IMG/VR virus record: IMGVR_UViG_3300032303_002587
Span: 33,153-97,152 of that record
Strand: one strand, 5' to 3'
Origin: a virus
Taxonomy: Duplodnaviria; Caudoviricetes
Length of the DNA stretch: 64,000 nucleotides
Part shown: piece after piece, positions 1-64,000 of the stretch
Position numbering within the stretch: the stretch's first letter is position 1
How the letters are laid out: each line of letters begins with the position of its first letter
Notes under the pieces: model-generated
Told to the model about the DNA's origin: nothing
Databases searched by the model: none
What the model saw: the letters and a program-made list of their open reading frames with translations, nothing else
Program-made: the position numbers and the translations under genes

Positions 1-1
1 T

Positions 2-1879
2 TTTGCTTTAGCGAAAACTGGTTTCGCTAAAATTGCTAAAAATTTATTAACATATTTATATAATACTGGAAAATATGAAGTCGTAGAGTATTGCTGTGGA
101 TTACAATATTCTAATCCAGAACTTAAGAAAACTCCTTGGAAATCCGTGGGAACTCTTCCAGATAGTCCACAAGAAATACAAGAATTAAATAAAGACCCTA
201 ATAATGCTAGATTAGCAAGTTATGGGGCTTATCTTTTGGATAGAGTTATTAGCGAAGAAAAGCCAGATATATATATTGCCGCACAAGATATTTGGGGAAT
301 AGATTTTGCAATAGAAAAAAAATGGTTTAATAAAATTGGCTCCGTTCTATGGACAACGCTTGACTCTTTACCTATATTACCTACAGCACTTCAAAAAGCT
401 CCAAAGATTAAAAATTATTGGATATGGAGCGATTTTGCAACAAAAGAATTGCATAGATTAGGTCATCCTCATGTAAAAACTGTACACGGCCCACTTGATA
501 CAACTAATTTCTTTAAATTAGATGACTCCAAAAGAAAAGAGCTTAGAAAAAGGTTTAATATAGAAGAGGATGCATTTATCATTGGATTCGTATTTAGAAA
601 TCAATTAAGAAAAAGCGTTCCAAATTTACTAGAAGGTTACTCGTTATGGAAAAAACAAAACCCACAAGTTAAAAGCTATTTACTTTTGCACACGCATTGG
701 GGCGAAGGATGGAATATACATAAATTAGCAGATGAATACGGAATAGATAAAAAAGAAATTTTAACAACTTATATTTGTAAAAACTGTTTTCAATATGAAA
801 TAAAACCTTTCTATGGTCATGATTTAAATTGTAGATTTTGTGGTTCTGAAAAATCTCAGACGACTTCAAATGTATCAATTGGAGTTGATGAAGATCAACT
901 TAATGAAATATATAATTTAATGGATGTATATTGTCATCCTTTTACTAGCGGTGGCCAAGAGATTCCTATTCAAGAAGCTAAACTTGCAGAATTAATTACA
1001 TTAGTAACAAATTATAGTTGCGGAGAAGATATGTGTGTAGATGGGGCTGCAACTCTTCCCCTAGAATGGTTTGAATATAGAGAGCATGGAACAGAATTTA
1101 AAAAAGCATCAACTGATCCTAAATCAATTGCACAAAATTTAAATAAAGTTTTTAAAATGAGCCTAGAGGAAAAAATTAAACTTGGCAAACAAGCTAGAGA
1201 ATGGACAATTCAAAATTACTCTATACAAAACATAGGCAAGATTTTTGAATCTTTTATAGATAATTCTCCAGAAGCTAATTTTGCTTCAATAGAAAACGAA
1301 GAGCTTAGAGATCCATTTTGCCAAATACCAGTTATAGAAGATAATTCTCAATGGTTGATTTTCATGTATCACAATATTCTAAAAATGAAAAATGTTGATC
1401 AAAATGATAGTGGGCATCAATATTGGATGCACGAAATAGAAAAAGGAATGAAAAGGCAAGATATAGAAAATTATTTCAGACAAGTCGCTACGAAAGAAAA
1501 TCAACAAATGAAAAAAGTAGATTTTCAAGATATCCTAGATAAAGATGATGATGGAAAAAGAATGATTTATGTAATTCCAGAATCAGCAGAAGATGTATTT
1601 TTATCTACAAGCCTTTTTAAGAATATTAAAAAACAATATCCAGATTATAAATTATATGTAGCTACAAAAGAGGAATATTTCTCTATATTAAAAGGAAATA
1701 AATATATAGACAAAATTATTCAATACTTTCCTCAAATGGATCAATTGTTTTGGCTAGAAGGAATTGGAGATCATAAAGGATTTTTTGAAATAGCATTCTT
1801 GCCTTATTTAGGAACTCAAAGATTAATTGATTATACTCATAATGGCAAAACAAAAATAGAATTTAATTTAAATAACTAA
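2..1879 (+). CDS. Glycosyltransferase (GT-B, GT4-like) with a Zn-ribbon insert and a C-terminal GT9-like N-domain; 5'-truncated by the window edge
   Basis: The frame is open from nt 2 (FALAKTGFAK..., resembling the GT4 N-terminal TGF motif). It contains RNQLRKSVPNLLEGY and LNEIYNLMDVYCHPFTSGGQEIPIQEA (donor-binding region), a CKNC...CRFC insert, and C-terminal EDVFLSTSLFKNIKKQYPDYKLYVAT resembling the GT9 N-terminus. Confidence 0.85.
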   Translation, partial: FALAKTGFAKIAKNLLTYLYNTGKYEVVEYCCGLQYSNPELKKTPWKSVGTLPDSPQEIQELNKDPNNARLASYGAYLLDRVISEEKPDIYIAAQDIWGIDFAIEKKWFNKIGSVLWTTLDSLPILPTALQKAPKIKNYWIWSDFATKELHRLGHPHVKTVHGPLDTTNFFKLDDSKRKELRKRFNIEEDAFIIGFVFRNQLRKSVPNLLEGYSLWKKQNPQVKSYLLLHTHWGEGWNIHKLADEYGIDKKEILTTYICKNCFQYEIKPFYGHDLNCRFCGSEKSQTTSNVSIGVDEDQLNEIYNLMDVYCHPFTSGGQEIPIQEAKLAELITLVTNYSCGEDMCVDGAATLPLEWFEYREHGTEFKKASTDPKSIAQNLNKVFKMSLEEKIKLGKQAREWTIQNYSIQNIGKIFESFIDNSPEANFASIENEELRDPFCQIPVIEDNSQWLIFMYHNILKMKNVDQNDSGHQYWMHEIEKGMKRQDIENYFRQVATKENQQMKKVDFQDILDKDDDGKRMIYVIPESAEDVFLSTSLFKNIKKQYPDYKLYVATKEEYFSILKGNKYIDKIIQYFPQMDQLFWLEGIGDHKGFFEIAFLPYLGTQRLIDYTHNGKTKIEFNLNN

Positions 1880-1890
1880 TAAAATTAATT

Positions 1891-3048
1891 ATGCACCTAG
1901 TAGAAAAATATGCGACGTCTTGTGGAATTAGAATAAATAAACCAGAGATTTATGAAAAATTTTTTCCAGTACCATTTAATAAATATATAATATTTTGTCC
2001 TAAAAATACTAAAAATGGAGCAGAATATGATCATTGGCAAATAGTTATTGATACGCTTGTTCAATTCATGAAAACGCAAGAAATTCATATAATACAAATT
2101 GGTGACAAAAATTCTAAAAAATACACTAATTGCGCTTTTATTGATGAGTCAATAATTGATTTTCAAAATTTAACTTATCTTATTAAAAATTCAGAACTTG
2201 TTTTAGGTGTTGATACTGTAGCTAATCATATAGCTTCTTCTTTTAGCAAAAAAATAGTTGGGCTTTATTATAATATAAATATAGAAAATGTTAAACCATA
2301 TTGGGGAGAAAAATCTAAACAGAAATTATTATATCCAAAAATTTTTACAAAACCATTTTATGGCTCAAATCTAAATCATAAATCAATTAATTCTATCAAT
2401 CCAGAGGAAGTAACCACAAGCGTTTTAAATTTATTAAATATTAAATATGGAAGTATGATTAATACAATTTTTATTGGAAATAATTTCCATAATAGAACAT
2501 TAGATGTTATTCCAGATGGGCCACTTAATTTAGAAATTTTGAATAATGTTCAAAATCTAATAGTTAGAATGGATTTATGTTTTGATGAAGCTATATTAAA
2601 TAATCTTTTATCTTATAAAAAATCCATAATAATAACAAAAAAACCGATTAATACAGATATAATAAAAAATAAAAAAGCAAATATATTACAAATAGTTTAT
2701 ATTCTAGATAAAGATAATGATCCTAATTTTATTAAGTTAATTAAAAATAATAATATTCAGTACACTTTGATATCAGAAGAAACAGACGAAACTATTAATA
2801 CCTTTAAATTAAAATATATGGATTATGGTTTAATATTTAAAAAGAATAAAAATGAAAAGACTTTTGAACTGCCCAAGGATAAAGAAATCTTTTTTAGATG
2901 TTCTAAAAGTTATTTCTCATCAAAAGGTATTTTTAATGGCAAATATGCATGGTTAAATAATTTACAAAATTCTCAAAATATAACTGATAATGAAGCTTTT
3001 TGGGAAGATTTACAAGATTTGCATATTTTTACTATTGACAATTCATAA
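1891..3048 (+). CDS. GT9 (heptosyltransferase-like) C-terminal-half glycosyltransferase protein
   Basis: HLVEKY..., IIQIG and YLIKNSELVLGVDTVANHIASSFSKKIVGLY match the GT9 D-S/T-x-x-x-H-l-A motif. Confidence 0.75.
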   Translation: MHLVEKYATSCGIRINKPEIYEKFFPVPFNKYIIFCPKNTKNGAEYDHWQIVIDTLVQFMKTQEIHIIQIGDKNSKKYTNCAFIDESIIDFQNLTYLIKNSELVLGVDTVANHIASSFSKKIVGLYYNINIENVKPYWGEKSKQKLLYPKIFTKPFYGSNLNHKSINSINPEEVTTSVLNLLNIKYGSMINTIFIGNNFHNRTLDVIPDGPLNLEILNNVQNLIVRMDLCFDEAILNNLLSYKKSIIITKKPINTDIIKNKKANILQIVYILDKDNDPNFIKLIKNNNIQYTLISEETDETINTFKLKYMDYGLIFKKNKNEKTFELPKDKEIFFRCSKSYFSSKGIFNGKYAWLNNLQNSQNITDNEAFWEDLQDLHIFTIDNS

Positions 3049-3063
3049 TATAACAGATATACT
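3035..3063 (+). promoter_or_regulatory. Sigma70-type promoter TTGACA-17-TATACT, 6 nt before the ATG at 3070 (leaderless geometry)
   Basis: Near-consensus hexamers, 17-nt spacer, no Shine-Dalgarno (SD). Confidence 0.8.
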
Positions 3064-3069
3064 CATAAG

Positions 3070-3867
3070 ATGAGTCCAAAAATTAAAGATAATCAACAAA
3101 CAATTTCAATTGGTAGTCAAGAGCTTGAGAACATTAACATTGTATCAGATCTAAATATTCCAAAAGTAATACCTCCTAATATTATTACAAGAAATAAATA
3201 TGGTCTTATTGACGATACAAATTTAAACTATATCTTTAATGATGATGGTACGATTAATTGGCGTAAAATGGTTAAAACCGAACATCTTGTACCAAATAGA
3301 CAAAAAACCCAAGAAGCAGACGTTTCAAAACTTCAAGATAAAGATCTTCTTATTCTTTTAGGTGGCATCAAAGAACTAGCTCAAATACGTGGTTATACAA
3401 GAGTAGAATACAATGTAGTTTCTGCAACAGAAAGCTATTTTGCAACAAGTTGTCGTATAACTTGGATTCCAAATTATGAAACAGATAATAAAGAAATAGT
3501 ATTTGAAGCTCTTGCTGATGCTACATGTAATAATACAAAATCTTTTGCTAGATTTTTCTTAGCTGCAATTGCTGAGAATAGAGCTTTTGTTCGTTGTGTG
3601 CGTAATTTTCTTAAAATTAATATCGTATCTCAAGAAGAGCTTGGAGACGCTAAACTTCTTGATGAAGCTGTATCCATTCAAGAAAACCCAACTTCTCCAC
3701 ATGTTCTTTTAGAAAAAGTTATGAAAGATAGAAGCGTAACTTTTGAAGTTTTAAAAAATAAATTAATAAAAGAAAAATTTGATAATGCTGAAAATTTAAA
3801 TACTATTAATGACATTCCAAAAGTAAAAATATTCGAACTGATAGATAGAATCAAAAAAGCAAAGTAA
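3070..3867 (+). CDS. Putative Rad52/Erf-like single-strand annealing recombinase
   Basis: AAIAENRAFVRCVRNFLKINIVSQEEL resembles the conserved helix plus acidic end of the Rad52/Redbeta/Erf superfamily. It sits behind a host-type promoter. Confidence 0.55.
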   Translation: MSPKIKDNQQTISIGSQELENINIVSDLNIPKVIPPNIITRNKYGLIDDTNLNYIFNDDGTINWRKMVKTEHLVPNRQKTQEADVSKLQDKDLLILLGGIKELAQIRGYTRVEYNVVSATESYFATSCRITWIPNYETDNKEIVFEALADATCNNTKSFARFFLAAIAENRAFVRCVRNFLKINIVSQEELGDAKLLDEAVSIQENPTSPHVLLEKVMKDRSVTFEVLKNKLIKEKFDNAENLNTINDIPKVKIFELIDRIKKAK

Positions 3868-3873
3868 TTAAGA

Positions 3874-5432
3874 CTACTGAATTACATTATTAATTGTGCC
3901 TTGCACTGGGTTATTTGTAGTGTCATTTTTATTAAAAGGATTTAAAAATCCAGTTATTCCATAAATAACTAATCTCTGTTGTAGTCTTCCATTATTAATA
4001 TAACCATCACGCACATATGTAGAAATAGGTTCTATTGGTCCAACTGTACCAATTACTCCTCGTGTTCCATCTTGTGTAAAAGCTTGTCCTCTTACGCCTT
4101 CAGATCCGTTTACTTTTAGTAAAGACTGAACTCCATTTTGACCATTTAGCCCTTTATTTCCTGGAGAATTTTGAGGAAAAAATGGTCCTTGACTTTGAAT
4201 ACCAGCATTTCCTTGTGTACCTATTGATGCTCCAACTCCATTTTCTCCACCATCGCCTTGAAGAATAGCTGGATTTGGTACAGCTGGGGGGCCTTGAATA
4301 CCTATAGTTCCATTTATAGTATTGCCTACGTCTCCATCTTGACCTTTTGATCCTTGTATACCTTCATTATTTGTTCCTGCAATTCCGTTATCCCCCCTAA
4401 TGACTTCTCCATCTAAACCTTGTGGACCAGCTCCAACGTATGCTGGTCCATTAATACCAATGATTCCATCTGATCCAACTGCACTATTAGAGTCTCCGTT
4501 TTGTCCTTGCGATCCTTGCACGGCTGGCCCATCTAATCCAGCGTTTCCGTTATCTCCTCTAACAGTTTGTCCATCTAAACCACCTGGTCCAACCCCAATA
4601 TATGCTATTCCATCTAGACCAGCAACTCCATCTGATCCAACTGCACTATTAGAGTCTCCGTTTTGTCCTTGCGATCCTTGCACGGCTGGCCCATCTAATC
4701 CAGCGTTTCCGTTATCTCCTCTAACAGTTTGTCCATCTAACCCACCAACCCCAATATATGCTATTCCATCTAAACCAGCGATTCCATTTGATCCAAACGC
4801 TGTAGGTCCGCCTATTCCAATTAAACCTCCACCACCTACGCCACCTCCACCTCCAGCACCTCCTGCTGCTCCGCCACCGCCTCCAATTCCCTGCTCTCCA
4901 CTACCACAGCATTTTAATAAAATTTCTTTTGTTGATAATATTTTAATGCAAGTTCGTTCTGTTTCATTTGGATCGAATTTTATGCATCTAAATTTAGCTG
5001 TTGAATTATTTGGTATATCTGATGTATCTATAAATATATTTTTTGTACTAGAATTTAAAAAGTTTATATTGCTTTCATCTATATCTGTATGTAAATTAAT
5101 TTCATTAAATATATTATTATTAGTATTTAATAAATCTCCTATTTTAAAATCTCCAGATCTGCTAGAAGTATTAAAATTAATTGAAAATTGATTTTCGGCA
5201 GTTGTTGTTTTTTGAGCAAAATAATTATTTTTATAATCTGTAAATATTTTTGTATTATTAAAATATCCGTCTATACCAGTCTCTATTGGAAAATTAGAGT
5301 TAAAATTTATTTGTTTTACAGCGCATTCATCTAATTTACTGTTAATATATAGAGCATTAAGACCAGATCCGCTAATATATTTATCCCAACATATTCCACC
5401 TAGATCTTGTACTTGTTTTAATACATTTGGCA

Positions 5433-5433
<1 letters not shown>
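3874..5433 (-). CDS. Gly-rich, interrupted collagen-like fibre protein (paralogue of 5433-6782)
   Basis: G-X-Y runs and poly-Gly. Likely start is the GTG at 5433 overlapping the upstream TAG (TAGTG); the ORF track start is 5484. The N-terminus QVQDLGGICW...IFIDTSDI...AKFR aligns with [10 protein letters not shown]...ISIDTIDL...AQFR. Confidence 0.75.
4465..4740. repeat. Identical 114-bp direct repeat (4465-4578 and 4627-4740; period 162 nt = 54 aa)
   Basis: Base-by-base comparison shows two identical copies inside the collagen-like gene. Confidence 0.95.
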
Positions 5434-9363
<3,930 letters not shown>

Positions 9364-9365
9364 AA

Positions 9366-12020
9366 TTAATTGATTACAGCGATTATATAATTTGGAATAA
9401 TTGGACTTATTCCATTAGATATTACAGGTATTTTTATACCAGTAACTAAATTATTAATTGTATTTCTCCCAGTTATATAAAGATTACCAGACATAGCATA
9501 ATTATCATAAAAATTTCTTTTTTCTATTGATATATTTATTTTATTTATATTTGATGGTATATTAGATCCAGAAGTATATTTATTATTAGTTATATAATTA
9601 TTATTTTTAAAATTAATATTTCCAGTAGGAATTAAATTACCAGAAGAATCTGAATAACAATATCCAGTAATAATATTAAATGTACCAGTAAATGTTTTTT
9701 CATAAGCTATATCTGTTAAACCAGTTAATAATAAATTATAATTTCCACTTGCTATTCCTGTTGCAATTATTGAACTTACATATCCTGTGTGAATGGACCC
9801 ATTAATGCTTTGAGTAATATAGTCTTCATACGATAAAATACCATTTTCTACAAATCCAGAAACTTGACCAGTTATAGTGCTATAAGATATATCATCTAAA
9901 ATCATTGAAACTTTTTTAACTTCTCGTGATGAAATTATATATCTATTTCCATTTTCATTAAATGAACAAAAATCATTCGACATGCTTTCGTTACTTTCAG
10001 TTCCACTAAATTTTAAAGTTTTTTCCCAATTATTACCATATCCAGTATAAATCCAAGCTTTACCAGAGTTATTATTCATAACTGGACTTGTTAATAAGAT
10101 TTTATTTCCTATTGAATTTATTGCAAGCGCTCCACCGACTCCTTCTCCTCCAACAAATGTATTTGCTAAATTCCAATCTTGACCATTTCCTGTAAATAAA
10201 TAAGCATGACCCAGACTACCAGCGCCATAAGAACAATTTGCAATTATAGAATTTCCATCTCCATTTATACCAATTCTTATAGGAAATATTTTATTACTTC
10301 CAATTGGATAAATTTTTTTACATAAATCCCAATTATTTCCATTACCCGTGAATATATATGCTAGTCCAGAACTATAAAAATTTTCACCAATTACAATTAC
10401 ATTACCAGAATCATTTATAGCTATACTTTGACCAAAATAACCATTTGTATAACTCCCAGTTAATTTTTGCTTTAATGTATAATTTAAATTATTTCCAGTG
10501 AATATCCAAACCGCACCTTTACCGTTATTATCACCTGCCCCACCAACTAAAGCTATATTTCCAGATTTATTTAAAGCAACGCTCGTACCAAAGTATGAAT
10601 TATTTGCTCCAGTTAATTTTTGGTAATTCCAATTATTTCCAAATCCAGTATAAATATACGCTGCACCACTACCATTATCATCACTTCCAGCACCAATTAT
10701 CATTTTATTACCAATATCATTTAATGATAGTGATCTGCCAAAATTACTATTATTATCAAAACGAGATATTAATCCGACTTGATTCCAAGTGTTATTACGT
10801 CCACTAAAAATATAAACAACATTTTGCTGAAATACGCTTCCACCAATAGCAGCAATATTACCTTCGCTATTTAATTTAGGAGAATTACCAAAACCAAAAT
10901 TACTGCCTCTTAGCGTGTCTAGAGAATATCCTTCTCCAGAACCAAGGGTTGTAGCTTGATTAGTTAAAAAACCATTCAAATAAGTAAATTTATTTACATC
11001 AGAGTATATTTTTCCAGTTACAATACTATTATTCAATAAATTTATACCACTTCCTGTTGCTAAAAATGATTTAGATAGATATCCAGATCCATTTATAAAA
11101 CCACTTAATGTAGCATTAATTCCAGTACTTATACTTATCTCTTGTGAAAGTGTTCCTGTATATCCAGAAGCATATTCAAAAATAAATGATAAATTTTTAT
11201 CTATAGAATATGATCCAGTTTCATTTCCTAAACCAAAATCAACTCCTAAAACATAAGATTCTGTATTTACTTGGGCAGGTTCAATATAAAATGTTTCTGA
11301 AATTTTATTTATATCAAAATAATTTACATAACCAGTTGTAAGATATTGGCTATTTAATTTAAATGTCCCAGATATTTTACCAAAATTAGTATATAATCCA
11401 AAAATAAAATCACCAGTTTTATCTAAGTATAATTGTTTTGTTGTATCAAAATCTGGAGTTACTATAATATTATATTTTTGACCAGAGATATTTTGATTAA
11501 AAGAAGGAATTGCATTTATACTAAAGTTAGAATTAGCTGGAGAGATTATATCGCCGCTATAAATTTTAAAATTTAAATTTTGATTTCCGCTTATAAATCC
11601 AGTAATATTTCCTCTTACATAATAAAAATTATTAAAATCTAATTTATAATTTGGTCTATCCCCATTTATATAAAGCTCTGTTGTCCCTATGCATCCAGAT
11701 GTATTAAAATAGAATCTATCAAATTTTGTATAACTTTTTGAACTTATATTAGATAAATAATAATTATTAATATAATAGTCATATCCACTAAGATTTATAT
11801 TTCCAGATAATTTTATATTTTCATTTGTATTATAAGTATAGATTAATTTGTTTTCTGGATCAAATATTTTACCATTTGTAAATTTAAAATTAATATTTTG
11901 ATTAATGCCAGTAAAACCTAGATTACATAATCCATTAATATTATCTAAAGAGACATCAATAAGAAAAGAAATTCCAGTTTGCTCACTAATTGATAAAATA
12001 TTATTTCCAGAAAGGTTCAT
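9366..12020 (-). CDS. Tail/virion protein with a central FG-GAP-like beta-propeller
   Basis: Repeats of FGxSx(A/S)LNxxGNxxxxG...GAxYIFTG; lies in the tail-tip operon. Confidence 0.75.
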   Translation of the reverse strand: MNLSGNNILSISEQTGISFLIDVSLDNINGLCNLGFTGINQNINFKFTNGKIFDPENKLIYTYNTNENIKLSGNINLSGYDYYINNYYLSNISSKSYTKFDRFYFNTSGCIGTTELYINGDRPNYKLDFNNFYYVRGNITGFISGNQNLNFKIYSGDIISPANSNFSINAIPSFNQNISGQKYNIIVTPDFDTTKQLYLDKTGDFIFGLYTNFGKISGTFKLNSQYLTTGYVNYFDINKISETFYIEPAQVNTESYVLGVDFGLGNETGSYSIDKNLSFIFEYASGYTGTLSQEISISTGINATLSGFINGSGYLSKSFLATGSGINLLNNSIVTGKIYSDVNKFTYLNGFLTNQATTLGSGEGYSLDTLRGSNFGFGNSPKLNSEGNIAAIGGSVFQQNVVYIFSGRNNTWNQVGLISRFDNNSNFGRSLSLNDIGNKMIIGAGSDDNGSGAAYIYTGFGNNWNYQKLTGANNSYFGTSVALNKSGNIALVGGAGDNNGKGAVWIFTGNNLNYTLKQKLTGSYTNGYFGQSIAINDSGNVIVIGENFYSSGLAYIFTGNGNNWDLCKKIYPIGSNKIFPIRIGINGDGNSIIANCSYGAGSLGHAYLFTGNGQDWNLANTFVGGEGVGGALAINSIGNKILLTSPVMNNNSGKAWIYTGYGNNWEKTLKFSGTESNESMSNDFCSFNENGNRYIISSREVKKVSMILDDISYSTITGQVSGFVENGILSYEDYITQSINGSIHTGYVSSIIATGIASGNYNLLLTGLTDIAYEKTFTGTFNIITGYCYSDSSGNLIPTGNINFKNNNYITNNKYTSGSNIPSNINKINISIEKRNFYDNYAMSGNLYITGRNTINNLVTGIKIPVISNGISPIIPNYIIAVIN

Positions 12021-12022
12021 AA

Positions 12023-14248
12023 TTAATTTCTTATACTTACTTTATTTGGTCTTATTCTTTGCATGACTAGTTCTTGACTAGGAAGTTCTGGGGCTCTGCT
12101 TCTATAACTTAAATCTGCAAATGATCCATTTTCATCAATATACATTGATAAAGAACTTAAGCCTTCATTTGGCGTTAATGGAAACTTATTTATATTTTGA
12201 ATACCAATTACTTTTATACTTATTGTTTTTTCTGGATCAGTAACTGTTTGATTTATTGGGAAATACTCTGTTCCTCCAGAATTATCTTGAGTACTTAAAT
12301 TAGCTTTCATTGGTATTATTGAATCATTTCCAATCATACCGCCATTAAAATTATATTTACTTGTAAATGGTATACTAATTTCTGTATCTTTTGTTTCTAT
12401 TCCATAGAATAATTCTCTTACTGGCAATTTTATTTTAACGCTACTTCGCTCGTAAGTTATAGTTATAGATTCCGAATCAGAAGATCTATGTCCAATATTC
12501 TTGACAATAGTTGCCCCGCCTCCACAACCAACTTGCGCTTTACAAATTTCTTCTTCTGCTGACGCGCTGCAGGGTCCTGCGCATGGATCTTGACTTGAAT
12601 CTTCTGAAGTATTTCTATTTATATAATAGCCATCGGAAATCATTGGCTCGCAATTATTATTAGAATCAGTAAGCGCACTAAATTCTGCTGATATAGGTAT
12701 AGAATTAGAGCTAGGAACTAAAGCCAAAAGAAGCCTTCCTTGAGCATAAAGCGCTTCGATTTGCTGTCCAGCCGATATACTTAAAGCATTCAAAAGCGAC
12801 AATCTTACTTGTCCAGCGTAATCCATATATACTGGAAAATATTTTTCTAAATCACCATAAAAAAATAATTCTTCTATTTTTGGACAATAAGTTGGTTCTT
12901 TTTCAATGTAATATACACCCTTTGAATAAACGTTAAGATCTGGCATATAAGTTGAAGTAACTTTTAATTTTGATCCATCTTTATAACATGCATCAATATT
13001 TACTGGATTTGGATCTCTGCTATAAAAATATCTTCCATAACTATTAAAAATTGCTTCTTCTTGACCTTGCCAATAAGTTTCTAATTTTGGATCTTCTATA
13101 AAAAAATTAAATTTAGCATTCATACCACCAAATTTTTTATAAAAATCTACATAAGTTTTAACATCAAATCCTTCTTCAAAAACAGTTTGCGGATCTATTG
13201 AAACATCAAAGTTAATTAACCCTATTCTTTCCCATAATCCTTTTTTCATAAAATAAAGTTTTCTAGCATTGGCATCAATTTTCCCTAAAATTGCACCAAT
13301 AAATGATTGTTTTTCTGATCCACTAAGATTTGGCGGTAATTCAGAACCTAATGTTGAAGTAAAATATAAAGGATTAGAAAAACTATAATTTGAAGTTGTA
13401 AGTCCTCCTGGGGTAAAAGAAAAACCTGCTGAAGAAGTTTCATAGGTATTTTCTATTGTTTTTGATTCTGAATATGAAGCTAGATAAGGATTATTTTTTG
13501 ATATTGTTGGTACCTGAATACCTTTTTGTAAATCATAAATTATTAAAGTATTAGTGGTCCAGTCAAAATAAAAATCTGCCGCAATATCTCTACAAATATT
13601 TGACAAAACTTCTCTTGCTGTTCCAGTATAATTTACTTCATAACCTAGATAGTCAGATTGGAAATTAATTTGAAATCCAGATCTTTGCCCTAATGCGGCT
13701 ATAAAATTTCCAACAGAATACATAACTTCAGGAATATCGCAACCATTACTTGAAGGCCGTTCTCCTCCCATGCATAACAAATTATTAGTGATAGCATACC
13801 CACCAATTAATCCCTTTCTCGTTACAGACCCTGGGATCTCATTTACTTCCCCATTACATGGGCACTTTGCTACTATTTGTATAGATCTTTCCATTTGACT
13901 TGTATCACCAAAAATGTCTGGAGAGCAATGCCTTCTTACCAATCCTACAAATAGTTTATCTAATAAATAAGATTTATTGGTAAAACTAAAATTACAAACA
14001 TTTTGACCTGGAGAAAGATTCTTTTCGGAACTAATTAAATAACATTCATTAAAAGATGTATTTCCTATTTTAATTGAAGCAAACCTAGATCCAAGTTCCA
14101 TTTCTTCACCATCAACTACGCTTAAGGTAACTTTATCTAAATTTTGAGAATATCCAATATCAAATTTTATATTGAATATATCTCCACCAGCAAATTTTCC
14201 TGGAGGATTATTACCAACCGTTACCTGTTCTATCTTTTGCCTAGGCAT
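12023..14248 (-). CDS. Putative tail-tip/baseplate hub protein
   Basis: Position downstream of the tape measure. YTGTAREVLSNICRDIAADFYFDW resembles hub/Tal-type folds. Confidence 0.5.
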   Translation of the reverse strand: MPRQKIEQVTVGNNPPGKFAGGDIFNIKFDIGYSQNLDKVTLSVVDGEEMELGSRFASIKIGNTSFNECYLISSEKNLSPGQNVCNFSFTNKSYLLDKLFVGLVRRHCSPDIFGDTSQMERSIQIVAKCPCNGEVNEIPGSVTRKGLIGGYAITNNLLCMGGERPSSNGCDIPEVMYSVGNFIAALGQRSGFQINFQSDYLGYEVNYTGTAREVLSNICRDIAADFYFDWTTNTLIIYDLQKGIQVPTISKNNPYLASYSESKTIENTYETSSAGFSFTPGGLTTSNYSFSNPLYFTSTLGSELPPNLSGSEKQSFIGAILGKIDANARKLYFMKKGLWERIGLINFDVSIDPQTVFEEGFDVKTYVDFYKKFGGMNAKFNFFIEDPKLETYWQGQEEAIFNSYGRYFYSRDPNPVNIDACYKDGSKLKVTSTYMPDLNVYSKGVYYIEKEPTYCPKIEELFFYGDLEKYFPVYMDYAGQVRLSLLNALSISAGQQIEALYAQGRLLLALVPSSNSIPISAEFSALTDSNNNCEPMISDGYYINRNTSEDSSQDPCAGPCSASAEEEICKAQVGCGGGATIVKNIGHRSSDSESITITYERSSVKIKLPVRELFYGIETKDTEISIPFTSKYNFNGGMIGNDSIIPMKANLSTQDNSGGTEYFPINQTVTDPEKTISIKVIGIQNINKFPLTPNEGLSSLSMYIDENGSFADLSYRSRAPELPSQELVMQRIRPNKVSIRN

Positions 14249-14268
14249 AAACCTTATTCCTTGATTAA

Positions 14269-14275
14269 TTTACAC
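14269..14275 (-). promoter_or_regulatory. GTGTAAA putative late-promoter motif upstream of 14248
   Basis: Intergenic copy of the recurrent motif. Confidence 0.7.
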
Positions 14276-14280
14276 TAAAA

Positions 14281-16374
14281 TTAGATAGCATTAAATCTAT
14301 AAGATTCAGATGCATAAATCGGTTGCTCTTTGGGAGATTTTTGTTGATAATCCTGTATAACATCATTATTGCAAGATAATAATATATAATCATCAAATTC
14401 TTTTTGTAGTACACCATTTAGCCATATCATATCTGATCCATAATTTGGTTTTAGATCAAAGAACCCAGTATTTGAACCAGTTATATATTTTAGAGCATTA
14501 TCTTCTAATATATAAATTTCGCCAGTTGTTAATAATGTGCTATTATTTAATCGAATATAAGCAGCAATACTTAAGTTATCTCCAAAATAATTTAAATTAT
14601 CTCCATTATATAATAAATCTCCAAAATTATACTCATAAAAATATTGATAATTGTAATTATTTATTAATTTTTGGCCATTTAAAAATAAATTTAATTCTCT
14701 AGATGGAATAGTAATTCTCGATAATTGATTTTGTCCAGTATAATCAAACTTGTATTCAAAACTATTAGATGGAAATTGTTTATAAAATACATTATCTTTA
14801 TAATCTCCTTTATAAGGATCAACTATTAACTTTTTAATATCATTAATTTGATAATATCCAGACATTATATCTACGCCATTAAAAAACACAAGATTTTTAT
14901 TATCATTTAAATTAGTTTCAGAAGTATAAATATCTCCGCCTAAGCTATAACTTGTGCTTCTTAAATTATTAAAGAGTTCGTAACTTTGGACTTCTATAAA
15001 ATCTTTATTATCTATAGGTTTATAAAGTACAAGATAATTTTTGGCAAAAATATTTGCGTTACCAGAGTTATAATCTTGTATAGTTATTCCACTTTCGGTA
15101 TAAGACGTTGAAGCGGATTGAACTAATTGATATTGAATAACTTCTCCAGTTAAAAGACCAGTTACTCCAGATTTAAGATAAAAAATACAATCACTTGTAC
15201 AATTTGTTACTTGCTCTGTTTCTACTAATTCATATCCAGTTATTCCTGTGCCAATGTATCCAGTAGTCAAATATCCACTAGATAAAAGATTATAATTTGT
15301 TTCGATTATAGTTTGAGACCCAGTATGTTCTCCAGTTTTAATAAAAAGTTTAGATAAAGAAAGCTCTGTTTCTTGATCCAAAAATCCAGTAAACAATAAA
15401 ACATCGCTCAATAAGCCCCTGTAACCAGTATAGTAATTTTCATTATAACCAGTAAAATTATTACCAATATATACTTCTTTTTCTTGATTTAAAAAATTAT
15501 AGGTTGTATTTATTGACTCACAAAAATTTCTATTTGTCAAAAAGTCATGATAACAAACTGAGAGATTGTGTTTAGAGCCATTTAAAGATATAATGTTTTG
15601 ATTAGCTAATTCCCCTGTACAAATTTTATTAGATATAATAGATTTACCGCTATATGATCCAGAGAACTCAAACATAAGTTTATAATTATTAGTAATTGCA
15701 ACTTTTAAATCAAATGGATAATTTGAATTATTTTTTGATCTTAGATTTATTAATGATTGAGCTTTGCCAAATAAAAATTGAGATGAAACGCTTGCAGTTT
15801 TACCCAAAAATTGTTTTGGTAATTTATTTGCCATTCCTTCTGTTATTAATTGATAATTAGACCCATTAAAATAAGACCAATCACCATAATCTCCAAATGT
15901 ACCGCTATTATCAAATACTACAAATTTACCTAATCTTTGAAATTTAACTCCAGAAGTATAAGAAGTTCTTCCGTAAAATTCATTATCTAAAGTAATTCCA
16001 ACTGGACTACTTAAATTTTCAAGATCAACATCTATATAGTCTGGATTACATCCATAACTTTTTATATTTAATATTAAGTTAAAATTTTCAAAAGGTAGAT
16101 CTTTAGATACTTTTAATCTATCGTTTCCTTCAAAATAAGCCATTCCAGTAGGTCTATAATTCTTATCATAACAATTTGTTAAATATCCAGGAAAGTAATC
16201 TTGAAGAATATATTTATTTCCATTAATTTCGCCATATTGGTCTTCTCCAGAATTTATTAAATTTTTAACAAAAAACCCAGAAGTACTATCTTGTTCAAAA
16301 TTATAAAATATACAATTTATATCAGTATTAATATAATTATCATTTAAAAATTTATTTAAATATTGTAATTGCAT
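14281..16374 (-). CDS. Virion structural protein (LamG-like region, repeated (V/L/I)(F/W)xNG motifs)
   Basis: VYIGNN...GLLSDVLLF; VFFNGV, LFLNGQ, IWLNGVLQ...DY; tail operon. Confidence 0.6.
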   Translation of the reverse strand: MQLQYLNKFLNDNYINTDINCIFYNFEQDSTSGFFVKNLINSGEDQYGEINGNKYILQDYFPGYLTNCYDKNYRPTGMAYFEGNDRLKVSKDLPFENFNLILNIKSYGCNPDYIDVDLENLSSPVGITLDNEFYGRTSYTSGVKFQRLGKFVVFDNSGTFGDYGDWSYFNGSNYQLITEGMANKLPKQFLGKTASVSSQFLFGKAQSLINLRSKNNSNYPFDLKVAITNNYKLMFEFSGSYSGKSIISNKICTGELANQNIISLNGSKHNLSVCYHDFLTNRNFCESINTTYNFLNQEKEVYIGNNFTGYNENYYTGYRGLLSDVLLFTGFLDQETELSLSKLFIKTGEHTGSQTIIETNYNLLSSGYLTTGYIGTGITGYELVETEQVTNCTSDCIFYLKSGVTGLLTGEVIQYQLVQSASTSYTESGITIQDYNSGNANIFAKNYLVLYKPIDNKDFIEVQSYELFNNLRSTSYSLGGDIYTSETNLNDNKNLVFFNGVDIMSGYYQINDIKKLIVDPYKGDYKDNVFYKQFPSNSFEYKFDYTGQNQLSRITIPSRELNLFLNGQKLINNYNYQYFYEYNFGDLLYNGDNLNYFGDNLSIAAYIRLNNSTLLTTGEIYILEDNALKYITGSNTGFFDLKPNYGSDMIWLNGVLQKEFDDYILLSCNNDVIQDYQQKSPKEQPIYASESYRFNAI

Positions 16375-16377
16375 AAA

Positions 16378-18243
16378 TTATATTACATCCTTTGGAAATG
16401 CAGCAGAGCTGTTTTTAGAAATTACTTCTATGCTTGTTTTTATATTTCTAATTCTACCATTTTTTTCTTTTTGATAATCAAATTTTTTATTTTTAATTTC
16501 ACCTTCTTGTGGATTTAGCAGTTCATTTCCAATACTTTCTGGCGTTACATTAGTTCCTTGTTTCGTTTTTACATTTATGTCGTAACTAGATCTTAAAGGA
16601 GTATATATATCAAAATCTTGGAATATATAATTATTTCTTTGTAAAGTAGCATTTTGACTAAAGTACCATACAGGCAGTTGTTTATTTACTGAATAGTCTG
16701 CTTCTGCTGCATTATATGGAGTTTCTTTATCATCAAAAGTAGCAGATAAACTAATTTTTCCTAAAGATTTATTATCTTTTGTATCTAATTTTAATCTTCT
16801 AAGAGGATATGAAAAATTATAACCATTAAACTCAATAAAACTATTATATAAATAGGTAGCAATATCACTTAATGCGTTAACCGCACTTGAATAAGTTGAT
16901 TGAGCAGTTGCATATCTACTAACCAAAGATCCTCCTCTTACAATTATATCTGCGTTTATATTTATACTAATAATTTGAGATATTTCATCTCTTGAAATAT
17001 TAGATGTATAAGATATATAAGGATTAGGCAAGTTCAAATTATCATATTCAAATTGAAAATCAATACTATGAGATCCAGAATTTTCATTTATAGAATTAGA
17101 TAATGGAATTGGATTTATATATCCATTATAAAATGAATCCATATTTCCACTTAATTTTGAAAGCAGACTTGGCTTTATATCAGAGTTGAAACGAGACTTT
17201 AATTCGTCAAAATCTCCATTTATTGCAGAATCTGAATATTGACCTTTTATTGAAAAATTTACAACATCTTGTTCCGCACCAGAATTATATTCTGTTGTAT
17301 ATCTTAATATACCATAGTTGGCATGATCTCTATGCAAATCTTTAGTATAAATTTCCTGAATAGAATAGGTGCTATCAATTCTATTAATAGATTCTTTTTG
17401 TTCTAATAATATAAAATTACCACTATTTATTTTAATATCAAAATTTGGATCCCAATTTTTAGTAGGAATATTATTTGGATCAACACTAGGATTTGTTGCA
17501 AGGTCGGTAAGACCACCATCATAAAAATGCCAATTATCGCTAGCAAAATTACTAGGAGCTTCAATTACAAATTCATCATTAATTCCATGCTGCCAAACAG
17601 TTCGATCTCCAAATTTTACTTTATGATAAATTCCATTCCAATCTGCTTCTGCAGCATTTAAAATTGTTATTGATTCTGGAGTACCAATATTATCTTCGAT
17701 ATAAAGATTAGGTATTCCGTTTAATCCAGTAAATTGATTAACAAAACTTATAGCATTATCTAAAGAGTTTGAATAATTAGTTGATGATGTATTAATTCCT
17801 TGAGCAGAAACATTGTGATTTAAAGTTAATGTGTTATTTTGTTTATTTATTGTGAATTGATTAACTGGATTTTGTACATTATAATTAAAATCTTTAGCAA
17901 CTAAATCTACTTCATATTTTAAAATACCATTATAAACTCCTTCGCTAAAGTTTATAGAATTAACTATAACTCCACTTTTTTGATAAATTTTACTTAAATT
18001 AATAAAATCATTTCCTGTAACTTCATATATTTCAAAAGCCTTAAAATTTTGATTAAATTTATTTATAAGTCCCTGTTGATATCCAGTAAGATCGGAATAT
18101 TTTCCAGTAAGTTGACCAATTAGTTTAATTTTATCTACATTACCTAATTTTTGACCATTAAAAACATGACTTCTTTCTAGAGTCACAAATGGAGTTGGTG
18201 AACCTATTTCTATGTCATTATATTTTATTATATTAACACTCAT
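16378..18243 (-). CDS. Putative tail-tip/distal tail protein
   Basis: Beta-rich, second gene after the tape measure, similar in character to 18240-19895. Confidence 0.5.
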   Translation of the reverse strand: MSVNIIKYNDIEIGSPTPFVTLERSHVFNGQKLGNVDKIKLIGQLTGKYSDLTGYQQGLINKFNQNFKAFEIYEVTGNDFINLSKIYQKSGVIVNSINFSEGVYNGILKYEVDLVAKDFNYNVQNPVNQFTINKQNNTLTLNHNVSAQGINTSSTNYSNSLDNAISFVNQFTGLNGIPNLYIEDNIGTPESITILNAAEADWNGIYHKVKFGDRTVWQHGINDEFVIEAPSNFASDNWHFYDGGLTDLATNPSVDPNNIPTKNWDPNFDIKINSGNFILLEQKESINRIDSTYSIQEIYTKDLHRDHANYGILRYTTEYNSGAEQDVVNFSIKGQYSDSAINGDFDELKSRFNSDIKPSLLSKLSGNMDSFYNGYINPIPLSNSINENSGSHSIDFQFEYDNLNLPNPYISYTSNISRDEISQIISININADIIVRGGSLVSRYATAQSTYSSAVNALSDIATYLYNSFIEFNGYNFSYPLRRLKLDTKDNKSLGKISLSATFDDKETPYNAAEADYSVNKQLPVWYFSQNATLQRNNYIFQDFDIYTPLRSSYDINVKTKQGTNVTPESIGNELLNPQEGEIKNKKFDYQKEKNGRIRNIKTSIEVISKNSSAAFPKDVI

Positions 18244-19895
18244 TTTGGTTTTACCGAAAGTATATTTAAATCTAATCCAAAATTTAAATTAGAATCATAA
18301 GTCAAAGAAGCCGTATTTATAATATGATCTTGGCCTATATTTTTTACATTTTGTAAGATTTGATTTTTTAATTCTGGTAAATAATTTTCAATGAAACCAC
18401 TTTGCCAAATTAATGCACTACCAGTGGGTCTCATTAAAATTCCTTTAATAGAAGTATTATTATTCGATAATTGAACTTGCTCTACGTTTAAACCTCTACT
18501 AAAAAGAAAATTTTTATCATCTTTATTAGGTATAATATATTCTTTGGTCATTAAAGATAAATCATCATATTGATTTTCTGCTTCAAATCTTTTTACATAA
18601 TCTCCTAAACCAGAGCCAGTTATTAAAAATCCATCATTTGTTTTTTTAATACTATACGAAAAGCCTTTTCCATAAGTAACATTATTAATATTTCCAGCAT
18701 AAATTAAATTAAAATCATTAGAAGTATTCATTAATTTATAATTAGAATAACTGTTTAAAGCTTCTTGATATATACTTTTAAATTTTAAAAAACTATCTGA
18801 AACTTTAGATATTTGGCCTATAGTAGCATTACTTAATTTTACTGTGCCATTTCTATTATAATAATTAATATTGTCATTTCCTTCCTCTAAAGTGATCTCA
18901 TACATATGAATTAAACCGCTATAAAAATTAATATTATCTGTGTAAGAAACATTATAACTTAAACTATTTGTATACTTATCAAAAGTAGTGCCAAGTGTAA
19001 ATGGCTCATTGTTAACTGAAGAAGAATAATAATTTGATGCAAGAGCATTACATCTATCAAATGAACCAGAAATTTCTGTATTTAAATATTTTTTAGCTGT
19101 ATATTCATCTGTATTTTCTAAACCTAAAATTTTTCCATTTTCAGTTACAGTAAGAACGCCTTCTGCATTTCTTGAAGAGGTATTAGTTAACTCTAGTGAA
19201 TAATCTGTTTTATAATTTTCATCAATTTGTATATTTTTTTGAAACGATGCAGATTTATTGATTAGATCATAATTTTCTTGTATAACATTTTGTCTAAACA
19301 TTAAGTTATTATAAAATCCAAAAAATTTTCCAAATAAGCCTAAATAAACTCCAGAATCATTAAATATAGTATTAGCTAAATTTTTAGATTTTAAGATTAT
19401 ATCTGATTCATCATTATAAAATTGGATATCAAGATTGTGATCATACGAATACTTTCCATTTTGAAGATGATTAAAATTTAAAGCTTCTGAAATATTTAAT
19501 AGCTTATTATCAATTAAATTTAATCCAGTGCCATATTTATTATCAATTGGTAATGTATTAAAATTTCCAGTTTCTACAATTTCTATACTATAAATATAAT
19601 CTTCAACAAAAATAGGATTTTCTTTAGGAAAAGAAATATTAACTATTCTGCCATATCCTAAATGGTAATTATTTACTATAATTTCTTCGTATTGACCAGT
19701 GTTATTATTTAATATATTTAAAATACCACTATAAGTCTCTTTGACTCCTTGAGCGTCTGAGTTTGTGTACCTGTTATAAAGAATTCCATTTAATTTTAAA
19801 TTTTTGTTAGTGCTTATTAATAAATTTTCTCCACGAGAATAATTTTTATTTAAATCGTAAGTTAATAAAGTCGCGTTTTCAAATATATAGCTCAT
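18240..19895 (-). CDS. Putative distal tail/tail-tip protein
   Basis: Immediately follows the tape measure; beta-rich. Confidence 0.5.
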   Translation of the reverse strand: MSYIFENATLLTYDLNKNYSRGENLLISTNKNLKLNGILYNRYTNSDAQGVKETYSGILNILNNNTGQYEEIIVNNYHLGYGRIVNISFPKENPIFVEDYIYSIEIVETGNFNTLPIDNKYGTGLNLIDNKLLNISEALNFNHLQNGKYSYDHNLDIQFYNDESDIILKSKNLANTIFNDSGVYLGLFGKFFGFYNNLMFRQNVIQENYDLINKSASFQKNIQIDENYKTDYSLELTNTSSRNAEGVLTVTENGKILGLENTDEYTAKKYLNTEISGSFDRCNALASNYYSSSVNNEPFTLGTTFDKYTNSLSYNVSYTDNINFYSGLIHMYEITLEEGNDNINYYNRNGTVKLSNATIGQISKVSDSFLKFKSIYQEALNSYSNYKLMNTSNDFNLIYAGNINNVTYGKGFSYSIKKTNDGFLITGSGLGDYVKRFEAENQYDDLSLMTKEYIIPNKDDKNFLFSRGLNVEQVQLSNNNTSIKGILMRPTGSALIWQSGFIENYLPELKNQILQNVKNIGQDHIINTASLTYDSNLNFGLDLNILSVKPK

Positions 19896-19898
19896 ATG

Positions 19899-22800
19899 TT
19901 ATTTCTTAGTTGGCGGTAATCGTTGACCTCCTACGCTAACTATTCTTTCATTGAAGCTATTTGTTAGATCTTTTATTTTATTTTCTAAATCTGTTCTTAA
20001 TGTGGCTAATGAATCTTGTACTTGAGTTGTTATGTCTTGTTTAATGTTGTCTACAGAGCCACTATCTATAGTAAATTCAATTGGACCATTTGGTTGATTA
20101 ATATCTACTGCGACATTCCCCTTAAGAGATAAATCTGTATTTTTAAGTTCTACTTGACGCATTCCTGATGTTAAATCGCCCACGGCTTTAGAAGCATTTT
20201 GTAAATTTATTCCTGGTTGATTTGGCAAACCGTTAGTTTGATTTGGTTGTGTAAATGCACCAGTAAAAGTTTTTAAACTACTGGTAATTGTTGCTACATT
20301 TTTATTAATATCTAAGACTGCTCTTTGACTTTGTATTGCTTCTTCTACTTGTGTTTTAGCTATTTCATTTGATCTTGCGCCAATTTTATCATATTCTCCA
20401 GCCAAACCAAATTCTCCTTTACGAGTTAATAGTCTAGATATTGATGATGTTTGGAATTCTATATCTTTTGCTCTTCCAGCAATAGCTCTTTGTTTTAAAC
20501 TTCCTAAATCCATACCTTCTAAACTTCCACCAAACATTTTAACTGTATCTAATAATGTTCCAGCTGCTGCTCTACCACCAACAGGAGTTCCTATACCTTG
20601 TATATTATTAACTAAAGAATCTATATTACTATTAGATTGAGGATTTACGTAAGACTCTAAACCACCAAAAGCTTTAATATCTCTTTGTTTTTGTATACTA
20701 GCAGCTTGAATTTGATTATTGATTTTAGTTAATTCTGTTTGTTTGATTTGTTGGGCATTTAAATCTAATAAAGCTCTTTGATTATCACCTAAAATATTAT
20801 TAGCTTGAGTTTGAAGATCTATAGCTTTACTTCCATAAGCAGTTCCACCAAAAAATTGATTAAATGAATTAGTTATTTCTTGGCCAATTTGATCTGCTGA
20901 TTTTCCACTTGTTGCAAGTTGCCCTAAAACTGTTTGAAATTGATTTAATTTTTCTACGTCTACTTTTGGAGTTTGACCAGGAACATTTTCTTTTTTAAGA
21001 TCTAAGAAGGTTTTATAACCTTCTTGTAAAACATCTGAACGAGCTTTAGTTTCTTGATCTTTATATTTTTTAGCAAAATCTAATTGTTGTTTAGCTGTTT
21101 CGATTAAGTTTTGATATTCTCTAGCGCTTTGTGGGCCCATAGAGCTACGATTATATTCTAATAATCCACTAGCTCTTTGAAGTTGAACATCTTGAGTATT
21201 AAAAGCTAATTTATCCTTATACTCTTGTTGGATATCGCCAATTTGTATTAATCTTTGATAAAAATTATCTAATGCATCTTGTTTAGATTTTTCTATATCA
21301 ATCGATCTTTGTTTTGCTGCATTTTCTTTATTAATTAATTCGGCCTCTTTAGTTCTTTGCTCTGTTAATTTTTTAGCTTCTTCACCACCTATCACTTCTT
21401 CTAATACTTTAGTTAAAGTACTTTTTACTAAATCTTCTGCGGCTCTTCCACCTGCGCCTTCACCTTGTTTTGATAATCTTGTTATAGATTCTACTGCGCT
21501 TTCTTTAAAACCTAAAGAACGCAAAGCTTGAGGATCATAAGGAGCGTTTTTAGAAGTTTTAAATATATCCATATTACCCGAAGCTAGTTGTTGTTTTAAT
21601 TTTTCTCTAGCATCTGTATTCTCAAAACCAGATTTAGCAAAAACTTTTGCATATCTTTCTTGTTCGGCAAAACTTAAACTACTTGCATTGAGTCCACCTC
21701 CAATAGATTCTCTTGGATTTATTAATGGTTTCAATGAAAGGGATTCAAAAATTTTAGCAGTCTGAGTCCCAGTTCTTTTATTTAATATGTCTTCAAATCC
21801 AGCTGCTCCTTTATAGTAAGCTTCTTCATTCGCTAAATCAGATTGTATTTTAGACATTTGATCAAGCAGGTCTGTATAATTTGTAATAGAAACGAGTTGT
21901 TTTCTATAAGCGTCTGGAATTTGCCCTGCGGCGCTAATTAAATCTTGATTTAATTTTCCAATTGTTTCTGGTGATGTTTTTGGATCTTTTTGAGCATCTT
22001 GTAGCTTTTGTAAAATATCTGCATATTTTTGAGAACTATTAGAAAAATCAGTTAATGTTTGGCCAGATTCTTCAGCTTTTTCTGCTAACTTTGTAGATTT
22101 TTCTTTTAATAAATTAGCTATTGTTCCAAATGTTCCTGTCGTAGCTAGCAAAGCTGCACCAAAAACTCCAAATTTTCCAGGTATAATTTGCGCAGCAGTT
22201 CCAGCTAAACTTAAAGTAGAACTAAATCCTTCTATCGCTTCTGATAATTTTGGAGAATTTTTAGTTGCTTCTTGCAGTAATCCGCCAGCTAAAGATAAAG
22301 CTATAGAGGCTTGTATCAATCCTCCTTTATATTTTTGAATTGATTGTGGAAGCGCGTTATCATCAAAAAGAACTTTTACTTTTGAAGTAGAAGAGGCTAA
22401 AGTCTTTATTTTTTCTGTAGCAACCGCTGTTGAATCTTTTAGCGAAGAAAAATTCTTTGCAACTTGATCTATAATTTGAGATAGTTTTTGATCTAAATTT
22501 AAACTTGATTGATTTGGTAAAGTAGATGAATATGGTGTTCCATACGCATTTCTATCATTAAATGCGAAATTTGGTATATAACCTACATATGCACCAGCTC
22601 TTCTTGCTGCAGATCTAGAACTATATCTATTAACTCCTTGATTCAACCCTCTTGGTTCATCTTTTGTATTATAAACTCCAAGTCCAAGAGGATTACTATT
22701 CGAAGTTAAAGAAGATGAAGATCCAACTCTAATTGAAGATGCTGGTACACCAGCTGAAATTTCTCTTCCAATTGCTTCTTTTAATCCAGATAAATTAGGA

Positions 22801-25394
22801 GCTGATGCTTCGCCACCTAAATCCTCTTGTGAAAAAGATATTGGTTTTGATGATCCTGTTGATTTGATAACTCCAAAAGGTAAATTAATCATTTCTTTTC
22901 CAGATTCTAACCCTTGAATTAAAGCGGCTTTTAAACTTGGTGTTCTTTTTATTTTGCCTTTTATACTTGCTCCAGCTGTTGTAGCATTTAATTTGGCATC
23001 AAGATAAGGAAGAGCTTGCATAGCTGCTAATTGTCCTCCAAATAAAGATTGATTTACTTTATCACTAGCAAAATTACCTCCAATATAATCCCAAGTTCCA
23101 CTACCACCACCTTGTTTTTTATTTAAATCTAAATTTATTGCTGCGTTAATTGAAGATTCAAATAATCTTCCTAAAATTTGAGGATAAGCAGAAGTATCAG
23201 CTTGTAATTGATTTATTATTTCATCTGCAGAAGGTAATTTTTTTGTATTTGGTTTAATTAATTTCATAGCAATGCTTTGAATTGCTTTTGCTAATTCTTT
23301 ACCCGCTATTTGATCAAAATCGCTATTACCTATATTTAATATAGAAAAATCTTGTCCTGTTGCATATACTTTTTTTGCTGCTGGTTTTCTTGATGGCCCT
23401 AATTCTTTTTCTACTTCTGCTTTAGTAAAACGACTAGATAAAGCTGAACGATTAAATCTCTTAGAATCTATTGCTTGCCTTAAATTCATTCCTTCTGGAA
23501 TTTGAGCAAAATTTGGAACATAACCACTCCATGCGTAAGGATTAAATCCATGAGCTTTTTCAAAACTTTGTTTATAATTTTTTCCAGCTCGACTATCTTG
23601 TGGAGGCATAATTGCTGGTTGATTGAATCCATCAAATTTTTTTATTTTTTCTGCATCATTATAAGTTACCATTCCATAATTTGGAATAAATGTTTGTTTT
23701 ACTTTTCCTGGCATATATCCACCAGCTAAAGCTCCTGCAACTTCTTGATTAGCGTTAAAATTTGGAATGAATCCTGCAGATTTAGTTGGGATTCCTCTCA
23801 TAGGTCCAGTTTGAGCAACTCTAACTCCAGAAGATATTAAACTTTTAGATAAAGCATCTGCAACTGCAACTTGCCTTTGCATAGCAGCAGTTTCTTGTTC
23901 AATCAAAGTTAAAATTTGTTTATGTAAACTTGCTGTATTTACATTTCCACTATTAATTTGTTCTATAATTTGAGGATTTCTACCAATTAAATTTAAAATT
24001 TGACCTTGTAATGCTTGTTGTTCTGCGGCTTTAGCATTAAGACCAGTTAAACTTTTAAATGCGTCCGCTGAAAATGTAACTAATCTTTCAAAAATTTTAA
24101 ATAGTGCAGAAGCTGCTAATAATACTCCAGGTCCACCTAAGAATGACCCTATTCCTTTTAATAGTCCTTGTCCAATTCTTGACCCAATATCTTCACTTTC
24201 TGGTTGAAAATTTTCTAATGCAGTATTTAATCCACCTAATAAATTTTTTAATGTTGGTGCAATTGCTATATTACCAACTTGTGCCGCTAATTTTTGTAAA
24301 TTTGCTAAAGTTTTATTAATTGTCGCACTTAATGTTTGATTTAATTCTTCATTTCTAGCATTTGCTTCGTTGGTAGCTCCATTAGAAACATCTAAAGCTC
24401 TAGAATATATTGAGTATTGATTTCCTAAATCTGCCAAAGAAGCTTTTAATACGTTAATTTGGAATACGCCTCCAACTAATTCTGCGACTTGCGCTCTTTG
24501 TACTCCAGATAATTTACCATATACATTAGATAAACTATTTAAAATACTAATTAAAGGCAAGATATTGCCTTGCTGGTCTTTTGTTGCAACGCCAATTGCT
24601 TCTAATGCATCTAGAGTATCAGTCCTTTGAAGCCTTGTAAAAATAGTTTTAAATGAGTTACCAATTACAGCTCCACCTCTAGCTGTAGTTTGTTGAGCAG
24701 AAGTAACTAATGCAATAAGTTGATCTAAACTTACTCCTGCATCTTGAGCTGAACTACCAACTCTTCTTATAGCTTCTGCTAAATCTCCTGAACTAACTGC
24801 AAATCCAGCATCAACTGCTGCTAATTTATTAATTAATTCATTTGATGTTATACTAGTTTTATTAAATGAATTTAATGCTGCTGTAATCGATTCTACGCTA
24901 TCAACAACTCCCATTCCAGTTAATCTAGTTAAAATTAATGCATCACTAGTTCTTTTTAAAGTATCTTCTATACCTAAGCCTTGCCTAGAAAATTCTGTTG
25001 CAGCTGAAGCAACTTCAGAAAAACTTTGTCCAGTATTTTTAGCTATATCAAATAAACTATTACCAAAAGAAGCTAAATTTTTTGCACTAGCATTTAATAT
25101 AACATTAATATCTGTAAGAGATTTTTCAACATCTATAACGCTTTTAATTGTTTCTGAGAAAGCTTTTTGCACAGCAAAAATAGCACCTGCTGAAGCTCCG
25201 AATGCAATAACACGCGCATTAGATGCAGCTAATGATTTTTCAAATTCTCCTAATTGACCATTAATTTTACCTAATGGTTGAGAAAATCCTTTGCTATTTA
25301 AAACTAAAGCAGTATTAGCGACTTTTTCAATCTGCTTCTCTAGGGGCCTAGTATTCCCCAGTACATCAATAATGATATTATCGCCTTGCGCCAT
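19899..25394 (-). CDS. Tail tape measure protein (TP901-type core) with internal inserted domains
   Basis: 1831 aa, Ala/Gln/Ser-rich and helical. Core LFDIAKNTGQSFSEVASAATEFSRQG...AQQTTARGGAVIGNSFKTIFTRL. Follows the tail tube and chaperones. Confidence 0.93.
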   Translation of the reverse strand: MAQGDNIIIDVLGNTRPLEKQIEKVANTALVLNSKGFSQPLGKINGQLGEFEKSLAASNARVIAFGASAGAIFAVQKAFSETIKSVIDVEKSLTDINVILNASAKNLASFGNSLFDIAKNTGQSFSEVASAATEFSRQGLGIEDTLKRTSDALILTRLTGMGVVDSVESITAALNSFNKTSITSNELINKLAAVDAGFAVSSGDLAEAIRRVGSSAQDAGVSLDQLIALVTSAQQTTARGGAVIGNSFKTIFTRLQRTDTLDALEAIGVATKDQQGNILPLISILNSLSNVYGKLSGVQRAQVAELVGGVFQINVLKASLADLGNQYSIYSRALDVSNGATNEANARNEELNQTLSATINKTLANLQKLAAQVGNIAIAPTLKNLLGGLNTALENFQPESEDIGSRIGQGLLKGIGSFLGGPGVLLAASALFKIFERLVTFSADAFKSLTGLNAKAAEQQALQGQILNLIGRNPQIIEQINSGNVNTASLHKQILTLIEQETAAMQRQVAVADALSKSLISSGVRVAQTGPMRGIPTKSAGFIPNFNANQEVAGALAGGYMPGKVKQTFIPNYGMVTYNDAEKIKKFDGFNQPAIMPPQDSRAGKNYKQSFEKAHGFNPYAWSGYVPNFAQIPEGMNLRQAIDSKRFNRSALSSRFTKAEVEKELGPSRKPAAKKVYATGQDFSILNIGNSDFDQIAGKELAKAIQSIAMKLIKPNTKKLPSADEIINQLQADTSAYPQILGRLFESSINAAINLDLNKKQGGGSGTWDYIGGNFASDKVNQSLFGGQLAAMQALPYLDAKLNATTAGASIKGKIKRTPSLKAALIQGLESGKEMINLPFGVIKSTGSSKPISFSQEDLGGEASAPNLSGLKEAIGREISAGVPASSIRVGSSSSLTSNSNPLGLGVYNTKDEPRGLNQGVNRYSSRSAARRAGAYVGYIPNFAFNDRNAYGTPYSSTLPNQSSLNLDQKLSQIIDQVAKNFSSLKDSTAVATEKIKTLASSTSKVKVLFDDNALPQSIQKYKGGLIQASIALSLAGGLLQEATKNSPKLSEAIEGFSSTLSLAGTAAQIIPGKFGVFGAALLATTGTFGTIANLLKEKSTKLAEKAEESGQTLTDFSNSSQKYADILQKLQDAQKDPKTSPETIGKLNQDLISAAGQIPDAYRKQLVSITNYTDLLDQMSKIQSDLANEEAYYKGAAGFEDILNKRTGTQTAKIFESLSLKPLINPRESIGGGLNASSLSFAEQERYAKVFAKSGFENTDAREKLKQQLASGNMDIFKTSKNAPYDPQALRSLGFKESAVESITRLSKQGEGAGGRAAEDLVKSTLTKVLEEVIGGEEAKKLTEQRTKEAELINKENAAKQRSIDIEKSKQDALDNFYQRLIQIGDIQQEYKDKLAFNTQDVQLQRASGLLEYNRSSMGPQSAREYQNLIETAKQQLDFAKKYKDQETKARSDVLQEGYKTFLDLKKENVPGQTPKVDVEKLNQFQTVLGQLATSGKSADQIGQEITNSFNQFFGGTAYGSKAIDLQTQANNILGDNQRALLDLNAQQIKQTELTKINNQIQAASIQKQRDIKAFGGLESYVNPQSNSNIDSLVNNIQGIGTPVGGRAAAGTLLDTVKMFGGSLEGMDLGSLKQRAIAGRAKDIEFQTSSISRLLTRKGEFGLAGEYDKIGARSNEIAKTQVEEAIQSQRAVLDINKNVATITSSLKTFTGAFTQPNQTNGLPNQPGINLQNASKAVGDLTSGMRQVELKNTDLSLKGNVAVDINQPNGPIEFTIDSGSVDNIKQDITTQVQDSLATLRTDLENKIKDLTNSFNERIVSVGGQRLPPTKK

Positions 25395-25411
25395 AGTAAT
25401 CCTCTCATAGA

Positions 25412-25418
25412 ATTACAC
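25412..25418 (-). promoter_or_regulatory. GTGTAAT putative late promoter upstream of the tape measure gene
   Basis: Intergenic copy, followed by a GAGG SD. Confidence 0.7.
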
Positions 25419-25436
25419 TTAAATTTTAATAATATA

Positions 25437-26441
25437 TTATTTAACGCCGTGTATTTTTAGTATTTCTTCAAAAGAGAGATTTCCACCTTTTTTGTCAGCT
25501 TCTTTAACCAAATCTACCGCTTCATCTTTAGAATCCAACATACCTTTTAGCTCTTGTTTCGTAGCTCCTATATATGTCTTACCTGAGAACTCCCTTCCAG
25601 AATCTTTTTCTTTTTCTTTTGTAATTAAAGATCTACTCTCATACCATTCAACTAATTCATCTAAAGAGTTTATAGAAGATGGAGGAGTATCCCCAGTTTT
25701 TTCTAAATTATATTTATAACCTCTAGCTAATGTAAATAAATTAATTTGATTATAAGTCAATTTGCATAAAGGTTTCCCAAAAAATGTATAAGGATTATCC
25801 TCTGACAAGAAAAACATATTCATAAAAAAACTAGATACTGCAGTCTTTTTAAGGTTTTTAACTGAGAATAAACTATTAAAATTTTGATATAAACTAGCGT
25901 ATTTGATTAAATCTTCTATTTCTAGATTAAAAAAATCATCTTCTGAATCAAAATACTTATCTAAGTTTTCATTTTTACAAAATGTTAAATATATAAGATA
26001 TTCATTAGATTTTCTTGTTGCATATTCTTCTGCTGTTATACCTAAAAATTCTATCCTATCTTTTTCTATAGAAAATAGTTCTTCTTCTAGGATTTTTATT
26101 TTATTATCTATCTCTTTTTGTTGAGATGCAATAATTAATTTTTTCTTAGTATCTACGTTAAGATTAATCTCATCTCTAATTTTAATTCTTCTATTTTCTT
26201 TTTCTTTAGGCCAAATATTTTTTTCATGTAATAAATCTAACTTATCTTTTTCTTCTAGAATACCCATAGCTTTTGATTTATCGAAAAACTCAATATATTT
26301 TTCGTAAACATTAGCTAAATCAACTTCAGTTGTGTGCTTTAAATAAAAGGATTTATCTTCTAGTTTGTATATGGAATACTCGTTAATTATATCTTTATAA
26401 AGTTTTTTAACAAAATTTATATCTTTAAGTATTTCATTCAC
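25437..26441 (-). CDS. Putative tail assembly chaperone
   Basis: Charged helical protein between the tail tube and tape measure. Confidence 0.5.
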   Translation of the reverse strand: MNEILKDINFVKKLYKDIINEYSIYKLEDKSFYLKHTTEVDLANVYEKYIEFFDKSKAMGILEEKDKLDLLHEKNIWPKEKENRRIKIRDEINLNVDTKKKLIIASQQKEIDNKIKILEEELFSIEKDRIEFLGITAEEYATRKSNEYLIYLTFCKNENLDKYFDSEDDFFNLEIEDLIKYASLYQNFNSLFSVKNLKKTAVSSFFMNMFFLSEDNPYTFFGKPLCKLTYNQINLFTLARGYKYNLEKTGDTPPSSINSLDELVEWYESRSLITKEKEKDSGREFSGKTYIGATKQELKGMLDSKDEAVDLVKEADKKGGNLSFEEILKIHGVK

Positions 26442-26443
26442 TT

Positions 26444-27196
26444 TTATGAATCAAAAAATTCTTCTAAAGACTTAAACTCTTCTTCTGTGGAAGCTTTACC
26501 CATATACCATAAACTAATGAAATAAGCTAGCTTTTTAATTCCACCGCTTAGTGTAAGATCACCTTGATCTTCAATAAGATCGTAAGCTGTTAATTTATTT
26601 TCAAATGTCAAGCCTTTGAATATTGGAGAAAATGTTATTTTTTCATCATAAGAAACGTATGACAAATTAAGAACCCACCATAATATAACTTGATTCCTAG
26701 CTCTATTTTCTGCTGTTTGATCAAATACGCTTGATTGTTGTAATTCTAAATTAGCTAAGTCTTTCTTGATATTAAGAATTTCATTCAACAAGTCTTTCAT
26801 TTTGGTTTCTTGTTCTTCTTTTTCAAGTTTAGTTAAATTAGCTTGAACTTTTTCTAATTCGGTTTGCTTTACATATAATGTAACATATAGAGTAGCATAT
26901 CTTTGTTTTTCTGATTCGCTTAAAGCTCCACCATCATCTTGATATCTTTTAGCGATCAAAGACTTTGTTAACAATCCAAGTCTAATTCCTTCTGATACTT
27001 TAACGCCATAAAAAAGCTCTGCTTCTTCAAAAGTCTTTCTATCTGGACGAAGAATCCTAAAATAAACTGGAGATTTTTCTTTAACTTTTTTAAGTATTTT
27101 TACTTCTTCGCCTTTCTCGTTTTTTGAAATTTCTGGAACTTCTTTTTCTATTTCATTATCTATAGAAAATTCATAAATATATTTATCTGTTTTCAT
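26444..27196 (-). CDS. Putative tail assembly chaperone
   Basis: Position; acidic and coiled-coil composition. Confidence 0.5.
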   Translation of the reverse strand: MKTDKYIYEFSIDNEIEKEVPEISKNEKGEEVKILKKVKEKSPVYFRILRPDRKTFEEAELFYGVKVSEGIRLGLLTKSLIAKRYQDDGGALSESEKQRYATLYVTLYVKQTELEKVQANLTKLEKEEQETKMKDLLNEILNIKKDLANLELQQSSVFDQTAENRARNQVILWWVLNLSYVSYDEKITFSPIFKGLTFENKLTAYDLIEDQGDLTLSGGIKKLAYFISLWYMGKASTEEEFKSLEEFFDS

Positions 27197-27452
27197 TTGG
27201 TGCTCCTATTTTTGATTCAACAAACCCTTTTGTTCTTTTGAAATTGGCTTTGCCTCCAATTTTTACAATAAAATCATTTCTTTTTTCTTCGGTCCAACTC
27301 ATATATTTATTAATGACTTTTGGACTAGAAATGTCTTCTACCTTCAAAGAATTAAATCCAAATTTAAATCTAAGCTCTCTTTGGGTAGTTTGTAAATCAA
27401 GATTAGCTGAAATAATGGCTTCTGGAGTATAGTTAAAATATTTTGCTTTCAT
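27183..27452 (-). CDS. Hypothetical protein
   Basis: ORF overlapping its neighbours within the operon. Confidence 0.7.
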   Translation of the reverse strand: MKAKYFNYTPEAIISANLDLQTTQRELRFKFGFNSLKVEDISSPKVINKYMSWTEEKRNDFIVKIGGKANFKRTKGFVESKIGAPNENR

Positions 27453-27736
27453 TTTTTTATTTCTATATTAAGAAAGTCAAAATTCTTTTCAATCTCGCGA
27501 ATAGTTTCATTCCCAAGATCAAGTATCTTCTTTCTTAAGTAATTATATTTATTATCATCAAAATAATCAACATTTTTTAACTTTTCTAAATCAATCTCTT
27601 TATTTAATTTATTTAACATATTAGTGTGATCTTCTTGTATGTCTTCTATTAAATTAAGATATCTTTTATATAAATTAACGACATTTCGATGTATTTGGAA
27701 CATCAAATATTCTTTGAGATTTGCTTTATCTTGCAT
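27449..27736 (-). CDS. Hypothetical protein
   Basis: ORF with an AAGGA SD and an upstream GTGTAAA motif. Confidence 0.75.
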   Translation of the reverse strand: MQDKANLKEYLMFQIHRNVVNLYKRYLNLIEDIQEDHTNMLNKLNKEIDLEKLKNVDYFDDNKYNYLRKKILDLGNETIREIEKNFDFLNIEIKK

Positions 27737-27775
27737 AAATCCTTTATCCTTTATTGAACCTTGTGCCTATATACC

Positions 27776-27782
27776 TTTACAC
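27776..27782 (-). promoter_or_regulatory. GTGTAAA putative late promoter immediately after the tail-tube terminator
   Basis: Intergenic copy. Confidence 0.65.
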
Positions 27783-27783
27783 T

Positions 27784-27807
27784 AAAAAACCCGCCGAAGC
27801 GGGTTTT
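27784..27807 (-). terminator. Rho-independent terminator of the major tail gene
   Basis: Minus strand AAAACCCGC-TTCG-GCGGGTTTTTT: GC stem, UUCG tetraloop, U6 tail. Confidence 0.93.
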
Positions 27808-27832
27808 CTAGATTCATTATATTTTTTAAATA

Positions 27833-28885
27833 TTAACTATTAGCGAAAATAAACAATCCGCCGACTTGATCGTTTGGACCGCCGATTTGAGCGCTCCAAT
27901 TCATTGTTACGGATTTGTTATCGCCAATGCTGCTTGAGAAGTCTTGTGAATCTAATTTTGCTCCTCTAACTACATAACTTATAGCTTCTGTATCAGTGTT
28001 TGGTTTATTGATTTTAACTTGTAAGTTATATTTTGCAGCGTCATTATTAATAATATCCGCTAGATTTGCAGCTTCAATGTCGCCCATGATTGCATCAACA
28101 CTCATTGTTACTGTGACTGGGAATTTGATTTCTCTTGTAAAAGCGAATCTGCTTCCTAGTTTTTGAATTGGATCTCTACCAAGATCAAATTTGATTGAAG
28201 CTTTTTGAATCTTCAAATCAGAAGCTACAACGCCAGTTGCTCCAGCAATTGTTAAATCTACATCTCCTGGGCGAAGAGCTGAATATCCTTGACCAGTAAC
28301 TGGTGTTGGAATTGTAAATGTGCCAACTACGGAAGAACCATCTTCTGGATTAATCGTTGGAAGAGTTTGTGAATCTGTTCCACCATAAAATCTCATGTTC
28401 ATGCCTTCACCGTTGACTGAAACAGTTGGAATATTTCCTACTGAAGCCTCCATGCTGTAAGATGATAAAAATCCATTTCCAATTCCAATAACTTTTCCAT
28501 TAGATTTACCATCAATATTTGCATCTTTACCTTCGCCAACTGTTAGAATATAATAATTATTAGTGTCTCTACCATTTGTTAAAATTCCTGATAAAGCTGG
28601 TGTTCCCGCAGTTGCAATTATACCAACTCCACTTGCAACTGAAAGTCCTAAATTTGCTTCGTTTTCACCAGAATTTAAATAGTAAGAAAAATCAAAATTA
28701 ACTGTTGGTTGCTCTAGAATGATACGATCAATTGAAGCTAATTGGCCGTATTGATTAATGTCTTGTCTTGAGACTTCGAAACTATAGTTTGCGCTTTGAA
28801 CACGGTTTAATTGTTTTGGTGAAGCATCTCCAGTTGCACCTACGAAAAGTGCTTCGCTTTGATAAATTACTCTTTTTCTTGCCAT
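27833..28885 (-). CDS. Major tail (tube) protein
   Basis: Strong AGGAGA SD, own terminator, beta-rich with two internally repeated halves, upstream of the chaperones and tape measure. Confidence 0.8.
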   Translation of the reverse strand: MARKRVIYQSEALFVGATGDASPKQLNRVQSANYSFEVSRQDINQYGQLASIDRIILEQPTVNFDFSYYLNSGENEANLGLSVASGVGIIATAGTPALSGILTNGRDTNNYYILTVGEGKDANIDGKSNGKVIGIGNGFLSSYSMEASVGNIPTVSVNGEGMNMRFYGGTDSQTLPTINPEDGSSVVGTFTIPTPVTGQGYSALRPGDVDLTIAGATGVVASDLKIQKASIKFDLGRDPIQKLGSRFAFTREIKFPVTVTMSVDAIMGDIEAANLADIINNDAAKYNLQVKINKPNTDTEAISYVVRGAKLDSQDFSSSIGDNKSVTMNWSAQIGGPNDQVGGLFIFANS

Positions 28886-28918
28886 ATTATTATTCTCCTA
28901 TTTAAATCTGTACCTATT

Positions 28919-28925
28919 ATTACAG
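28919..28925 (-). promoter_or_regulatory. CTGTAAT variant of the late motif upstream of the major tail gene
   Basis: One mismatch to GTGTAAT; lies inside the small palindrome TATTAC-A-GTAATA. Confidence 0.5.
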
Positions 28926-28952
28926 TAATAAAAAAAGAATGAGAAACTAATT

Positions 28953-29789
28953 TTATGCTCTAGGATATCTGATACTGTTCAAAGTAAAGTCAATAAAAGC
29001 TGGAAATACTTGGTTATTTTTTGCATTTAAATTAGCGAATATTTTGCTTACATTTACTTCTGAAATATAGAATCCATTAACTCCAATATCAATATTTTGG
29101 GTTAAAGTATCATAGTTATAATGTCCACTATCTAATCCGCCAAAATTATTAAATGGGCTATTAATTAATGGTACATAGTCTCTAGCTGTGTCTTTTAATA
29201 TACTGCAAAGTGCATCTAAATTAAACATATTATCTGCCATAACTACTGCTCTAACTAATATTTGGGTATTATCTTGACCACCAAAAGCGAATGGTTGATT
29301 AATACCTCCATTATTTTTAAGGAATATGCATGGATAAGTTATCGCTTCTATGGCTAAACCCGTAGGAGTTTGAGTAGTTTTAGGTCTTGCTTGATATTGG
29401 CTTTCAAACAAAATCTCTTCTTCTGGTTGATTTGTTAGATATAAGTTAAAGTCTTTAACTGCATAGTTGCCACTAATAGTATTAGTTCCTTGGCCAGATG
29501 TAAAATAAACTTGACCATTTTGAGGACTAATACCAGTTAAATTATTTTGACCAATAGTTTTAAAATTATTATTAACATAAACTCCAGAAAGTATATTAGC
29601 TCCACTTATAGAACTATCGCAAACAACTTGTTTAAAAGGCAGACCATAACTATAAAATCCATTATAAATATTTGTAACTGGATAAAATCGACTAGAGAAA
29701 TTTTTATACGCTTCTCCTTTTTTTAAGATCACATGATCCATCCACATAAGCATACTTGACATCAAAAGGTTATCTAGTTGTATTTTCAT
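28953..29789 (-). CDS. Putative tail terminator/neck protein
   Basis: Directly upstream of the tail tube. YPCIFLK...PFAFGG and VRAVVMADNMFNLD fit tail-terminator patterns. Confidence 0.55.
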   Translation of the reverse strand: MKIQLDNLLMSSMLMWMDHVILKKGEAYKNFSSRFYPVTNIYNGFYSYGLPFKQVVCDSSISGANILSGVYVNNNFKTIGQNNLTGISPQNGQVYFTSGQGTNTISGNYAVKDFNLYLTNQPEEEILFESQYQARPKTTQTPTGLAIEAITYPCIFLKNNGGINQPFAFGGQDNTQILVRAVVMADNMFNLDALCSILKDTARDYVPLINSPFNNFGGLDSGHYNYDTLTQNIDIGVNGFYISEVNVSKIFANLNAKNNQVFPAFIDFTLNSIRYPRA

Positions 29790-30358
29790 TTGATTTTTTC
29801 TATATTTTTAACAAAATTATTTATCATGCCAGATATATATTTTGTTGTTCTAAATGTATCACTTCTAATTTTATTTTTACTTTGTAAGCCTTCTTTTGAT
29901 CTTCCTTCAATAAATTTTTTATACATATAATTACTAAATCCAGATATGCCCCTTTCAATTCCAACGGCCCAACTATTTCCATTTTCCCAAGGCATACGAG
30001 TTACATTTTTTATTTTATTTAAATTTGGATATTCAATTTCAAAACGTATAGAATTTGAACTTTTTTTCCTAGATAATTTAAAACCATTTTTAATTAAATC
30101 TCTTAATTCTTCTATAGGATTATCTGAACTATTAAAACCAATAAAGCTAAATAAATTTCCTACTCCACCCAATGTATTCGAAATATTTGGCGCAGTAGGA
30201 CCCGCTTCAATTTCTTTTGTTACTGGGTTAGAGTTAAATTCATTTAAAAATTTTTCTTGAGCTTTATCAAACTTATTAGTGATAAAATTAACAGCATTTT
30301 TTTCAAATTTTTTATTATTTGCTAATGCTTTATCAAAATTTATATTGACCCTTTTCAT
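29786..30358 (-). CDS. Putative neck/tail completion protein
   Basis: Basic protein in the neck gene block. Confidence 0.5.
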   Translation of the reverse strand: MKRVNINFDKALANNKKFEKNAVNFITNKFDKAQEKFLNEFNSNPVTKEIEAGPTAPNISNTLGGVGNLFSFIGFNSSDNPIEELRDLIKNGFKLSRKKSSNSIRFEIEYPNLNKIKNVTRMPWENGNSWAVGIERGISGFSNYMYKKFIEGRSKEGLQSKNKIRSDTFRTTKYISGMINNFVKNIEKIK

Positions 30359-30801
30359 TAAAATGTCTCTTTTAGGTAAAAAACATAGTATATTAGACCT
30401 TGATAATTTTTTATAACATCTGTGCTAATAAGGTTAAATGTTTTATTATCGAATGTAATTTTTTCTGTTATGTCTTGATTAATATAATTTTTCGCATCTT
30501 CTTTAACTTTAATTTCTACTATTTGGTTTGGAAATTTTAATTTTATTTCATTATCAATTTGTAAATTTTCTTTAGCCAAATTATAATTTATAATTGCGTC
30601 AAAAGTTTGATTTCTAGGAGTATATGTATAATCAACTACATTAGAATTTTCCTCGTATCCTAGTAATTGATTAGTCGTATTTTGCAATATATTTTTAATT
30701 GGTTGTTTATGAACAACAATTGACCTTTTAAATGTATCGAAGTGATCATTTATTGCTTGTTTATAGGCGGCTATTTCTGTATCAAGTATCAGCGACGCCA
30801 T
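30358..30801 (-). CDS. Putative head closure protein
   Basis: Size and position in the neck block. Confidence 0.45.
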   Translation of the reverse strand: MASLILDTEIAAYKQAINDHFDTFKRSIVVHKQPIKNILQNTTNQLLGYEENSNVVDYTYTPRNQTFDAIINYNLAKENLQIDNEIKLKFPNQIVEIKVKEDAKNYINQDITEKITFDNKTFNLISTDVIKNYQGLIYYVFYLKETF

Positions 30802-30802
30802 A

Positions 30803-31459
30803 TTATAAATTTTCTATATTTCTTATAAAGGAATTATAAGAATAAGGTCTATCTGCGGCTGGAATAGTGTCATCTCCTGCAATCTGCAATGGATTGATTT
30901 GGTTTAAAATATAACTTTGAATTAGCATTTTTAATTCTTCGGTTTCTTGCTTTTTTAATTCTACAAAATTTAAACCTAACTGCCTTACAAATTGGGTGTT
31001 TGCTTTAATAGCATCTGTTGCTCTTTTATAAATTTGACTTGTGCTTTCGCTATTAGTTTTTCTATATGAGAATCCATTTTCTGAAATTTCAATACTATCA
31101 GAATTAGCTGATCCAGTTGTAGCGTTTTCTCCACTAGAAGAAGTATCTTGATTTATTAAATTTAAATTATTAGATTTTCCTATCAATTTTATAATCTGTC
31201 TATCATAATAATGTATATTATACATTTTCTTAAAGATTGATTTTTCTATTATTGTGAACGTTTCTGGACTGATAGCATCTACTTCTAGGTCTAGAGTATT
31301 TATGGTGTATTTTTTGTTAATTAAAATATTTAATTTGCCCAAATTCGTTCTTAGCCAAAAAGCTATGCTAGGGATACTAATATCACTTGGCTCACCTAAT
31401 TCGCGATAAATCTCATCAGCAACATCAACAATTTTTACAGGAGTATATGAATCAGTCAT
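30803..31459 (-). CDS. Putative head-tail adaptor
   Basis: First neck gene after the capsid block; helical. Confidence 0.45.
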   Translation of the reverse strand: MTDSYTPVKIVDVADEIYRELGEPSDISIPSIAFWLRTNLGKLNILINKKYTINTLDLEVDAISPETFTIIEKSIFKKMYNIHYYDRQIIKLIGKSNNLNLINQDTSSSGENATTGSANSDSIEISENGFSYRKTNSESTSQIYKRATDAIKANTQFVRQLGLNFVELKKQETEELKMLIQSYILNQINPLQIAGDDTIPAADRPYSYNSFIRNIENL

Positions 31460-31466
31460 ATAAGAT

Positions 31467-31473
31467 ATTACAC
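31467..31473 (-). promoter_or_regulatory. GTGTAAT motif 7 nt before the ATG at 31459
   Basis: GTGTAAT-ATCTTAT-ATG. Confidence 0.75.
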
Positions 31474-31497
31474 TATATAAATATTATTTTTAATATT

Positions 31498-31845
31498 TTA
31501 TCTAGTTACTTCTGGCAAAATCGTGAATTTTCCTTGCATCAATTTAACGCTATTTCCACTTGTTACTCCAATTGGATATCTTTCTATATCGTAAACATGA
31601 TCACTCACAGGAATATCTTTAGATATACTAGAATCAATGTTAATTAAAATTACTCCAGCAGTACCATTTCCTAAGATTGTAGGATTTAAATCCAATAAAA
31701 CTCCTGTAGAGCCGTAACTAGCCCTAACTTGACCTCTTACATCATAACCATCTAAATTTATAGGAATATTAGAGTCATCTTTTACAGTTAAATTTAAATT
31801 TATATAGTCGCCTTGATACCCAGTAATATTATAATATGTTGCCAT
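31498..31845 (-). CDS. Small Ig-like virion structural protein
   Basis: YNITGYQGD...INLDGYDVRGQVR...VYDIE...QGKFTILPEVT. Start moved from 31866 to the ATG at 31845 because GTGTAAT lies 7 nt upstream of it. Confidence 0.7.
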   Translation of the reverse strand: MATYYNITGYQGDYINLNLTVKDDSNIPINLDGYDVRGQVRASYGSTGVLLDLNPTILGNGTAGVILINIDSSISKDIPVSDHVYDIERYPIGVTSGNSVKLMQGKFTILPEVTR

Positions 31846-31852
31846 GTAAAAT

Positions 31853-31859
31853 ATTACAC
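31853..31859 (-). promoter_or_regulatory. GTGTAAT motif 7 nt before the ATG at 31845
   Basis: GTGTAAT-ATTTTAC-ATG. Confidence 0.75.
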
Positions 31860-31885
31860 GGAACAATTATTTTATCGAAATAAAA

Positions 31886-32224
31886 TTAACGACCTTCTGA
31901 TAGAGTATCTTTGGATCTTTTAGAAAGTTTTGATTCTTTCTTTTGTAAAGATGATACTTTATAAGTAGAAGCATGTTTATTAAATTCTCTTTTTAATCTA
32001 GAGATTAATGTGCTTCTATCATCAATTGGAACTAGGCCAATCTTTACTGCGTGAGCTTGAAGATCACTTTTATTTAAATCATTAACATATTTATCATACT
32101 GTACAGGATCAAGAGTGCCGTATTTATTAATTCCAGTATCTCCCCAAATTTGGTCAAGAGTAACTGGCTTTTCAACTTTACCGTGAGTTTGACTTAATTC
32201 TGATAATTTAGATTTTTTAGGCAT
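31886..32224 (-). CDS. Hypothetical basic protein downstream of the major capsid gene
   Basis: AAGGAG SD and its own promoter. Confidence 0.75.
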   Translation of the reverse strand: MPKKSKLSELSQTHGKVEKPVTLDQIWGDTGINKYGTLDPVQYDKYVNDLNKSDLQAHAVKIGLVPIDDRSTLISRLKREFNKHASTYKVSSLQKKESKLSKRSKDTLSEGR

Positions 32225-32241
32225 ATTTATCTCCTTAGTCT

Positions 32242-32270
32242 ATTATATGGTTGCAAATATTATATGTCTA
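32242..32270 (-). promoter_or_regulatory. Sigma70-like promoter TAGACA-17-TATAAT
   Basis: Near-consensus hexamers with a 17-nt spacer, just after the capsid terminator. Confidence 0.6.
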
Positions 32271-32272
32271 AT

Positions 32273-32311
32273 AAAAAAGAAAAACCCAAGGGGATGAACC
32301 CTTGGGCTTTT
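32273..32311 (-). terminator. Rho-independent terminator of the major capsid gene
   Basis: Stem CCCAAGGG/CCCTTGGG (32285-32306) followed on the minus strand by TTTTTCTTTTTT. Confidence 0.92.
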
Positions 32312-32334
32312 CAAGTTTTCTAATATTTTAAATA

Positions 32335-33441
32335 TTAGTTAGCTACGATTAATCCTGCGACAGCACGACCATCGATACATACGCGGCCTTCTTCGAGGGC
32401 TCCGTAGAATCCGATTTTGTCGGCTCTCATTACGAATTGATCATCAGCAAGAGCTGTGAATGTTCCACCAGTTTCGCTGTTGCGAGCTACTGGACGAACA
32501 AATGCATCCTTAGATAGATCCAATCCAACTAGGATTTCATCTGTTGCTGCATCAAATGTTGGAGTACCAGCAGTCAAATCGTCGAATAGGGTGTTGTACT
32601 TTTTGCCAACGCCGAGCTCGATCAATTCATGAATTGAGATACCATAGATCTCTTGGGTTCCAGCACCACGATAGATCTCTTCACGAACACCAGCTGGAAG
32701 ATCAGTCGTACCATCATTATTTGATACTCCTGTTCCTACTCTTCCGCCTACTGGATTGTAAGCGAATGCACGGATGTCACCTTTGATCTCAGGACTTACG
32801 AATAAGTCAGTTAGACCATAGGAGCTATCAGTTGTACCAGCAGCATAAGAGGTATTAATTCTTTTTACTAGTGTGATTAGGCTGTTTAGTCCGCCAAGTG
32901 TAAGAGCACCACCGCTAACGCTTTCGATGTGATCAGCAGCTGTAACTCCGTCAAATTTTGTACGAGCTTCTGCAAGAGCTTTTAGAACTACTGCCCAAGC
33001 GTTACGTTCTTGTTTTACGAGAACTTCATTGGTCATACGCTCTACTGCTTTGCTTACTACGTCGAGACGACCACGACGAGCATAACGTTTTAAGAAAGAG
33101 ACTGCGCTATCTAAACGATAGGTAGCAACTTTCAATTCTGAGAAACCAGAAACTTCTGAGGTTGGTAGACCACCACCGACGTTTTGGCTCCATACAGTTG
33201 TATATCCTTCGCCTTCACCAGCGAATAGATCTAGTGGGATAGAAGGATTGTCATCTTCGTCAAAAGCGAGATCACTGTAAACTGCACTAGCAGTACCAGC
33301 TTGCATTAGAACTTTGCTAACGACTGGGCCGATAAATGCTGCAAATGCTTGAGTGGCTTCTCTAGCTACGGTAGCATCTCTGCTGCCCATGGCTTTGATT
33401 AGCTCAACTTGTTCTGGGGTATTTTTTAATTTTAATTTCAT
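32335..33441 (-). CDS. Major capsid protein (HK97 fold inferred)
   Basis: 368 aa, AGGAGA SD, optimised higher-GC codons, terminator. Follows the protease/scaffold and decoration genes. C-terminal RADKIGFYGALEEGRVCIDGRAVAGL. Confidence 0.88.
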   Translation of the reverse strand: MKLKLKNTPEQVELIKAMGSRDATVAREATQAFAAFIGPVVSKVLMQAGTASAVYSDLAFDEDDNPSIPLDLFAGEGEGYTTVWSQNVGGGLPTSEVSGFSELKVATYRLDSAVSFLKRYARRGRLDVVSKAVERMTNEVLVKQERNAWAVVLKALAEARTKFDGVTAADHIESVSGGALTLGGLNSLITLVKRINTSYAAGTTDSSYGLTDLFVSPEIKGDIRAFAYNPVGGRVGTGVSNNDGTTDLPAGVREEIYRGAGTQEIYGISIHELIELGVGKKYNTLFDDLTAGTPTFDAATDEILVGLDLSKDAFVRPVARNSETGGTFTALADDQFVMRADKIGFYGALEEGRVCIDGRAVAGLIVAN

Positions 33442-33465
33442 GTTAAATTTTCTCCTTTACTGAAA

Positions 33466-34008
33466 TTAGAGTTCGATCTTGAGTAGAGCAAAACCTTTAG
33501 AATCTACTGTTCCAAGAAGTTTTCCTACTTTTGTTCCACCAGCAGAGCTTGTGGATAAATCGCCAGCACTTGTGCTGTGAACGTAAACGTTATCTCCTGC
33601 GGTTCCAACTAGTCCGCTATATAGAACGATACCGCGGGTTAGAACTGGAACTGCTTGGCCGCTGATAACAACGCCCATTTCAGCTGCTTTACGTGGATTA
33701 TAAACGAGTTTTTCGCCGTTTTCATCAGTTTCACGAATTCCCATGAGGGTTAATCCTAGAACTGCTGAACCAGAGGTTGCTGGAGCTACTTTAGCTACTG
33801 CACCATAACGGGAAGAAGCTACATTTGTGTAGGAAGCGCCAACGCTACCTATGTCTTCGATTGGGTTGGATGAACTAGCCATAAAACCGCTACCAACTAC
33901 TTTAACGGCTTTACCTGCGAGAACAAGAGTTGAATCTCCTTGATATGCAAAAAGATTAATTACATCATGCTCGTCGTATTGTCTTAATGGTCTTAAATTA
34001 TGAGCCAT
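33466..34008 (-). CDS. Capsid decoration/cement protein
   Basis: Between scaffold and capsid, AAGGAGA SD, VPVLTRG...GDNVYV...VGKLLG beta-tulip-like pattern. Confidence 0.7.
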   Translation of the reverse strand: MAHNLRPLRQYDEHDVINLFAYQGDSTLVLAGKAVKVVGSGFMASSSNPIEDIGSVGASYTNVASSRYGAVAKVAPATSGSAVLGLTLMGIRETDENGEKLVYNPRKAAEMGVVISGQAVPVLTRGIVLYSGLVGTAGDNVYVHSTSAGDLSTSSAGGTKVGKLLGTVDSKGFALLKIEL

Positions 34009-34030
34009 ATATTTTTCTCCTTATTTTGTT

Positions 34031-34699
34031 TTATTTTATTTCAAATCCGTCCAAGCTGAAAGCTTTAGCGTACTTTTCTTGTACGGTTGGCTCTGCAGCA
34101 GGAGCAGAATTTGGTATTTCTGCTGAAGCTTTTGTTCCGTTATCAACAGCTTGGTTGACAACTTCATCGGTTGCTTTTTCAGCTACTTTTTCAGTCTCTG
34201 AGGCAACAGCTTCTTGTGAAATGGTTGAAGCTTTCATGTCTTCTTTCATTTTTTCTTCTTTAGCTTTTTTGGCTGATTTATTCTTATCTTTCATAAGAAC
34301 TGCCATTTTATTTTTGTAAGCTGAGAAGGCTTCGTCATTTAAATCTTTAATGTCAGCAGCTAGAACTTTACGCTCTTCGTCATTTAGTTCATACTCTTCG
34401 TCAAGAGCGGCCATACGCATGGAGAATGCTTCTTCCTTAGCTTTGGCTTCTTGGTCTGCTTGGATTGCTGCTAATTTTTCATTTAATTCTTCTACTTGCT
34501 TCTTAACAACTTCGTGTTCTGCTGTTACGTTAGCAATTTTTTCGTTAGCTGCTTTTAGCTCATTTTCTTTTTCGGCTTTTTCAGCTACAAATGTATCATT
34601 AGCTTTCTTAATTTCCTCTGCAATAAATTCAACTACAGAACTAGCTGTAGCTTCTTTAAGTAGGGAATCAGTAATATCTTCAATTTTGGTTATTTTCAT
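34031..34699 (-). CDS. Nested in-frame scaffolding protein (222 aa)
   Basis: Internal AAGGAGAGG SD 6 nt before the in-frame ATG at 34699 (MKITKIEDITD), exactly at the start of the coiled coil. Confidence 0.7.
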   Translation of the reverse strand: MKITKIEDITDSLLKEATASSVVEFIAEEIKKANDTFVAEKAEKENELKAANEKIANVTAEHEVVKKQVEELNEKLAAIQADQEAKAKEEAFSMRMAALDEEYELNDEERKVLAADIKDLNDEAFSAYKNKMAVLMKDKNKSAKKAKEEKMKEDMKASTISQEAVASETEKVAEKATDEVVNQAVDNGTKASAEIPNSAPAAEPTVQEKYAKAFSLDGFEIK

Positions 34700-35590
34700 A
34701 TATATCCTCTCCTTTTTTACATTTAATTTTTCCTCTTGGGAAATTTTATTTTCTGAGGCTAATACAGGTTCTTGTATTGCTTCAACATCTTTTTGTTCTA
34801 TTTCTGTGGCATTTTCTTCTGCTTTTAAGCCAATTTGAATTGGTTGTTCTGGAGGAGTGGCAACTCCTTGAACATCAGCTGCAGGATTTAACGTAAATCC
34901 AATACCAAGAGGAACAACTTTACCTAAAACTTGTCTATAAATTGATTTATTATTATCTAATTTGCCAGATCCACCAAAACCACGAAGGCTATTTTTATAT
35001 TTTTCAATTTCGGCTGCATCTGATATAATTTGAGCGTTTTCTATATTCTTCTCGTTATTATCTAAAACAACAAGATTATAATCATTAAATCCTAATTCCC
35101 AAGAAGCAGATATACTCATGTAATTATCACTAGTTGGATCATTAGATTCTTCAATTTGATCAGCTAGATCTTGATTTACTATTTTCCAAATAACGCCACC
35201 TAAAGTAATATTAAATGGCTCTTTCATTGCTTTAACTTCTTCTGCTGAAAGATTTTCGTTAGTTCCAAATTTACTAAAACTAGCAGATAATATACATCCA
35301 ATAACTTGATTTCTATTGTGTTCAATATTAATTGGTTTGTTAGCAAAATTTTTAGCTATTTTAGCAGCAGTTTCACCATCAATAACATCGCCATTTTTAT
35401 TAACTCTATTGACAACACATGCATCAAAAGCAACAGGAAGAAGATCTACATTGTCTTCTGTGTTTATATTTGGTAAAAATTTTCTTAATTTATCTAACGA
35501 TGCAACAGAAAGATATTTATCTTTCTCTTCACTTACAACTGGGCGAATTTTAATATTCGCAAATAATGATTCATATTTATATTTTTTCAT
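34031..35590 (-). CDS. Prohead protease fused to a C-terminal coiled-coil scaffold
   Basis: NKNGD, KPINIEHNR and SISASWEL (catalytic His/Ser of prohead proteases), TLNPAA; C-terminal E/K/A coiled coil. Confidence 0.85.
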   Translation of the reverse strand: MKKYKYESLFANIKIRPVVSEEKDKYLSVASLDKLRKFLPNINTEDNVDLLPVAFDACVVNRVNKNGDVIDGETAAKIAKNFANKPINIEHNRNQVIGCILSASFSKFGTNENLSAEEVKAMKEPFNITLGGVIWKIVNQDLADQIEESNDPTSDNYMSISASWELGFNDYNLVVLDNNEKNIENAQIISDAAEIEKYKNSLRGFGGSGKLDNNKSIYRQVLGKVVPLGIGFTLNPAADVQGVATPPEQPIQIGLKAEENATEIEQKDVEAIQEPVLASENKISQEEKLNVKKERIYMKITKIEDITDSLLKEATASSVVEFIAEEIKKANDTFVAEKAEKENELKAANEKIANVTAEHEVVKKQVEELNEKLAAIQADQEAKAKEEAFSMRMAALDEEYELNDEERKVLAADIKDLNDEAFSAYKNKMAVLMKDKNKSAKKAKEEKMKEDMKASTISQEAVASETEKVAEKATDEVVNQAVDNGTKASAEIPNSAPAAEPTVQEKYAKAFSLDGFEIK

Positions 35591-35593
35591 AAT

Positions 35594-36100
35594 TTAATCT
35601 ATGTTGAAACCATATGTTACACGATCTTCCTCATCTTCGAGATATAATTCTTCAAGTGATTTAAAATTAAAATCTTTTAAATCGTTATTAATGATATCTT
35701 CTTCTGCTTGTTTATAGTCTAATTCTCCAGGAATTAGATCACCTTTAATAATAAATTCTGATCCAGAAATTTCAAAAACTGTAGATTTAAAATTTTTAAA
35801 AATTTCATTTACTTCACCTTGAGAAATGCGAAGCATTAAATTAACATGAGCAAGAGCTTCTTTATTTAAATTTTTTGAATTATTAAATCCATTTTTATAA
35901 GCTCTTTTTAAATTTGATAAAGTAACTTGTTTAATGTTTTTTTCGTTATGAGCTTTTACTTTATCTTCTAACATAGCAATAATTTTTTTAGAAAATATCA
36001 AGGCATTTTCGGATGTTTTAGTTTTGGCTCTTTTACGAGATTTAGGTACATATTTAGTTTTGATTAAGTCAAAACCTAGCTTCTCTGAATTATTATTCAT
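35594..36100 (-). CDS. Hypothetical protein (head operon)
   Basis: ORF preceding the protease. Confidence 0.75.
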   Translation of the reverse strand: MNNNSEKLGFDLIKTKYVPKSRKRAKTKTSENALIFSKKIIAMLEDKVKAHNEKNIKQVTLSNLKRAYKNGFNNSKNLNKEALAHVNLMLRISQGEVNEIFKNFKSTVFEISGSEFIIKGDLIPGELDYKQAEEDIINNDLKDFNFKSLEELYLEDEEDRVTYGFNID

Positions 36101-36112
36101 GTCTATATATAT

Positions 36113-36119
36113 TATACAC
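36113..36119 (-). promoter_or_regulatory. GTGTATA(AT) variant motif heading the capsid operon
   Basis: Intergenic; also contains a TATAAT. Confidence 0.55.
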
Positions 36120-36150
36120 GTACAGAGGGGATATTTTTAATTAATTTTAA

Positions 36151-36297
36151 TTATTTCTTATACAACTCTTTGGTAACATCATCTGCAGAGCCCATAGTTG
36201 GAGTTTCTGGATATTTTGTGGGTAATTCTCTGCTATCAAAATTGGGTTCTGAGCAACCTATTAATAATAACGGCAATATTAATATTAGTTTCTTCAT
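36151..36297 (-). CDS. Small lipoprotein (48 aa)
   Basis: MKKLILILPLLLIG-C lipobox. Start at 36297 has GTGTAAT 7 nt upstream, so the ORF-track extension to 36390 is spurious. Confidence 0.75.
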   Translation of the reverse strand: MKKLILILPLLLIGCSEPNFDSRELPTKYPETPTMGSADDVTKELYKK

Positions 36298-36304
36298 AAT
36301 AACT

Positions 36305-36311
36305 ATTACAC
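36305..36311 (-). promoter_or_regulatory. GTGTAAT motif overlapping the endolysin stop, 7 nt before the ATG at 36297
   Basis: GTGTAAT-AGTTATT-ATG. Confidence 0.7.
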
Positions 36312-36932
36312 TTTTAATGAATCTTCTATTAATTTGGCTTCTGCGTCTCTTCTTCGACTCATACCCTTTTCTATACTTCCGCCAATCCATATTCTTTTCA
36401 TGCTTCTTATTTGATTAGCTATAAAGGTTAATGCTTTTTGATCAAAAATAGATACTAATTTCATACCATCTCTTATTAATTTCATTTCTCGGCGGCGATC
36501 ACCTTCTAAAGCTGCTCCTCTATTAAATACAAGACTAACCAATCCGCCTTTTGCATCTTCTGGAAGATTATCAAAATTAGGAAAAGTTTGTTGTGTTAAG
36601 TTATAAAATTTAGTTACTGTTTTATTGTTAAATACTTTAAGAGCAAGGTCCCAAGGAATAGATATATCTTTTAATCCTCTTATAAGATCTTTTGCGGCGA
36701 TGCCTTTTATTCCAACTACTTTATATAATCTATCAAAATTTTTTTGAGGTAATTCTTTCCAGTCATTTGTGAATTCTGTTTTATTTACATATCCCAAATC
36801 ATAACCAACACCAATTGTAACTCCACTTTGCTCTCCTGGCCAACTTGGATTTTTTAAGAATTTATTATAATAGTTTTCCCCACCGCCAACTTCAAATTCA
36901 AGAATAAGATCTAAGGATTTTTTACTTAACAT
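36306..36932 (-). CDS. Endolysin (lysozyme-fold muramidase, pesticin-C/GH24-related)
   Basis: LILEFEVG...SGVTIGVGYDLG; LVSLVFNRG; GMSRRRDAEAKL. Confidence 0.85.
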   Translation of the reverse strand: MLSKKSLDLILEFEVGGGENYYNKFLKNPSWPGEQSGVTIGVGYDLGYVNKTEFTNDWKELPQKNFDRLYKVVGIKGIAAKDLIRGLKDISIPWDLALKVFNNKTVTKFYNLTQQTFPNFDNLPEDAKGGLVSLVFNRGAALEGDRRREMKLIRDGMKLVSIFDQKALTFIANQIRSMKRIWIGGSIEKGMSRRRDAEAKLIEDSLKV

Positions 36933-36935
36933 ATT

Positions 36936-39647
36936 TTATAATAATGAAAATACTGGAGTTGTTGTAATTTGAGGGCAATTATCAATAATATAAGGAGCTA
37001 ATTGCCAATTGTTTGATGCAAATTTATCACTATTATTATAACTATTTGTGAAATATACTTCATCTGAACTTCTTATGTCATAAGATCCATTCCCACCATA
37101 GCCATCTGGAGTTAGTGGAGTATTTATATAATAACTAAGACTATCTATTGGTCTATATCTAAAACTCGGTGCATCTAAATAAATCCATGTTCTATTAAAT
37201 ATTGAAAAATTACAGTTAGGGTTTGAATCAAACGGTAAATTATTAAGCACTAATGATTGACCAAAAGTTATAAAATTAATTTTTATTTCAGAAATAGTCA
37301 TCCCATTGCTCCAGCCTTTTTTGGGTAAAGCATCTGGGCCAGCTGTTGGATGAGAAGCGTAGTCTGTTCTACCATCACTATCATAGTAAAATCTCCATTT
37401 ATAGGGTAAAGTTCCATTTTTATTATCCCACCTTACATAAAAATCACAACTATTTTGACTCCAAACACCATTTTGAATTAAAACAAAATCATTTCCGCAG
37501 CCGCCAATTGTATAACCTAAATTTAATTTAATGCTATATGTATTTAATGATAAAGTTTCAAGAAAAAGTGACATTTTCCCACGACCAAGATTTTGTTTTG
37601 TAAAAGAAAATTTTCGTGGCGTAATATTTTGAAATGAAAAAGTTTGTAATTTTTTTTGATTTGAATCAATTAATAAAGCAGTTTTCCCTTGAAAAGTTGA
37701 ATCCCATCCAGTTGTATTTGAATATCTGTAAACATTTATATTAGTATTATTACCAAAAATACTATTAATCGCTGCTGGTAAATTTCCTAGAAAATATACT
37801 TTTCTTAAATTATCGCAATTACCAAATGCATTGCTTCCAATTGTCTGAACTTTCTTTGGTATAACAATTTGAGTTAAATTATTGCATTGGACAAATGTTC
37901 CACCTCCAAGATTCTGTACATTATCACCGATAGTTATATTTTTCAAATTGATGCAACCATTAAACATTCCATCTCCAAGAGTTTGTAAATTGTTGCCTAT
38001 GACTGCGTTTTGTAAACCAGTACAATAATAAAATGCAAGTGTACCAACGCTAGTAACACTGTCGGGAATAACTATATTTTTTATACCGCAACGATCAAAA
38101 GCTTGTTGCCCAAGAGTCGTGACACTATTAGGAATTGTAATTCCTGTTAGCTTTTCGCATTGGGCAAACGAAATATCTCCAATACTGGTTACAGTATTTG
38201 GAATATTAATGTTTGTTAATTTTTTACAATTATCGAAACAACCATATGGAATACTTTTAATACCATTACCTAGAATTACTGTATCTAGATTAGTACAACC
38301 CTTAAATGCGTCTTGACCAATGCCAGTTACGCTATTTGGAATATTTACGTTAGTTAAACCAGAACAATTTTGAAATGCAAAAGCGCCAATAGTCTTTACA
38401 TTATTTCCAATAGTGAGACTCAAAATGGAGCTTTTATTATTAAATGCATTTTCTGCAATACTTGTTGCATTAAGTCCAATAACAACTCCTGTTAATTGGG
38501 AATTTATAATAGGAGCAAAAACATTTGACGAAGAGCTTGTAGTTGCTGAATTATCAGCATAATAGAATGATGATAAATTAGGAGAGGTAATGGTATTTAT
38601 AGTAAGAGTATTTGAAAAAATTCCTGTACCGCCTAAGTTAACCCCACGTACACGAGCATAATAAGTAGTTAGAGCTGATAAATCTGAAACAGTTCGTTCA
38701 TTAACGTTAGCCGTTTGATTTTGAATTATATAAGAATTGAACGCTGGAGATTGCGAAACATCGACTCTATAACTAACGGCTTCAGGAACTGCATTCCAGT
38801 TTAAATAAAAACTATAGTGAGTTATATTAGAAGCTGATATTGTACCCATTGTAGGAGGTGCAGGAAGTAAAGTAGTAAATGTAATATTATTTGAAAAATT
38901 ACTACCACCTGTATTAATACTACTAACACGCGCATAATAAGTTGTAAGTGGAGATAAATTGTTAACAACTTGGCTAGTAGTATTAGTTGTATATTCTGTA
39001 TATGAATTAAAAGTAGGCGAAGTAGATACATCAAGTCTATAACTAGTAGCTCCAGCAACCGTTAACCAACTTGCATTAAAACTATTTGAAGTTACATTAG
39101 AATAGCTTAGTGTGCTAGGTGAAGGTGGCATTATAGTTATAGAAACAGGCAAATAAAAATTGCTAATAGCGCTCCATTGGTTTATTGGCACAGAATTTTT
39201 AGTTTGGTTTGCGGCTGTACAATTAGCTACTGTGGTTATCTGTTCTAAATAGCCTGGCGGATCATAACATGGATAATTATTACAACCAAATGGTGTGCCA
39301 TAAGTTAAATATGTAGTTTGTTTTATTTCCCATCTAGTTAATCCGCCATTCCATGCAAGGCATATCCCATTAACGGCGGTTACTCCCGTTAATCTACCCA
39401 TATAAAAATGTCCAGTAGAAAAAACTGTACCCCAATCCCAATTAGGATCTCCAGCTGCTACAGCAGTTGCTTTAAAAAGAGGAGTTTGATCAGCTAATGG
39501 TTGACCTACAGTTGAGCAAACTTGATTTAGAGCTCTACAACCTTTGTCCCCTTCCCCTTTTGCTGCAATTACTCCTTCAGTACCAAATTCGCCTTGTGAA
39601 CCTAATTTTATCAAAAGCCTAGAATTATCAGAAAATGGGAGGCTCAT
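36936..39647 (-). CDS. Fibronectin type III (x2) and BspA-type leucine-rich-repeat protein
   Basis: Two SFxxxWxxVxxAxSYRxDVS...LTTYYARV FN3 units; about 10 IPNSVTxIGxxAFxxCxxL repeats. Confidence 0.9.
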   Translation of the reverse strand: MSLPFSDNSRLLIKLGSQGEFGTEGVIAAKGEGDKGCRALNQVCSTVGQPLADQTPLFKATAVAAGDPNWDWGTVFSTGHFYMGRLTGVTAVNGICLAWNGGLTRWEIKQTTYLTYGTPFGCNNYPCYDPPGYLEQITTVANCTAANQTKNSVPINQWSAISNFYLPVSITIMPPSPSTLSYSNVTSNSFNASWLTVAGATSYRLDVSTSPTFNSYTEYTTNTTSQVVNNLSPLTTYYARVSSINTGGSNFSNNITFTTLLPAPPTMGTISASNITHYSFYLNWNAVPEAVSYRVDVSQSPAFNSYIIQNQTANVNERTVSDLSALTTYYARVRGVNLGGTGIFSNTLTINTITSPNLSSFYYADNSATTSSSSNVFAPIINSQLTGVVIGLNATSIAENAFNNKSSILSLTIGNNVKTIGAFAFQNCSGLTNVNIPNSVTGIGQDAFKGCTNLDTVILGNGIKSIPYGCFDNCKKLTNINIPNTVTSIGDISFAQCEKLTGITIPNSVTTLGQQAFDRCGIKNIVIPDSVTSVGTLAFYYCTGLQNAVIGNNLQTLGDGMFNGCINLKNITIGDNVQNLGGGTFVQCNNLTQIVIPKKVQTIGSNAFGNCDNLRKVYFLGNLPAAINSIFGNNTNINVYRYSNTTGWDSTFQGKTALLIDSNQKKLQTFSFQNITPRKFSFTKQNLGRGKMSLFLETLSLNTYSIKLNLGYTIGGCGNDFVLIQNGVWSQNSCDFYVRWDNKNGTLPYKWRFYYDSDGRTDYASHPTAGPDALPKKGWSNGMTISEIKINFITFGQSLVLNNLPFDSNPNCNFSIFNRTWIYLDAPSFRYRPIDSLSYYINTPLTPDGYGGNGSYDIRSSDEVYFTNSYNNSDKFASNNWQLAPYIIDNCPQITTTPVFSLL

Positions 39648-39694
39648 TTTAAATTATGATTAACTAATAATAAATTTAACATATAATATTATAT

Positions 39695-40111
39695 TTAATT
39701 ATTTATTTTATCTATTGTCTTGTCTAGGATATTATCTGCTGGGACTTTCTCTTTTAACCAAGAATTCATAACGCCAAAATAAACAAGATGTTCGCTACTA
39801 ATAAGAAATAATTGATTGTTAAAATTATCTTTGTAAGGAGTTATTCCAGCGTCTTCTGTTAAATCAATTGCTTTTTCTTTTTTAAATTTAATTCTGTACA
39901 TTTTAATTAGATTGTTGTATCGTTCACGCGCTTGACGAGTAATAAGCGCATCATCACCAACAAAAGAAATTAGTCCACCATTATCTTTATCATATTGTTT
40001 TGGAGTAGTTGCGTCATATGAAGATTTGTCATCTTCTATTTTATTTGGTGTCACAGTAGCACATCCAACAAGAAAAAAATTAAGAACTAATATGCTTGCG
40101 AGCTTGTTCAA
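39695..40111 (-). CDS. Lipoprotein, putative o-spanin-like
   Basis: MNKLASILVLNFFLVG-C lipobox; overlaps the 3' end of the small membrane gene upstream. Confidence 0.6.
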   Translation of the reverse strand: MNKLASILVLNFFLVGCATVTPNKIEDDKSSYDATTPKQYDKDNGGLISFVGDDALITRQARERYNNLIKMYRIKFKKEKAIDLTEDAGITPYKDNFNNQLFLISSEHLVYFGVMNSWLKEKVPADNILDKTIDKINN

Positions 40112-40280
40112 GATCTTTTTCCTTTACTGCATTTTCGATCCCACTTTGATGATCAACTTCTTTTTGAGCTTCTTGGCGCTCTTTCATTTCTTTTGTATTC
40201 TTCGCACCGAATACGTTATTAATTGCCGCGAATATTCCAGATACTGCTGAAAGTAGTGCTGTTAATATTCCAGTTGGCAT
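40080..40280 (-). CDS. Small membrane-anchored coiled-coil protein, putative i-spanin-like
   Basis: N-terminal hydrophobic helix plus charged coil; overlap with the lipoprotein gene. Confidence 0.5.
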   Translation of the reverse strand: MPTGILTALLSAVSGIFAAINNVFGAKNTKEMKERQEAQKEVDHQSGIENAVKEKDLEQARKHISS

Positions 40281-40282
40281 GA

Positions 40283-40732
40283 TTACTCTACGTAACTTGC
40301 TGTAGCGTCTTTACATCCAGATGCAATAGCGTTAAGTACCTTTACTGCAAGAGCACTATTTCCGTCTAGTCTAGCAAATTGTTGAGCATAAAGATCTTTG
40401 ATTACAGTAACATAATTTGCCCAATGAGTTTTTTCTGCTGGAAGATAATCGTTAAGAGCTTTTTGAAGTTGTTCTGGAGTTGGAGTCGTCCCAACCGTTA
40501 ATGCTTCTACAATTGCTGCTACATTGTTGATCATCTTAGCTTTTTCAATTCTATCGTTACCAGAAACTGCTTGATCAAGAACAACAGTACAAGCTAATAC
40601 TACTGCTGGCTTAACATAAGAAAGAGTATTTTCAACACTTGTTGCAACATCGACTTTTCCAGTTTGAGTTGTAGCGCAAGCACCAAGAAATACGCTCAAA
40701 AGAGCAACTGCGACTAATTGTAATTTATTCAT
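40283..40732 (-). CDS. Lipoprotein
   Basis: MNKLQLVAVALLSVFLGA-C lipobox; GGAGA SD. Confidence 0.7.
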   Translation of the reverse strand: MNKLQLVAVALLSVFLGACATTQTGKVDVATSVENTLSYVKPAVVLACTVVLDQAVSGNDRIEKAKMINNVAAIVEALTVGTTPTPEQLQKALNDYLPAEKTHWANYVTVIKDLYAQQFARLDGNSALAVKVLNAIASGCKDATASYVE

Positions 40733-41013
40733 ATGTTTTCTCCATTTGTTCTATCTTTTGCTTCAGTTGTTTGAGCTACTGTTCCGCCAGTAACTGCTGC
40801 ATCTTTTACTGTTAATGCAAAAATAATACCAGAAACAACTGCTATTAATTTTGAAATTCCGAGTATATAAACTTCTGCATTATCTGGAAGAAATGCTACT
40901 AGTGAAGGATCAGAATGAATTGCTATTGCTGTGCAAACTGCTACAACTGTTGCAATTCCAGATGAGCTAGATCTCCAATTGGGGCCAAATATTTTAGATA
41001 GCATAGTTTTCAT
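40729..41013 (-). CDS. Putative holin
   Basis: 94 aa, NWRSSSSGI start, two hydrophobic segments, ...TVKD; heads the lysis block. Confidence 0.65.
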   Translation of the reverse strand: MKTMLSKIFGPNWRSSSSGIATVVAVCTAIAIHSDPSLVAFLPDNAEVYILGISKLIAVVSGIIFALTVKDAAVTGGTVAQTTEAKDRTNGENI

Positions 41014-41018
41014 AATAG

Positions 41019-41025
41019 ATTACAC
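41019..41025 (-). promoter_or_regulatory. GTGTAAT motif 5 nt before the holin ATG
   Basis: Intergenic copy. Confidence 0.7.
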
Positions 41026-41046
41026 ATTATTACAAAAGAAAAATAT

Positions 41047-43095
41047 TTAATATTCAATACATGGAATAGGAGCTCTGGCTAAAGATGTAACAAATGAGCT
41101 CCCAATTGTAGCATTTAAATCTACGCCAGTGTCCCAAAAAACCGCAGTAGAATTTCCATTAAAAAGAGTTGTATTAAAGGTTGGTTCTCCAAAGATTTCT
41201 CCAAAAGTCTGAGCTGATGATGCCCTAAAGGTTGCAGCTGGTGATGATACTCCTGTGTTTGATGTGGCTATAATATATGGCCCCTTTTTTAGAGTTAAAG
41301 GTATATTTGCTTTGAAAATTCCTGTTGTAGTGCAATTAATAGATCCGCTGTGAAATAATTTAGCTCCTTGAAAACCATCCTGCCCAGAATATATACCATA
41401 TCTAATTGGAAATGAAGATAGTGCGGCGGCACCGCTACTAACTAATTCAATAGCTATTTGTGGATTTACAGCATCTTTTCTAATAAGAAATGGAAAATAT
41501 TGAATATTTTGATAACTTGGCGAAGAACTAGTGGTGCTTCCAACGCCCATAGGTCTATATCTTCTTACTGCAGAGCTTGCTGGAAAAATATCTGCTAAGG
41601 TTGGAATATTTGATGTTCCTAATAAATTAACGGTTCCATCTCTTATACTAATATCAACTCCAGAAAGATTCAAAGAATCAATACTATCTAAATTAATTCC
41701 TTCTGCAAATGTTTTGATTCCGCTAATAATTTGATCTCCAGTTGTATAAACTATTGTACTTGGTAATTGAGCAGCTTCTCCACTTAGTAGCACTCCAGTA
41801 TTATTAACCATCGGGCGCGATGAAAATGTTTTAATTCCACCGATAGTTTGATCTCCAGCAGTATAAACTCCGTTAGTAACAGTAGCAGCGTTACCATTAA
41901 TTGACCCAGCTATAGTGCTAGAAAATGTTTTCGTCCCAGCGATAGTTTGATTGCCATCTAATAAAACTGCTTTTCCACTTAATCCCGTGACAAGAGAAAC
42001 TGAAGCTATTTCATTTAAATATTCAATATCGTCATTTCTAGAAGCAATTCCAAAGACCCATTTATTTCCAGGAGAATCATAACCTAAAACTGCTCCGCTG
42101 TCATTTATTCCACTCAGCCCACTTCCAGTAATGAAGAAAATTCCGCCATCGGTTGCTGGACCGTGAACTCCACCTCCACCAGTAACATTAAGAAGCATGT
42201 AGTTACTTCCAACGTTTATACTGCTTGTATTGATGATAGATTGTATGCCCGTTACTGTTAAATTATTTATAGTTAAATTTCCTAAAAATGTTTTATTACC
42301 ACTTACATTTTGATTTCCCGTTAAAGAAACAACTTCATCAGATAAAGCTATATCTCTAAGAGAATAATCACCAGTATTTAATATTTGTGGTCTTCGATTT
42401 TGAAAATAATAACTATCTCCTTGAAAAACTAAACCATGATAATCAGGATCAAAAATTATTGATGTTTCTTTTGTATCATTAGCTAAAACAAATTTCATTC
42501 CTTGTGGCGTATCATCTAAGCCACTTATAACAAGATTATAATCATCATCTGAATAAATAGCGTTTTCAGGACCACCTATTTGTATTGCGCCTTGAAATTT
42601 TTTATTCCCATGAATAGTTTGATTTCCGTTTAACAATACTCCTTCACCAACTAGGACTATTCCAGAATAATTAACATACGGTCTTTTATTTAAATTTAAA
42701 ACTCCTGTTTTATAACTTACATTAATATAATCTCTAACTATTGTTCCGTCGTCATTGTACTTAGTTCCAAATAGAAATCTTGCCGCTTCACCAGAGTTAA
42801 ATTGAATAAATGCAAATTTGCTACTTGGAGCATTTTTTCCCATTTGAAAACTATGCTTATTATTTGTTAAAATAATATCTTTATTACCAAAATTCAAATT
42901 AATTATTGGAATAGTTTGTTCGTCGTTTCCAGAAACAAAAACTATTGGATCTATGAAATATTGTTCTATTCCACTTAAAACTAAAGCGGCTTTACTGCTT
43001 CCACTAATTTGATTAAAAGAAAAACTATTATATGGATAATTTGAAATTATATTACTATTCATTATGAACTCTATACATAAGGATGGGTTACGCAA
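41047..43095 (-). CDS. Fibre-like virion protein with G(N/D)QTIxGxKTF repeats (alternative start 43062)
   Basis: Five G(N/D)Qx(I/V)xGxKxF repeats typical of phage fibre shafts. Confidence 0.75.
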   Translation of the reverse strand: MRNPSLCIEFIMNSNIISNYPYNSFSFNQISGSSKAALVLSGIEQYFIDPIVFVSGNDEQTIPIINLNFGNKDIILTNNKHSFQMGKNAPSSKFAFIQFNSGEAARFLFGTKYNDDGTIVRDYINVSYKTGVLNLNKRPYVNYSGIVLVGEGVLLNGNQTIHGNKKFQGAIQIGGPENAIYSDDDYNLVISGLDDTPQGMKFVLANDTKETSIIFDPDYHGLVFQGDSYYFQNRRPQILNTGDYSLRDIALSDEVVSLTGNQNVSGNKTFLGNLTINNLTVTGIQSIINTSSINVGSNYMLLNVTGGGGVHGPATDGGIFFITGSGLSGINDSGAVLGYDSPGNKWVFGIASRNDDIEYLNEIASVSLVTGLSGKAVLLDGNQTIAGTKTFSSTIAGSINGNAATVTNGVYTAGDQTIGGIKTFSSRPMVNNTGVLLSGEAAQLPSTIVYTTGDQIISGIKTFAEGINLDSIDSLNLSGVDISIRDGTVNLLGTSNIPTLADIFPASSAVRRYRPMGVGSTTSSSPSYQNIQYFPFLIRKDAVNPQIAIELVSSGAAALSSFPIRYGIYSGQDGFQGAKLFHSGSINCTTTGIFKANIPLTLKKGPYIIATSNTGVSSPAATFRASSAQTFGEIFGEPTFNTTLFNGNSTAVFWDTGVDLNATIGSSFVTSLARAPIPCIEY

Positions 43096-43904
43096 TTAAT
43101 ATAAATACCTTTATTCTCCAATGAGTCTTGTCCAAAAGTATATCCATAATTAGAACAATTTTTAAATGTGCCCTTTATTTGAGTTGCTTGAATACCAAAA
43201 GAAGCTTCTCGCGCATGACAATTTTCAAAATTCCCATTAACTTCTATACCAGCAAAACCAAAAGATAAAAAACCACCAATACAATTCGTAAAAGTTCCAT
43301 TTACCCATCCAAAAGCACCAAAAGAATAATTACCAGCATAAACATTATTGTAAGTACCATTATAAGTTGTTCCAATTCTCATTGATTGAACAGATTCTTT
43401 GAGGGTAATAAAATTAACATTTTCTATATATGTATATCCAAAATTTTCTCCTGGACCAATATTTCTAAAATATGCAGATGGTAATAAATTCAATCTATCT
43501 TGAAAATATCGTTTATCTTCTCTCGATAAATTTTCTGTATGCCATAAAGATATGTAAGATAAGTTGGTATTTTTAATTGTTAAATTTCTTAAAACAACAT
43601 CATCTTTTAATTGATTAATTGTTCCATTATTTTCAACTCCAATATCTGAAGTTATAACACTTCGATCTTTTTCATCTAAACCAATAATATCAATACATTG
43701 ATAATTTAAAACCAAAGAAGATTTTCCTAAATCAAAAGTTCCAGGCTCTAGATATATAGTATATCTATTTTCTCTATTAAAAAGCTGCCGTGAAATTTCA
43801 TAATATTTTGAAAGTAAATTTTTTCCATTTTCTAAAGGATCTTCACCAGCTTTTAAGATAAAACTTTTAGAAGATTCTCTAGGTATTAAATTAAGATAGT
43901 TCAT
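43071..43904 (-). CDS. Parallel beta-helix protein (pectate-lyase-like fold)
   Basis: IYLEPGTFDL; LRNLTIKNT; repeated GTFxNCxxxxxSFG. Confidence 0.6.
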   Translation of the reverse strand: MNYLNLIPRESSKSFILKAGEDPLENGKNLLSKYYEISRQLFNRENRYTIYLEPGTFDLGKSSLVLNYQCIDIIGLDEKDRSVITSDIGVENNGTINQLKDDVVLRNLTIKNTNLSYISLWHTENLSREDKRYFQDRLNLLPSAYFRNIGPGENFGYTYIENVNFITLKESVQSMRIGTTYNGTYNNVYAGNYSFGAFGWVNGTFTNCIGGFLSFGFAGIEVNGNFENCHAREASFGIQATQIKGTFKNCSNYGYTFGQDSLENKGIYINCVTHPYV

Positions 43905-43910
43905 TTTAAA

Positions 43911-44291
43911 TTATATTCCTGGATTACTTGTGATGGTTGCCCATCCAGAGTAATACGAGTTGTTTACACCTAATAATTCTATGGATTCGTTTTTTTCCAA
44001 AGATATTGAATCAACGCTATCTATATATGCAGAGCCAGTTATAGTTGTAATTCCACTACCAATATTTTTTATATTAAATCTTAATCCGTTTGATACTGTA
44101 GGTAAAAAACCAGTAACTCCAGAAGCATAATTTACTAAATTTAAGTAATTGCCTGTGATATTAAAATTACCAGTATGATAAGTAAAATTACTACTAATAA
44201 CACCAATATTGCTAATTCCAAGAAATGATTGATTTATATATCCAGAAAGTTCCGCCACATCTAATTGCTTCAAACGAATTAAATTTGGCAT
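43911..44291 (-). CDS. Small virion structural protein
   Basis: LPTVSNGLRFNIKNIGSGITTITG...IDSVDSISL pattern of small fibre-associated domains; follows the portal. Confidence 0.55.
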   Translation of the reverse strand: MPNLIRLKQLDVAELSGYINQSFLGISNIGVISSNFTYHTGNFNITGNYLNLVNYASGVTGFLPTVSNGLRFNIKNIGSGITTITGSAYIDSVDSISLEKNESIELLGVNNSYYSGWATITSNPGI

Positions 44292-44292
44292 A

Positions 44293-46221
44293 TTACTTTA
44301 CCTTACTGTGATATAAAATGCTAGCTAGATAGCTGTCTAGTTGATGATCATAAGCTATATTATTTATGTTCGCAATAACTTCTTGATTTTTATCAAAAGG
44401 TTGATTTATGTAATCTTCTATTTTAGCATTCCAATTTTCTGGAGATTCATTAGCGATGATTAATTTAGAAATTTGATTTGCAACATCTTTTTGATCAAAA
44501 CTTAATTTTTTAATACCATGCTTTTTCCTTAAAGACGCTGCTACTTCTTCTTCTAATTTTTGAGCAGAAATAAGATTTTCTTTTACTTTAGAAAGACTAT
44601 ATTTTTCTTGTACAGAAGCTCTGGATTGGCCGCCTTCACCAATTGGTTTAACATTTTTAGTAGATTGAGGAATACCAGTTGTTCCAGTTGGTCTACCAGC
44701 TTCTCCAGCGCCAATTTTTGCTCCACCAATTAATGGTTGATAAAATCCTTGATCTCTTAACTCTTTATATTTCTTTTGAGAAATTAATGCATCTTCTGGT
44801 TGTGGAAGTCTGCCAGTATCAATTGCTTTTAATCCTTCTTCTGGAGTTAGTATACCAAGTTCCATTAATCTATTATAAATTCTAGAATATTGAACATCAT
44901 CTTTAAGATCAATATCATCAAATTCTGGAACTGGAAAATTCTTAAAACCTAAATCTTTACTTATTCTTCTAACTTCTGGAATTATAAATTCATTTATGAA
45001 AGTTTGTCTAGCTTGTTTTAATCTTTCAATAAATACTTGAACTTTAATGCTTGTATTTGCAAATTTTTCATTGCCAATAAGAATATTATTCAATCCCATT
45101 TGAATATCTCTATCAACTACTTCATATTTTTCTGGACCAATAAGATTACCAATATCAGGAATAACAAATTGAGCTTTTGTTGTATAGTCTGCAATAAGAA
45201 CTCGGCCAACGCTTTGATTTGTAAATAAATTTTGCATCGCTTCAAGATTCTTTTGATTAACTCCACCTTTATCTGGATCTGTTCCCATCGTTACAAGAAG
45301 AATAGCTTGTTGCATGGTGCGAGTTATTGCCATATCCATTTTTTTCATTTCAGCTTTCCAATTAATATCATCTAATACTGGGAAGCCCATAGGAACAGCA
45401 AATGGTTCGTAATCTTGTTTCTTATAAAATACAGCGCAGAGTCTTTCTCTGTCTAATGGTAAAGTTAAAATACCTACAGTTCTTTTCTTAATTAATTCTT
45501 GAGTCTCTGGGGGAAGGCTTTTCAGTACCTCTTTATCTTCATCTGTCTTTGGAGCTTTTAGTCTTTCTAATTCATAATCGCTTAATACTTTATAAAATCT
45601 TCCAACAGAAAAATTAATAGTTCCACCAATTTGAATATCAGATGGATTTAATATTAAATATCTTGATGGTAAATTAACAGACGCTTTGGTAGATGTTAAA
45701 CCAAATGCTTGAGTAATTTTATTAACATCTGAATCTGAAACTTTTGTATCAAATCTATAAAGGAATACATTTCCAGAACGATAGTATTCTCTAAAAAACT
45801 TATCTTGTAAATCATAAATATTTATTTTCTTAAATAAAGCATCAAAGAAATCTCTGCTTTTTTGACTTCCACCTTTAAAATAAAGGGTACTGCAAGAAAA
45901 TTCAGTCATCAAATCAATAGTATTTCTAAATATAGCAAAATTATAATACGCTTTTTGGCATAAAATGACAGCATCCCTTACGTTCATATTGGATGCATTT
46001 TTTACTCCAGTTGAGTATCTAAAAGGAATTAATCCCTCATCAATATTCTTAAACCTGTCACTTCTTACAATTCCTGCTGCACTATTTCTACGCATTTGAG
46101 TAGACTCTGCAGTGCCAGATGTCGAAGCCTTTGTTTCATAAAAGGAAGCTTGACTTACCATTAGAGGTTGACTTTCCTCGTTTTTGGTTATTTTTGATTT
46201 ATTTTTAATTTTTTTAGCCAT
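44293..46221 (-). CDS. Portal protein
   Basis: 642 aa directly after TerL; FRNTIDLMTEF, FFREYYRSGNVF, ILLVTMG, VLIADYTTK. Confidence 0.85.
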   Translation of the reverse strand: MAKKIKNKSKITKNEESQPLMVSQASFYETKASTSGTAESTQMRRNSAAGIVRSDRFKNIDEGLIPFRYSTGVKNASNMNVRDAVILCQKAYYNFAIFRNTIDLMTEFSCSTLYFKGGSQKSRDFFDALFKKINIYDLQDKFFREYYRSGNVFLYRFDTKVSDSDVNKITQAFGLTSTKASVNLPSRYLILNPSDIQIGGTINFSVGRFYKVLSDYELERLKAPKTDEDKEVLKSLPPETQELIKKRTVGILTLPLDRERLCAVFYKKQDYEPFAVPMGFPVLDDINWKAEMKKMDMAITRTMQQAILLVTMGTDPDKGGVNQKNLEAMQNLFTNQSVGRVLIADYTTKAQFVIPDIGNLIGPEKYEVVDRDIQMGLNNILIGNEKFANTSIKVQVFIERLKQARQTFINEFIIPEVRRISKDLGFKNFPVPEFDDIDLKDDVQYSRIYNRLMELGILTPEEGLKAIDTGRLPQPEDALISQKKYKELRDQGFYQPLIGGAKIGAGEAGRPTGTTGIPQSTKNVKPIGEGGQSRASVQEKYSLSKVKENLISAQKLEEEVAASLRKKHGIKKLSFDQKDVANQISKLIIANESPENWNAKIEDYINQPFDKNQEVIANINNIAYDHQLDSYLASILYHSKVK

Positions 46222-46233
46222 TTTACTTCAAAT

Positions 46234-46240
46234 ATTACAC
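46234..46240 (-). promoter_or_regulatory. GTGTAAT motif in the 20-bp TerL-portal gap
   Basis: Intergenic copy, 12 nt before the ATG. Confidence 0.7.
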
Positions 46241-46241
46241 A

Positions 46242-48086
46242 TTATCCAAGCATAATAGGAGAAAAAGTTGCTGTTTGGGGCTCATCTTTCTGTAGCATAA
46301 TATCATTATAGCACTTTAGAGCCCAATTTGCTAACATAAATGCTGAATAATTGTCTTTTCTAGCTTTATTCGCAGAAGTGCTTCTTTTTAAATGTTGAGG
46401 CAAATCAAACGTTTGAGTTCCTCTGCTTGTGCTAGAATGCTCTACTATAGCGCATTGTTTTTTAGTTTGATATATAAAGTCATCTTGATTTTCTATAAAG
46501 TCCAATAGCATCCAATCTTTTTTATCTTCTGATTTCATTAAATCTATTGGCGCACCTTTATTAACAACTGAATTAAAAAATGATTCATTCGCTGCGGTTT
46601 TACTTGCAAACCATATTCTCTTATAATCAATACATGCTTGTAAGTACTCGTTAGCTTTACGAATAAATGTACTTGTGAATACTTGATTAAAGGCTATTCT
46701 TTTATCTTCGATATTGTATTTTCTTTTTGCGTTCTTAACCATTATATCATAATCTACGCCTTCTAGATCACTATCAAATTCAAAAGTTTTAATTTCTAGT
46801 TTTTGTTTTTTAAATAGTTCAGATTCATTACAAGCAGAAAGAAATACATCTGCTCCTGCGTTATCAAGAATCATGAATACAATATTAAAATTATTTAATA
46901 TATAATATAAATAAGCCACGTGATTTTTAAGGTTTCCTAAACCAGCATAAGTATGCACTAAAGTCCCATTTTTAGTTTCATCATCATATTCTAAAACTGC
47001 CATAGCAAAATAATCTGCATTTGGACTATCGCTCATATTAGGATCGATTCCTAAAATATATTTTTTATTAGGATCGCCTTTCAAAAGAGTGTGAGGACTT
47101 TCTCCAGTTTTTAATGTACATTCTTCCATCTTTTTTGCATTAAAATAACTATCACTACCGTCTGTAAATCGAGCACAGTATTCTCGAAGAAAACTGCTAT
47201 GACTAGATCCCCCAGCTTGAGCTTCTTCGATAATTGTTTTATCGATCATTTCTTCTGGAAGAGCTTCATAACTCATTTGACTAACAAAATAAGTCGCTTC
47301 AGTTTCCTCTTTAGAAGTAATTTTTTCTGACCATTCTAAATATGTTTTATAAAGATTTTCAAATGTATAACTTGCTGAAGATAGGGCTACCATTTTACTT
47401 GTATTTTCAAAAACAGCTCTATCTTCTTCTTTCATCAGGCCTTCTAGTATAAGTTTATCTTCCATTTCCCTGATCTGCATTCTTTCTTTTATGTTTTGTG
47501 GAGCTACTAAAAATGGCATTAATACGTTTTTAATAATTTCTTCGGGAAGCAAAAGAAACTCATCAAGCACAAGGATATTCGCGCGAAAACCTCGAATTTT
47601 TTCACCATTAAGAGGAATAGCGACAATACTACCACCATTAATTTGCCATTCAAATTGGTCATTTCTTTTTGCCTTTGCTCCGAAACATTGAGAGAGTAAT
47701 TCTGCACCTTTACTATCTACAATTTTTTCTAGATTATTAAAAATAAAACGCGCAGTTCTAAAGGTTGGGCCAGCAATAAGAATTTTTGTGTTAGGTTCAA
47801 ATACACATTGAAGAAAACAAAATACTGCTGCCATAAATGATTTACCGCAGCCACGACCAAAAACGCACATATTAAAGTTTCTATTCATTAGTGCTTTAAG
47901 ATGAATTTCTTGATAAGGAGCGAGCTTAACTCCACTAATTAATTCTGTTGTAAAACCAATATTAGCTCTTAAAAATTTAGCCAAACTAATTTTAGCTTCT
48001 TTATCGTTAAGATAACCCTTGAGTTGTGCTAATTCAGCATTAACATCTTTAACTTCTCTTAAGTATTTATCTGGACAATATATCAT
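46242..48086 (-). CDS. terL: Terminase large subunit
   Basis: Q motif LAPYQ, Walker A GRGCGKS, IRGFRAN, Walker B ILVLDE, ALSSAS, nuclease ILGIDP and RKDNYSA. Confidence 0.95.
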   Translation of the reverse strand: MIYCPDKYLREVKDVNAELAQLKGYLNDKEAKISLAKFLRANIGFTTELISGVKLAPYQEIHLKALMNRNFNMCVFGRGCGKSFMAAVFCFLQCVFEPNTKILIAGPTFRTARFIFNNLEKIVDSKGAELLSQCFGAKAKRNDQFEWQINGGSIVAIPLNGEKIRGFRANILVLDEFLLLPEEIIKNVLMPFLVAPQNIKERMQIREMEDKLILEGLMKEEDRAVFENTSKMVALSSASYTFENLYKTYLEWSEKITSKEETEATYFVSQMSYEALPEEMIDKTIIEEAQAGGSSHSSFLREYCARFTDGSDSYFNAKKMEECTLKTGESPHTLLKGDPNKKYILGIDPNMSDSPNADYFAMAVLEYDDETKNGTLVHTYAGLGNLKNHVAYLYYILNNFNIVFMILDNAGADVFLSACNESELFKKQKLEIKTFEFDSDLEGVDYDIMVKNAKRKYNIEDKRIAFNQVFTSTFIRKANEYLQACIDYKRIWFASKTAANESFFNSVVNKGAPIDLMKSEDKKDWMLLDFIENQDDFIYQTKKQCAIVEHSSTSRGTQTFDLPQHLKRSTSANKARKDNYSAFMLANWALKCYNDIMLQKDEPQTATFSPIMLG

Positions 48087-49018
48087 AATAATTTCATATC
48101 ATATGCTAATTGTAAATCTACTTTTTTATAAAAACAATTTGATGATAAAATTCCTTCTATTGAACTCTTCATTTCTGCTCTTCCATCAACAAATAAAAAT
48201 TGAAGGTTACTATATTCTTGCATTAATTGTCTTACATTATGGAATATATATTCTGGAGTAGCTTTAATCTTTTTGCTAATATGAGGAAGATATTGAAAAC
48301 TAAGCGCATTAGATAACTTTTCTTCTACTATAACTATTAAGTAGCTATTGTTTACATGAGCTTTTTCTATTTCATTTTTAAATCTATCAAAGTTCTTGAC
48401 GCTAAGAGTGCTAATAAAATCGCTTAAGCTTTTTCTTTCTATATAACAATTGCAATTATCATTATTAGCAGTATAGTCGCCAAATGGTAGAGTTTTTATT
48501 TCAAAAGGAATATCAAACTTCAACCAATTCTGTTCTCTAGTATCAACATATATGGTATTTTTTGAATTTAATTTATTTTTAAATTGATTGGTAATAATGT
48601 TTGGATGAATGAATTTATTTTCTAATCCAATATCAGAGCATAACTCATAATAATCATCAAATATTTTATTATAAAATATAATGGATGGACTCATGATTGT
48701 TCTGAGTTCAATTTGAGATGGAGCGTAAATTAAATTTTTATCGTTTCTTCTTTTAACCAATAATCCTCTGCAATACTCTTGAGCTTTTTCTATAGTTTGT
48801 TGTTTAAGCCATTTTTTAAGATTATTTTTATCATTAAAATCGCTATTAAGATATTGCTCTTTAGTTTTAAAATTTATTGTATCGCCAGTTAAAAGATCGA
48901 GCCGTGGATAATAAGTATGATAATATTTTTCTTTATTTAAACCGTAACTTCTAAGCGCAAGATGAAGGCTTTTTTCATCTTTGAACTCTTTGCCATCTAC
49001 TTTACATATTACACTCAT
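48083..49018 (-). CDS. ERCC4/XPF-family structure-specific endonuclease
   Basis: IYVDTREQ, LPFGDY and YIERKSLSDF (GDxnERKxxxD motif); N-terminal degenerate zinc-finger-like CKVDGKEF...LHLAL. Confidence 0.85.
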   Translation of the reverse strand: MSVICKVDGKEFKDEKSLHLALRSYGLNKEKYYHTYYPRLDLLTGDTINFKTKEQYLNSDFNDKNNLKKWLKQQTIEKAQEYCRGLLVKRRNDKNLIYAPSQIELRTIMSPSIIFYNKIFDDYYELCSDIGLENKFIHPNIITNQFKNKLNSKNTIYVDTREQNWLKFDIPFEIKTLPFGDYTANNDNCNCYIERKSLSDFISTLSVKNFDRFKNEIEKAHVNNSYLIVIVEEKLSNALSFQYLPHISKKIKATPEYIFHNVRQLMQEYSNLQFLFVDGRAEMKSSIEGILSSNCFYKKVDLQLAYDMKLL

Positions 49019-50109
49019 CCATTTAAAATCTCATCTCTTGAGATTCCTAGAATTTTAGATTTAACTTCATCCATAGTAGAAAGTCTGTCTATTTCTTTTT
49101 CTATAACTTGTTTGCGCATTTCTGCCATTTTTAAAAGTTTGCTTCTACTCTCTTCTTCTTTCCACATCTGAACTAAATTAATAACTGAAGCTGTTTCTTT
49201 TACTTGTTTGCTTAATTTATCGCTACGCTTTACTTTAAGATCGTTATTTAATTTTTGTTGACGATTTACGCAATCATTGTACTCTTTTCTAGCTGTGCTA
49301 CTAGCTTCTACTAAAGCCATAGGTATTTTTCCATCTTCTTGCATAGAAAGTTCAATTTGATGTTGTAATACATTAATTGTTTGTTGAATATTAGAAGATA
49401 TAACAACCTCTGTACAAAGAACAATATATTGATCTACCTCTTCTTGAGAAAGATCACCTTTATCGTAAGTATATCTAACAAAACTGCTTTCAAAAAGTTC
49501 TCTGTCAGCTTCATTATCATAAATATTCATTTGATGAATAAATCTATGAGTATTCATATAGCTAATTAAAGAATTAATTTCTTTTTTATGTTTATGAGTA
49601 AGCTTATTTTTATCAATTCCATCTAAAACATATTTATTAATTTTAACAATCATTCTTTCTTCGCTACGAGGTGGCTTATAACCTTCTGTAGATGCATTTT
49701 CATTTTCTGTATTGTTAAATTTTATATTACTAGGAATATTCTTCATGTATTCCAAAATGCTCCTAGTCTCTTGACATAAATTGGTTAATGATTCATCTTT
49801 AAATAATATTTTAGCCATCTCTAAACCCGTTATTGTATGACAATTATTACTAATATATTCTTTTTGATCTAAAGTTAATTCTATTAATCCTTTGGCTTCA
49901 TATTCATGACTTTTTTTAGGTTTAATTTGTCTTAAAGCAAGAAATGCTTTTACTGCTTTACCTTCTTTGCTTCTGCCATCTAGATCATCTCTATCAAAAG
50001 CAAGTTTAACTAATTCCGCTTAAGATGGAGGATTTTCTGGACGATCATTCCATTCTTTTAATAGTTTTAGTTGCTGCTCTTCTGTTAAAATTAAAATATC
50101 TTCGCTCAT
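49015..50109 (-). CDS. Putative terminase small subunit-like protein, 364 codons, interrupted by one in-frame TAA at 50020-50022
   Basis: The ATG at 50109 overlaps the sigma gene's TGA (ATGA). The frame is open except for codon 30 (PPS*AEL) and joins ORF 49015-49818. Helical coiled coil upstream of the nuclease and TerL. Confidence 0.6.
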
Positions 50110-50789
50110 ACAATATCAATATCTCCATTGTAAAGATGCTTTTTTACTTTAAGCATGATAGCTTTCTTAAGATTTTTAATTTGTTTGTATCCTGCTGTTC
50201 TATTCTTTTCTGTTGTTCTATATCCCATTAATTTTGCAACTTGTTCTTCGTTTTTATGTTCAATATATAAGTGCGTATAAATTTTCCATTCTATTGGTTT
50301 TAAAATCTTTTGCATTTTAGAATGAATATTATCTGCTGTTTTTTCTAAATCAACTGCATCATTTTTTATATCATGAACTTCGTTTAAATGATTTTCCATA
50401 GTAACAGGGAGCTTGGTGTCGTGTGCGTTCTTTTTACTTTTTACCCAATTTGCATATAGCGGACAATTTGTGCATTGTTTTGAATAGATACTACAGCCAT
50501 CGTCTGCTTCTGCAGCTGCGCATTTTAAGCATGGTCTTGTATAGTTACTATAAGTATTACGTATTAAATTTTTAATTTGATTACTAATAATTCTATTAAC
50601 CCAAGGCGCTAATGGTTTAGTTTGATTATATAGATGCCATTTTTTATAAATATGAATTCTTAAAATTTGAGATACATCTGAAAAGTCCATCCAAGATATA
50701 GCTGTAAGATTCCATTTGTTTCTTCTTTTGAAGATTTCGTTATCTATTTCTACAATACAACCTTCAAAATTGCGTTTTTTATTAGGCAT
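50106..50789 (-). CDS. Phage-encoded ECF-like RNA polymerase sigma factor with a Cys-rich insert
   Basis: Region 2-like DFSDVSQILRIHIYKKWHLY...PWVNRIISNQIKNLIRN; region 4-like LKPIEWKIYTHLYIEHKNEEQVAKLMG. Confidence 0.75.
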   Translation of the reverse strand: MPNKKRNFEGCIVEIDNEIFKRRNKWNLTAISWMDFSDVSQILRIHIYKKWHLYNQTKPLAPWVNRIISNQIKNLIRNTYSNYTRPCLKCAAAEADDGCSIYSKQCTNCPLYANWVKSKKNAHDTKLPVTMENHLNEVHDIKNDAVDLEKTADNIHSKMQKILKPIEWKIYTHLYIEHKNEEQVAKLMGYRTTEKNRTAGYKQIKNLKKAIMLKVKKHLYNGDIDIV

Positions 50790-50806
50790 TTTGTTATTGA
50801 AATCGA

Positions 50807-51241
50807 TTATGATCTTTTGCGATTTCTACTTTTTGGTTTTATTGCGGAGCCTTCTTTACTTAGATTTTCTAATTGTTCTTTTTTATTAATAGGTATTTTT
50901 GATCTATTTTTTCTTAAATTATTTTCTTGACCAGCAGATCCAATAATATCTCCTATTTTTTCAGAAATATCTGGTTGAATGTTAATATCAAAAGCTAAAC
51001 CATCAATATCTGGCACTTCGTTTACTTCTGTAATTTCAGTATCATCATCCTCATAATCTTCTGGTTCAATATTTGGTCTTTTAGCTTTAGTTATAGTTGG
51101 TTTTTGCATTTGTACTGGTAAAGCTACTTTTTCTTCTTTTTTAGCTCCAAAGAAAGAATTTCCACAATTTGTGCAAAATTTAGGTTTATTTAGGGAATAT
51201 TCAGTTGGAGAACCACAATCAGAGCAATAAATTTTTAACAT
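50807..51241 (-). CDS. Zinc-ribbon protein
   Basis: YCSDCGSP...KFCTNCG followed by an acidic stretch. Confidence 0.75.
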   Translation of the reverse strand: MLKIYCSDCGSPTEYSLNKPKFCTNCGNSFFGAKKEEKVALPVQMQKPTITKAKRPNIEPEDYEDDDTEITEVNEVPDIDGLAFDINIQPDISEKIGDIIGSAGQENNLRKNRSKIPINKKEQLENLSKEGSAIKPKSRNRKRS

Positions 51242-51246
51242 ATATT

Positions 51247-51275
51247 ATTATATGGTAAATAAAGAGTATATTCTA
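51247..51275 (-). promoter_or_regulatory. Sigma70-like promoter TAGAAT-17-TATAAT, 5 nt before the ATG at 51241
   Basis: Perfect -10, 17-nt spacer; heads the Zn-ribbon/sigma/TerS/nuclease/TerL operon. Confidence 0.6.
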
Positions 51276-51297
51276 AATATTTAAATTGAATTTAAAT

Positions 51298-54200
51298 TTA
51301 TGCTAATGATATTGCGTATTTATTAGATAAATAATTCTCGACTTCTTGTCTTTCTGATGCTGTTAATACGCGGTTATATGCAATTATTTCAGCAATTTTT
51401 CCGCCAAATCGTTCTCTTATTAGCCCATTCTCGTTAAATGCACCAATATAGAAATTCGAATTATATGTATCATAAGTTTTTTGTGCTAAGTTTACCAATG
51501 TTCCGTTTTTGAATAATCTTGCTGTAGTTCCATCATAATCTGCCATTCCTAATAGTAGTTCTTGATTTACATAGGCAGGGCCAGAAAGATCGTCATTATA
51601 CCCAGCCAGATAAGGACTTGAATCTAGATCACTTCTAGATTGAAGCATAAAATATGTTCCAACATCTTGAGAATATTCATTAGATTGAGCAATTACTGTG
51701 TTTGAAGCTGTCTCGCTATCAATATAGTATACTGCAAACATTGACCTTGGATTTGCTCCGTTGAATATATTGGCTGTAGTCAGATAGGCATTGTTTGCAA
51801 AAACAAGTGCAGGTTTTCCGTTTATGCTATTTGTTGAATAAATTGGAGATACAATCGCTGTGGCATTTTTACCATTATTACTTTGATCTTCCCAAGATGC
51901 TACAAGATCTGTATTTACAGTTGAAGTTGTAACGTTTCCACTAATTGATCCAGATGGAAAATAGAAAAAGTTGCTTGTCGCTGATCCAATTGACCTTGGA
52001 GAAGTTCCAATTGATGCTGTTGGGTAGGGTAGATCACCAGCAGCTCCTCCGTTAGTAGTCCAATTTTCAAGTCCTCCATATGCATAGTATTCACCATTTG
52101 TAGTAAACCAGATGCTCTCTCCGTTCCAACGGATTGCTCTTTCTTCAGATGCTAAAAAAGGGCTACGATCATCTGTCAATTCATCCGATTCTGTTCTGGT
52201 ATATATCCCATCTACTGACGATGTTCCAGCTCCAGAAAGCGTTACTGAATTAGTGTAATTGGCTGGAGTCCACGATCCTTGATAATTGTTGGAATTTGTA
52301 GCAATCAAAACATCTGTTTGGTTAAATTGTTGAATGATTGTTATAAAAAGCGCTCCATCTTCAATAGAATAACTGCCATTATGCCACCTATGATCATTTT
52401 CGTCGTAATTATAGATCCCATTTGCGCCAGCATATAATCCAGTAAAATTACTTATATCAATTTGCGTATAGATTCGTGGGCTCCAATTTATTCCGTTATT
52501 AGAAGAAAATGAATAGCTTGATTCTCCAACTGAAGAAAGATAGAAAATATTTTCATCATTTTCACCATAAACAATAGATTTTCCAGCTGGACCAGTAAGA
52601 TAATACACGTCTGGTCCACCAGTATCAGTATTAAGATTGGGTACGGTATCTGCTGTATATGTTCCAGAAAAACTAGGATTACTTGTTCCAGAAATTACAA
52701 TTTCTGAAATATAATTATAACTGAATTTATTTACTCCAGTACTTGCATCTAACCAAAGACTAGGAAAGAACATGTTATCTATATTAGGAAATCTATCTTT
52801 TTCGCCACTATATAAATTACCTACTTGAATTTCTGTTAAGCCTGTATTGTAAACTTGGAAACTACCAACAGATCCTTTACCAAAACCATCAACTCCCATA
52901 TTAGTAGAATCATTTGCGCATATTCCATAATATAAATTAGGTGGAACTAATCTGCTTGAACAATTACTGTCAGCAATTTTTTCTCCATTTATATAAGCAC
53001 TTAGAATTCCAGAAGAAGCAGAAGTTGGAGCATAAGTTAAACCAAGATGATGCCATCTATTAAAATCTATTGATCCAGTAGATTGAATTTTAAATTCTGG
53101 ATTTGCTGTATAAGCCCCCCATATTCCAAAATTAACTGTGCCGTTTTGTGCTACTTCTAATTGACTATCGTGCCATGCAGTACTTGGTTGAGGTTGACCC
53201 AATTCACTAACAACTATTCCAGCGCCAGTTGGTTTAAACCAAACAAAATAAGAAATTGACCCATCAGTTGATTGAGGAACTTCTTGAGTCATTGCATATT
53301 GATCTACTCCATTGAAAGAATATATTCCACTATAATCAGAACTATAAGTTGGATTATTAACTAGAGTAACGTGTTTATTACCAGTATATATTACTCCACT
53401 ATTATTGAAACCAGAAATCGAATCTAACCAAACATGAGAATAAGCTACTTGTGGTACTGGATCATAAATTCCACTTGTTGATTGCCACTCTCCTAATGTA
53501 AAGTCATAAGAGTATCCATTTGAATTTGCTACATTAAAATTAGGATTATTAATAAAACTACCAGTTGGAACTGGAAGATTTGCTGCATCTTGTGCCCAAA
53601 GATTAGGACTATCAAAATTTAAATCATTTGCTGAATATCCCTCTTGATTTTCAATTCCTAAATAATATCCAACTGGTTCGTCTCCAAAGAAATTTTGTTT
53701 GCTTATATTTGATAAAACCCATCGGCCCTGACTTAGTGACCAGTATAAAACATTATCTGAATCATTTTGTCCATAGTATGTTGAGTTTGGTAGAACAAGA
53801 GATTTAGGAACAGTTCCAAACTCCGAATCATTAGTATATACATTATCTGGATAATTATCCCATGTAACATCCCAAGAAAACCACGAAATAGACAATCCTG
53901 CAAAATCGCCGTCTGCAAAATGTGCAATAACAATATTACTATTATTTAATAATTCCCATCTATTTAAAGAATTATTCCAAACTATATTATTGCCATTTGG
54001 ACCATTAAACGTTGTTTTTCCATATACTGATCTAGTATAATCTCCAAGAAATGTTCCATATTGAGGATCTTGAGGGTCTGGACCTTCTAGGGTTATAAAA
54101 GAATAATAAACACCAACATTCCACCCAAAATTATAATTTAATTCTTGAATATATGTATATTCTTTTACTGTATTATCATAAATACCGTAAATTTGAGGAC

Positions 54201-56637
54201 CATCAAGATTTATATTTATATAATTTCCATTTGGTCCAATGAAATTCTGGCCACTATTAACTCTTGTATAAATTCCATTGGAAGAAGATTGTCCAGCGCC
54301 TGTTATAGCTATTTTAGCTATAAAGTCTCCTTTGCCAGTAGCTGAACTTGTGTATATATCATTGTAATAACTAGTTCCAGCGCCAGTAATTAATATACTT
54401 TGTGGAAAATGTTTTTCTGAAATTTCATTAAAAAATAATCCATTAAAATCATAAGTATTGCCTTGTATTCCATTGCGATAACTTAAACCTAAACCAAGTA
54501 TTGTTGGAGTTCCTGGATGACCCCATTGTAATCTAACTGGATAATAAGTTCCAGAAGTTAAGGGTAAGTTGGTGATATTTGTTGAAATATTTGCAATCGA
54601 ATACATGTCTGCATTTCCTGTTGTATATCCATTTAGAGCTTTGTCTCCTATCCAAAAATAAGCATCTTCATCAGCACTTATATAAAAATTATGATTTGAA
54701 GTATCATTTGCTCTAAAGTATCCGACCCATTGCCATGAAGTATCATTTGAAAGAGCACGAGTAGTTCCAAAATTTGTGCTATTTTCAGAATTTTGAGTTT
54801 GTGTTATAGTTCCTGTAGGGGGATATTCTCCTTCTGGACCATTTGTCCAATTTATTAAATCAGATGAGATATAAAATATATCTCCTGGACTACTTTCAGG
54901 GTGAACAGACCAATAAGATTCTGATGATGGGTATTGAGCATTATAACTAATTCTCATCTTCCCATTATAAGGAAAAAATTCCGCTGGACCTTCAAAGTAA
55001 TATGTGCCTTGATTGTTTTGATCTCCAACTCTTGTGTATGTTCCAGTAACTGAAAAACTAAAGAATTGTGGATAGCTAGCATTTAATACTAACTCATTTA
55101 TTATTGGTTTAACAGAGGCTGTATTAAACCATGTTGGGTTACCATCAAAATAACCGCTATATTGAATTCCTAATAAACCATCTGTTTTTTCTATAGTATA
55201 CCAACCATTTGGATCTAAATTAATATCATCGTTAGTATATCTAACAATACCATCATCATCTATCAAATTCCATCCACCATTTTCATTTTTTTCTATATGT
55301 CTCAACTCTTGCAAAAGACTATTAAATATATTATTTCCAGAATTTGCTCTAGTATATGTATCATTTAAATTATTAAATGCGGTTTGACTTACTTCTACTC
55401 TATTAACAAAAGGAATATTTCCAGTATTAAAATAAGTATAATCATTTAAGTCCCAATCTCCAACGAAATATCCAGTTTTTCCATATTGAACATCAAACTC
55501 AATAAGATTATTTTTACCAGATACTACTGGCCCATAAAATCCAGTATCATGAAACATACTTCCAGGAATTGGTGATCCAGTTTGTGTATAAACATAAACT
55601 CCATCTACTGTTTGTACTCCTGCGCCATCAAATGATATTTGATTTGGATTTCTATCATAAGGCACTGCATCAAGAGATAATACTCTGCCAAAGTACGCAG
55701 AAGGAGGAGCACATACTCTATGCCCTTTGCTATCAATATCATAAAATAATTTGCCAGCTAAATCTGAAGTCCAAGTATCTGATCCTGGAGGCATATAATC
55801 AAAGATTAAAACTCCTTCGCCTTGTGGTCCATTGCCAAATTCCACAGTTAAGGGGTAATAAGAATTTGCAGTCATTGTGAATATGCCTTCTGAATAATAA
55901 GGTCCATGAAGTCCAGGCAGTGATACTACAGCATTAGTAGCAGTTACATTGGGTGGAAATGCGGCATCCCTAGTAATACTTCTATTTCCGTCAAAAGCAT
56001 CATTTCCAAACCATAGGTAGCTACCGTCGTCTGAGAACAATCTAAATTTGTACACTCCATTAACGTTAGGTTTAAAATAACCTTTGATAATAAGACTTTT
56101 ATTGTTTTGTCCTTGAGCTGAAGAATAGTTATCATCAATCTGAGAAGTAACTTCTTCGGATACAGCAACAGGACTTACGCTTGCAGTTCCTGGGTTCTCG
56201 ATAAAACCAAAACCAAAATAAGTAACGCCTTTACCTATCGATGGAAATGGCGAACCTATAGCTTCTGGTGTATCATATTGGGGTTGTGGAAAAAATCCCC
56301 AATTATACCAATCTTGCTCAGTTGCACTTCCAACGTTACTTATTGTATAATTTGCAGTGTTATAGTCATCAATAAATGCGCTTACTAATCTAGTATTAAA
56401 AAAGTCATCATTTTCATAAAAATAACCTTCATATTTTTTCTTATATAATCCAGCTGCTAAATTTAAACATGCTACATCACTATTATCTGGTTCGGGCGGG
56501 GGGGTGGGTGTGGGGGTGGGTGTGGGGGTGGGTGTGGGTGGCACATTACTGATTATTTTTTTTCTTTTAGGATTACGAACAATAACTCCATGTTGAGTGT
56601 TACCAAGAATTATGGAGTATCCATTTTTAACAATCAT
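51298..56637 (-). CDS. Giant adhesin-like virion protein: PT linker, two PA14/GLEYA-like domains, LamG-like domains, repeated GAG...NGxY modules
   Basis: GYFKP...YKFRLFSDDGSYLWFG and GYFRA...SADEDAYFWIG (PA14); FSFNGVDQY...WHHLGLTY...YING (LamG); C-terminal GKIAEIIAYNRVLTASERQEVENYL. Confidence 0.85.
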   Translation of the reverse strand: MIVKNGYSIILGNTQHGVIVRNPKRKKIISNVPPTPTPTPTPTPTPPPEPDNSDVACLNLAAGLYKKKYEGYFYENDDFFNTRLVSAFIDDYNTANYTISNVGSATEQDWYNWGFFPQPQYDTPEAIGSPFPSIGKGVTYFGFGFIENPGTASVSPVAVSEEVTSQIDDNYSSAQGQNNKSLIIKGYFKPNVNGVYKFRLFSDDGSYLWFGNDAFDGNRSITRDAAFPPNVTATNAVVSLPGLHGPYYSEGIFTMTANSYYPLTVEFGNGPQGEGVLIFDYMPPGSDTWTSDLAGKLFYDIDSKGHRVCAPPSAYFGRVLSLDAVPYDRNPNQISFDGAGVQTVDGVYVYTQTGSPIPGSMFHDTGFYGPVVSGKNNLIEFDVQYGKTGYFVGDWDLNDYTYFNTGNIPFVNRVEVSQTAFNNLNDTYTRANSGNNIFNSLLQELRHIEKNENGGWNLIDDDGIVRYTNDDINLDPNGWYTIEKTDGLLGIQYSGYFDGNPTWFNTASVKPIINELVLNASYPQFFSFSVTGTYTRVGDQNNQGTYYFEGPAEFFPYNGKMRISYNAQYPSSESYWSVHPESSPGDIFYISSDLINWTNGPEGEYPPTGTITQTQNSENSTNFGTTRALSNDTSWQWVGYFRANDTSNHNFYISADEDAYFWIGDKALNGYTTGNADMYSIANISTNITNLPLTSGTYYPVRLQWGHPGTPTILGLGLSYRNGIQGNTYDFNGLFFNEISEKHFPQSILITGAGTSYYNDIYTSSATGKGDFIAKIAITGAGQSSSNGIYTRVNSGQNFIGPNGNYININLDGPQIYGIYDNTVKEYTYIQELNYNFGWNVGVYYSFITLEGPDPQDPQYGTFLGDYTRSVYGKTTFNGPNGNNIVWNNSLNRWELLNNSNIVIAHFADGDFAGLSISWFSWDVTWDNYPDNVYTNDSEFGTVPKSLVLPNSTYYGQNDSDNVLYWSLSQGRWVLSNISKQNFFGDEPVGYYLGIENQEGYSANDLNFDSPNLWAQDAANLPVPTGSFINNPNFNVANSNGYSYDFTLGEWQSTSGIYDPVPQVAYSHVWLDSISGFNNSGVIYTGNKHVTLVNNPTYSSDYSGIYSFNGVDQYAMTQEVPQSTDGSISYFVWFKPTGAGIVVSELGQPQPSTAWHDSQLEVAQNGTVNFGIWGAYTANPEFKIQSTGSIDFNRWHHLGLTYAPTSASSGILSAYINGEKIADSNCSSRLVPPNLYYGICANDSTNMGVDGFGKGSVGSFQVYNTGLTEIQVGNLYSGEKDRFPNIDNMFFPSLWLDASTGVNKFSYNYISEIVISGTSNPSFSGTYTADTVPNLNTDTGGPDVYYLTGPAGKSIVYGENDENIFYLSSVGESSYSFSSNNGINWSPRIYTQIDISNFTGLYAGANGIYNYDENDHRWHNGSYSIEDGALFITIIQQFNQTDVLIATNSNNYQGSWTPANYTNSVTLSGAGTSSVDGIYTRTESDELTDDRSPFLASEERAIRWNGESIWFTTNGEYYAYGGLENWTTNGGAAGDLPYPTASIGTSPRSIGSATSNFFYFPSGSISGNVTTSTVNTDLVASWEDQSNNGKNATAIVSPIYSTNSINGKPALVFANNAYLTTANIFNGANPRSMFAVYYIDSETASNTVIAQSNEYSQDVGTYFMLQSRSDLDSSPYLAGYNDDLSGPAYVNQELLLGMADYDGTTARLFKNGTLVNLAQKTYDTYNSNFYIGAFNENGLIRERFGGKIAEIIAYNRVLTASERQEVENYLSNKYAISLA
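56494..56541. repeat. G-rich 12-bp tandem repeat (GGGGGTGGGTGT x3) with a G7 run
   Basis: Exact copies at 56500, 56512 and 56524. Confidence 0.9.
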
Positions 56638-56644
56638 ATCACAT

Positions 56645-56651
56645 ATTACAC
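56645..56651 (-). promoter_or_regulatory. GTGTAAT motif 7 nt before the ATG at 56637
   Basis: GTGTAAT-ATGTGAT-ATG. Confidence 0.75.
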
Positions 56652-56681
56652 ATTTAAATTACTTTAAATGGGTTTTAAATT

Positions 56682-57554
56682 TTAATCGTAACCAAAATAT
56701 ATTCCGCCGCCCCAATTTATATTTTTATATTCAAATTTAACTCTAAATTCACCATATTGACCATTTAAAAGATATCTATTATTATTTAGGTCATAAGAAT
56801 ATTTAGTGCTTTGATCTACTGTTTCTGTTCCATCTATCCATTCCCAAACTATAACATCGTTCCATAGTATTCTGGCATAACTTGATTGGGATTCATCTGC
56901 TTTTGTATCTAAATAATCTGCCCAATCAATTGATATATATGGATATTCGCCATGAGAACTAATATTTCTATAATTTCCAGTCCATGTTATACTATAAGCT
57001 TGTGCGAAAGCTGGTGAGTCAACATAAAGATAAGATCCTCCATCTGATCCATATGAAACTCCCTCTGGTAATGAATCAGTTGTTTGCCAAGAGTTTTCTA
57101 AATTATTTAAATCAGATACAATGTTTGCTCCATTTCTACAATCTTTCCAAAATCCAGTTGGAGCAGATGTACATCTTTCCCAAGCTATAAAATTAGTATC
57201 ATCAGTAGACCATAAGCTAACTTCACCAGCATAGTTTAAATCACTTAAAGTTCCACCATCTCCAGCTGAGACTGCTGATCCGCTAGTTAGAATAAAATTA
57301 AAATTAGTATCAGATGCTTGTTCGCCATATTTAACAAAAAGAGGATTTACTCCTAAATTTTGAACAAAAAGTTCTTCTCTATCAGAATTAGCCCACATAA
57401 CACTTTCATTACTAGCACCAAGAATATCGTTAGAAATCCAACTTCCACCTTTGTCTAGAGCATTAATATCTAGAGGTTTATAAGAGTCAGTTTTTGAATC
57501 GTATGATAGACTAATACGTTTTTCTGTTTGATCGTTTGTGTTAATATTGGCCAT
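56682..57554 (-). CDS. Putative virion accessory/decoration protein
   Basis: REELFVQNLGVNPLFVKYG small beta-sandwich pattern; late motif upstream. Confidence 0.5.
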   Translation of the reverse strand: MANINTNDQTEKRISLSYDSKTDSYKPLDINALDKGGSWISNDILGASNESVMWANSDREELFVQNLGVNPLFVKYGEQASDTNFNFILTSGSAVSAGDGGTLSDLNYAGEVSLWSTDDTNFIAWERCTSAPTGFWKDCRNGANIVSDLNNLENSWQTTDSLPEGVSYGSDGGSYLYVDSPAFAQAYSITWTGNYRNISSHGEYPYISIDWADYLDTKADESQSSYARILWNDVIVWEWIDGTETVDQSTKYSYDLNNNRYLLNGQYGEFRVKFEYKNINWGGGIYFGYD

Positions 57555-57564
57555 AGTAATTTAT

Positions 57565-57571
57565 ATTACAC
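57565..57571 (-). promoter_or_regulatory. GTGTAAT motif 10 nt before the ATG at 57554
   Basis: Intergenic copy. Confidence 0.7.
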
Positions 57572-57592
57572 ATTAAATATAAAAATGATATA

Positions 57593-58312
57593 TTATTTTA
57601 TTTCTTCAAATTTCTCAATAATATAAGCTAAGATATCATTTCTCATGATGTCTTCTCTGCCAAATTTAAAAGTACATATTCCTTTATCTGAGCTTTTCTT
57701 ATCGTCAAAAAGATTGTATATCTTCTCAAATCCGCTATTCTTAATATCAGATTGTCTAATATCTCCAATTAATATTAATTTACTAAATTTACCCATTCTA
57801 GTAGTAATAAGTAATAAGTCATGAACACTTAAATTCTGAGCTTCGTCACAGATAATATAACTAGCATTAATGCTAAGTCCTCGCAAAAATCCTACTGGCA
57901 ATCCTTTAACTCTTTCTTGTTTTAGTAGCATCTCGACTTGTCCTTTTGGTAATAATTCATGAAGCTTATCCATTAATGGTTGAAGATAAGGATCAAGTTT
58001 GCTATGAAGATCACCTTTAAGAAATCCAAGGTTATGAGAAGAGCTTTCTACTGGATTACGAATATAAAATATTTCGCCAATTTTTTTACTATTAATAGCA
58101 TTTAAAGCTGCATAAACTGAAAGCAAACTTTTTGCTGTTCCTGCTGGACCTTTACAAAAAACCATTTTGGTACTTTTATCTTGAAGAAGTTGAATGAATT
58201 TCTTTTGATTATCTGTCCATTGTAATTCGCGAATATTCAAGAACCCTTCAATTTTATCTCTTTGAGGAACAGGAGCTGACTTGTCTTCTTTTTGTTTATG
58301 CTTTTTAGACAT
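57593..58312 (-). CDS. phoH: PhoH-family ATPase
   Basis: GPAGTAKS, LGFLKGD, FLRGLS, IICDEAQN, TRMG, GDIRQSD. Confidence 0.93.
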   Translation of the reverse strand: MSKKHKQKEDKSAPVPQRDKIEGFLNIRELQWTDNQKKFIQLLQDKSTKMVFCKGPAGTAKSLLSVYAALNAINSKKIGEIFYIRNPVESSSHNLGFLKGDLHSKLDPYLQPLMDKLHELLPKGQVEMLLKQERVKGLPVGFLRGLSINASYIICDEAQNLSVHDLLLITTRMGKFSKLILIGDIRQSDIKNSGFEKIYNLFDDKKSSDKGICTFKFGREDIMRNDILAYIIEKFEEIK

Positions 58313-58328
58313 TATACTTACATATAAA

Positions 58329-58357
58329 TTTACACCATATTTTCAATTTAGTGTAAA
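58329..58357. promoter_or_regulatory. Back-to-back pair of GTGTAAA motifs (minus 58329-58335, plus 58351-58357) for divergent genes
   Basis: Each copy is oriented toward its own downstream gene. Confidence 0.75.
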
Positions 58358-58367
58358 TAAATTAACT

Positions 58368-59030
58368 GTGGCATACTTAAACGCAAATATTCCTCCGATT
58401 GAATGCTACGTAAGAGGCAATTACTTAAGAAATCAAGAAGATAGTTTTGATAAAAAATATAAATGTTTAATTTTTGGTGTTACAAGTTTACCTAGTCAAG
58501 TTCCTCTTTTTAATTTTCTAATGGAAGATGGCGGTATTTGGTGGCACTCTCCAATAAGTGCTTTTTGCTCAAAAGAAGATGCTCCAGATATGCAATTAGA
58601 CGAATTAGAACTTTGGGATAGTTTTAGTTATCATATATCTATAACAACTTTTTATTTATTAGAAAATAAAGTAATAAAATATACTGGAAGAACTGGTCAA
58701 GAATATATGGGTCGCTATTTGTTCACGCTTGATTGGGCTCATAGTGATTACAATGAATTAAATTTTGGATTTAGTCAAAAACCAGATCAGCATAAAGCAG
58801 GTCATGTTATAAAATTAGATAATGGCAATTTCGCAATACAACCTAATAATAGAATAAAAGTATTCGATCCAAGCTTCGCAACAAAACCAAATGAATTATT
58901 GTTGCAAAGAAAAATAAATTCTCATATTTACACTGCTGAAAATAGCCCCAAATGGGTTACTGAAGACAGCAATAATTATGACTATAAAGTAAAGGAAATA
59001 AAAAGTGAAAAAAACAATAAAGATAACTGA
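58368..59030 (+). CDS. Hypothetical phage protein (MAYLNANIPP...)
   Basis: GTG start 10 nt after the plus-strand GTGTAAA. The ORF-track extension to 58281 overlaps phoH. Confidence 0.75.
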   Translation: MAYLNANIPPIECYVRGNYLRNQEDSFDKKYKCLIFGVTSLPSQVPLFNFLMEDGGIWWHSPISAFCSKEDAPDMQLDELELWDSFSYHISITTFYLLENKVIKYTGRTGQEYMGRYLFTLDWAHSDYNELNFGFSQKPDQHKAGHVIKLDNGNFAIQPNNRIKVFDPSFATKPNELLLQRKINSHIYTAENSPKWVTEDSNNYDYKVKEIKSEKNNKDN

Positions 59031-59286
59031 CGCTAACATTCTTGAGGGCGAGAAAGCTAATCCTCAAAATTGTGCAATAGCACGAGCTATTAAAAGCAAA
59101 ATGAAAAAGAAAATTCAAGAAATATCAGTATTACCTACTCAAGTAGTATTGAAAATGGATAAAAAAATATTCATCGCAGAGATGCCAAAGTATGGAACAA
59201 ACTTTATTAAAAGATTTGATCGTGGCCTAGCTGTTAATGCTTTTGAATTAAATTTAAAATTTAAAAAAGGCTACGCCTTGGTTTAA
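59005..59286 (+). CDS. Hypothetical protein
   Basis: AAGGA SD; NCAIARA motif. Confidence 0.7.
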   Translation: MKKTIKITDANILEGEKANPQNCAIARAIKSKMKKKIQEISVLPTQVVLKMDKKIFIAEMPKYGTNFIKRFDRGLAVNAFELNLKFKKGYALV

Positions 59287-60254
59287 TTTTTTATATCTGG
59301 ATCAGCAAGATCTGGATTGTGTTTGGTTTTGGTGCCCCTTTTAAAAGGGACATTTAAATTTTTTATAATTTCTATAGGCTTTTCTATAATTTTTTCTATT
59401 ACTATTTTTTTGGTTTCGTTATCTTCAAATTTTCTATTGGCTGCAATATTATAAGCTAAAAGTAAAGATACTGCTAGTGGATCAAACACGGATACAATGA
59501 TTAATATAAAATACTTAACTACAGTTTCCATCTTTACATTAAATGCTTCTGCTATAAACTTGTAAGTTCCAATATCTGATTTTGTTATTTTACTTTTTAA
59601 ATCTATGATAGATGTATCTAGCTGATTGATTTCGCCTAATAAATTGCTATTAATATTATTAATTTTTTCGATGTTAGATTCTAATGAAGTAATATTAGAT
59701 TGAACAGAGTTTAATGTTTGAGATTTTAATTCTACTGATTTTTTATCTATTACTTTTTCTTGGGTATCATTTCCAAAAAAGCCACCAGATTTAGTTACTG
59801 TTGTTGTTGTGGATTGATCTAAAACCTTTGTTAAATTACCTTCTTGATTTTTACGAGTATCAGTTAAAGTTTTAATTCTATCGTTATTTGAAGCTATTTG
59901 AGATTGTAATGATATTTTCTTTGCTTCTAGTAAACTAAGTTGAGATTCAATTGCATCTATATTACTTTTTGTTGAATAAAAAGCTTGACTAAGATAGCCA
60001 AATATTCCAAGACTTGTTATCCCCATTAAAACAACAACCGCGCCCAATAAATAAATTTTAATAATATTATTAATTTTTTTCCAGTATCGGTATAAAAAGC
60101 TAGTAGCCATTATTTTCCCAAACTCTAAACTGCTAGCCATAACAACTGTTTGCCAAAAGCTACCAGAAAAAAGTAATCCAATTCCTGTGACAGAAAAGAA
60201 AGCGCCACAAGATGCCAAAAATAAAGCTGATAAGCCTAATAATAGTTTAAACAT
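59283..60254 (-). CDS. Membrane protein with a long coiled coil
   Basis: Three N-terminal TM segments, heptad region, C-terminal TM with VFDPLAV. Confidence 0.75.
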   Translation of the reverse strand: MFKLLLGLSALFLASCGAFFSVTGIGLLFSGSFWQTVVMASSLEFGKIMATSFLYRYWKKINNIIKIYLLGAVVVLMGITSLGIFGYLSQAFYSTKSNIDAIESQLSLLEAKKISLQSQIASNNDRIKTLTDTRKNQEGNLTKVLDQSTTTTVTKSGGFFGNDTQEKVIDKKSVELKSQTLNSVQSNITSLESNIEKINNINSNLLGEINQLDTSIIDLKSKITKSDIGTYKFIAEAFNVKMETVVKYFILIIVSVFDPLAVSLLLAYNIAANRKFEDNETKKIVIEKIIEKPIEIIKNLNVPFKRGTKTKHNPDLADPDIKN

Positions 60255-60705
60255 AAAGCAACCAAATGCTATTTTTTTCTTCTTCTGTAAGATTTAAAAT
60301 GTTACCATTTTGGGGTTCTATAAATATGATATCTAAATTGTTATTATTATTAATAAAAATGACATTTATAGCATGACCACCTCGCGTATTACTTTCGGCT
60401 CTTAATAAAGCTTTGTAATGAATTATGCCTATACTTATTCCTTCTGCATTAGATTCTATTTGTTGCTGATAGTAGCCGCAAGAAAACATCTTAAATGCTT
60501 CTGCAAAGTTATCGCAATCCCATTTATGAACCCATTTAGTTAATTTTAAAGATGCTAACCATTGCCAATATTTTGGAAATATTTCTTTAGTTACCATATC
60601 TAAAGTTGGTAAGAAATAGGTTTGATCTGATACGGCTATATTTTTAGGTATCTTTAACCCTTTATTATTCCAACCAAGTATCATATTTGGTGCCGTTACA
60701 TCCAT
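60247..60705 (-). CDS. Papain-like cysteine protease (MOA agglutinin C-terminal-like)
   Basis: WDCDNFA...GHAINV...FIEPQ gives a Cys-His-Glu triad. Confidence 0.7.
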   Translation of the reverse strand: MDVTAPNMILGWNNKGLKIPKNIAVSDQTYFLPTLDMVTKEIFPKYWQWLASLKLTKWVHKWDCDNFAEAFKMFSCGYYQQQIESNAEGISIGIIHYKALLRAESNTRGGHAINVIFINNNNNLDIIFIEPQNGNILNLTEEEKNSIWLLYV

Positions 60706-60712
60706 AGATGTA

Positions 60713-60719
60713 ATTACAC
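60713..60719 (-). promoter_or_regulatory. GTGTAAT motif 7 nt before the ATG at 60705
   Basis: GTGTAAT-TACATCT-ATG. Confidence 0.75.
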
Positions 60720-60732
60720 TACCTAGATACTA

Positions 60733-61056
60733 TTAATCAAATATATTAGGATCAAACTCTGGTACAACTTGTTGTGGCTTTTTATTAGGAAATAAGTTAA
60801 TCAACTTAACATCATTGCTATGATTAATTTTTTTAGGAACATGATTTTCTACTATTTGTTGTGTGGTTATTGTATTTTCGTGAACAATGTATATATTCTT
60901 GGTATTAGCATTTGGCACAATCTCTTGATTGTTTAGATAAAGTCTGTAATCTGGCTTTTTATCGAATAGGTTAAAGTTCATTCCGAAAGCTTTAAACATA
61001 AATAGCATACAATATGTAAAGCCTAACCATGCGGCTAATTGAAATATAAAGTCCAT
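60733..61056 (-). CDS. Small N-terminally membrane-anchored protein
   Basis: Hydrophobic N-terminus; own sigma70 promoter. Confidence 0.7.
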   Translation of the reverse strand: MDFIFQLAAWLGFTYCMLFMFKAFGMNFNLFDKKPDYRLYLNNQEIVPNANTKNIYIVHENTITTQQIVENHVPKKINHSNDVKLINLFPNKKPQQVVPEFDPNIFD

Positions 61057-61062
61057 TTATGT

Positions 61063-61091
61063 ATATTATTCTGATTTTTGAATAATGTCAA
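61063..61091 (-). promoter_or_regulatory. Sigma70 promoter TTGACA-17-TAATAT, 6 nt before the ATG at 61056
   Basis: Consensus -35, 17-nt spacer, no SD. Confidence 0.7.
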
Positions 61092-61602
61092 GTAAGTATT
61101 GTTTAAATTTAACTAAATCTCTTTTATCTTTGGGCCTTATTTGCTTTTTATTTTTTTTGTTTATAGGGTAAAACATTTTGGTTTCAAAAATTTTCAATGG
61201 ATCGTTTATATTTATATTTAATTTATTTATATTGACAGTAATATAATCTTTATTAATATTATTATTTTTAAGAAGAATTATTTCAACATTGAACTCGTCT
61301 TTGGATTTATAACATATTTTTTGATTTCCTAAAGGCCAAGTTAATCCATTTCTTTCAAATTTAAATTGATTTTCTTCTAAAAAGTTAAACCATATGTCTT
61401 TTTCATTATAATCAACTGAAAATTCAATATCTCCATTCTTTCTATATATAGAGTTACAAAAGATAGCTAATGCTGTACCGCCACAAATGTAATACTTTAA
61501 GTTGTTTTTTTCTGCAAATTTTGCTATTTTTTCAATTGTATTGTATATTTGGTTAAGTTTTTGGTTATATGGTAATAGATTATTTAGTTGTTTATATAAC
61601 AT
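61066..61602 (-). CDS. Nucleotidyltransferase (pol-beta superfamily, LicD/ANT(2'')/Lnu-like)
   Basis: YYICGGTALA...RKNGDIEFSV...VEII; C-terminal RPKDKRDL. Confidence 0.65.
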   Translation of the reverse strand: MLYKQLNNLLPYNQKLNQIYNTIEKIAKFAEKNNLKYYICGGTALAIFCNSIYRKNGDIEFSVDYNEKDIWFNFLEENQFKFERNGLTWPLGNQKICYKSKDEFNVEIILLKNNNINKDYITVNINKLNININDPLKIFETKMFYPINKKNKKQIRPKDKRDLVKFKQYLLDIIQKSE

Positions 61603-61610
61603 ATGTTATA

Positions 61611-61844
61611 TTATCTACTTTTCCAATTGCCGCCGACTAATAATCCTTTTTTAATAATATTATTGGTTTTTTTAACAATAGGACTATAAGGTTGTTGTTT
61701 TATTGATATTATAGGTTTGTTTATGATAGGAGATGCAATAGGTTGTTTATTATTGTTTAATTTATTTGTTGTATACTTGGCTATAGAGAAAACTATTACT
61801 GATAAGAATAGTGCTGTAAAGTAGTTTTTTGTTTTGTTGTTCAT
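61611..61844 (-). CDS. Small membrane-anchored protein
   Basis: N-terminal TM; late motif 7 nt upstream. Confidence 0.65.
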   Translation of the reverse strand: MNNKTKNYFTALFLSVIVFSIAKYTTNKLNNNKQPIASPIINKPIISIKQQPYSPIVKKTNNIIKKGLLVGGNWKSR

Positions 61845-61851
61845 AGTTGTT

Positions 61852-61858
61852 ATTACAC
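61852..61858 (-). promoter_or_regulatory. GTGTAAT motif 7 nt before the ATG at 61844
   Basis: GTGTAAT-AACAACT-ATG. Confidence 0.75.
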
Positions 61859-62105
61859 TATCATGGTAAGCGTATATAGCAAAAGGTCTATAAAAGAAAA
61901 TAACCCCGCGGATTTTTTTACTTTGAAGAATATAATGATGTATAGTCTATTTTAATAGATTTAAAAAAGGGGGTATACATAAGCTATATATAAGAATAGT
62001 ATTATATTTATGGGGAGATCTATATAAGTACCCCCACGCCGATATTGTGTTTAAGAGTGACTCGTTTTTTTCAAAAATGGGGGGTTTGATTATAACGCTT
62101 TGTCC
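61859..62105. other. Non-coding strand-switch region with G/C runs; candidate genome end/packaging site or origin
   Basis: Longest intergenic gap; late (-) genes to the left, early-type (+) genes to the right; G4-G6/C4-C5 runs flanked by A/T runs. Confidence 0.4.
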
Positions 62106-62130
62106 TAAGTCGTTGACTATCAATGAAATT
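62106..62130. repeat. 25-bp imperfect palindrome TAAGT-nn-TTGA-nnn-TCAA-nn-A(A/C)(A/T)T(T/G), copy 1
   Basis: TAAGTCGTTGACTATCAATGAAATT. Confidence 0.8.
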
Positions 62131-62146
62131 TAACTGAAGAAATATC

Positions 62147-62174
62147 TTGTGATAATCCTATTCTGTGATAGATT
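62147..62174 (+). promoter_or_regulatory. Early-type promoter TTGTGA-16-TAGATT with extended TG, 6 nt before the ATG at 62181
   Basis: Same geometry as 63257-63284. Confidence 0.6.
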
Positions 62175-62180
62175 ACCTAT

Positions 62181-62330
62181 ATGAAGAAATTAAGTAAATA
62201 CGAACAACTGATCGCAAACCTAAACAAAGCTAGCCAAGACCTTAAGGATGCGTCCTCAAAGGCCATCGCTACTCTTGACGCTCACGCAGAGAAGGTGGAA
62301 GCTATCCACCAAGAGGCGATGAATAAATAA
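62181..62330 (+). CDS. 49-aa coiled-coil protein missing from the ORF track (paralogue of 63291-63479)
   Basis: MKKLSKYEQLIANLNKASQDLKDA aligns with MKRKTKLEILLGNLDKASADLKKA. Confidence 0.8.
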   Translation: MKKLSKYEQLIANLNKASQDLKDASSKAIATLDAHAEKVEAIHQEAMNK

Positions 62331-62333
62331 CCC

Positions 62334-62362
62334 TTGACGAAACCAATACAGAAAGGCAATAT
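62334..62362 (+). promoter_or_regulatory. Sigma70-like promoter TTGACG-17-CAATAT, 6 nt before the ATG at 62369
   Basis: Intergenic; leaderless geometry. Confidence 0.55.
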
Positions 62363-62368
62363 AAACCA

Positions 62369-62788
62369 ATGAAACAAAACCTAAAAATCAGTTACCAAAC
62401 CTTCGGCGAAAACAATGCTTACCTTCTCGAAGGAAGCATCAAACAGATCAACCACTTCTTCAATAGTGTCTATAATTGGGAAGGAACTAACGGCAAGTTG
62501 CACGATATGGGCAACGGCAAAGCGTTCTACTTCTACGCTCACCCCGATGATGTGATGAAAGCTCTTACTAAGGTTGCGTTGCATAGCTTGGTCAATAAGA
62601 TCAACGCTAAGGGACGCAAGGGTGGACTGCTTGACCTTGCCAAGGCTAAGGCACAGAGCATTATAGATGAGATGACGCAGACCTGTTTCCTATGGGGTGC
62701 GACTAGCTCTGAAGGGTATAGCCTCGGCACTATCAGTGCAGAGAAGCCAAGTGATTACTGCGGTGCAATCAGTAGCGGAAGGGACTAA
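62369..62788 (+). CDS. Hypothetical early protein
   Basis: Clean ORF with an upstream promoter; higher GC. Confidence 0.75.
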   Translation: MKQNLKISYQTFGENNAYLLEGSIKQINHFFNSVYNWEGTNGKLHDMGNGKAFYFYAHPDDVMKALTKVALHSLVNKINAKGRKGGLLDLAKAKAQSIIDEMTQTCFLWGATSSEGYSLGTISAEKPSDYCGAISSGRD

Positions 62789-62792
62789 TAGT

Positions 62793-63170
62793 ATGACAGC
62801 AGAACTATTCGTAGTAGCATTAACAATCCTTGGCGAAGCGAGGGGCGAAACCTTCGAGGGTATGGCGGGTGTTGCTAGCGTCATACAGACACGCACGATA
62901 GAGCGTAAGCAAACACCTAGCCAAGTGTGCCTATCACCCAAGCAGTTCAGCTTCTGGAATGGTGGAGTAAGTGAAGCTACCAAGAGGAAACTACTGGCAA
63001 CAGCACAAGGCAAGAACGCTCTATACCTTGCTGATCTAGTCATCCATAAACAGATGCCAGACATCGTGAGGGGTGCAAACCATTACCACGCCGTCAGCGT
63101 CGCTCCTAAGTGGGCTAGGGACGCAAGGTTAGTGGCTACAATACGCAACCACAAGTTCTATAAGTTGTAA
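62793..63170 (+). CDS. Cell wall hydrolase, SleB/Hydrolase_2 family
   Basis: LTILGEARGE...VASVIQTR...QFSFWN...GANHYHA...HKFY. Start is the ATG at 62793, 4 nt after the previous stop. Confidence 0.88.
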   Translation: MTAELFVVALTILGEARGETFEGMAGVASVIQTRTIERKQTPSQVCLSPKQFSFWNGGVSEATKRKLLATAQGKNALYLADLVIHKQMPDIVRGANHYHAVSVAPKWARDARLVATIRNHKFYKL

Positions 63171-63240
63171 GTAGCTGAATACCAAAGACTTGCAGAAGGG
63201 GCCTCCCTTGCGCTGTAAGTCCTTGATGGTCAATGAAATT
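63168..63240. repeat. Two further copies of the 25-bp palindrome (63168-63192, 63216-63240) around a GC-rich spacer, forming a long imperfect hairpin
   Basis: TAAGTAGCTGAATACCAAAGACTTG-CAGAAGGGGCCTCCCTTGCGCTG-TAAGTCCTTGATGGTCAATGAAATT. Confidence 0.8.
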
Positions 63241-63256
63241 TAAATGAAAAAATATC

Positions 63257-63284
63257 TTGCAAAATTTCTAAAATGTGATAAATT
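63257..63284 (+). promoter_or_regulatory. Early-type promoter TTGCAA-16-TAAATT with extended TG, 6 nt before the ATG at 63291
   Basis: Duplicate of the 62147 element. Confidence 0.6.
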
Positions 63285-63290
63285 ATAGGT

Positions 63291-63479
63291 ATGAAAAGAA
63301 AAACAAAATTAGAAATCCTCCTCGGAAATTTAGACAAAGCCTCGGCTGACCTCAAAAAAGCCGTTGAAGAATCGCAAAAGAGACTCGATGAAAGTTTCTC
63401 GAAATATGAACACAAAGTTGAAGTTGCTCATCATAACTCTATGATAATCAACGAAAAACAAATTGAAGAAATAATTTGA
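63291..63479 (+). CDS. Small coiled-coil protein (paralogue of 62181-62330)
   Basis: Sequence similarity and identical upstream architecture. Confidence 0.8.
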   Translation: MKRKTKLEILLGNLDKASADLKKAVEESQKRLDESFSKYEHKVEVAHHNSMIINEKQIEEII

Positions 63480-63503
63480 CTTTTGCAGGAATTGTGGTAA
63501 ACT
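63476..63503 (+). promoter_or_regulatory. Early promoter TTGACT-16-TAAACT with extended TG
   Basis: Near-consensus hexamers at the end of the small gene. Confidence 0.65.
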
Positions 63504-63552
63504 ATATACATAAGATAAAAGATAACAAATAACAAAGAAAGAAAAAAATAAA

Positions 63553-63828
63553 ATGACACATAGAATGATAAATTGGAATTTTCAACGAAAACAAATGCGT
63601 GAAAATATGCGAAAAAATATGAATGCTTCTGAAGAAGTAATCATTACTAACTCTAACAATACACCAACATACTTTGGTGAAATATACCTTTACGAAGGAA
63701 CTCTAGTAAAAGTTTCTTACAAAACTTCTGCAAATACTGCGGTTGTAACCTTCCTTGAAGGTATAGACAAAGATAAGGTTGGAACTATCAACCTTAACAA
63801 TGCTAAACTAGTAAAGGAAAATAAATAA
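63553..63828 (+). CDS. Hypothetical early protein
   Basis: ORF behind an A-rich leader. Confidence 0.65.
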   Translation: MTHRMINWNFQRKQMRENMRKNMNASEEVIITNSNNTPTYFGEIYLYEGTLVKVSYKTSANTAVVTFLEGIDKDKVGTINLNNAKLVKENK

Positions 63829-63829
63829 A

Positions 63830-64000
63830 ATGAATAATGAAATTAATAAAAAACAAACTTCCCAAGAATGGGAAATTCAACGCAAAGAAAAAAATCAAGC
63901 TCTTTGGGCTAATCGTAAAAAGCGATGGTCTGAATGGAAAAAGAATAATCCTGAAAAGGCTAAAGCTCACGCCTTACTAAAGGCAAAACTTAATGGAAAA
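63830..64000 (+). CDS. Hypothetical protein, 3'-truncated by the window edge
   Basis: ATG 1 nt after the previous stop; open to the window end (MNNEINKKQTSQEW...). Confidence 0.6.
   Translation, partial: MNNEINKKQTSQEWEIQRKEKNQALWANRKKRWSEWKKNNPEKAKAHALLKAKLNGK

Follow-up and report, generated by a model that had tools for sequence, protein, structure and literature searches.

SgtA O-GlcNAcylates threonine in G-P-T repeats, where serine is also tolerated (PMC7157674), while the xylosylation site of proteoglycans is Ser-Gly (PMC4598785), and virion glycosylation by phage-encoded enzymes is known as well (Freeman 2023, as cited in PMC12582341). GT-A and GT-B enzymes that attach glycans to DNA as a hypermodification are widespread in phages (10.1101/2023.12.21.572611; PMC13326640). 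In the DNA-glycosylation clusters described so far, which adjoin ThyS or 5mYOX genes, the GT-B enzymes are similar to the T4 beta-GT.

The window analysed here is a stretch of 64,000 nucleotides from an IMG/VR virus record, on a contig corresponding to about 65% of a genome. It belongs to a lineage of very abundant uncultured siphovirus-like phages, the complete genomes of which have a length of about 172 kb and a GC content of about 30%. A sequence-only reading had proposed that frequent (S/T)G dipeptides in the tail and fibre proteins form a sequon for a phage-built glycan coat. Its hand counts of 51, 27, 29 and 8 (S/T)G in four proteins are exact on recount, and the excess survives comparison with 2000 composition-preserving shuffles per protein, both globally and with shuffling confined to 40-aa windows as a local control. 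The 884-aa distal tail protein (9366..12020, minus strand) contains 51 (S/T)G against 18.9 expected (z 8.6-8.7 over both kinds of shuffle), the 697-aa distal tail protein (14281..16374, minus strand), which has no Pfam or PHROG match, contains 27 against 8.0 (z 6.9-7.5), with 49% of its glycines following S/T, and the 682-aa fibre protein (41047..43095, minus strand) contains 29 against 13.8 (z 4.8 globally and locally). The 126-aa protein encoded after the portal gene (43911..44291, minus strand) has 8 against 2.9 (z 3.5-3.7, p 0.001), which is borderline once corrected for 47 proteins. The fifth enriched protein is a collagen-like fibre protein of the (Gly-Ala-Thr)n type (5433..6782, minus strand; PF01391, E 4.5e-32), where the Thr-Gly signal noticed earlier amounts to 66 (S/T)G against 22 expected (z 12), but these stem from a triplet repeat encoded by a 9-bp tandem array (5548-6243; about 75 copies of one unit) and are thus not independent sites. 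The 682-aa protein carries BppL_N-type repeats (PF18338, E 3.3e-21), matches PHROG tail and virion structural families, and has four of its (S/T)G sites in the repeat L-[ST]-G-[ND]-Q-x-[IV]-x-G-x-K-T-F; part of it matches a 1870-aa fibre protein (z 4.8) of G007, a relative with a complete genome, and the 126-aa protein matches a portion of that fibre protein as well.

In both the 884- and the 697-aa protein, no dipeptide among the 400 exceeds expectation more than TG and SG, and NG and DG show no excess. The O/E of [ST]G is about 2.8-3.0 in these two families, against 0.67 and 0.81 for [ND]G, and all residue classes other than S/T are depleted before glycine (O/E 0.34-0.81). The tetranucleotide CTGG occurs 11.3 times per kb in the codon phase encoding the motif and 0-0.14 times per kb in the other phases, which shows that the signal acts on protein and not on DNA. 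The excess is a real grammar of the protein sequence, specific in position and limited to a few all-beta proteins of the distal tail and the fibres.

The bias is confined to these five proteins and is not common to all tail and fibre proteins, so that the earlier observation is confirmed in part. The genome's other 83 ORFs, when pooled, contain 238 (S/T)G against 254.6 expected, and shuffling bears out the statement that terminase, portal and PhoH are free of the bias. Among the virion proteins that are neutral or depleted by the same test are the tape measure protein (19899..25394, minus strand; 1831 aa; PHROG tape-measure families, E 2e-45) with 24 against 23.8, a 903-aa LRR/FN3 protein (10 against 15.2) and a 1779-aa PA14/LamG protein (36 against 30.7). 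The 741-aa distal tail protein (12023..14248, minus strand), encoded between the two enriched distal tail genes, has 4 against 9.7 (O/E 0.41), and its G007 orthologue likewise 7 against 10, while the 277-aa protein (43071..43904, minus strand) lying between the enriched 682- and 126-aa genes has none against 3.6. The 856-aa tail protein (6793..9363, minus strand) is depleted as well (5 against 12.9); it contains two mucin-like (Pro-Thr)n tracts, with tandem arrays at 8408-8584 and 8926-9072, and TP (47) and PT (46) are over-represented in it (z 13-14). A second collagen-like ORF (3874..5484, minus strand), a paralogue of the first (BLASTP E 6.5e-9) with interrupted Gly-X-Y and 162-bp repeats (tandem repeat at 4375-4796), shows no enrichment in shuffles (6 against 12.4). 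Two distal tail proteins of 621 and 551 aa, encoded directly after the tape measure gene (16378..19895, minus strand), have weak or no bias (9 against 5.6 in the first and 11 against 5.6, z 2.5, in the second), and their G007 orthologues do not behave alike (550 aa, z 4.4; 545 aa, z -2.4).

In the 884-aa protein, a seven-bladed FG-GAP propeller (PF14312) is flanked by an N-terminal and a C-terminal beta domain. Its AlphaFold model (pLDDT 78) is all-beta and matches integrin alpha propellers in Foldseek (E 2.7e-14). The blade ends pointed out previously are indeed found, as Y(I/L)(F/Y)(T/S)G. Three sub-populations of sites are known repeat motifs, namely the G-A-T of the collagen, the FG-GAP blade hairpins with their "(S)G(N/D)" loops, and the BppL_N-type [ST]G(N/D)Q..G.K.F. 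However, these account for only a minority of sites, since the enrichment of the 884-aa protein is strongest outside the propeller (23 against 7.9, z 6.3, in the N domain; 14 against 3.4, z 6.6, in the C domain; 14 against 7.1, z 3.1, in the propeller).

Homologues of the 884-aa protein with identities down to 30% keep an O/E of 2.6-3.5, and those that are 31-33% identical still have 53-61% of the sites. Columns of S/T before glycine are 83.5% S/T in this family, against 50.6% for other S/T columns, and conservation reaches 87% for the glycine of (S/T)G and 61% for other glycines, while S and T interchange at many of the pre-glycine columns. Close homologues of the 697-aa protein have an O/E of 2.7-5.2, and the median is 2.5-3.1 among 133 representatives of its superfamily, only five of which lack the bias; it persists to E ~1e-10 across varied amino-acid composition. 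In every homologue of both families, down to that same E value, S/T precedes about 50% of the glycines. At a mean column identity of 17% in the 697-aa superfamily, few positions still reach consensus, and these include [ST]G motifs (GITGY, SGxTG and LTG, for example); 10 of 16 conserved glycine columns come right after a column in which S/T is the majority and the choice between S and T is constant. The alternatives at these columns include F, M, V, I and Y, as is typical of positions in a strand and not of loops lying free at the surface. The profiles of the two families show no similarity (hhalign probability 1%), and the grammar is thus common to two families without detectable homology.

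The sites had been expected in surface loops. In the AlphaFold model of the 884-aa protein, DSSP places the glycine of 21 of the 51 sites inside a predicted strand, of 15 at a strand end and of 15 in a loop. The 36 sites in or at the end of strands, to be compared with 22 of 57 other glycines, speak against this expectation as far as the model goes, though a hydroxyl on an exposed bulge is still compatible with them. At about half of the sites L, I, F, Y or V precedes S/T, and the preceding residue is usually a conserved hydrophobic.

We consider that the bias reflects tight beta-hairpin turns and beta-bulges in all-beta proteins, with a probability of roughly 0.55. The hydrophobic-[S/T]-Gly-x motif would mark such turns and bulges, where glycine would allow for unusual backbone angles and the backbone would be capped by the hydroxyl of Ser/Thr; the L-T-G-K hairpin of ubiquitin is the textbook example. 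That the (S/T)G sites are the best-conserved positions of fast-evolving proteins argues for a role in folding, and together with the hydrophobic predecessor, the predicted strands and the hydrophobic replacements it favours the hairpin or bulge, the geometry of which is so far a matter of predicted secondary structure. Persistence of the bias across a whole superfamily with different accessory glycosyltransferase (GT) sets is likewise expected of a fold property, and the neighbouring GTs are then unnecessary for explaining the motif. Several observations weigh against this explanation: adjoining all-beta proteins of the same phage, such as the 741-aa protein, are neutral or depleted, two apparently non-homologous families share the grammar, and Asn and Asp, the usual turn formers, are not used before glycine, so the S/T preference is stricter than ordinary turn statistics predict.

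The GTs to which the sequon was ascribed lie on the plus strand, right after the genes for PolIII alpha, exonuclease, primase, ThyX and DnaB and outside the tail operon. The GT4-like glycosyltransferase (2..1879; full gene of 636 aa starting 32 nt before the window, L002:15121-17031) matches PF00534 (32 bits; cut-off 26.4), phrog_2170 glycosyltransferase and 3640 database clusters. Its AlphaFold model (pLDDT 81) has a GT-B fold with MshA (3c4q, E 1.4e-15), a chlorovirus NY-2A GT (3oy2), BshA and PimB' as top Foldseek matches. The protein itself has no (S/T)G bias (4 against 3.2), and contains an invariant four-Cys insert (C270, C273, C288, C291) which could bind nucleic acid or protein. The earlier assignment of a GT9-like pair holds for one member: the 385-aa protein (1891..3048, plus strand) matches PF01075 (26.5 bits; cut-off 22) over 49 donor-domain-like residues only (89-137), has no sequence relative in the PDB, and has viral nearest Atlas clusters in which 62-78% of the members carry PF01075. 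In relatives it invariably adjoins the GT4-like gene, as do its orthologues in G001, G002 and G004 (79, 42 and 30% identity). The other, a conserved 265-aa protein (3070..3867, plus strand; 74% identical in G007), matches nothing in Pfam, PHROGs or the PDB, has viral Atlas neighbours without a family, shows no GT signature in any of these four resources, and is thus not demonstrably a GT. The glycan gene context is larger than described before. The phage encodes about ten soluble GTs, including two GT2 genes, Fringe/GT31+GT2, GT2/GT92, Branch(GT14)+GT25 and the GT4-like and GT9-like enzymes, together with GDP-fucose and UDP-Galf enzymes (Fcl-like epimerase, Gmd, Glf) and methyltransferases. 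None of the GTs has membrane segments, and no Wzx/Wzy-like proteins or lipid-carrier, flippase or polymerase genes are found in G000 or the complete G007.

If the motif were a sequon, the hydroxyl of an exposed hydrophobic-[S/T]-Gly would be the acceptor for a soluble phage GT producing a glycan-coated tail tip, the core GT4-like/GT9-like pair would be the only conserved candidates, and variable accessory GTs would extend the glycan with phage-made GDP-fucose and UDP-galactofuranose. The division into a priming GT4-like and an elongating GT9-like enzyme finds no support in the data. The sequon idea is plausible but unsupported and we regard it as unlikely; it keeps some weight owing to the core pair and to the large soluble toolkit, which is free of membrane segments and Wzx/Wzy-like proteins. 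It would also fit the strict yet interchangeable use of S and T before glycine, the sharing of the bias by unrelated families and its absence from T4, and SgtA, proteoglycans and phage-encoded virion glycosylation are precedents. Of 17 related IMG/VR records, 14 have a full-length GT4-like orthologue alongside (S/T)G-rich tail proteins, among them all 10 with a completeness of at least 54%, and these ten have the core pair; the three others are 29-39% fragments. No GT-free relative was found, and this co-occurrence is clade-wide co-inheritance rather than independent evidence of coupling. Also in favour of the sequon, the GT4-like gene belongs to the core, being 72% identical in G007 where the distal tail proteins are at 24-35%. 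On the other side, the accessory GTs, with the GT14 domain among them, are missing from G007, which nevertheless shows the same dipeptide with the bias unchanged, contrary to the prediction that another GT set would bring another dipeptide. As a rule, sequons vary more than the structural core does, whereas here the sites are the most conserved positions. Many lie in predicted strands after a buried-type residue, a hydrophobic residue sometimes stands in for S/T in the 697-aa superfamily, 51 sites per 884 aa is an extreme density, the motif is missing from other exposed virion proteins, and the enzymes that the GT4-like model matches in fold have small molecules or lipids as their substrates, which says nothing of a protein acceptor. 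Folding of all-beta proteins is more likely the cause than sugar attachment. The GTs may even so glycosylate the virion, in which case the G-A-T collagen and the (Pro-Thr)n tracts would be the most plausible targets.

The GTs may also have nothing to do with the motif, which is compatible with the beta-hairpin/bulge explanation: the pair, with which the replication operon ends, and the left-arm cluster would then modify phage DNA or host envelope glycans. We judge this doubtful, and somewhat less probable than the sequon. The position of the pair directly after the replication genes, the four-Cys insert and the wide occurrence of DNA-hypermodifying phage GTs are in its favour, but a ThyA-type hydroxymethylase (PF00303) is absent from G000, G001, G002, G004 and the complete G007 (in a TET/JBP search the controls themselves gave no match), the top fold matches to MshA, BshA and PimB' differ from the T4 beta-GT likeness of the known ThyS/5mYOX-linked clusters, and the search for lipid-carrier, flippase and polymerase genes found none. 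Asn-Gly deamidates and Asp-Gly isomerises fast, and a variant of the structural explanation, which we hold to be the least probable, is that Ser/Thr before a turn glycine avoids such damage, which would harm receptor-binding proteins on particles persisting long in water. The low [ND]G of both families beside their high [ST]G, the lack of DG in the 697-aa protein (0 against 3.3) and the scarcity of DG (1 against 7.4) and NG (4 against 10.5) in the tape measure protein agree with it, but every residue class except S/T is depleted before glycine, the 1779-aa virion protein has more NG than expected (29 against 18), and the missing bias of adjoining tail proteins is left unexplained.

Other virion proteins rich in beta structure come nowhere near this bias, which also counts against the beta-hairpin/bulge explanation: in T4 gp5-12, wac, gp18, gp23 and gp34-37, the z value of (S/T)G is at most 2.1 and 11-28% of the glycines follow S/T, against 45-64% here. 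In favour of that explanation, the blade hairpin which holds [ST]G in the 884-aa protein also has it in cellular FG-GAP_2 proteins, in the form YVF-x-R-[ST]-G-x-x-W and with no link to glycosylation.

Five proteins of this phage contain Ser or Thr directly before Gly, hereafter (S/T)G, far more often than their composition predicts. As compared with 2000 composition-preserving shuffles per protein, the G-A-T collagen carries 66 (S/T)G against 22 expected (z 12), the 884-aa protein (9366-12020, minus strand) 51 against 18.9 (z 8.6), the 697-aa protein (14281-16374, minus strand) 27 against 8.0 (z 7.5), the 682-aa protein (41047-43095, minus strand) 29 against 13.8 (z 4.8) and the 126-aa protein (43911-44291, minus strand) 8 against 2.9 (z 3.5). 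The hand counts of the sequence-only reading are all exact, and the excess beyond composition on which it relied is kept, with the same z values, when the shuffles are repeated within 40-residue windows that preserve local composition, ruling out a composition artefact. In the 884- and 697-aa proteins, TG and SG rank as the top two among all 400 dipeptides, NG and DG are not raised, and all residue classes other than S/T are depleted before Gly (observed/expected, O/E, 0.34-0.81). At the nucleotide level, CTGG reaches 11.3 per kb in the sole phase encoding xCT-GGx, as against 0-0.14 per kb in the other phases, and other genes are free of the bias; a DNA-level motif or mutational bias is thus ruled out, and the confinement of CTGG to the coding phase means that the (S/T)G signal acts at the protein level.

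The bias had been taken as general to tail and fibre proteins, but the excess is limited to these five. None is found in the tape measure, the LRR/FN3 protein, the giant PA14/LamG protein or the second collagen-like ORF, and (S/T)G is depleted in the 856-aa (6793-9363), 741-aa (12023-14248) and 277-aa (43071-43904) proteins, all on the minus strand, while the remaining 83 ORFs of the genome total 238 (S/T)G, with 254.6 expected. The observation is real, strong and conserved, yet confined to a few proteins, so that the original claim is partly confirmed.

The window covers bases 33153-97152 of one 97,152-bp IMG/VR virus contig, which has a GC content of about 30% and is rated 65% complete by CheckV. 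On the minus strand, transcription begins with PhoH, the 1779-aa PA14/GLEYA/LamG protein and a sigma factor, proceeds through an ERCC4 nuclease, terminase, portal and the 126-, 277- and 682-aa proteins to the LRR/FN3 protein, lysozyme, head genes and the 1831-aa tape measure, and ends with distal tail proteins of 551, 621, 697, 741 and 884 aa, the 856-aa (Pro-Thr)n protein and two collagen-like proteins. The plus strand bears a replication operon (RecA-like, DnaB, ThyX, primase, PD-(D/E)XK nuclease, PHP, exonuclease and PolIII alpha), at the end of which the 636-aa GT4-like (2-1879), 385-aa GT9-like (1891-3048) and 265-aa (3070-3867) genes converge on the tail genes. Neither the window DNA nor the 884- or 697-aa protein has a match in cultured phages, and no tRNA genes, sought as a clue to the host, are found; TerL shares about 25% identity with Bacillus and Clostridioides siphoviruses, and the GT4-like protein about 25% with cyanophage glycosyltransferases (GTs). 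The related record G007 (IMGVR_UViG_3300027763_000027; 171,916 bp, rated complete) is 83-97% identical to the present genome (G000) in replication genes, 84% in TerL, 75% in portal and 71% in capsid protein, but only 24-35% in the distal tail proteins.

Homologues retain the bias. All 21 full-length homologues in the 884-aa family, down to 30% identity, have O/E values of 2.6-3.5, and all 23 close homologues in the 697-aa family reach 2.7-5.2, with 42-64% of their Gly preceded by S/T. The 697-aa superfamily comprises 242 members, as retrieved by a profile search over 1.8 billion representatives; in the 133 members with 300 aa or more, O/E has a median of 2.5-3.1 in every rank bin, to E of about 1e-10, and the bias is missing in only five. 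The enriched proteins of G007 measure 937 aa (z 9.7), 602 aa (z 7.4), 550 aa (z 4.4), 1374 aa (z 4.5) and 1870 aa (z 4.8); enrichment is restricted to orthologous or analogous tail and fibre proteins, and the rest sum to 346 observed against 388 expected. Common ancestry of the 884- and 697-aa proteins is ruled out, as no homology is detected by BLAST or hhalign. Twenty T4 proteins used as a control (including gp5-12, wac, gp18, gp23 and gp34-37) reach a maximum z of 2.1, with 11-28% of Gly after S/T, and a generic trait of phage fibre and baseplate proteins is ruled out for T4 and for the other beta-rich virion proteins of this phage. Cellular FG-GAP proteins have (S/T)G O/E values of about 0.7-1.8.

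Two lesser deviations are seen outside the enriched set. Depleted virion proteins adjoin enriched ones in the window (12023-14248 and 43071-43904, minus strand) and in G007 (18775-20412 and 161086-165480), with O/E of 0-0.4 and z of -2.1 to -2.6. The non-enriched proteome has an O/E of 0.89-0.93, compared with 1.10 in the T4 control set, an effect too weak for interpretation.

The sites follow the pattern hydrophobic-[S/T]-Gly-x, and roughly half of the 115 have L, I, F, Y or V at position -1. S/T columns before Gly in the 884-aa family are 83.5% S/T, as against 50.6% in other S/T columns, and the Gly of the sites is 87% conserved as against 61% for other Gly; 53-61% of (S/T)G sites are kept at 31-33% identity. 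In the 697-aa superfamily, an S/T-majority column precedes 10 of the 16 conserved Gly columns, and the preference for S or T is fixed in each site column, with F, M, V, I and Y as minority alternatives. AlphaFold predicts an all-beta 884-aa protein (pLDDT 78), whose central propeller is of the integrin-alpha type, resembles integrin alpha headpieces (Foldseek E 2.7e-14) and corresponds to the FG-GAP profile PF14312 (45.5 bits), six blades bearing the motif G.A(Y/W)(I/L)(F/Y). By DSSP only, the Gly of its 51 (S/T)G sites lies in a strand in 21 cases, at a strand end in 15 and in a loop in 15, while the other 57 Gly are distributed as 7, 15 and 35, respectively. Cellular FG-GAP_2 blades carry [ST]G at the equivalent hairpin. 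FG-GAP domains as the sole source of the motif are true in part, accounting for the least-enriched third of the 884-aa protein, where the propeller has the lowest z (3.1) and the N-terminal and C-terminal beta regions reach 6.3 and 6.6. Four (S/T)G sites of the 682-aa protein lie inside BppL_N-type repeats. As to codons, the Ser and Thr of the 115 sites (9366-16374 and 41047-44291, minus strand) are encoded by ACT in 37% and TCT in 27% of cases; TCA precedes Gly at none of them (0/115), and represents 16% of Ser/Thr codons elsewhere in the same genes.

The GT4-like protein (2-1879, plus strand) matches PF00534 at 32 bits (cut-off 26.4), its N-terminal 429 aa alone scoring 29.3 bits, and is predicted by AlphaFold (pLDDT 81) to adopt a canonical GT-B fold of two Rossmann-like domains. 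Foldseek aligns the model with MshA, BshA, PimB', PimA and glycogen synthase (E 1e-15 to 1e-11, target-normalised TM about 0.75), the best fold matches being MshA, a chlorovirus NY-2A GT, BshA and PimB'. Its C-domain contains a (near-)invariant, zinc-ribbon-like insert of four cysteines (C270, C273, C288 and C291 of the 636-aa protein; L002:15121-17031), and about 200 extra residues follow the GT-B fold, ending in the model in a Rossmann-like beta-alpha-beta stretch (531-610). Pfam lends no support to the idea that a GT9 N-half is fused to this C-terminus. The protein is matched by 3640 metagenomic clusters of about 640 aa, the best 120 of which are full-length and at least 66% identical. The gene occurs in 14 of 17 related records with a family member, including all ten that are at least 54% complete, and the three records lacking it are fragments of 29-39%. 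It seems to be a core gene, the hallmark of a highly abundant, uncultured lineage with genomes of about 170 kb and about 30% GC. Relatives were also retrieved with a degenerate DNA pattern for [YF]LNGQKLxSG, and distant single-protein queries yielded no IMG/VR locus.

The GT9-like pair proposed from sequence alone is reduced to one candidate member. The product of 1891-3048 matches PF01075 at 26.5 bits (cut-off 22) over 49 residues, at profile positions 172-220 of 247 only, and 62-78% of the members of its viral clusters carry PF01075, whereas that of 3070-3867 lacks a GT signature and has no match in Pfam (up to E 5), PHROGs, PDB or named Atlas clusters. PDB sequence searches with the three GT-region proteins gave no match. 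The GT9-like gene directly adjoins the GT4-like gene in the three related records examined (G001, G002 and G004). Identity between G000 and G007 is 72% for the GT4-like, 74% for the 265-aa and 44% for the GT9-like protein, 79% for Gmd and 82% for the epimerase.

The last two belong to a glycan gene set that is larger than the window reveals and extends into the left arm of the genome, outside the window. This soluble sugar-enzyme cluster (L001:8204-15523 and L002:1818-3635; genome 8204-21635) encodes two GT2 enzymes, a Fringe/GT31+GT2 fusion, a GT2/GT92 enzyme and a Branch(GT14)+GT25 fusion, an Fcl-like epimerase and Gmd for GDP-fucose synthesis, UDP-galactopyranose mutase and methyltransferase-like proteins. 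Membrane segments are found in none of the GTs, and a Wzx/Wzy-like protein in neither G000 nor the complete G007. Gmd finds its nearest genomic match in a low-coverage contig, probably phage, from a Caspian "Proteobacteria" MAG. Only Gmd and the epimerase have counterparts in G007, the left-arm GTs having none, and the GT set therefore varies between relatives. It had been proposed to test whether different GT sets go with different dipeptides; the accessory GT set of G007 differs, but the (S/T)G grammar stays.

The roughly ten soluble GTs, the GDP-fucose and UDP-Galf enzymes, the G-A-T collagen and the (Pro-Thr)n tracts, when combined, make this lineage a strong candidate for virion glycoproteins. 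The 449-aa collagen (PF01391, E 4.5e-32) is an uninterrupted Gly-X-Y protein encoded by a 9-bp tandem array (5548-6243); every Thr of a (G-A-T)n repeat precedes Gly, and its (S/T)G count is not independent evidence because it stems from about 75 copies of one unit. In the second collagen-like ORF (3874-5484, minus strand), Gly-X-Y is interrupted and a 162-bp repeat is present in 2.6 copies (4375-4796); the start of this ORF is uncertain, because from the annotated TTG it shares 52 nt with the end of the G-A-T collagen gene. The 856-aa tail protein contains two (Pro-Thr)n tracts (arrays 8408-8584 and 8926-9072), with TP 47 times and PT 46 times. These mucin-like linkers and the G-A-T collagen are more conventional candidate O-glycosylation acceptors than (S/T)G. 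The 1779-aa protein (51298-56637, minus strand) combines PA14/GLEYA with two lectin-like domains of the LamG type and is a candidate for a virion protein that binds glycans; its enriched dipeptide is NG, not (S/T)G. In G007, one 1870-aa fibre protein (154762-160374) is matched by the 126-aa protein and part of the 682-aa protein (both within 41047-44291, minus strand) as well as by a 546-aa BNR/propeller protein (genome 3211-4851, plus strand), so that relatives differ in how their fibre modules are split or fused.

We favour, with a probability of about 0.55, the reading of (S/T)G as a beta-hairpin/beta-bulge grammar on which the fold would depend; the motifs of the collagen, of FG-GAP and of BppL_N would then be trivial sub-populations of sites. 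This reading is favoured because the sites are the most conserved positions in fast-diverging receptor-binding proteins, which is likelier for a load-bearing element than for decoration, and because of the hydrophobic residue at -1, the frequent in-strand location, the fixed choice of S or T per column and the occasional hydrophobic replacement. The exclusion of Asn and Asp, the grammar common to two unrelated families and the depleted beta neighbours are left unexplained by it; avoidance of Asn-Gly, which is prone to deamidation, may contribute, but with low probability.

The sequence-only reading regarded (S/T)G as a glycosylation sequon of virion proteins. In a refined form, hydrophobic-[S/T]-Gly bulges on tail-tip proteins may be a structurally defined O-glycosylation sequon read by the soluble GT4-like/GT9-like pair, with variable accessory GTs writing lineage-specific glycans, and the motif would be conserved because folding and glycan attachment are served at once; as a whole, this is possible, though doubtful. 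A recurrent, conserved motif with a hydroxyl-bearing residue is present on the candidate substrates, as seen from shuffles and homologues, the toolkit is soluble, and precedents exist for S/T-Gly acceptors (SgtA on G-P-T repeats, PMC7157674; Ser-Gly xylosylation, PMC4598785) and for phage-encoded virion glycosylation (Freeman et al. 2023, cited in PMC12582341). No GT-free relative is found among the 17 records, but the co-occurrence of GTs and motif amounts to clade inheritance. It is unlikely that the pair acts instead on DNA or host glycans: with regard to DNA, a ThyA-type hydroxymethylase (PF00303) is absent in G000, G001, G002, G004 and the complete G007, in a search whose controls matched in 10 of 14 genomes, and described DNA-glycosylation clusters look different.

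If structural, the motif provides a compact signature, simple to score, by which uncharacterised receptor-binding tail modules of a large family can be recognised (the 697-aa family counts 242 representative clusters and is not covered by Pfam), as well as an unusually clean case of a turn grammar avoiding Asn/Asp-Gly. If a sequon, it would be the first to be defined in the glycosylation of phage virions, and the largest of the enriched tail proteins would have as many as about 50 sites. A predictable site rule would follow, as would a substrate for a core GT pair that occurs in thousands of metagenomic clusters, and there would be a bearing on the way in which abundant phages of aquatic habitats shield their receptor-binding proteins or tune them.

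Among known systems, L8-T9-G10-K11 of ubiquitin forms a beta-hairpin with a Gly bulge. Such hairpins share with the present sites hydrophobic-[S/T]-Gly-x at strand ends and, for the present sites putatively, at bulges, but here the motif takes in about half of all Gly, spans unrelated domains and nearly excludes Asn and Asp. In cellular proteins, the blade hairpin of FG-GAP_2 also contains [ST]G, whereas enrichment here is strongest outside the propeller. AAH and TibC are GT9-related autotransporter heptosyltransferases that modify Ser/Thr on beta-helix passengers, where a soluble enzyme acts on many Ser/Thr of a folded, beta-rich surface protein and recognizes a structural rather than a linear motif. 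Heptose-synthesis genes, by contrast, are lacking here, and the PF01075 match of 1891-3048 spans 49 residues only.

SgtA of C. difficile glycosylates Thr in the G-P-T repeats of BclA3 and accepts Ser (PMC7157674). The 449-aa (G-A-T)n collagen with a GT gene nearby resembles this system and B. anthracis BclA, but X is Ala instead of Pro, the GT is a GT4-like GT-B enzyme, and the collagen is a candidate acceptor only. Globular beta domains are not known to serve as acceptors in the BclA/SgtA system. Mycobacteriophages likewise have soluble GTs of their own with virion proteins as the likely substrate (Freeman et al. 2023, cited in PMC12582341). There is no sequence relationship with those phages, and the toolkit here is far larger. 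The mycobacteriophage enzymes reportedly modify capsid and tail-tube subunits and not a dispersed dipeptide in tail-tip proteins.

In proteoglycans, GT14 xylosyltransferases xylosylate Ser-Gly (PMC4598785), where a hydroxyl residue likewise precedes Gly, and the window phage has a Branch/GT14 domain (L001:11838-13367). However, acidic flanks are absent and Thr is as common as Ser here, and the GT14 domain is missing in G002, G004 and G007, yet the bias is kept there. Among the fold matches of the GT4-like enzyme, the chlorovirus NY-2A GT ranks second, a match generic for GT-B. Unlike chloroviruses and giant viruses, the present virus is a tailed bacteriophage, but like them (PMC9614988) it combines GDP-sugar enzymes (Gmd and epimerase) with many soluble, eukaryote-like GTs.

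Follow-up and report, generated by a model that had tools for sequence, protein, structure and literature searches.

An array of exchangeable, motif-delimited domains inside an uncultured phage's tape measure protein

Background

The tape measure proteins (TMPs) of mycobacteriophages embed wall-hydrolase motifs, and those of staphylococcal phages, as well as T5 pb2, embed peptidase or transglycosylase domains. The TMP described here resembles such domain-bearing TMPs in that a long helical PF10145 ruler is interrupted by non-helical domains, presumed to be active after ejection. Unlike theirs, its domains are of no known family, are separated by a near-invariant hexapeptide that recurs, are exchangeable as cassettes and are absent from cultured phages.

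In polymorphic toxins a short conserved peptide (VENN in CdiA, PxxxxDPxGL in Rhs) borders variable toxin tips, which come with a cognate immunity gene. Here too an invariant peptide lies at the recombination border of a hypervariable domain that is carried on a conserved delivery protein. The cassettes of the present TMP, however, are internal, have the motif on both sides and ride on a virion protein; the alleles of the hypervariable cassette (M) that were examined share one residue signature, no known toxin domain was identified and no immunity gene was noticed. In lambda-like TMPs an internal segment differs sharply between similar phages and has been tied to inner-membrane factors and a defence nuclease (10.1101/2025.11.03.685801). 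As in that case of ManYZ and SNIPE, a defined internal segment of the present TMP diverges between otherwise similar phages, but the lambda-like segment is ~100 aa of helical protein and has neither discrete domains nor punctuating motifs.

Results

The tape measure gene and its surroundings

The window, i.e. the whole stretch of DNA analysed, comprises 64,000 nucleotides of a 97-kb IMG/VR record (IMGVR_UViG_3300032303_002587) that is rated 65% complete, the genome being ~150 kb. Its tail tape measure gene (Table 1) matches PF10145, PhageMin_Tail, in Pfam at 101.8 bits against a cut-off of 33.2 (E 6e-29), and also matches several tape-measure PHROGs (best E 2e-45). Relatives from cultured phages, mainly Bacillus and Lactococcus phages, correspond only to the N-terminal part (aa 37-427) at 24-28% identity. 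Gene order around the TMP is conserved among relatives, and the next gene downstream encodes a conserved 551-aa tail protein; family searches with the genes neighbouring the TMP gave no matches. The chaperone position is occupied by proteins encoded at 25437-26441 and 26444-27196. No sheath-sized gene lies upstream of the TMP, and the phage probably has a non-contractile tail.

The stretch made up of unit A, cassette M and unit B is the central, non-coiled part of the TMP of this uncultured phage. Hydrophobic segments lie on either side of it. The upstream segment (~aa 412-447) was found in 9 of 9 diverse relatives checked, and the downstream one, at aa 1075-1093 in the window TMP by Kyte-Doolittle analysis, has a counterpart 5-250 aa beyond motif 4 in 8 of 9 relatives checked. 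The rest of aa 1003-1095 looks Gly/Ala-rich by eye from the translation.

Table 1. Features of the tape measure gene, with nucleotide positions in the window
Feature	Residues (aa)	Nucleotides	Strand	Basis
Tail tape measure protein (TMP) gene, P0001	1831 aa	19899..25394	minus	ORF; PF10145; tape-measure PHROGs
PhageMin_Tail (PF10145) region	118-305	24480..25043	minus	Pfam
Hydrophobic, transmembrane-like segment upstream of module	414-442	24069..24155	minus	Kyte-Doolittle
Motif 1, GFIPNF	541-546	23757..23774	minus	Sequence
Unit A, small basic domain	547-623	23526..23756	minus	Conservation, AlphaFold
FIPNY, internal to unit A	569-573	23676..23690	minus	Sequence
Motif 2, GYVPNF, 5' junction of M cassette	624-629	23508..23525	minus	Sequence, identity drop vs P0024
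M cassette, basic, hypervariable	630-862	22809..23507	minus	Classes, backbone comparison
Conserved core of M	735-820	22935..23192	minus	Alignment A3
E746	746	23157-23159	minus	Conserved M residue
D769	769	23088-23090	minus	Conserved M residue
D799	799	22998-23000	minus	Conserved M residue, D/E exchange
K801	801	22992-22994	minus	Conserved M residue
K814	814	22953-22955	minus	Conserved M residue
Decayed motif 3, ASAPNL, 3' junction of M cassette	863-868	22791..22808	minus	Relatives
Unit B, paralogue of unit A	869-937	22584..22790	minus	hhalign
Motif 4, GYIPNF	938-943	22566..22583	minus	Sequence
Region downstream of module, with transmembrane-like segment	1003-1095	22110..22388	minus	Kyte-Doolittle

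The hexapeptide motif

Three copies of G(F/Y)(I/V)PNF had been noticed in the TMP and all three are present where they were placed (motifs 1, 2 and 4). The pattern G[FY][IV]PNF is expected 7.8e-5 times in a protein of the composition of the TMP, for a Poisson probability of ~8e-14 for at least three copies, and even a single match arose in only 13 of 200000 shuffles. When the 97-kb record is translated in all six frames, the core pentapeptide turns up nowhere but in the TMP gene.

Each of the 215 relatives that reach at least 1500 aa has two to five copies of the motif (four in 165, five in 25). Its family-wide form, G-(F/Y)-(I/V)-P-N-(F/Y), is almost invariant, and the G, P and N of motif 1 do not vary across 68 relatives. 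Sites 2 and 4 tend to share Y or L variants; sites 1 and 3 keep F. The 315 motif copies are encoded by 124 distinct 18-mers and all synonymous codons are in use. Judging by this codon usage, the hexapeptide is maintained by selection on the protein, because synonymous codons vary while the amino acids stay fixed. In the AlphaFold models the motifs lie in linkers with pLDDT below 50, and the units reach 70-80.

ASAPNL, suspected from the outset to be a degenerate copy, is a decayed motif 3, since relatives that are ~80-90% identical across the module read GF[IV]PNF at the homologous position. With motif 3 decayed in this phage, any single motif copy is therefore dispensable. FIPNY, which had likewise been taken to delimit a block, does not do so: it was rejected as a fifth motif or boundary because it sits in a part of unit A that is modelled as strands (pLDDT ~70-80), and other lineages read MNIPGxG there. 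An OMP beta-signal and a prepilin-peptidase site were each considered as the identity of the hexapeptide and set aside, as the hexapeptide departs from either at key positions.

Layout of the array and units A and B

The usual layout in relatives is motif, A (~82 aa), motif, M (~190-345 aa), motif, B (~75 aa), motif. One site stands at each domain border, so that there are four motifs for three domains and five motifs for four. The two blocks of ~75-80 aa that had been proposed to be related are paralogues, units A and B being aligned by hhalign with a probability of 96.8% (E 2.9e-10; alignment A4 versus A5). Unit A is the most conserved part of the family (mean column identity 63%, 68 relatives); it has a pI of 9.3 and is modelled by AlphaFold as a helix, four strands and a helix, with pLDDT ~70-80. 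Unit B has a mean column identity of 65% and a pI of 10.5. The module as a whole is strongly basic (pI 9.7).

Pfam run singly on 68 A units gave no consistent family, and Pfam on the whole module and the C-terminal half of the TMP gave nothing relevant. No usable match for M or unit A was found in the ESM Atlas. Searched by profile against the PDB, the whole TMP, M, A and X2 (an extra cassette of relatives, below) returned only coiled-coil noise and chance-level matches; hemopexin-type lectins (E 0.002) and FlgE (E 0.39, on a GYKPG stretch) were treated as chance. The AlphaFold model of aa 519-965 has a pLDDT of 58, and Foldseek (PDB, BFVD) and VIA-align on two AlphaFold models produced nothing above Z 4.9.

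Variation and exchange of the M cassette

M is less than 40% identical in 819 of the 1295 pairs of TMPs whose N-termini are at least 80% identical. In a set of 120 four-motif relatives, in which M classes were defined, 17 such classes are reassorted over 16 backbone clusters; the window M belongs to class 1 and the backbone cluster of the window carries classes 1 and 7. P0007 and P0022 are 99% identical in the N-terminus, 90% in A and 89% in B yet only 19% in M, and measured over 30-aa stretches their identity drops from 100-80% to 10-30%, with motifs 2 and 3 as the exact limits. DNA of the window gene and of P0024 (locus L105), which has an M of another class, is 80-100% identical up to motif 2 and ~45% identical, the level of unrelated sequence, beyond it, and the drop at motif 2 is seen at the protein level too. 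DNA identity with L105 returns at CCTAATTT of the motif 3 site, and a second similarity break lies directly past motif 4, at ~aa 955-993. A C-terminal indel of ~35 aa is located at aa ~1310. The proposal that the motif is a recombination boundary is borne out by these breakpoints, which fall on motifs in both protein and DNA and support its being an exact junction at the residue and nucleotide levels.

Comparison of homologous TMPs had been suggested as a check, and in these the number of motifs (2-5) and the domains between them do vary while the flanks are conserved. The further notion of swappable cargo stands in part. The cassette is variable and exchanged, but unrelated cargo in the M slot was rejected, as every M class examined keeps one residue signature; the exchanged units are therefore divergent alleles, of at least 17 classes. 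In the first hit set 109 of 112 M variants fall in one BLAST cluster. The IMG/VR M set falls in several BLAST clusters, with the signature shown in members of two. High M divergence could arise partly from relaxed constraint rather than an arms race.

Residue signature of M and the nuclease question

Within M, E746, D769, D799-x-K801 and K814 are each at least 90% conserved among 67 diverse relatives, in an alignment (A3) with a mean column identity of 21%. Variants of the (D/E)xK element are DAK, DFK, DSK, EAK, EVK and DLK, with D/E exchange at position 799. The original prediction described M as a basic, nuclease-like block that matches the order of PD-(D/E)XK motifs. The order E...D...(D/E)xK is conserved across the family at the above levels, and the block is indeed basic, with a pI of 9.5 in the window and of 8.9-10.3 in 116 of 116 relatives measured. 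As for the fold, none that is nuclease-like was matched for aa 630-862 by profile and structure searches, the models used being weak (pLDDT 58-66). AlphaFold of M alone (pLDDT 66) is mostly helical and places a helix between D and (D/E)xK; the best structural matches to this weak model by Foldseek and VIA-align, at Z 4.9, cover helices only.

The PD-(D/E)XK core is alpha-beta-beta-beta-alpha-beta, with D and (D/E)xK on adjacent strands. M is like this superfamily in being basic and in its ordered E, D, (D/E)xK and later K. It is unlike it in having no profile or fold match, and in having ~30 residues, including a helix in the weak model, between D and (D/E)xK. It is possible that M is a nuclease.

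Pfam on the window M gave nothing at E<=10, and on 67 M blocks taken singly it gave no consistent family and one match to Csa1 (E 0.051); the PDB profile search with M found no nuclease. phmmer of M against 1.8 billion representatives gave 12 matches in all, of which ten are proteins of 710-3611 aa (nine with motif pairs) and the other two are short (127 and 192 aa) and lack the motif. In 401 genomes sampled from the phylum to which one Flavobacteriales MAG belongs, a profile of M identified no convincing homologue in cells; the sole match outside the phage-like contig of that MAG is marginal (E 0.004, with two in-frame stops).

Extra cassettes in relatives

Some relatives have extra cassettes, X1 (161 aa), X2 (111 aa), X3 (~240 aa) and X4 (121 aa), each of which brings one additional motif. 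X2 is 75-96% identical between TMPs whose N, A, M, B and C segments are 17-83% identical. Its DNA homology begins at the first motif codon and stops past the second motif, and the two motif copies flanking it are near-identical direct repeats. From these comparisons, X2 has evidently spread recently between distant backbones. X2, which is absent from the window, matches ParB_N (PF02195) over 35 residues around DGNHRFELAQLAG at E 0.006 and 17 bits, under the gathering score of 26.3; PDB ParB chains were matched at E 0.56-1.8. Residues 10-69 of X2 bear a weak likeness to the N-terminal portion of an L,D-transpeptidase (8da2, E 0.025). A search for stand-alone homologues of X2 of 57-184 aa came up empty.

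Distribution

The module is matched by 519 proteins and the TMP N-terminus by at least 2791 metagenomic proteins at E<=1e-20; in IMG/VR, relatives occur at 316 loci. A tblastn search with the module through 50,697 cultured-phage records found nothing. Within a very large metagenomic TMP clade the array is a fixed feature; the cultured phages searched lack it. The only hint of a host comes from contigs with relatives that were binned into MAGs of aquatic Gram-negative bacteria, which makes such bacteria, for instance Flavobacteriia, candidate hosts. Searches of the literature found no paper containing 'GFIPNF' and none on TMP cassette arrays.

Discussion

As judged from the alignments, a discrete array of motif-delimited cassettes lies within this tail ruler and its domains are exchanged with nucleotide precision. 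The preferred explanation, to which as a whole a probability of roughly 0.55 is given, is that the TMP carries an exchangeable, motif-punctuated array of basic domains that acts at injection. Since a TMP exits the tail before the DNA does, the array would work during injection, in the envelope or the cytoplasm of the host. An enzyme or a ligand-binding domain is the likeliest identity of M, since its E, D, (D/E)xK and K are invariant amid hypervariable sequence, and M would diversify through meeting a component, of the host or of a defence, that varies. The likeliest role of the hexapeptide is that of a short linear motif, probably a turn at Pro-Asn that presents two aromatic residues. One conserved partner would read it, be it an activity that processes the protein, a chaperone or the inside of the tail, and any motif-flanked domain would then be handled alike. 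In some lineages the array has gained extra cassettes by insertion, each accompanied by a further hexapeptide. The terms enzyme and linear motif draw on conservation patterns only, since no known fold matches A, M or B and their models are weak. Precedent for TMP segments that vary with host or defence comes from the lambda TMP, which relates to ManYZ and SNIPE (10.1101/2025.11.03.685801), and the HK97 TMP, which has been linked to PtsG and FkpA, also meets host proteins (PMC5099701).

The TMP could instead, along the lines first proposed, be an injected-effector polyprotein, cut at the motif autocatalytically at Asn-Phe or by a dedicated protease so as to free A, M, B and any extra cassettes once ejected, with M a PD-(D/E)XK nuclease that acts on host DNA. 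The n+1 motifs for n domains (inserted cassettes included), the invariant motif Asn, the retained E...D...(D/E)xK order with its D/E exchange and the constant basicity of M would all fit, as would one relative whose TMP is split in frame 26 aa upstream of motif 1. The likeness of the DGNHRFELAQLAG stretch of X2 to ParB_N (PF02195, E 0.006) points the same way, but its 17 bits fall short of the gathering score of 26.3. Cuts at all sites, however, would sever the tail ruler, and this phage persists although its motif 3 is lost. Among the proteins of the 97-kb record only the TMP has the motif, so that no general virion protease site is evident, and a scan of the neighbouring genes found no protease family. 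Against a nuclease stand the missing PD-(D/E)XK profile or fold match, the modelled helix that takes the place of an expected beta hairpin between D and (D/E)xK, and the GG or GA that often precedes (D/E)xK, unlike a beta strand. The polyprotein reading is tentative and on the whole unlikely. A fuller version, in which the TMP would deliver exchangeable effectors freed by motif cutting (possibly Asn self-cleavage), with M a divergent, metal-dependent nuclease-like enzyme, X2 ParB/Srx-like and cassettes swapped at the motif in an arms race against the defences of the host, is distinctly unlikely; if true, it would make the array a virion-borne analogue of polymorphic toxin systems. It is highly doubtful that M, on the model of TMPs with embedded wall-hydrolase motifs, is a cell-wall-degrading, lysozyme-like domain with A/B or X cassettes as wall-binding modules. 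A helical core, a helix Glu, a later Asp and a basic pI are reminiscent of lysozyme-like enzymes, and the M core is predicted to be mostly helical, with the invariant Glu in a helix and the Asp 23 residues on in a loop or strand; the weak resemblance of X2 residues 10-69 to an L,D-transpeptidase (8da2, E 0.025) adds to this. Pfam and PDB, though, gave no match to lysozyme or transglycosylase families, no fold was matched, the invariant Lys is atypical for such enzymes, and peptidoglycan is too uniform for 17 allele classes.

Other readings turn on what the hexapeptide does. By recruiting a SurA/FkpA-type periplasmic chaperone or prolyl isomerase of a Gram-negative host, the motifs might have the domains held or refolded once out of the narrow tail tube. 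GYIPNF shares Y-I-P-N with WEYIPNV, a peptide from phage display to which the P1 domain of SurA binds with a Kd of 1-14 uM (PDB 2PV1; PMC11401910), and FkpA, a periplasmic chaperone, is required for HK97 injection (PMC5099701). A folded trimer of the 233-aa M is, going by its size, probably too big for the tail tube, and the binning of relatives into Gram-negative aquatic MAGs would suit such a host. Yet the motif departs from the SurA consensus Ar-X-Ar-X-Pro: F/Y is present at position -2 from Pro, but position -4, two before the F/Y, is Ser/Ala (274 of 315 copies) and not aromatic. The invariant G and N are unexplained by that consensus and the likeness was spotted after the fact; chaperone docking is quite improbable. 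A purely structural role is on the whole unlikely; here the hexapeptides, as knobs or inter-chain strands, would anchor the array in a negatively charged tube or hold the TMP trimer together, with domains as spacers and M variation mostly drift and recombination. Tail-tube lumens are generally acidic and the basic module (pI 9.7) would suit one, the site-specific Y/L versus F variants suggest position-specific contacts, and the motif is confined to the TMP. Drift, however, explains neither why charged residues of M do not vary at ~20% identity nor the recent spread of X2 across distant backbones; TMPs in general need no array, and none occurs in the cultured-phage genomes searched. That the motif is conserved solely as a DNA recombination site is extremely improbable. 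Cassette homology does start and stop at the 18-nt motif codons, and X2 is flanked by near-identical direct repeats, but the occurrence of 124 distinct 18-mers among 315 copies, with every synonymous codon used and the amino acids fixed, speaks against conservation at the DNA level only.

The established roles of TMPs are those of tail ruler and aid to injection, and recent work adds contact with host membrane factors and with defence systems. The array offers a concrete handle on the question of what phages deliver alongside their DNA, and bears on which part of the TMP decides the success of injection. Its motif is a simple search handle with which such cassettes can be found and classified. 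If motif sites prove to be cleavage or docking sites, foreign domains could be loaded into phage tails.

Genomic setting of the tape measure gene

The tape measure protein (TMP) of the tail carries a PhageMin_Tail domain (PF10145, aa 118-305, 101.8 bits) and matches several tape-measure PHROGs. Its gene sits within a run of large structural genes, all in one direction, which also encodes adhesin-like proteins (LRR/fn3, PA14/GLEYA, FG-GAP and collagen domains) and a BppL_N-domain protein. Among the large adhesin-like virion proteins, one of 1779 aa has PA14/GLEYA and Laminin_G_3 domains and one of 903 aa has BspA-type LRR and fn3 domains; the others are a baseplate-like BppL_N protein, one with collagen repeats and one with FG-GAP. 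A Hydrolase_2 (SleB-type) cell-wall hydrolase is encoded as well. Most genes neighbouring the TMP gene lack a Pfam or PHROG family match. Upstream of the TMP gene there is no gene of sheath size, and from this we infer that the tail is probably non-contractile. Almost every gene of the window is on the minus strand, GC is ~0.25-0.41, and no tRNA genes were found in positions 1-64000. The source IMG/VR record (97,152 bp) is rated 65% complete.

Features of the TMP gene, its surroundings and the extra cassettes of relatives
Feature	Window position	Length	Placement or basis
TMP gene, minus strand	19899-25394	1831 aa	ORF; PF10145 and tape-measure PHROGs
Terminase large subunit	46242-48086		same structural block as TMP
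Large virion proteins, adhesin-like, with Hydrolase_2 protein	51298-56637, 36936-39647, 41047-43095, 5433-6782, 9366-12020, 62697-63170
Unit A	23526-23756
Third homology break	about 22416-22532		TMP aa about 955-993
Site of C-terminal insertion in relatives	21447-21488		TMP aa about 1303-1316
X1		161 aa	after A
X2		111-113 aa	between M and B
X3		about 240 aa	after A
X4		121 aa	after A

Occurrence and conservation of the motif

The five peptides that drew attention to this TMP are all present where the original prediction placed them. In a protein of TMP composition 7.8e-5 matches to G[FY][IV]PNF are expected (P(>=3) ~8e-14), and only 13 of 200,000 shuffles had even one. The core [FYL][IV]PN[FY] is confined to the TMP gene in a six-frame translation of the whole 97-kb record. 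All 215 relatives fetched (at least 1500 aa) contain two to five copies, four in 165 and five in 25, with the extended consensus [AK]-[SA]-x-G-[FY]-[IV]-P-N-F-[AS]. The 315 motif copies are encoded by 124 different 18-mers that use all synonymous codons, so selection is on the peptide. In the AlphaFold model the motifs fall in low-confidence linkers (pLDDT <50) that join units of pLDDT 70-80. ASAPNL is the decayed third motif of this TMP, since close relatives read GF[IV]PNF at that place; FIPNY, also proposed as a boundary, is internal to unit A and is not one. Among relatives, and uncorrected for phylogeny, the motifs that close units A and B at their C-terminal borders (sites 2 and 4) tend to have Y or L in common at motif position 2, and F is kept at sites 1 and 3, e.g. 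GFIPNF/GLIPNF/GFVPNF/GLIPNF and GFIPNF/GYVPNF/GFIPNF/GYVPNF.

Layout and distribution of the module

Relatives numbered 519 from a search with aa 520-960 and 2791 (E<=1e-20) from one with aa 1-500, and 316 IMG/VR loci were collected. The motif-punctuated array extends across a large uncultured clade. In the usual order, unit A (about 82 aa), a middle domain M (about 190-345 aa; aa 630-862 here) and unit B (63-76 aa) follow one another, with a motif ahead of each and one more after B. No part of the TMP is better conserved than A and B (mean column identity 63% and 65%), which, as the original prediction had noticed, are alike; hhalign shows them to be paralogues (probability 96.8%, E 2.9e-10). 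The whole module is basic, with median pI of 9.5 (A), 9.7 (M) and 10.1 (B) and an M of pI 8.9-10.3 in all 116 of 116 relatives, and is flanked on both sides by hydrophobic, transmembrane-like segments.

The unit A profile weakly matches the flagellar hook FlgE D1 domain (1wlg; GYKPGDL...G.V stretch, 39 residues, E 0.39), probably by chance. In one relative (P0048; JGI sample 3300050517, 16-kb contig) the TMP is held in two ORFs of the same reading frame, a 500-aa PhageMin_Tail ORF and, after a 33-nt gap, a 1441-aa ORF beginning 26 aa ahead of motif 1; a stop codon, read-through or sequencing error could account for the split. Many longer relatives (alignments A1, A2) end in two copies of KDD(V/I)PAxLxxGE(Y/F)VxRKxAVxxYG, neither of which occurs in the window's TMP.

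With cultured phages the TMP has no more than the generic PF10145 region in common (24-28% identity), and the A-M-B module is absent from the collection of them searched. Relatives' contigs were binned into MAGs labelled Flavobacteriales or Flavobacteriaceae (5), Proteobacteria, Halobacteriovorax, Neomarinimicrobiota, Gammaproteobacteria and Cellvibrionales, which points weakly to Gram-negative hosts from aquatic habitats.

Exchange of cassettes at the motif

As the original prediction had anticipated, motif number and inter-motif domains vary among relatives while the flanks are conserved. Among TMP pairs with N-terminal identity of at least 80%, M identity is below 40% in 819 of 1295. Two such relatives (P0007 and P0022) are 99% identical at the N-terminus, 90% in A and 89% in B, versus 19% in M; in 30-residue windows identity drops from 100-80% to 10-30% exactly past GYVPNF and recovers at the G of the next GFIPNF. 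At the DNA level, the window's gene is 80-100% identical to the locus of another relative (L105, encoding P0024) until motif 2 ends; identity is then about 45% across M, and 82-87% onward from CCTAATTT of motif 3. M classes (at least 50% identity) number 17 over 16 backbone clusters, with six classes on one backbone cluster and one class on four backbones. By these comparisons, M moves between TMPs as one unit.

Some lineages contain extra cassettes (X1-X4), each bringing one more motif. X2 identity is 75-96% between TMPs that are 17-83% identical in their N, A, M, B and C parts; for P0018 and P0211 the values are N 60, A 23, M 23, X2 90, B 31 and C 17%. Its DNA homology runs from the first codon of the 5' motif to just past the 3' motif. 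Homology of M (in protein and DNA) and of X2 (in DNA) breaks at the motif, which bears out its proposed role as a recombination boundary; variable domains between the motifs are likewise supported. Two weak, mutually conflicting leads exist for X2: ParB_N (PF02195) around DGNHRFELAQLAG (E 0.006, under the cut-off), and a likeness of one N-terminal stretch to a portion of an L,D-transpeptidase (E 0.025).

A third break is seen directly past motif 4, where DNA identity to L105 is 15-37% and is restored ~120 nt on. Further downstream, P0022 and P0024, carriers of the other M class, have an insertion of ~35-45 aa (...DNSITPGQAVKAGFNTVGAIRDAS...) after ...RL(A/S)(K/Q)Q that is absent from the window and other class-1 carriers. 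M and this C-terminal patch may be coupled.

Possible roles of the motif

The motif is conserved at the protein level, lies in linkers, occurs once per domain border, is specific to the TMP and forms the junction of cassette exchange. No single copy is essential, as the window's phage has lost one. We infer a short linear motif read by a single conserved partner. Candidate roles include a polyprotein-type cleavage site, with which the n+1 rule of motifs to domains and the invariant Asn agree; however, cleavage would sever the ruler, and no protease family was found among the neighbouring genes scanned. The motif could instead dock a chaperone or prolyl-isomerase: GYIPNF resembles WEYIPNV, a SurA P1 ligand (PMC11401910), and HK97 requires FkpA (PMC5099701), but the motif lacks the aromatic residue with which the SurA consensus starts. 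An anchor inside the tube or a trimer clamp is a further candidate. Because its 18-nt codon strings are often identical among these AT-rich genomes, the motif probably doubles as microhomology for exchange; this microhomology results from the conservation of the peptide and did not bring it about.

Nature of the middle domain

In the first relative set, 109 of 112 M variants fall in one BLAST cluster; the IMG/VR set forms several, and the same residue signature was shown for members of two of them and, in two atypical lineages, for their short M blocks. In a set of 67 diverse M blocks (mean column identity 21%), conservation is at least 90% at E746, D769, D799, K801 and K814, position 799 alternating between D and E (DAK, DFK, DSK, EAK, EVK, DLK). 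That charged residues stay invariant while the rest of this always basic domain is hypervariable suggests a site of catalysis or ligand binding. The residue order fits the PD-(D/E)XK nuclease originally proposed, but Pfam and PDB profile searches of M gave no match, the M-only AlphaFold model (pLDDT 66) is largely helical, the ~30 residues from D to (D/E)xK include a helix, and structural searches returned helix-on-helix matches alone (Z <=4.9). A nuclease is thus possible though unlikely. A lysozyme-like domain would agree just as loosely with the helical prediction and with precedent among TMPs, and sequence and profile searches found no convincing M-like domain outside TMPs.

In published work, internal TMP segments touch inner-membrane proteins of the host and a defence nuclease binds them, and the injection route and the sensitivity to defence vary with segment-level differences (10.1101/2025.11.03.685801). 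By analogy with these segments, M would face a variable host or defence component during the injection step, which would drive its diversification. TMPs with embedded domains are already known; the unusual and well-supported part is the motif-bounded, exchangeable array, and the cassette behaviour of the inter-motif domains is the main new result.
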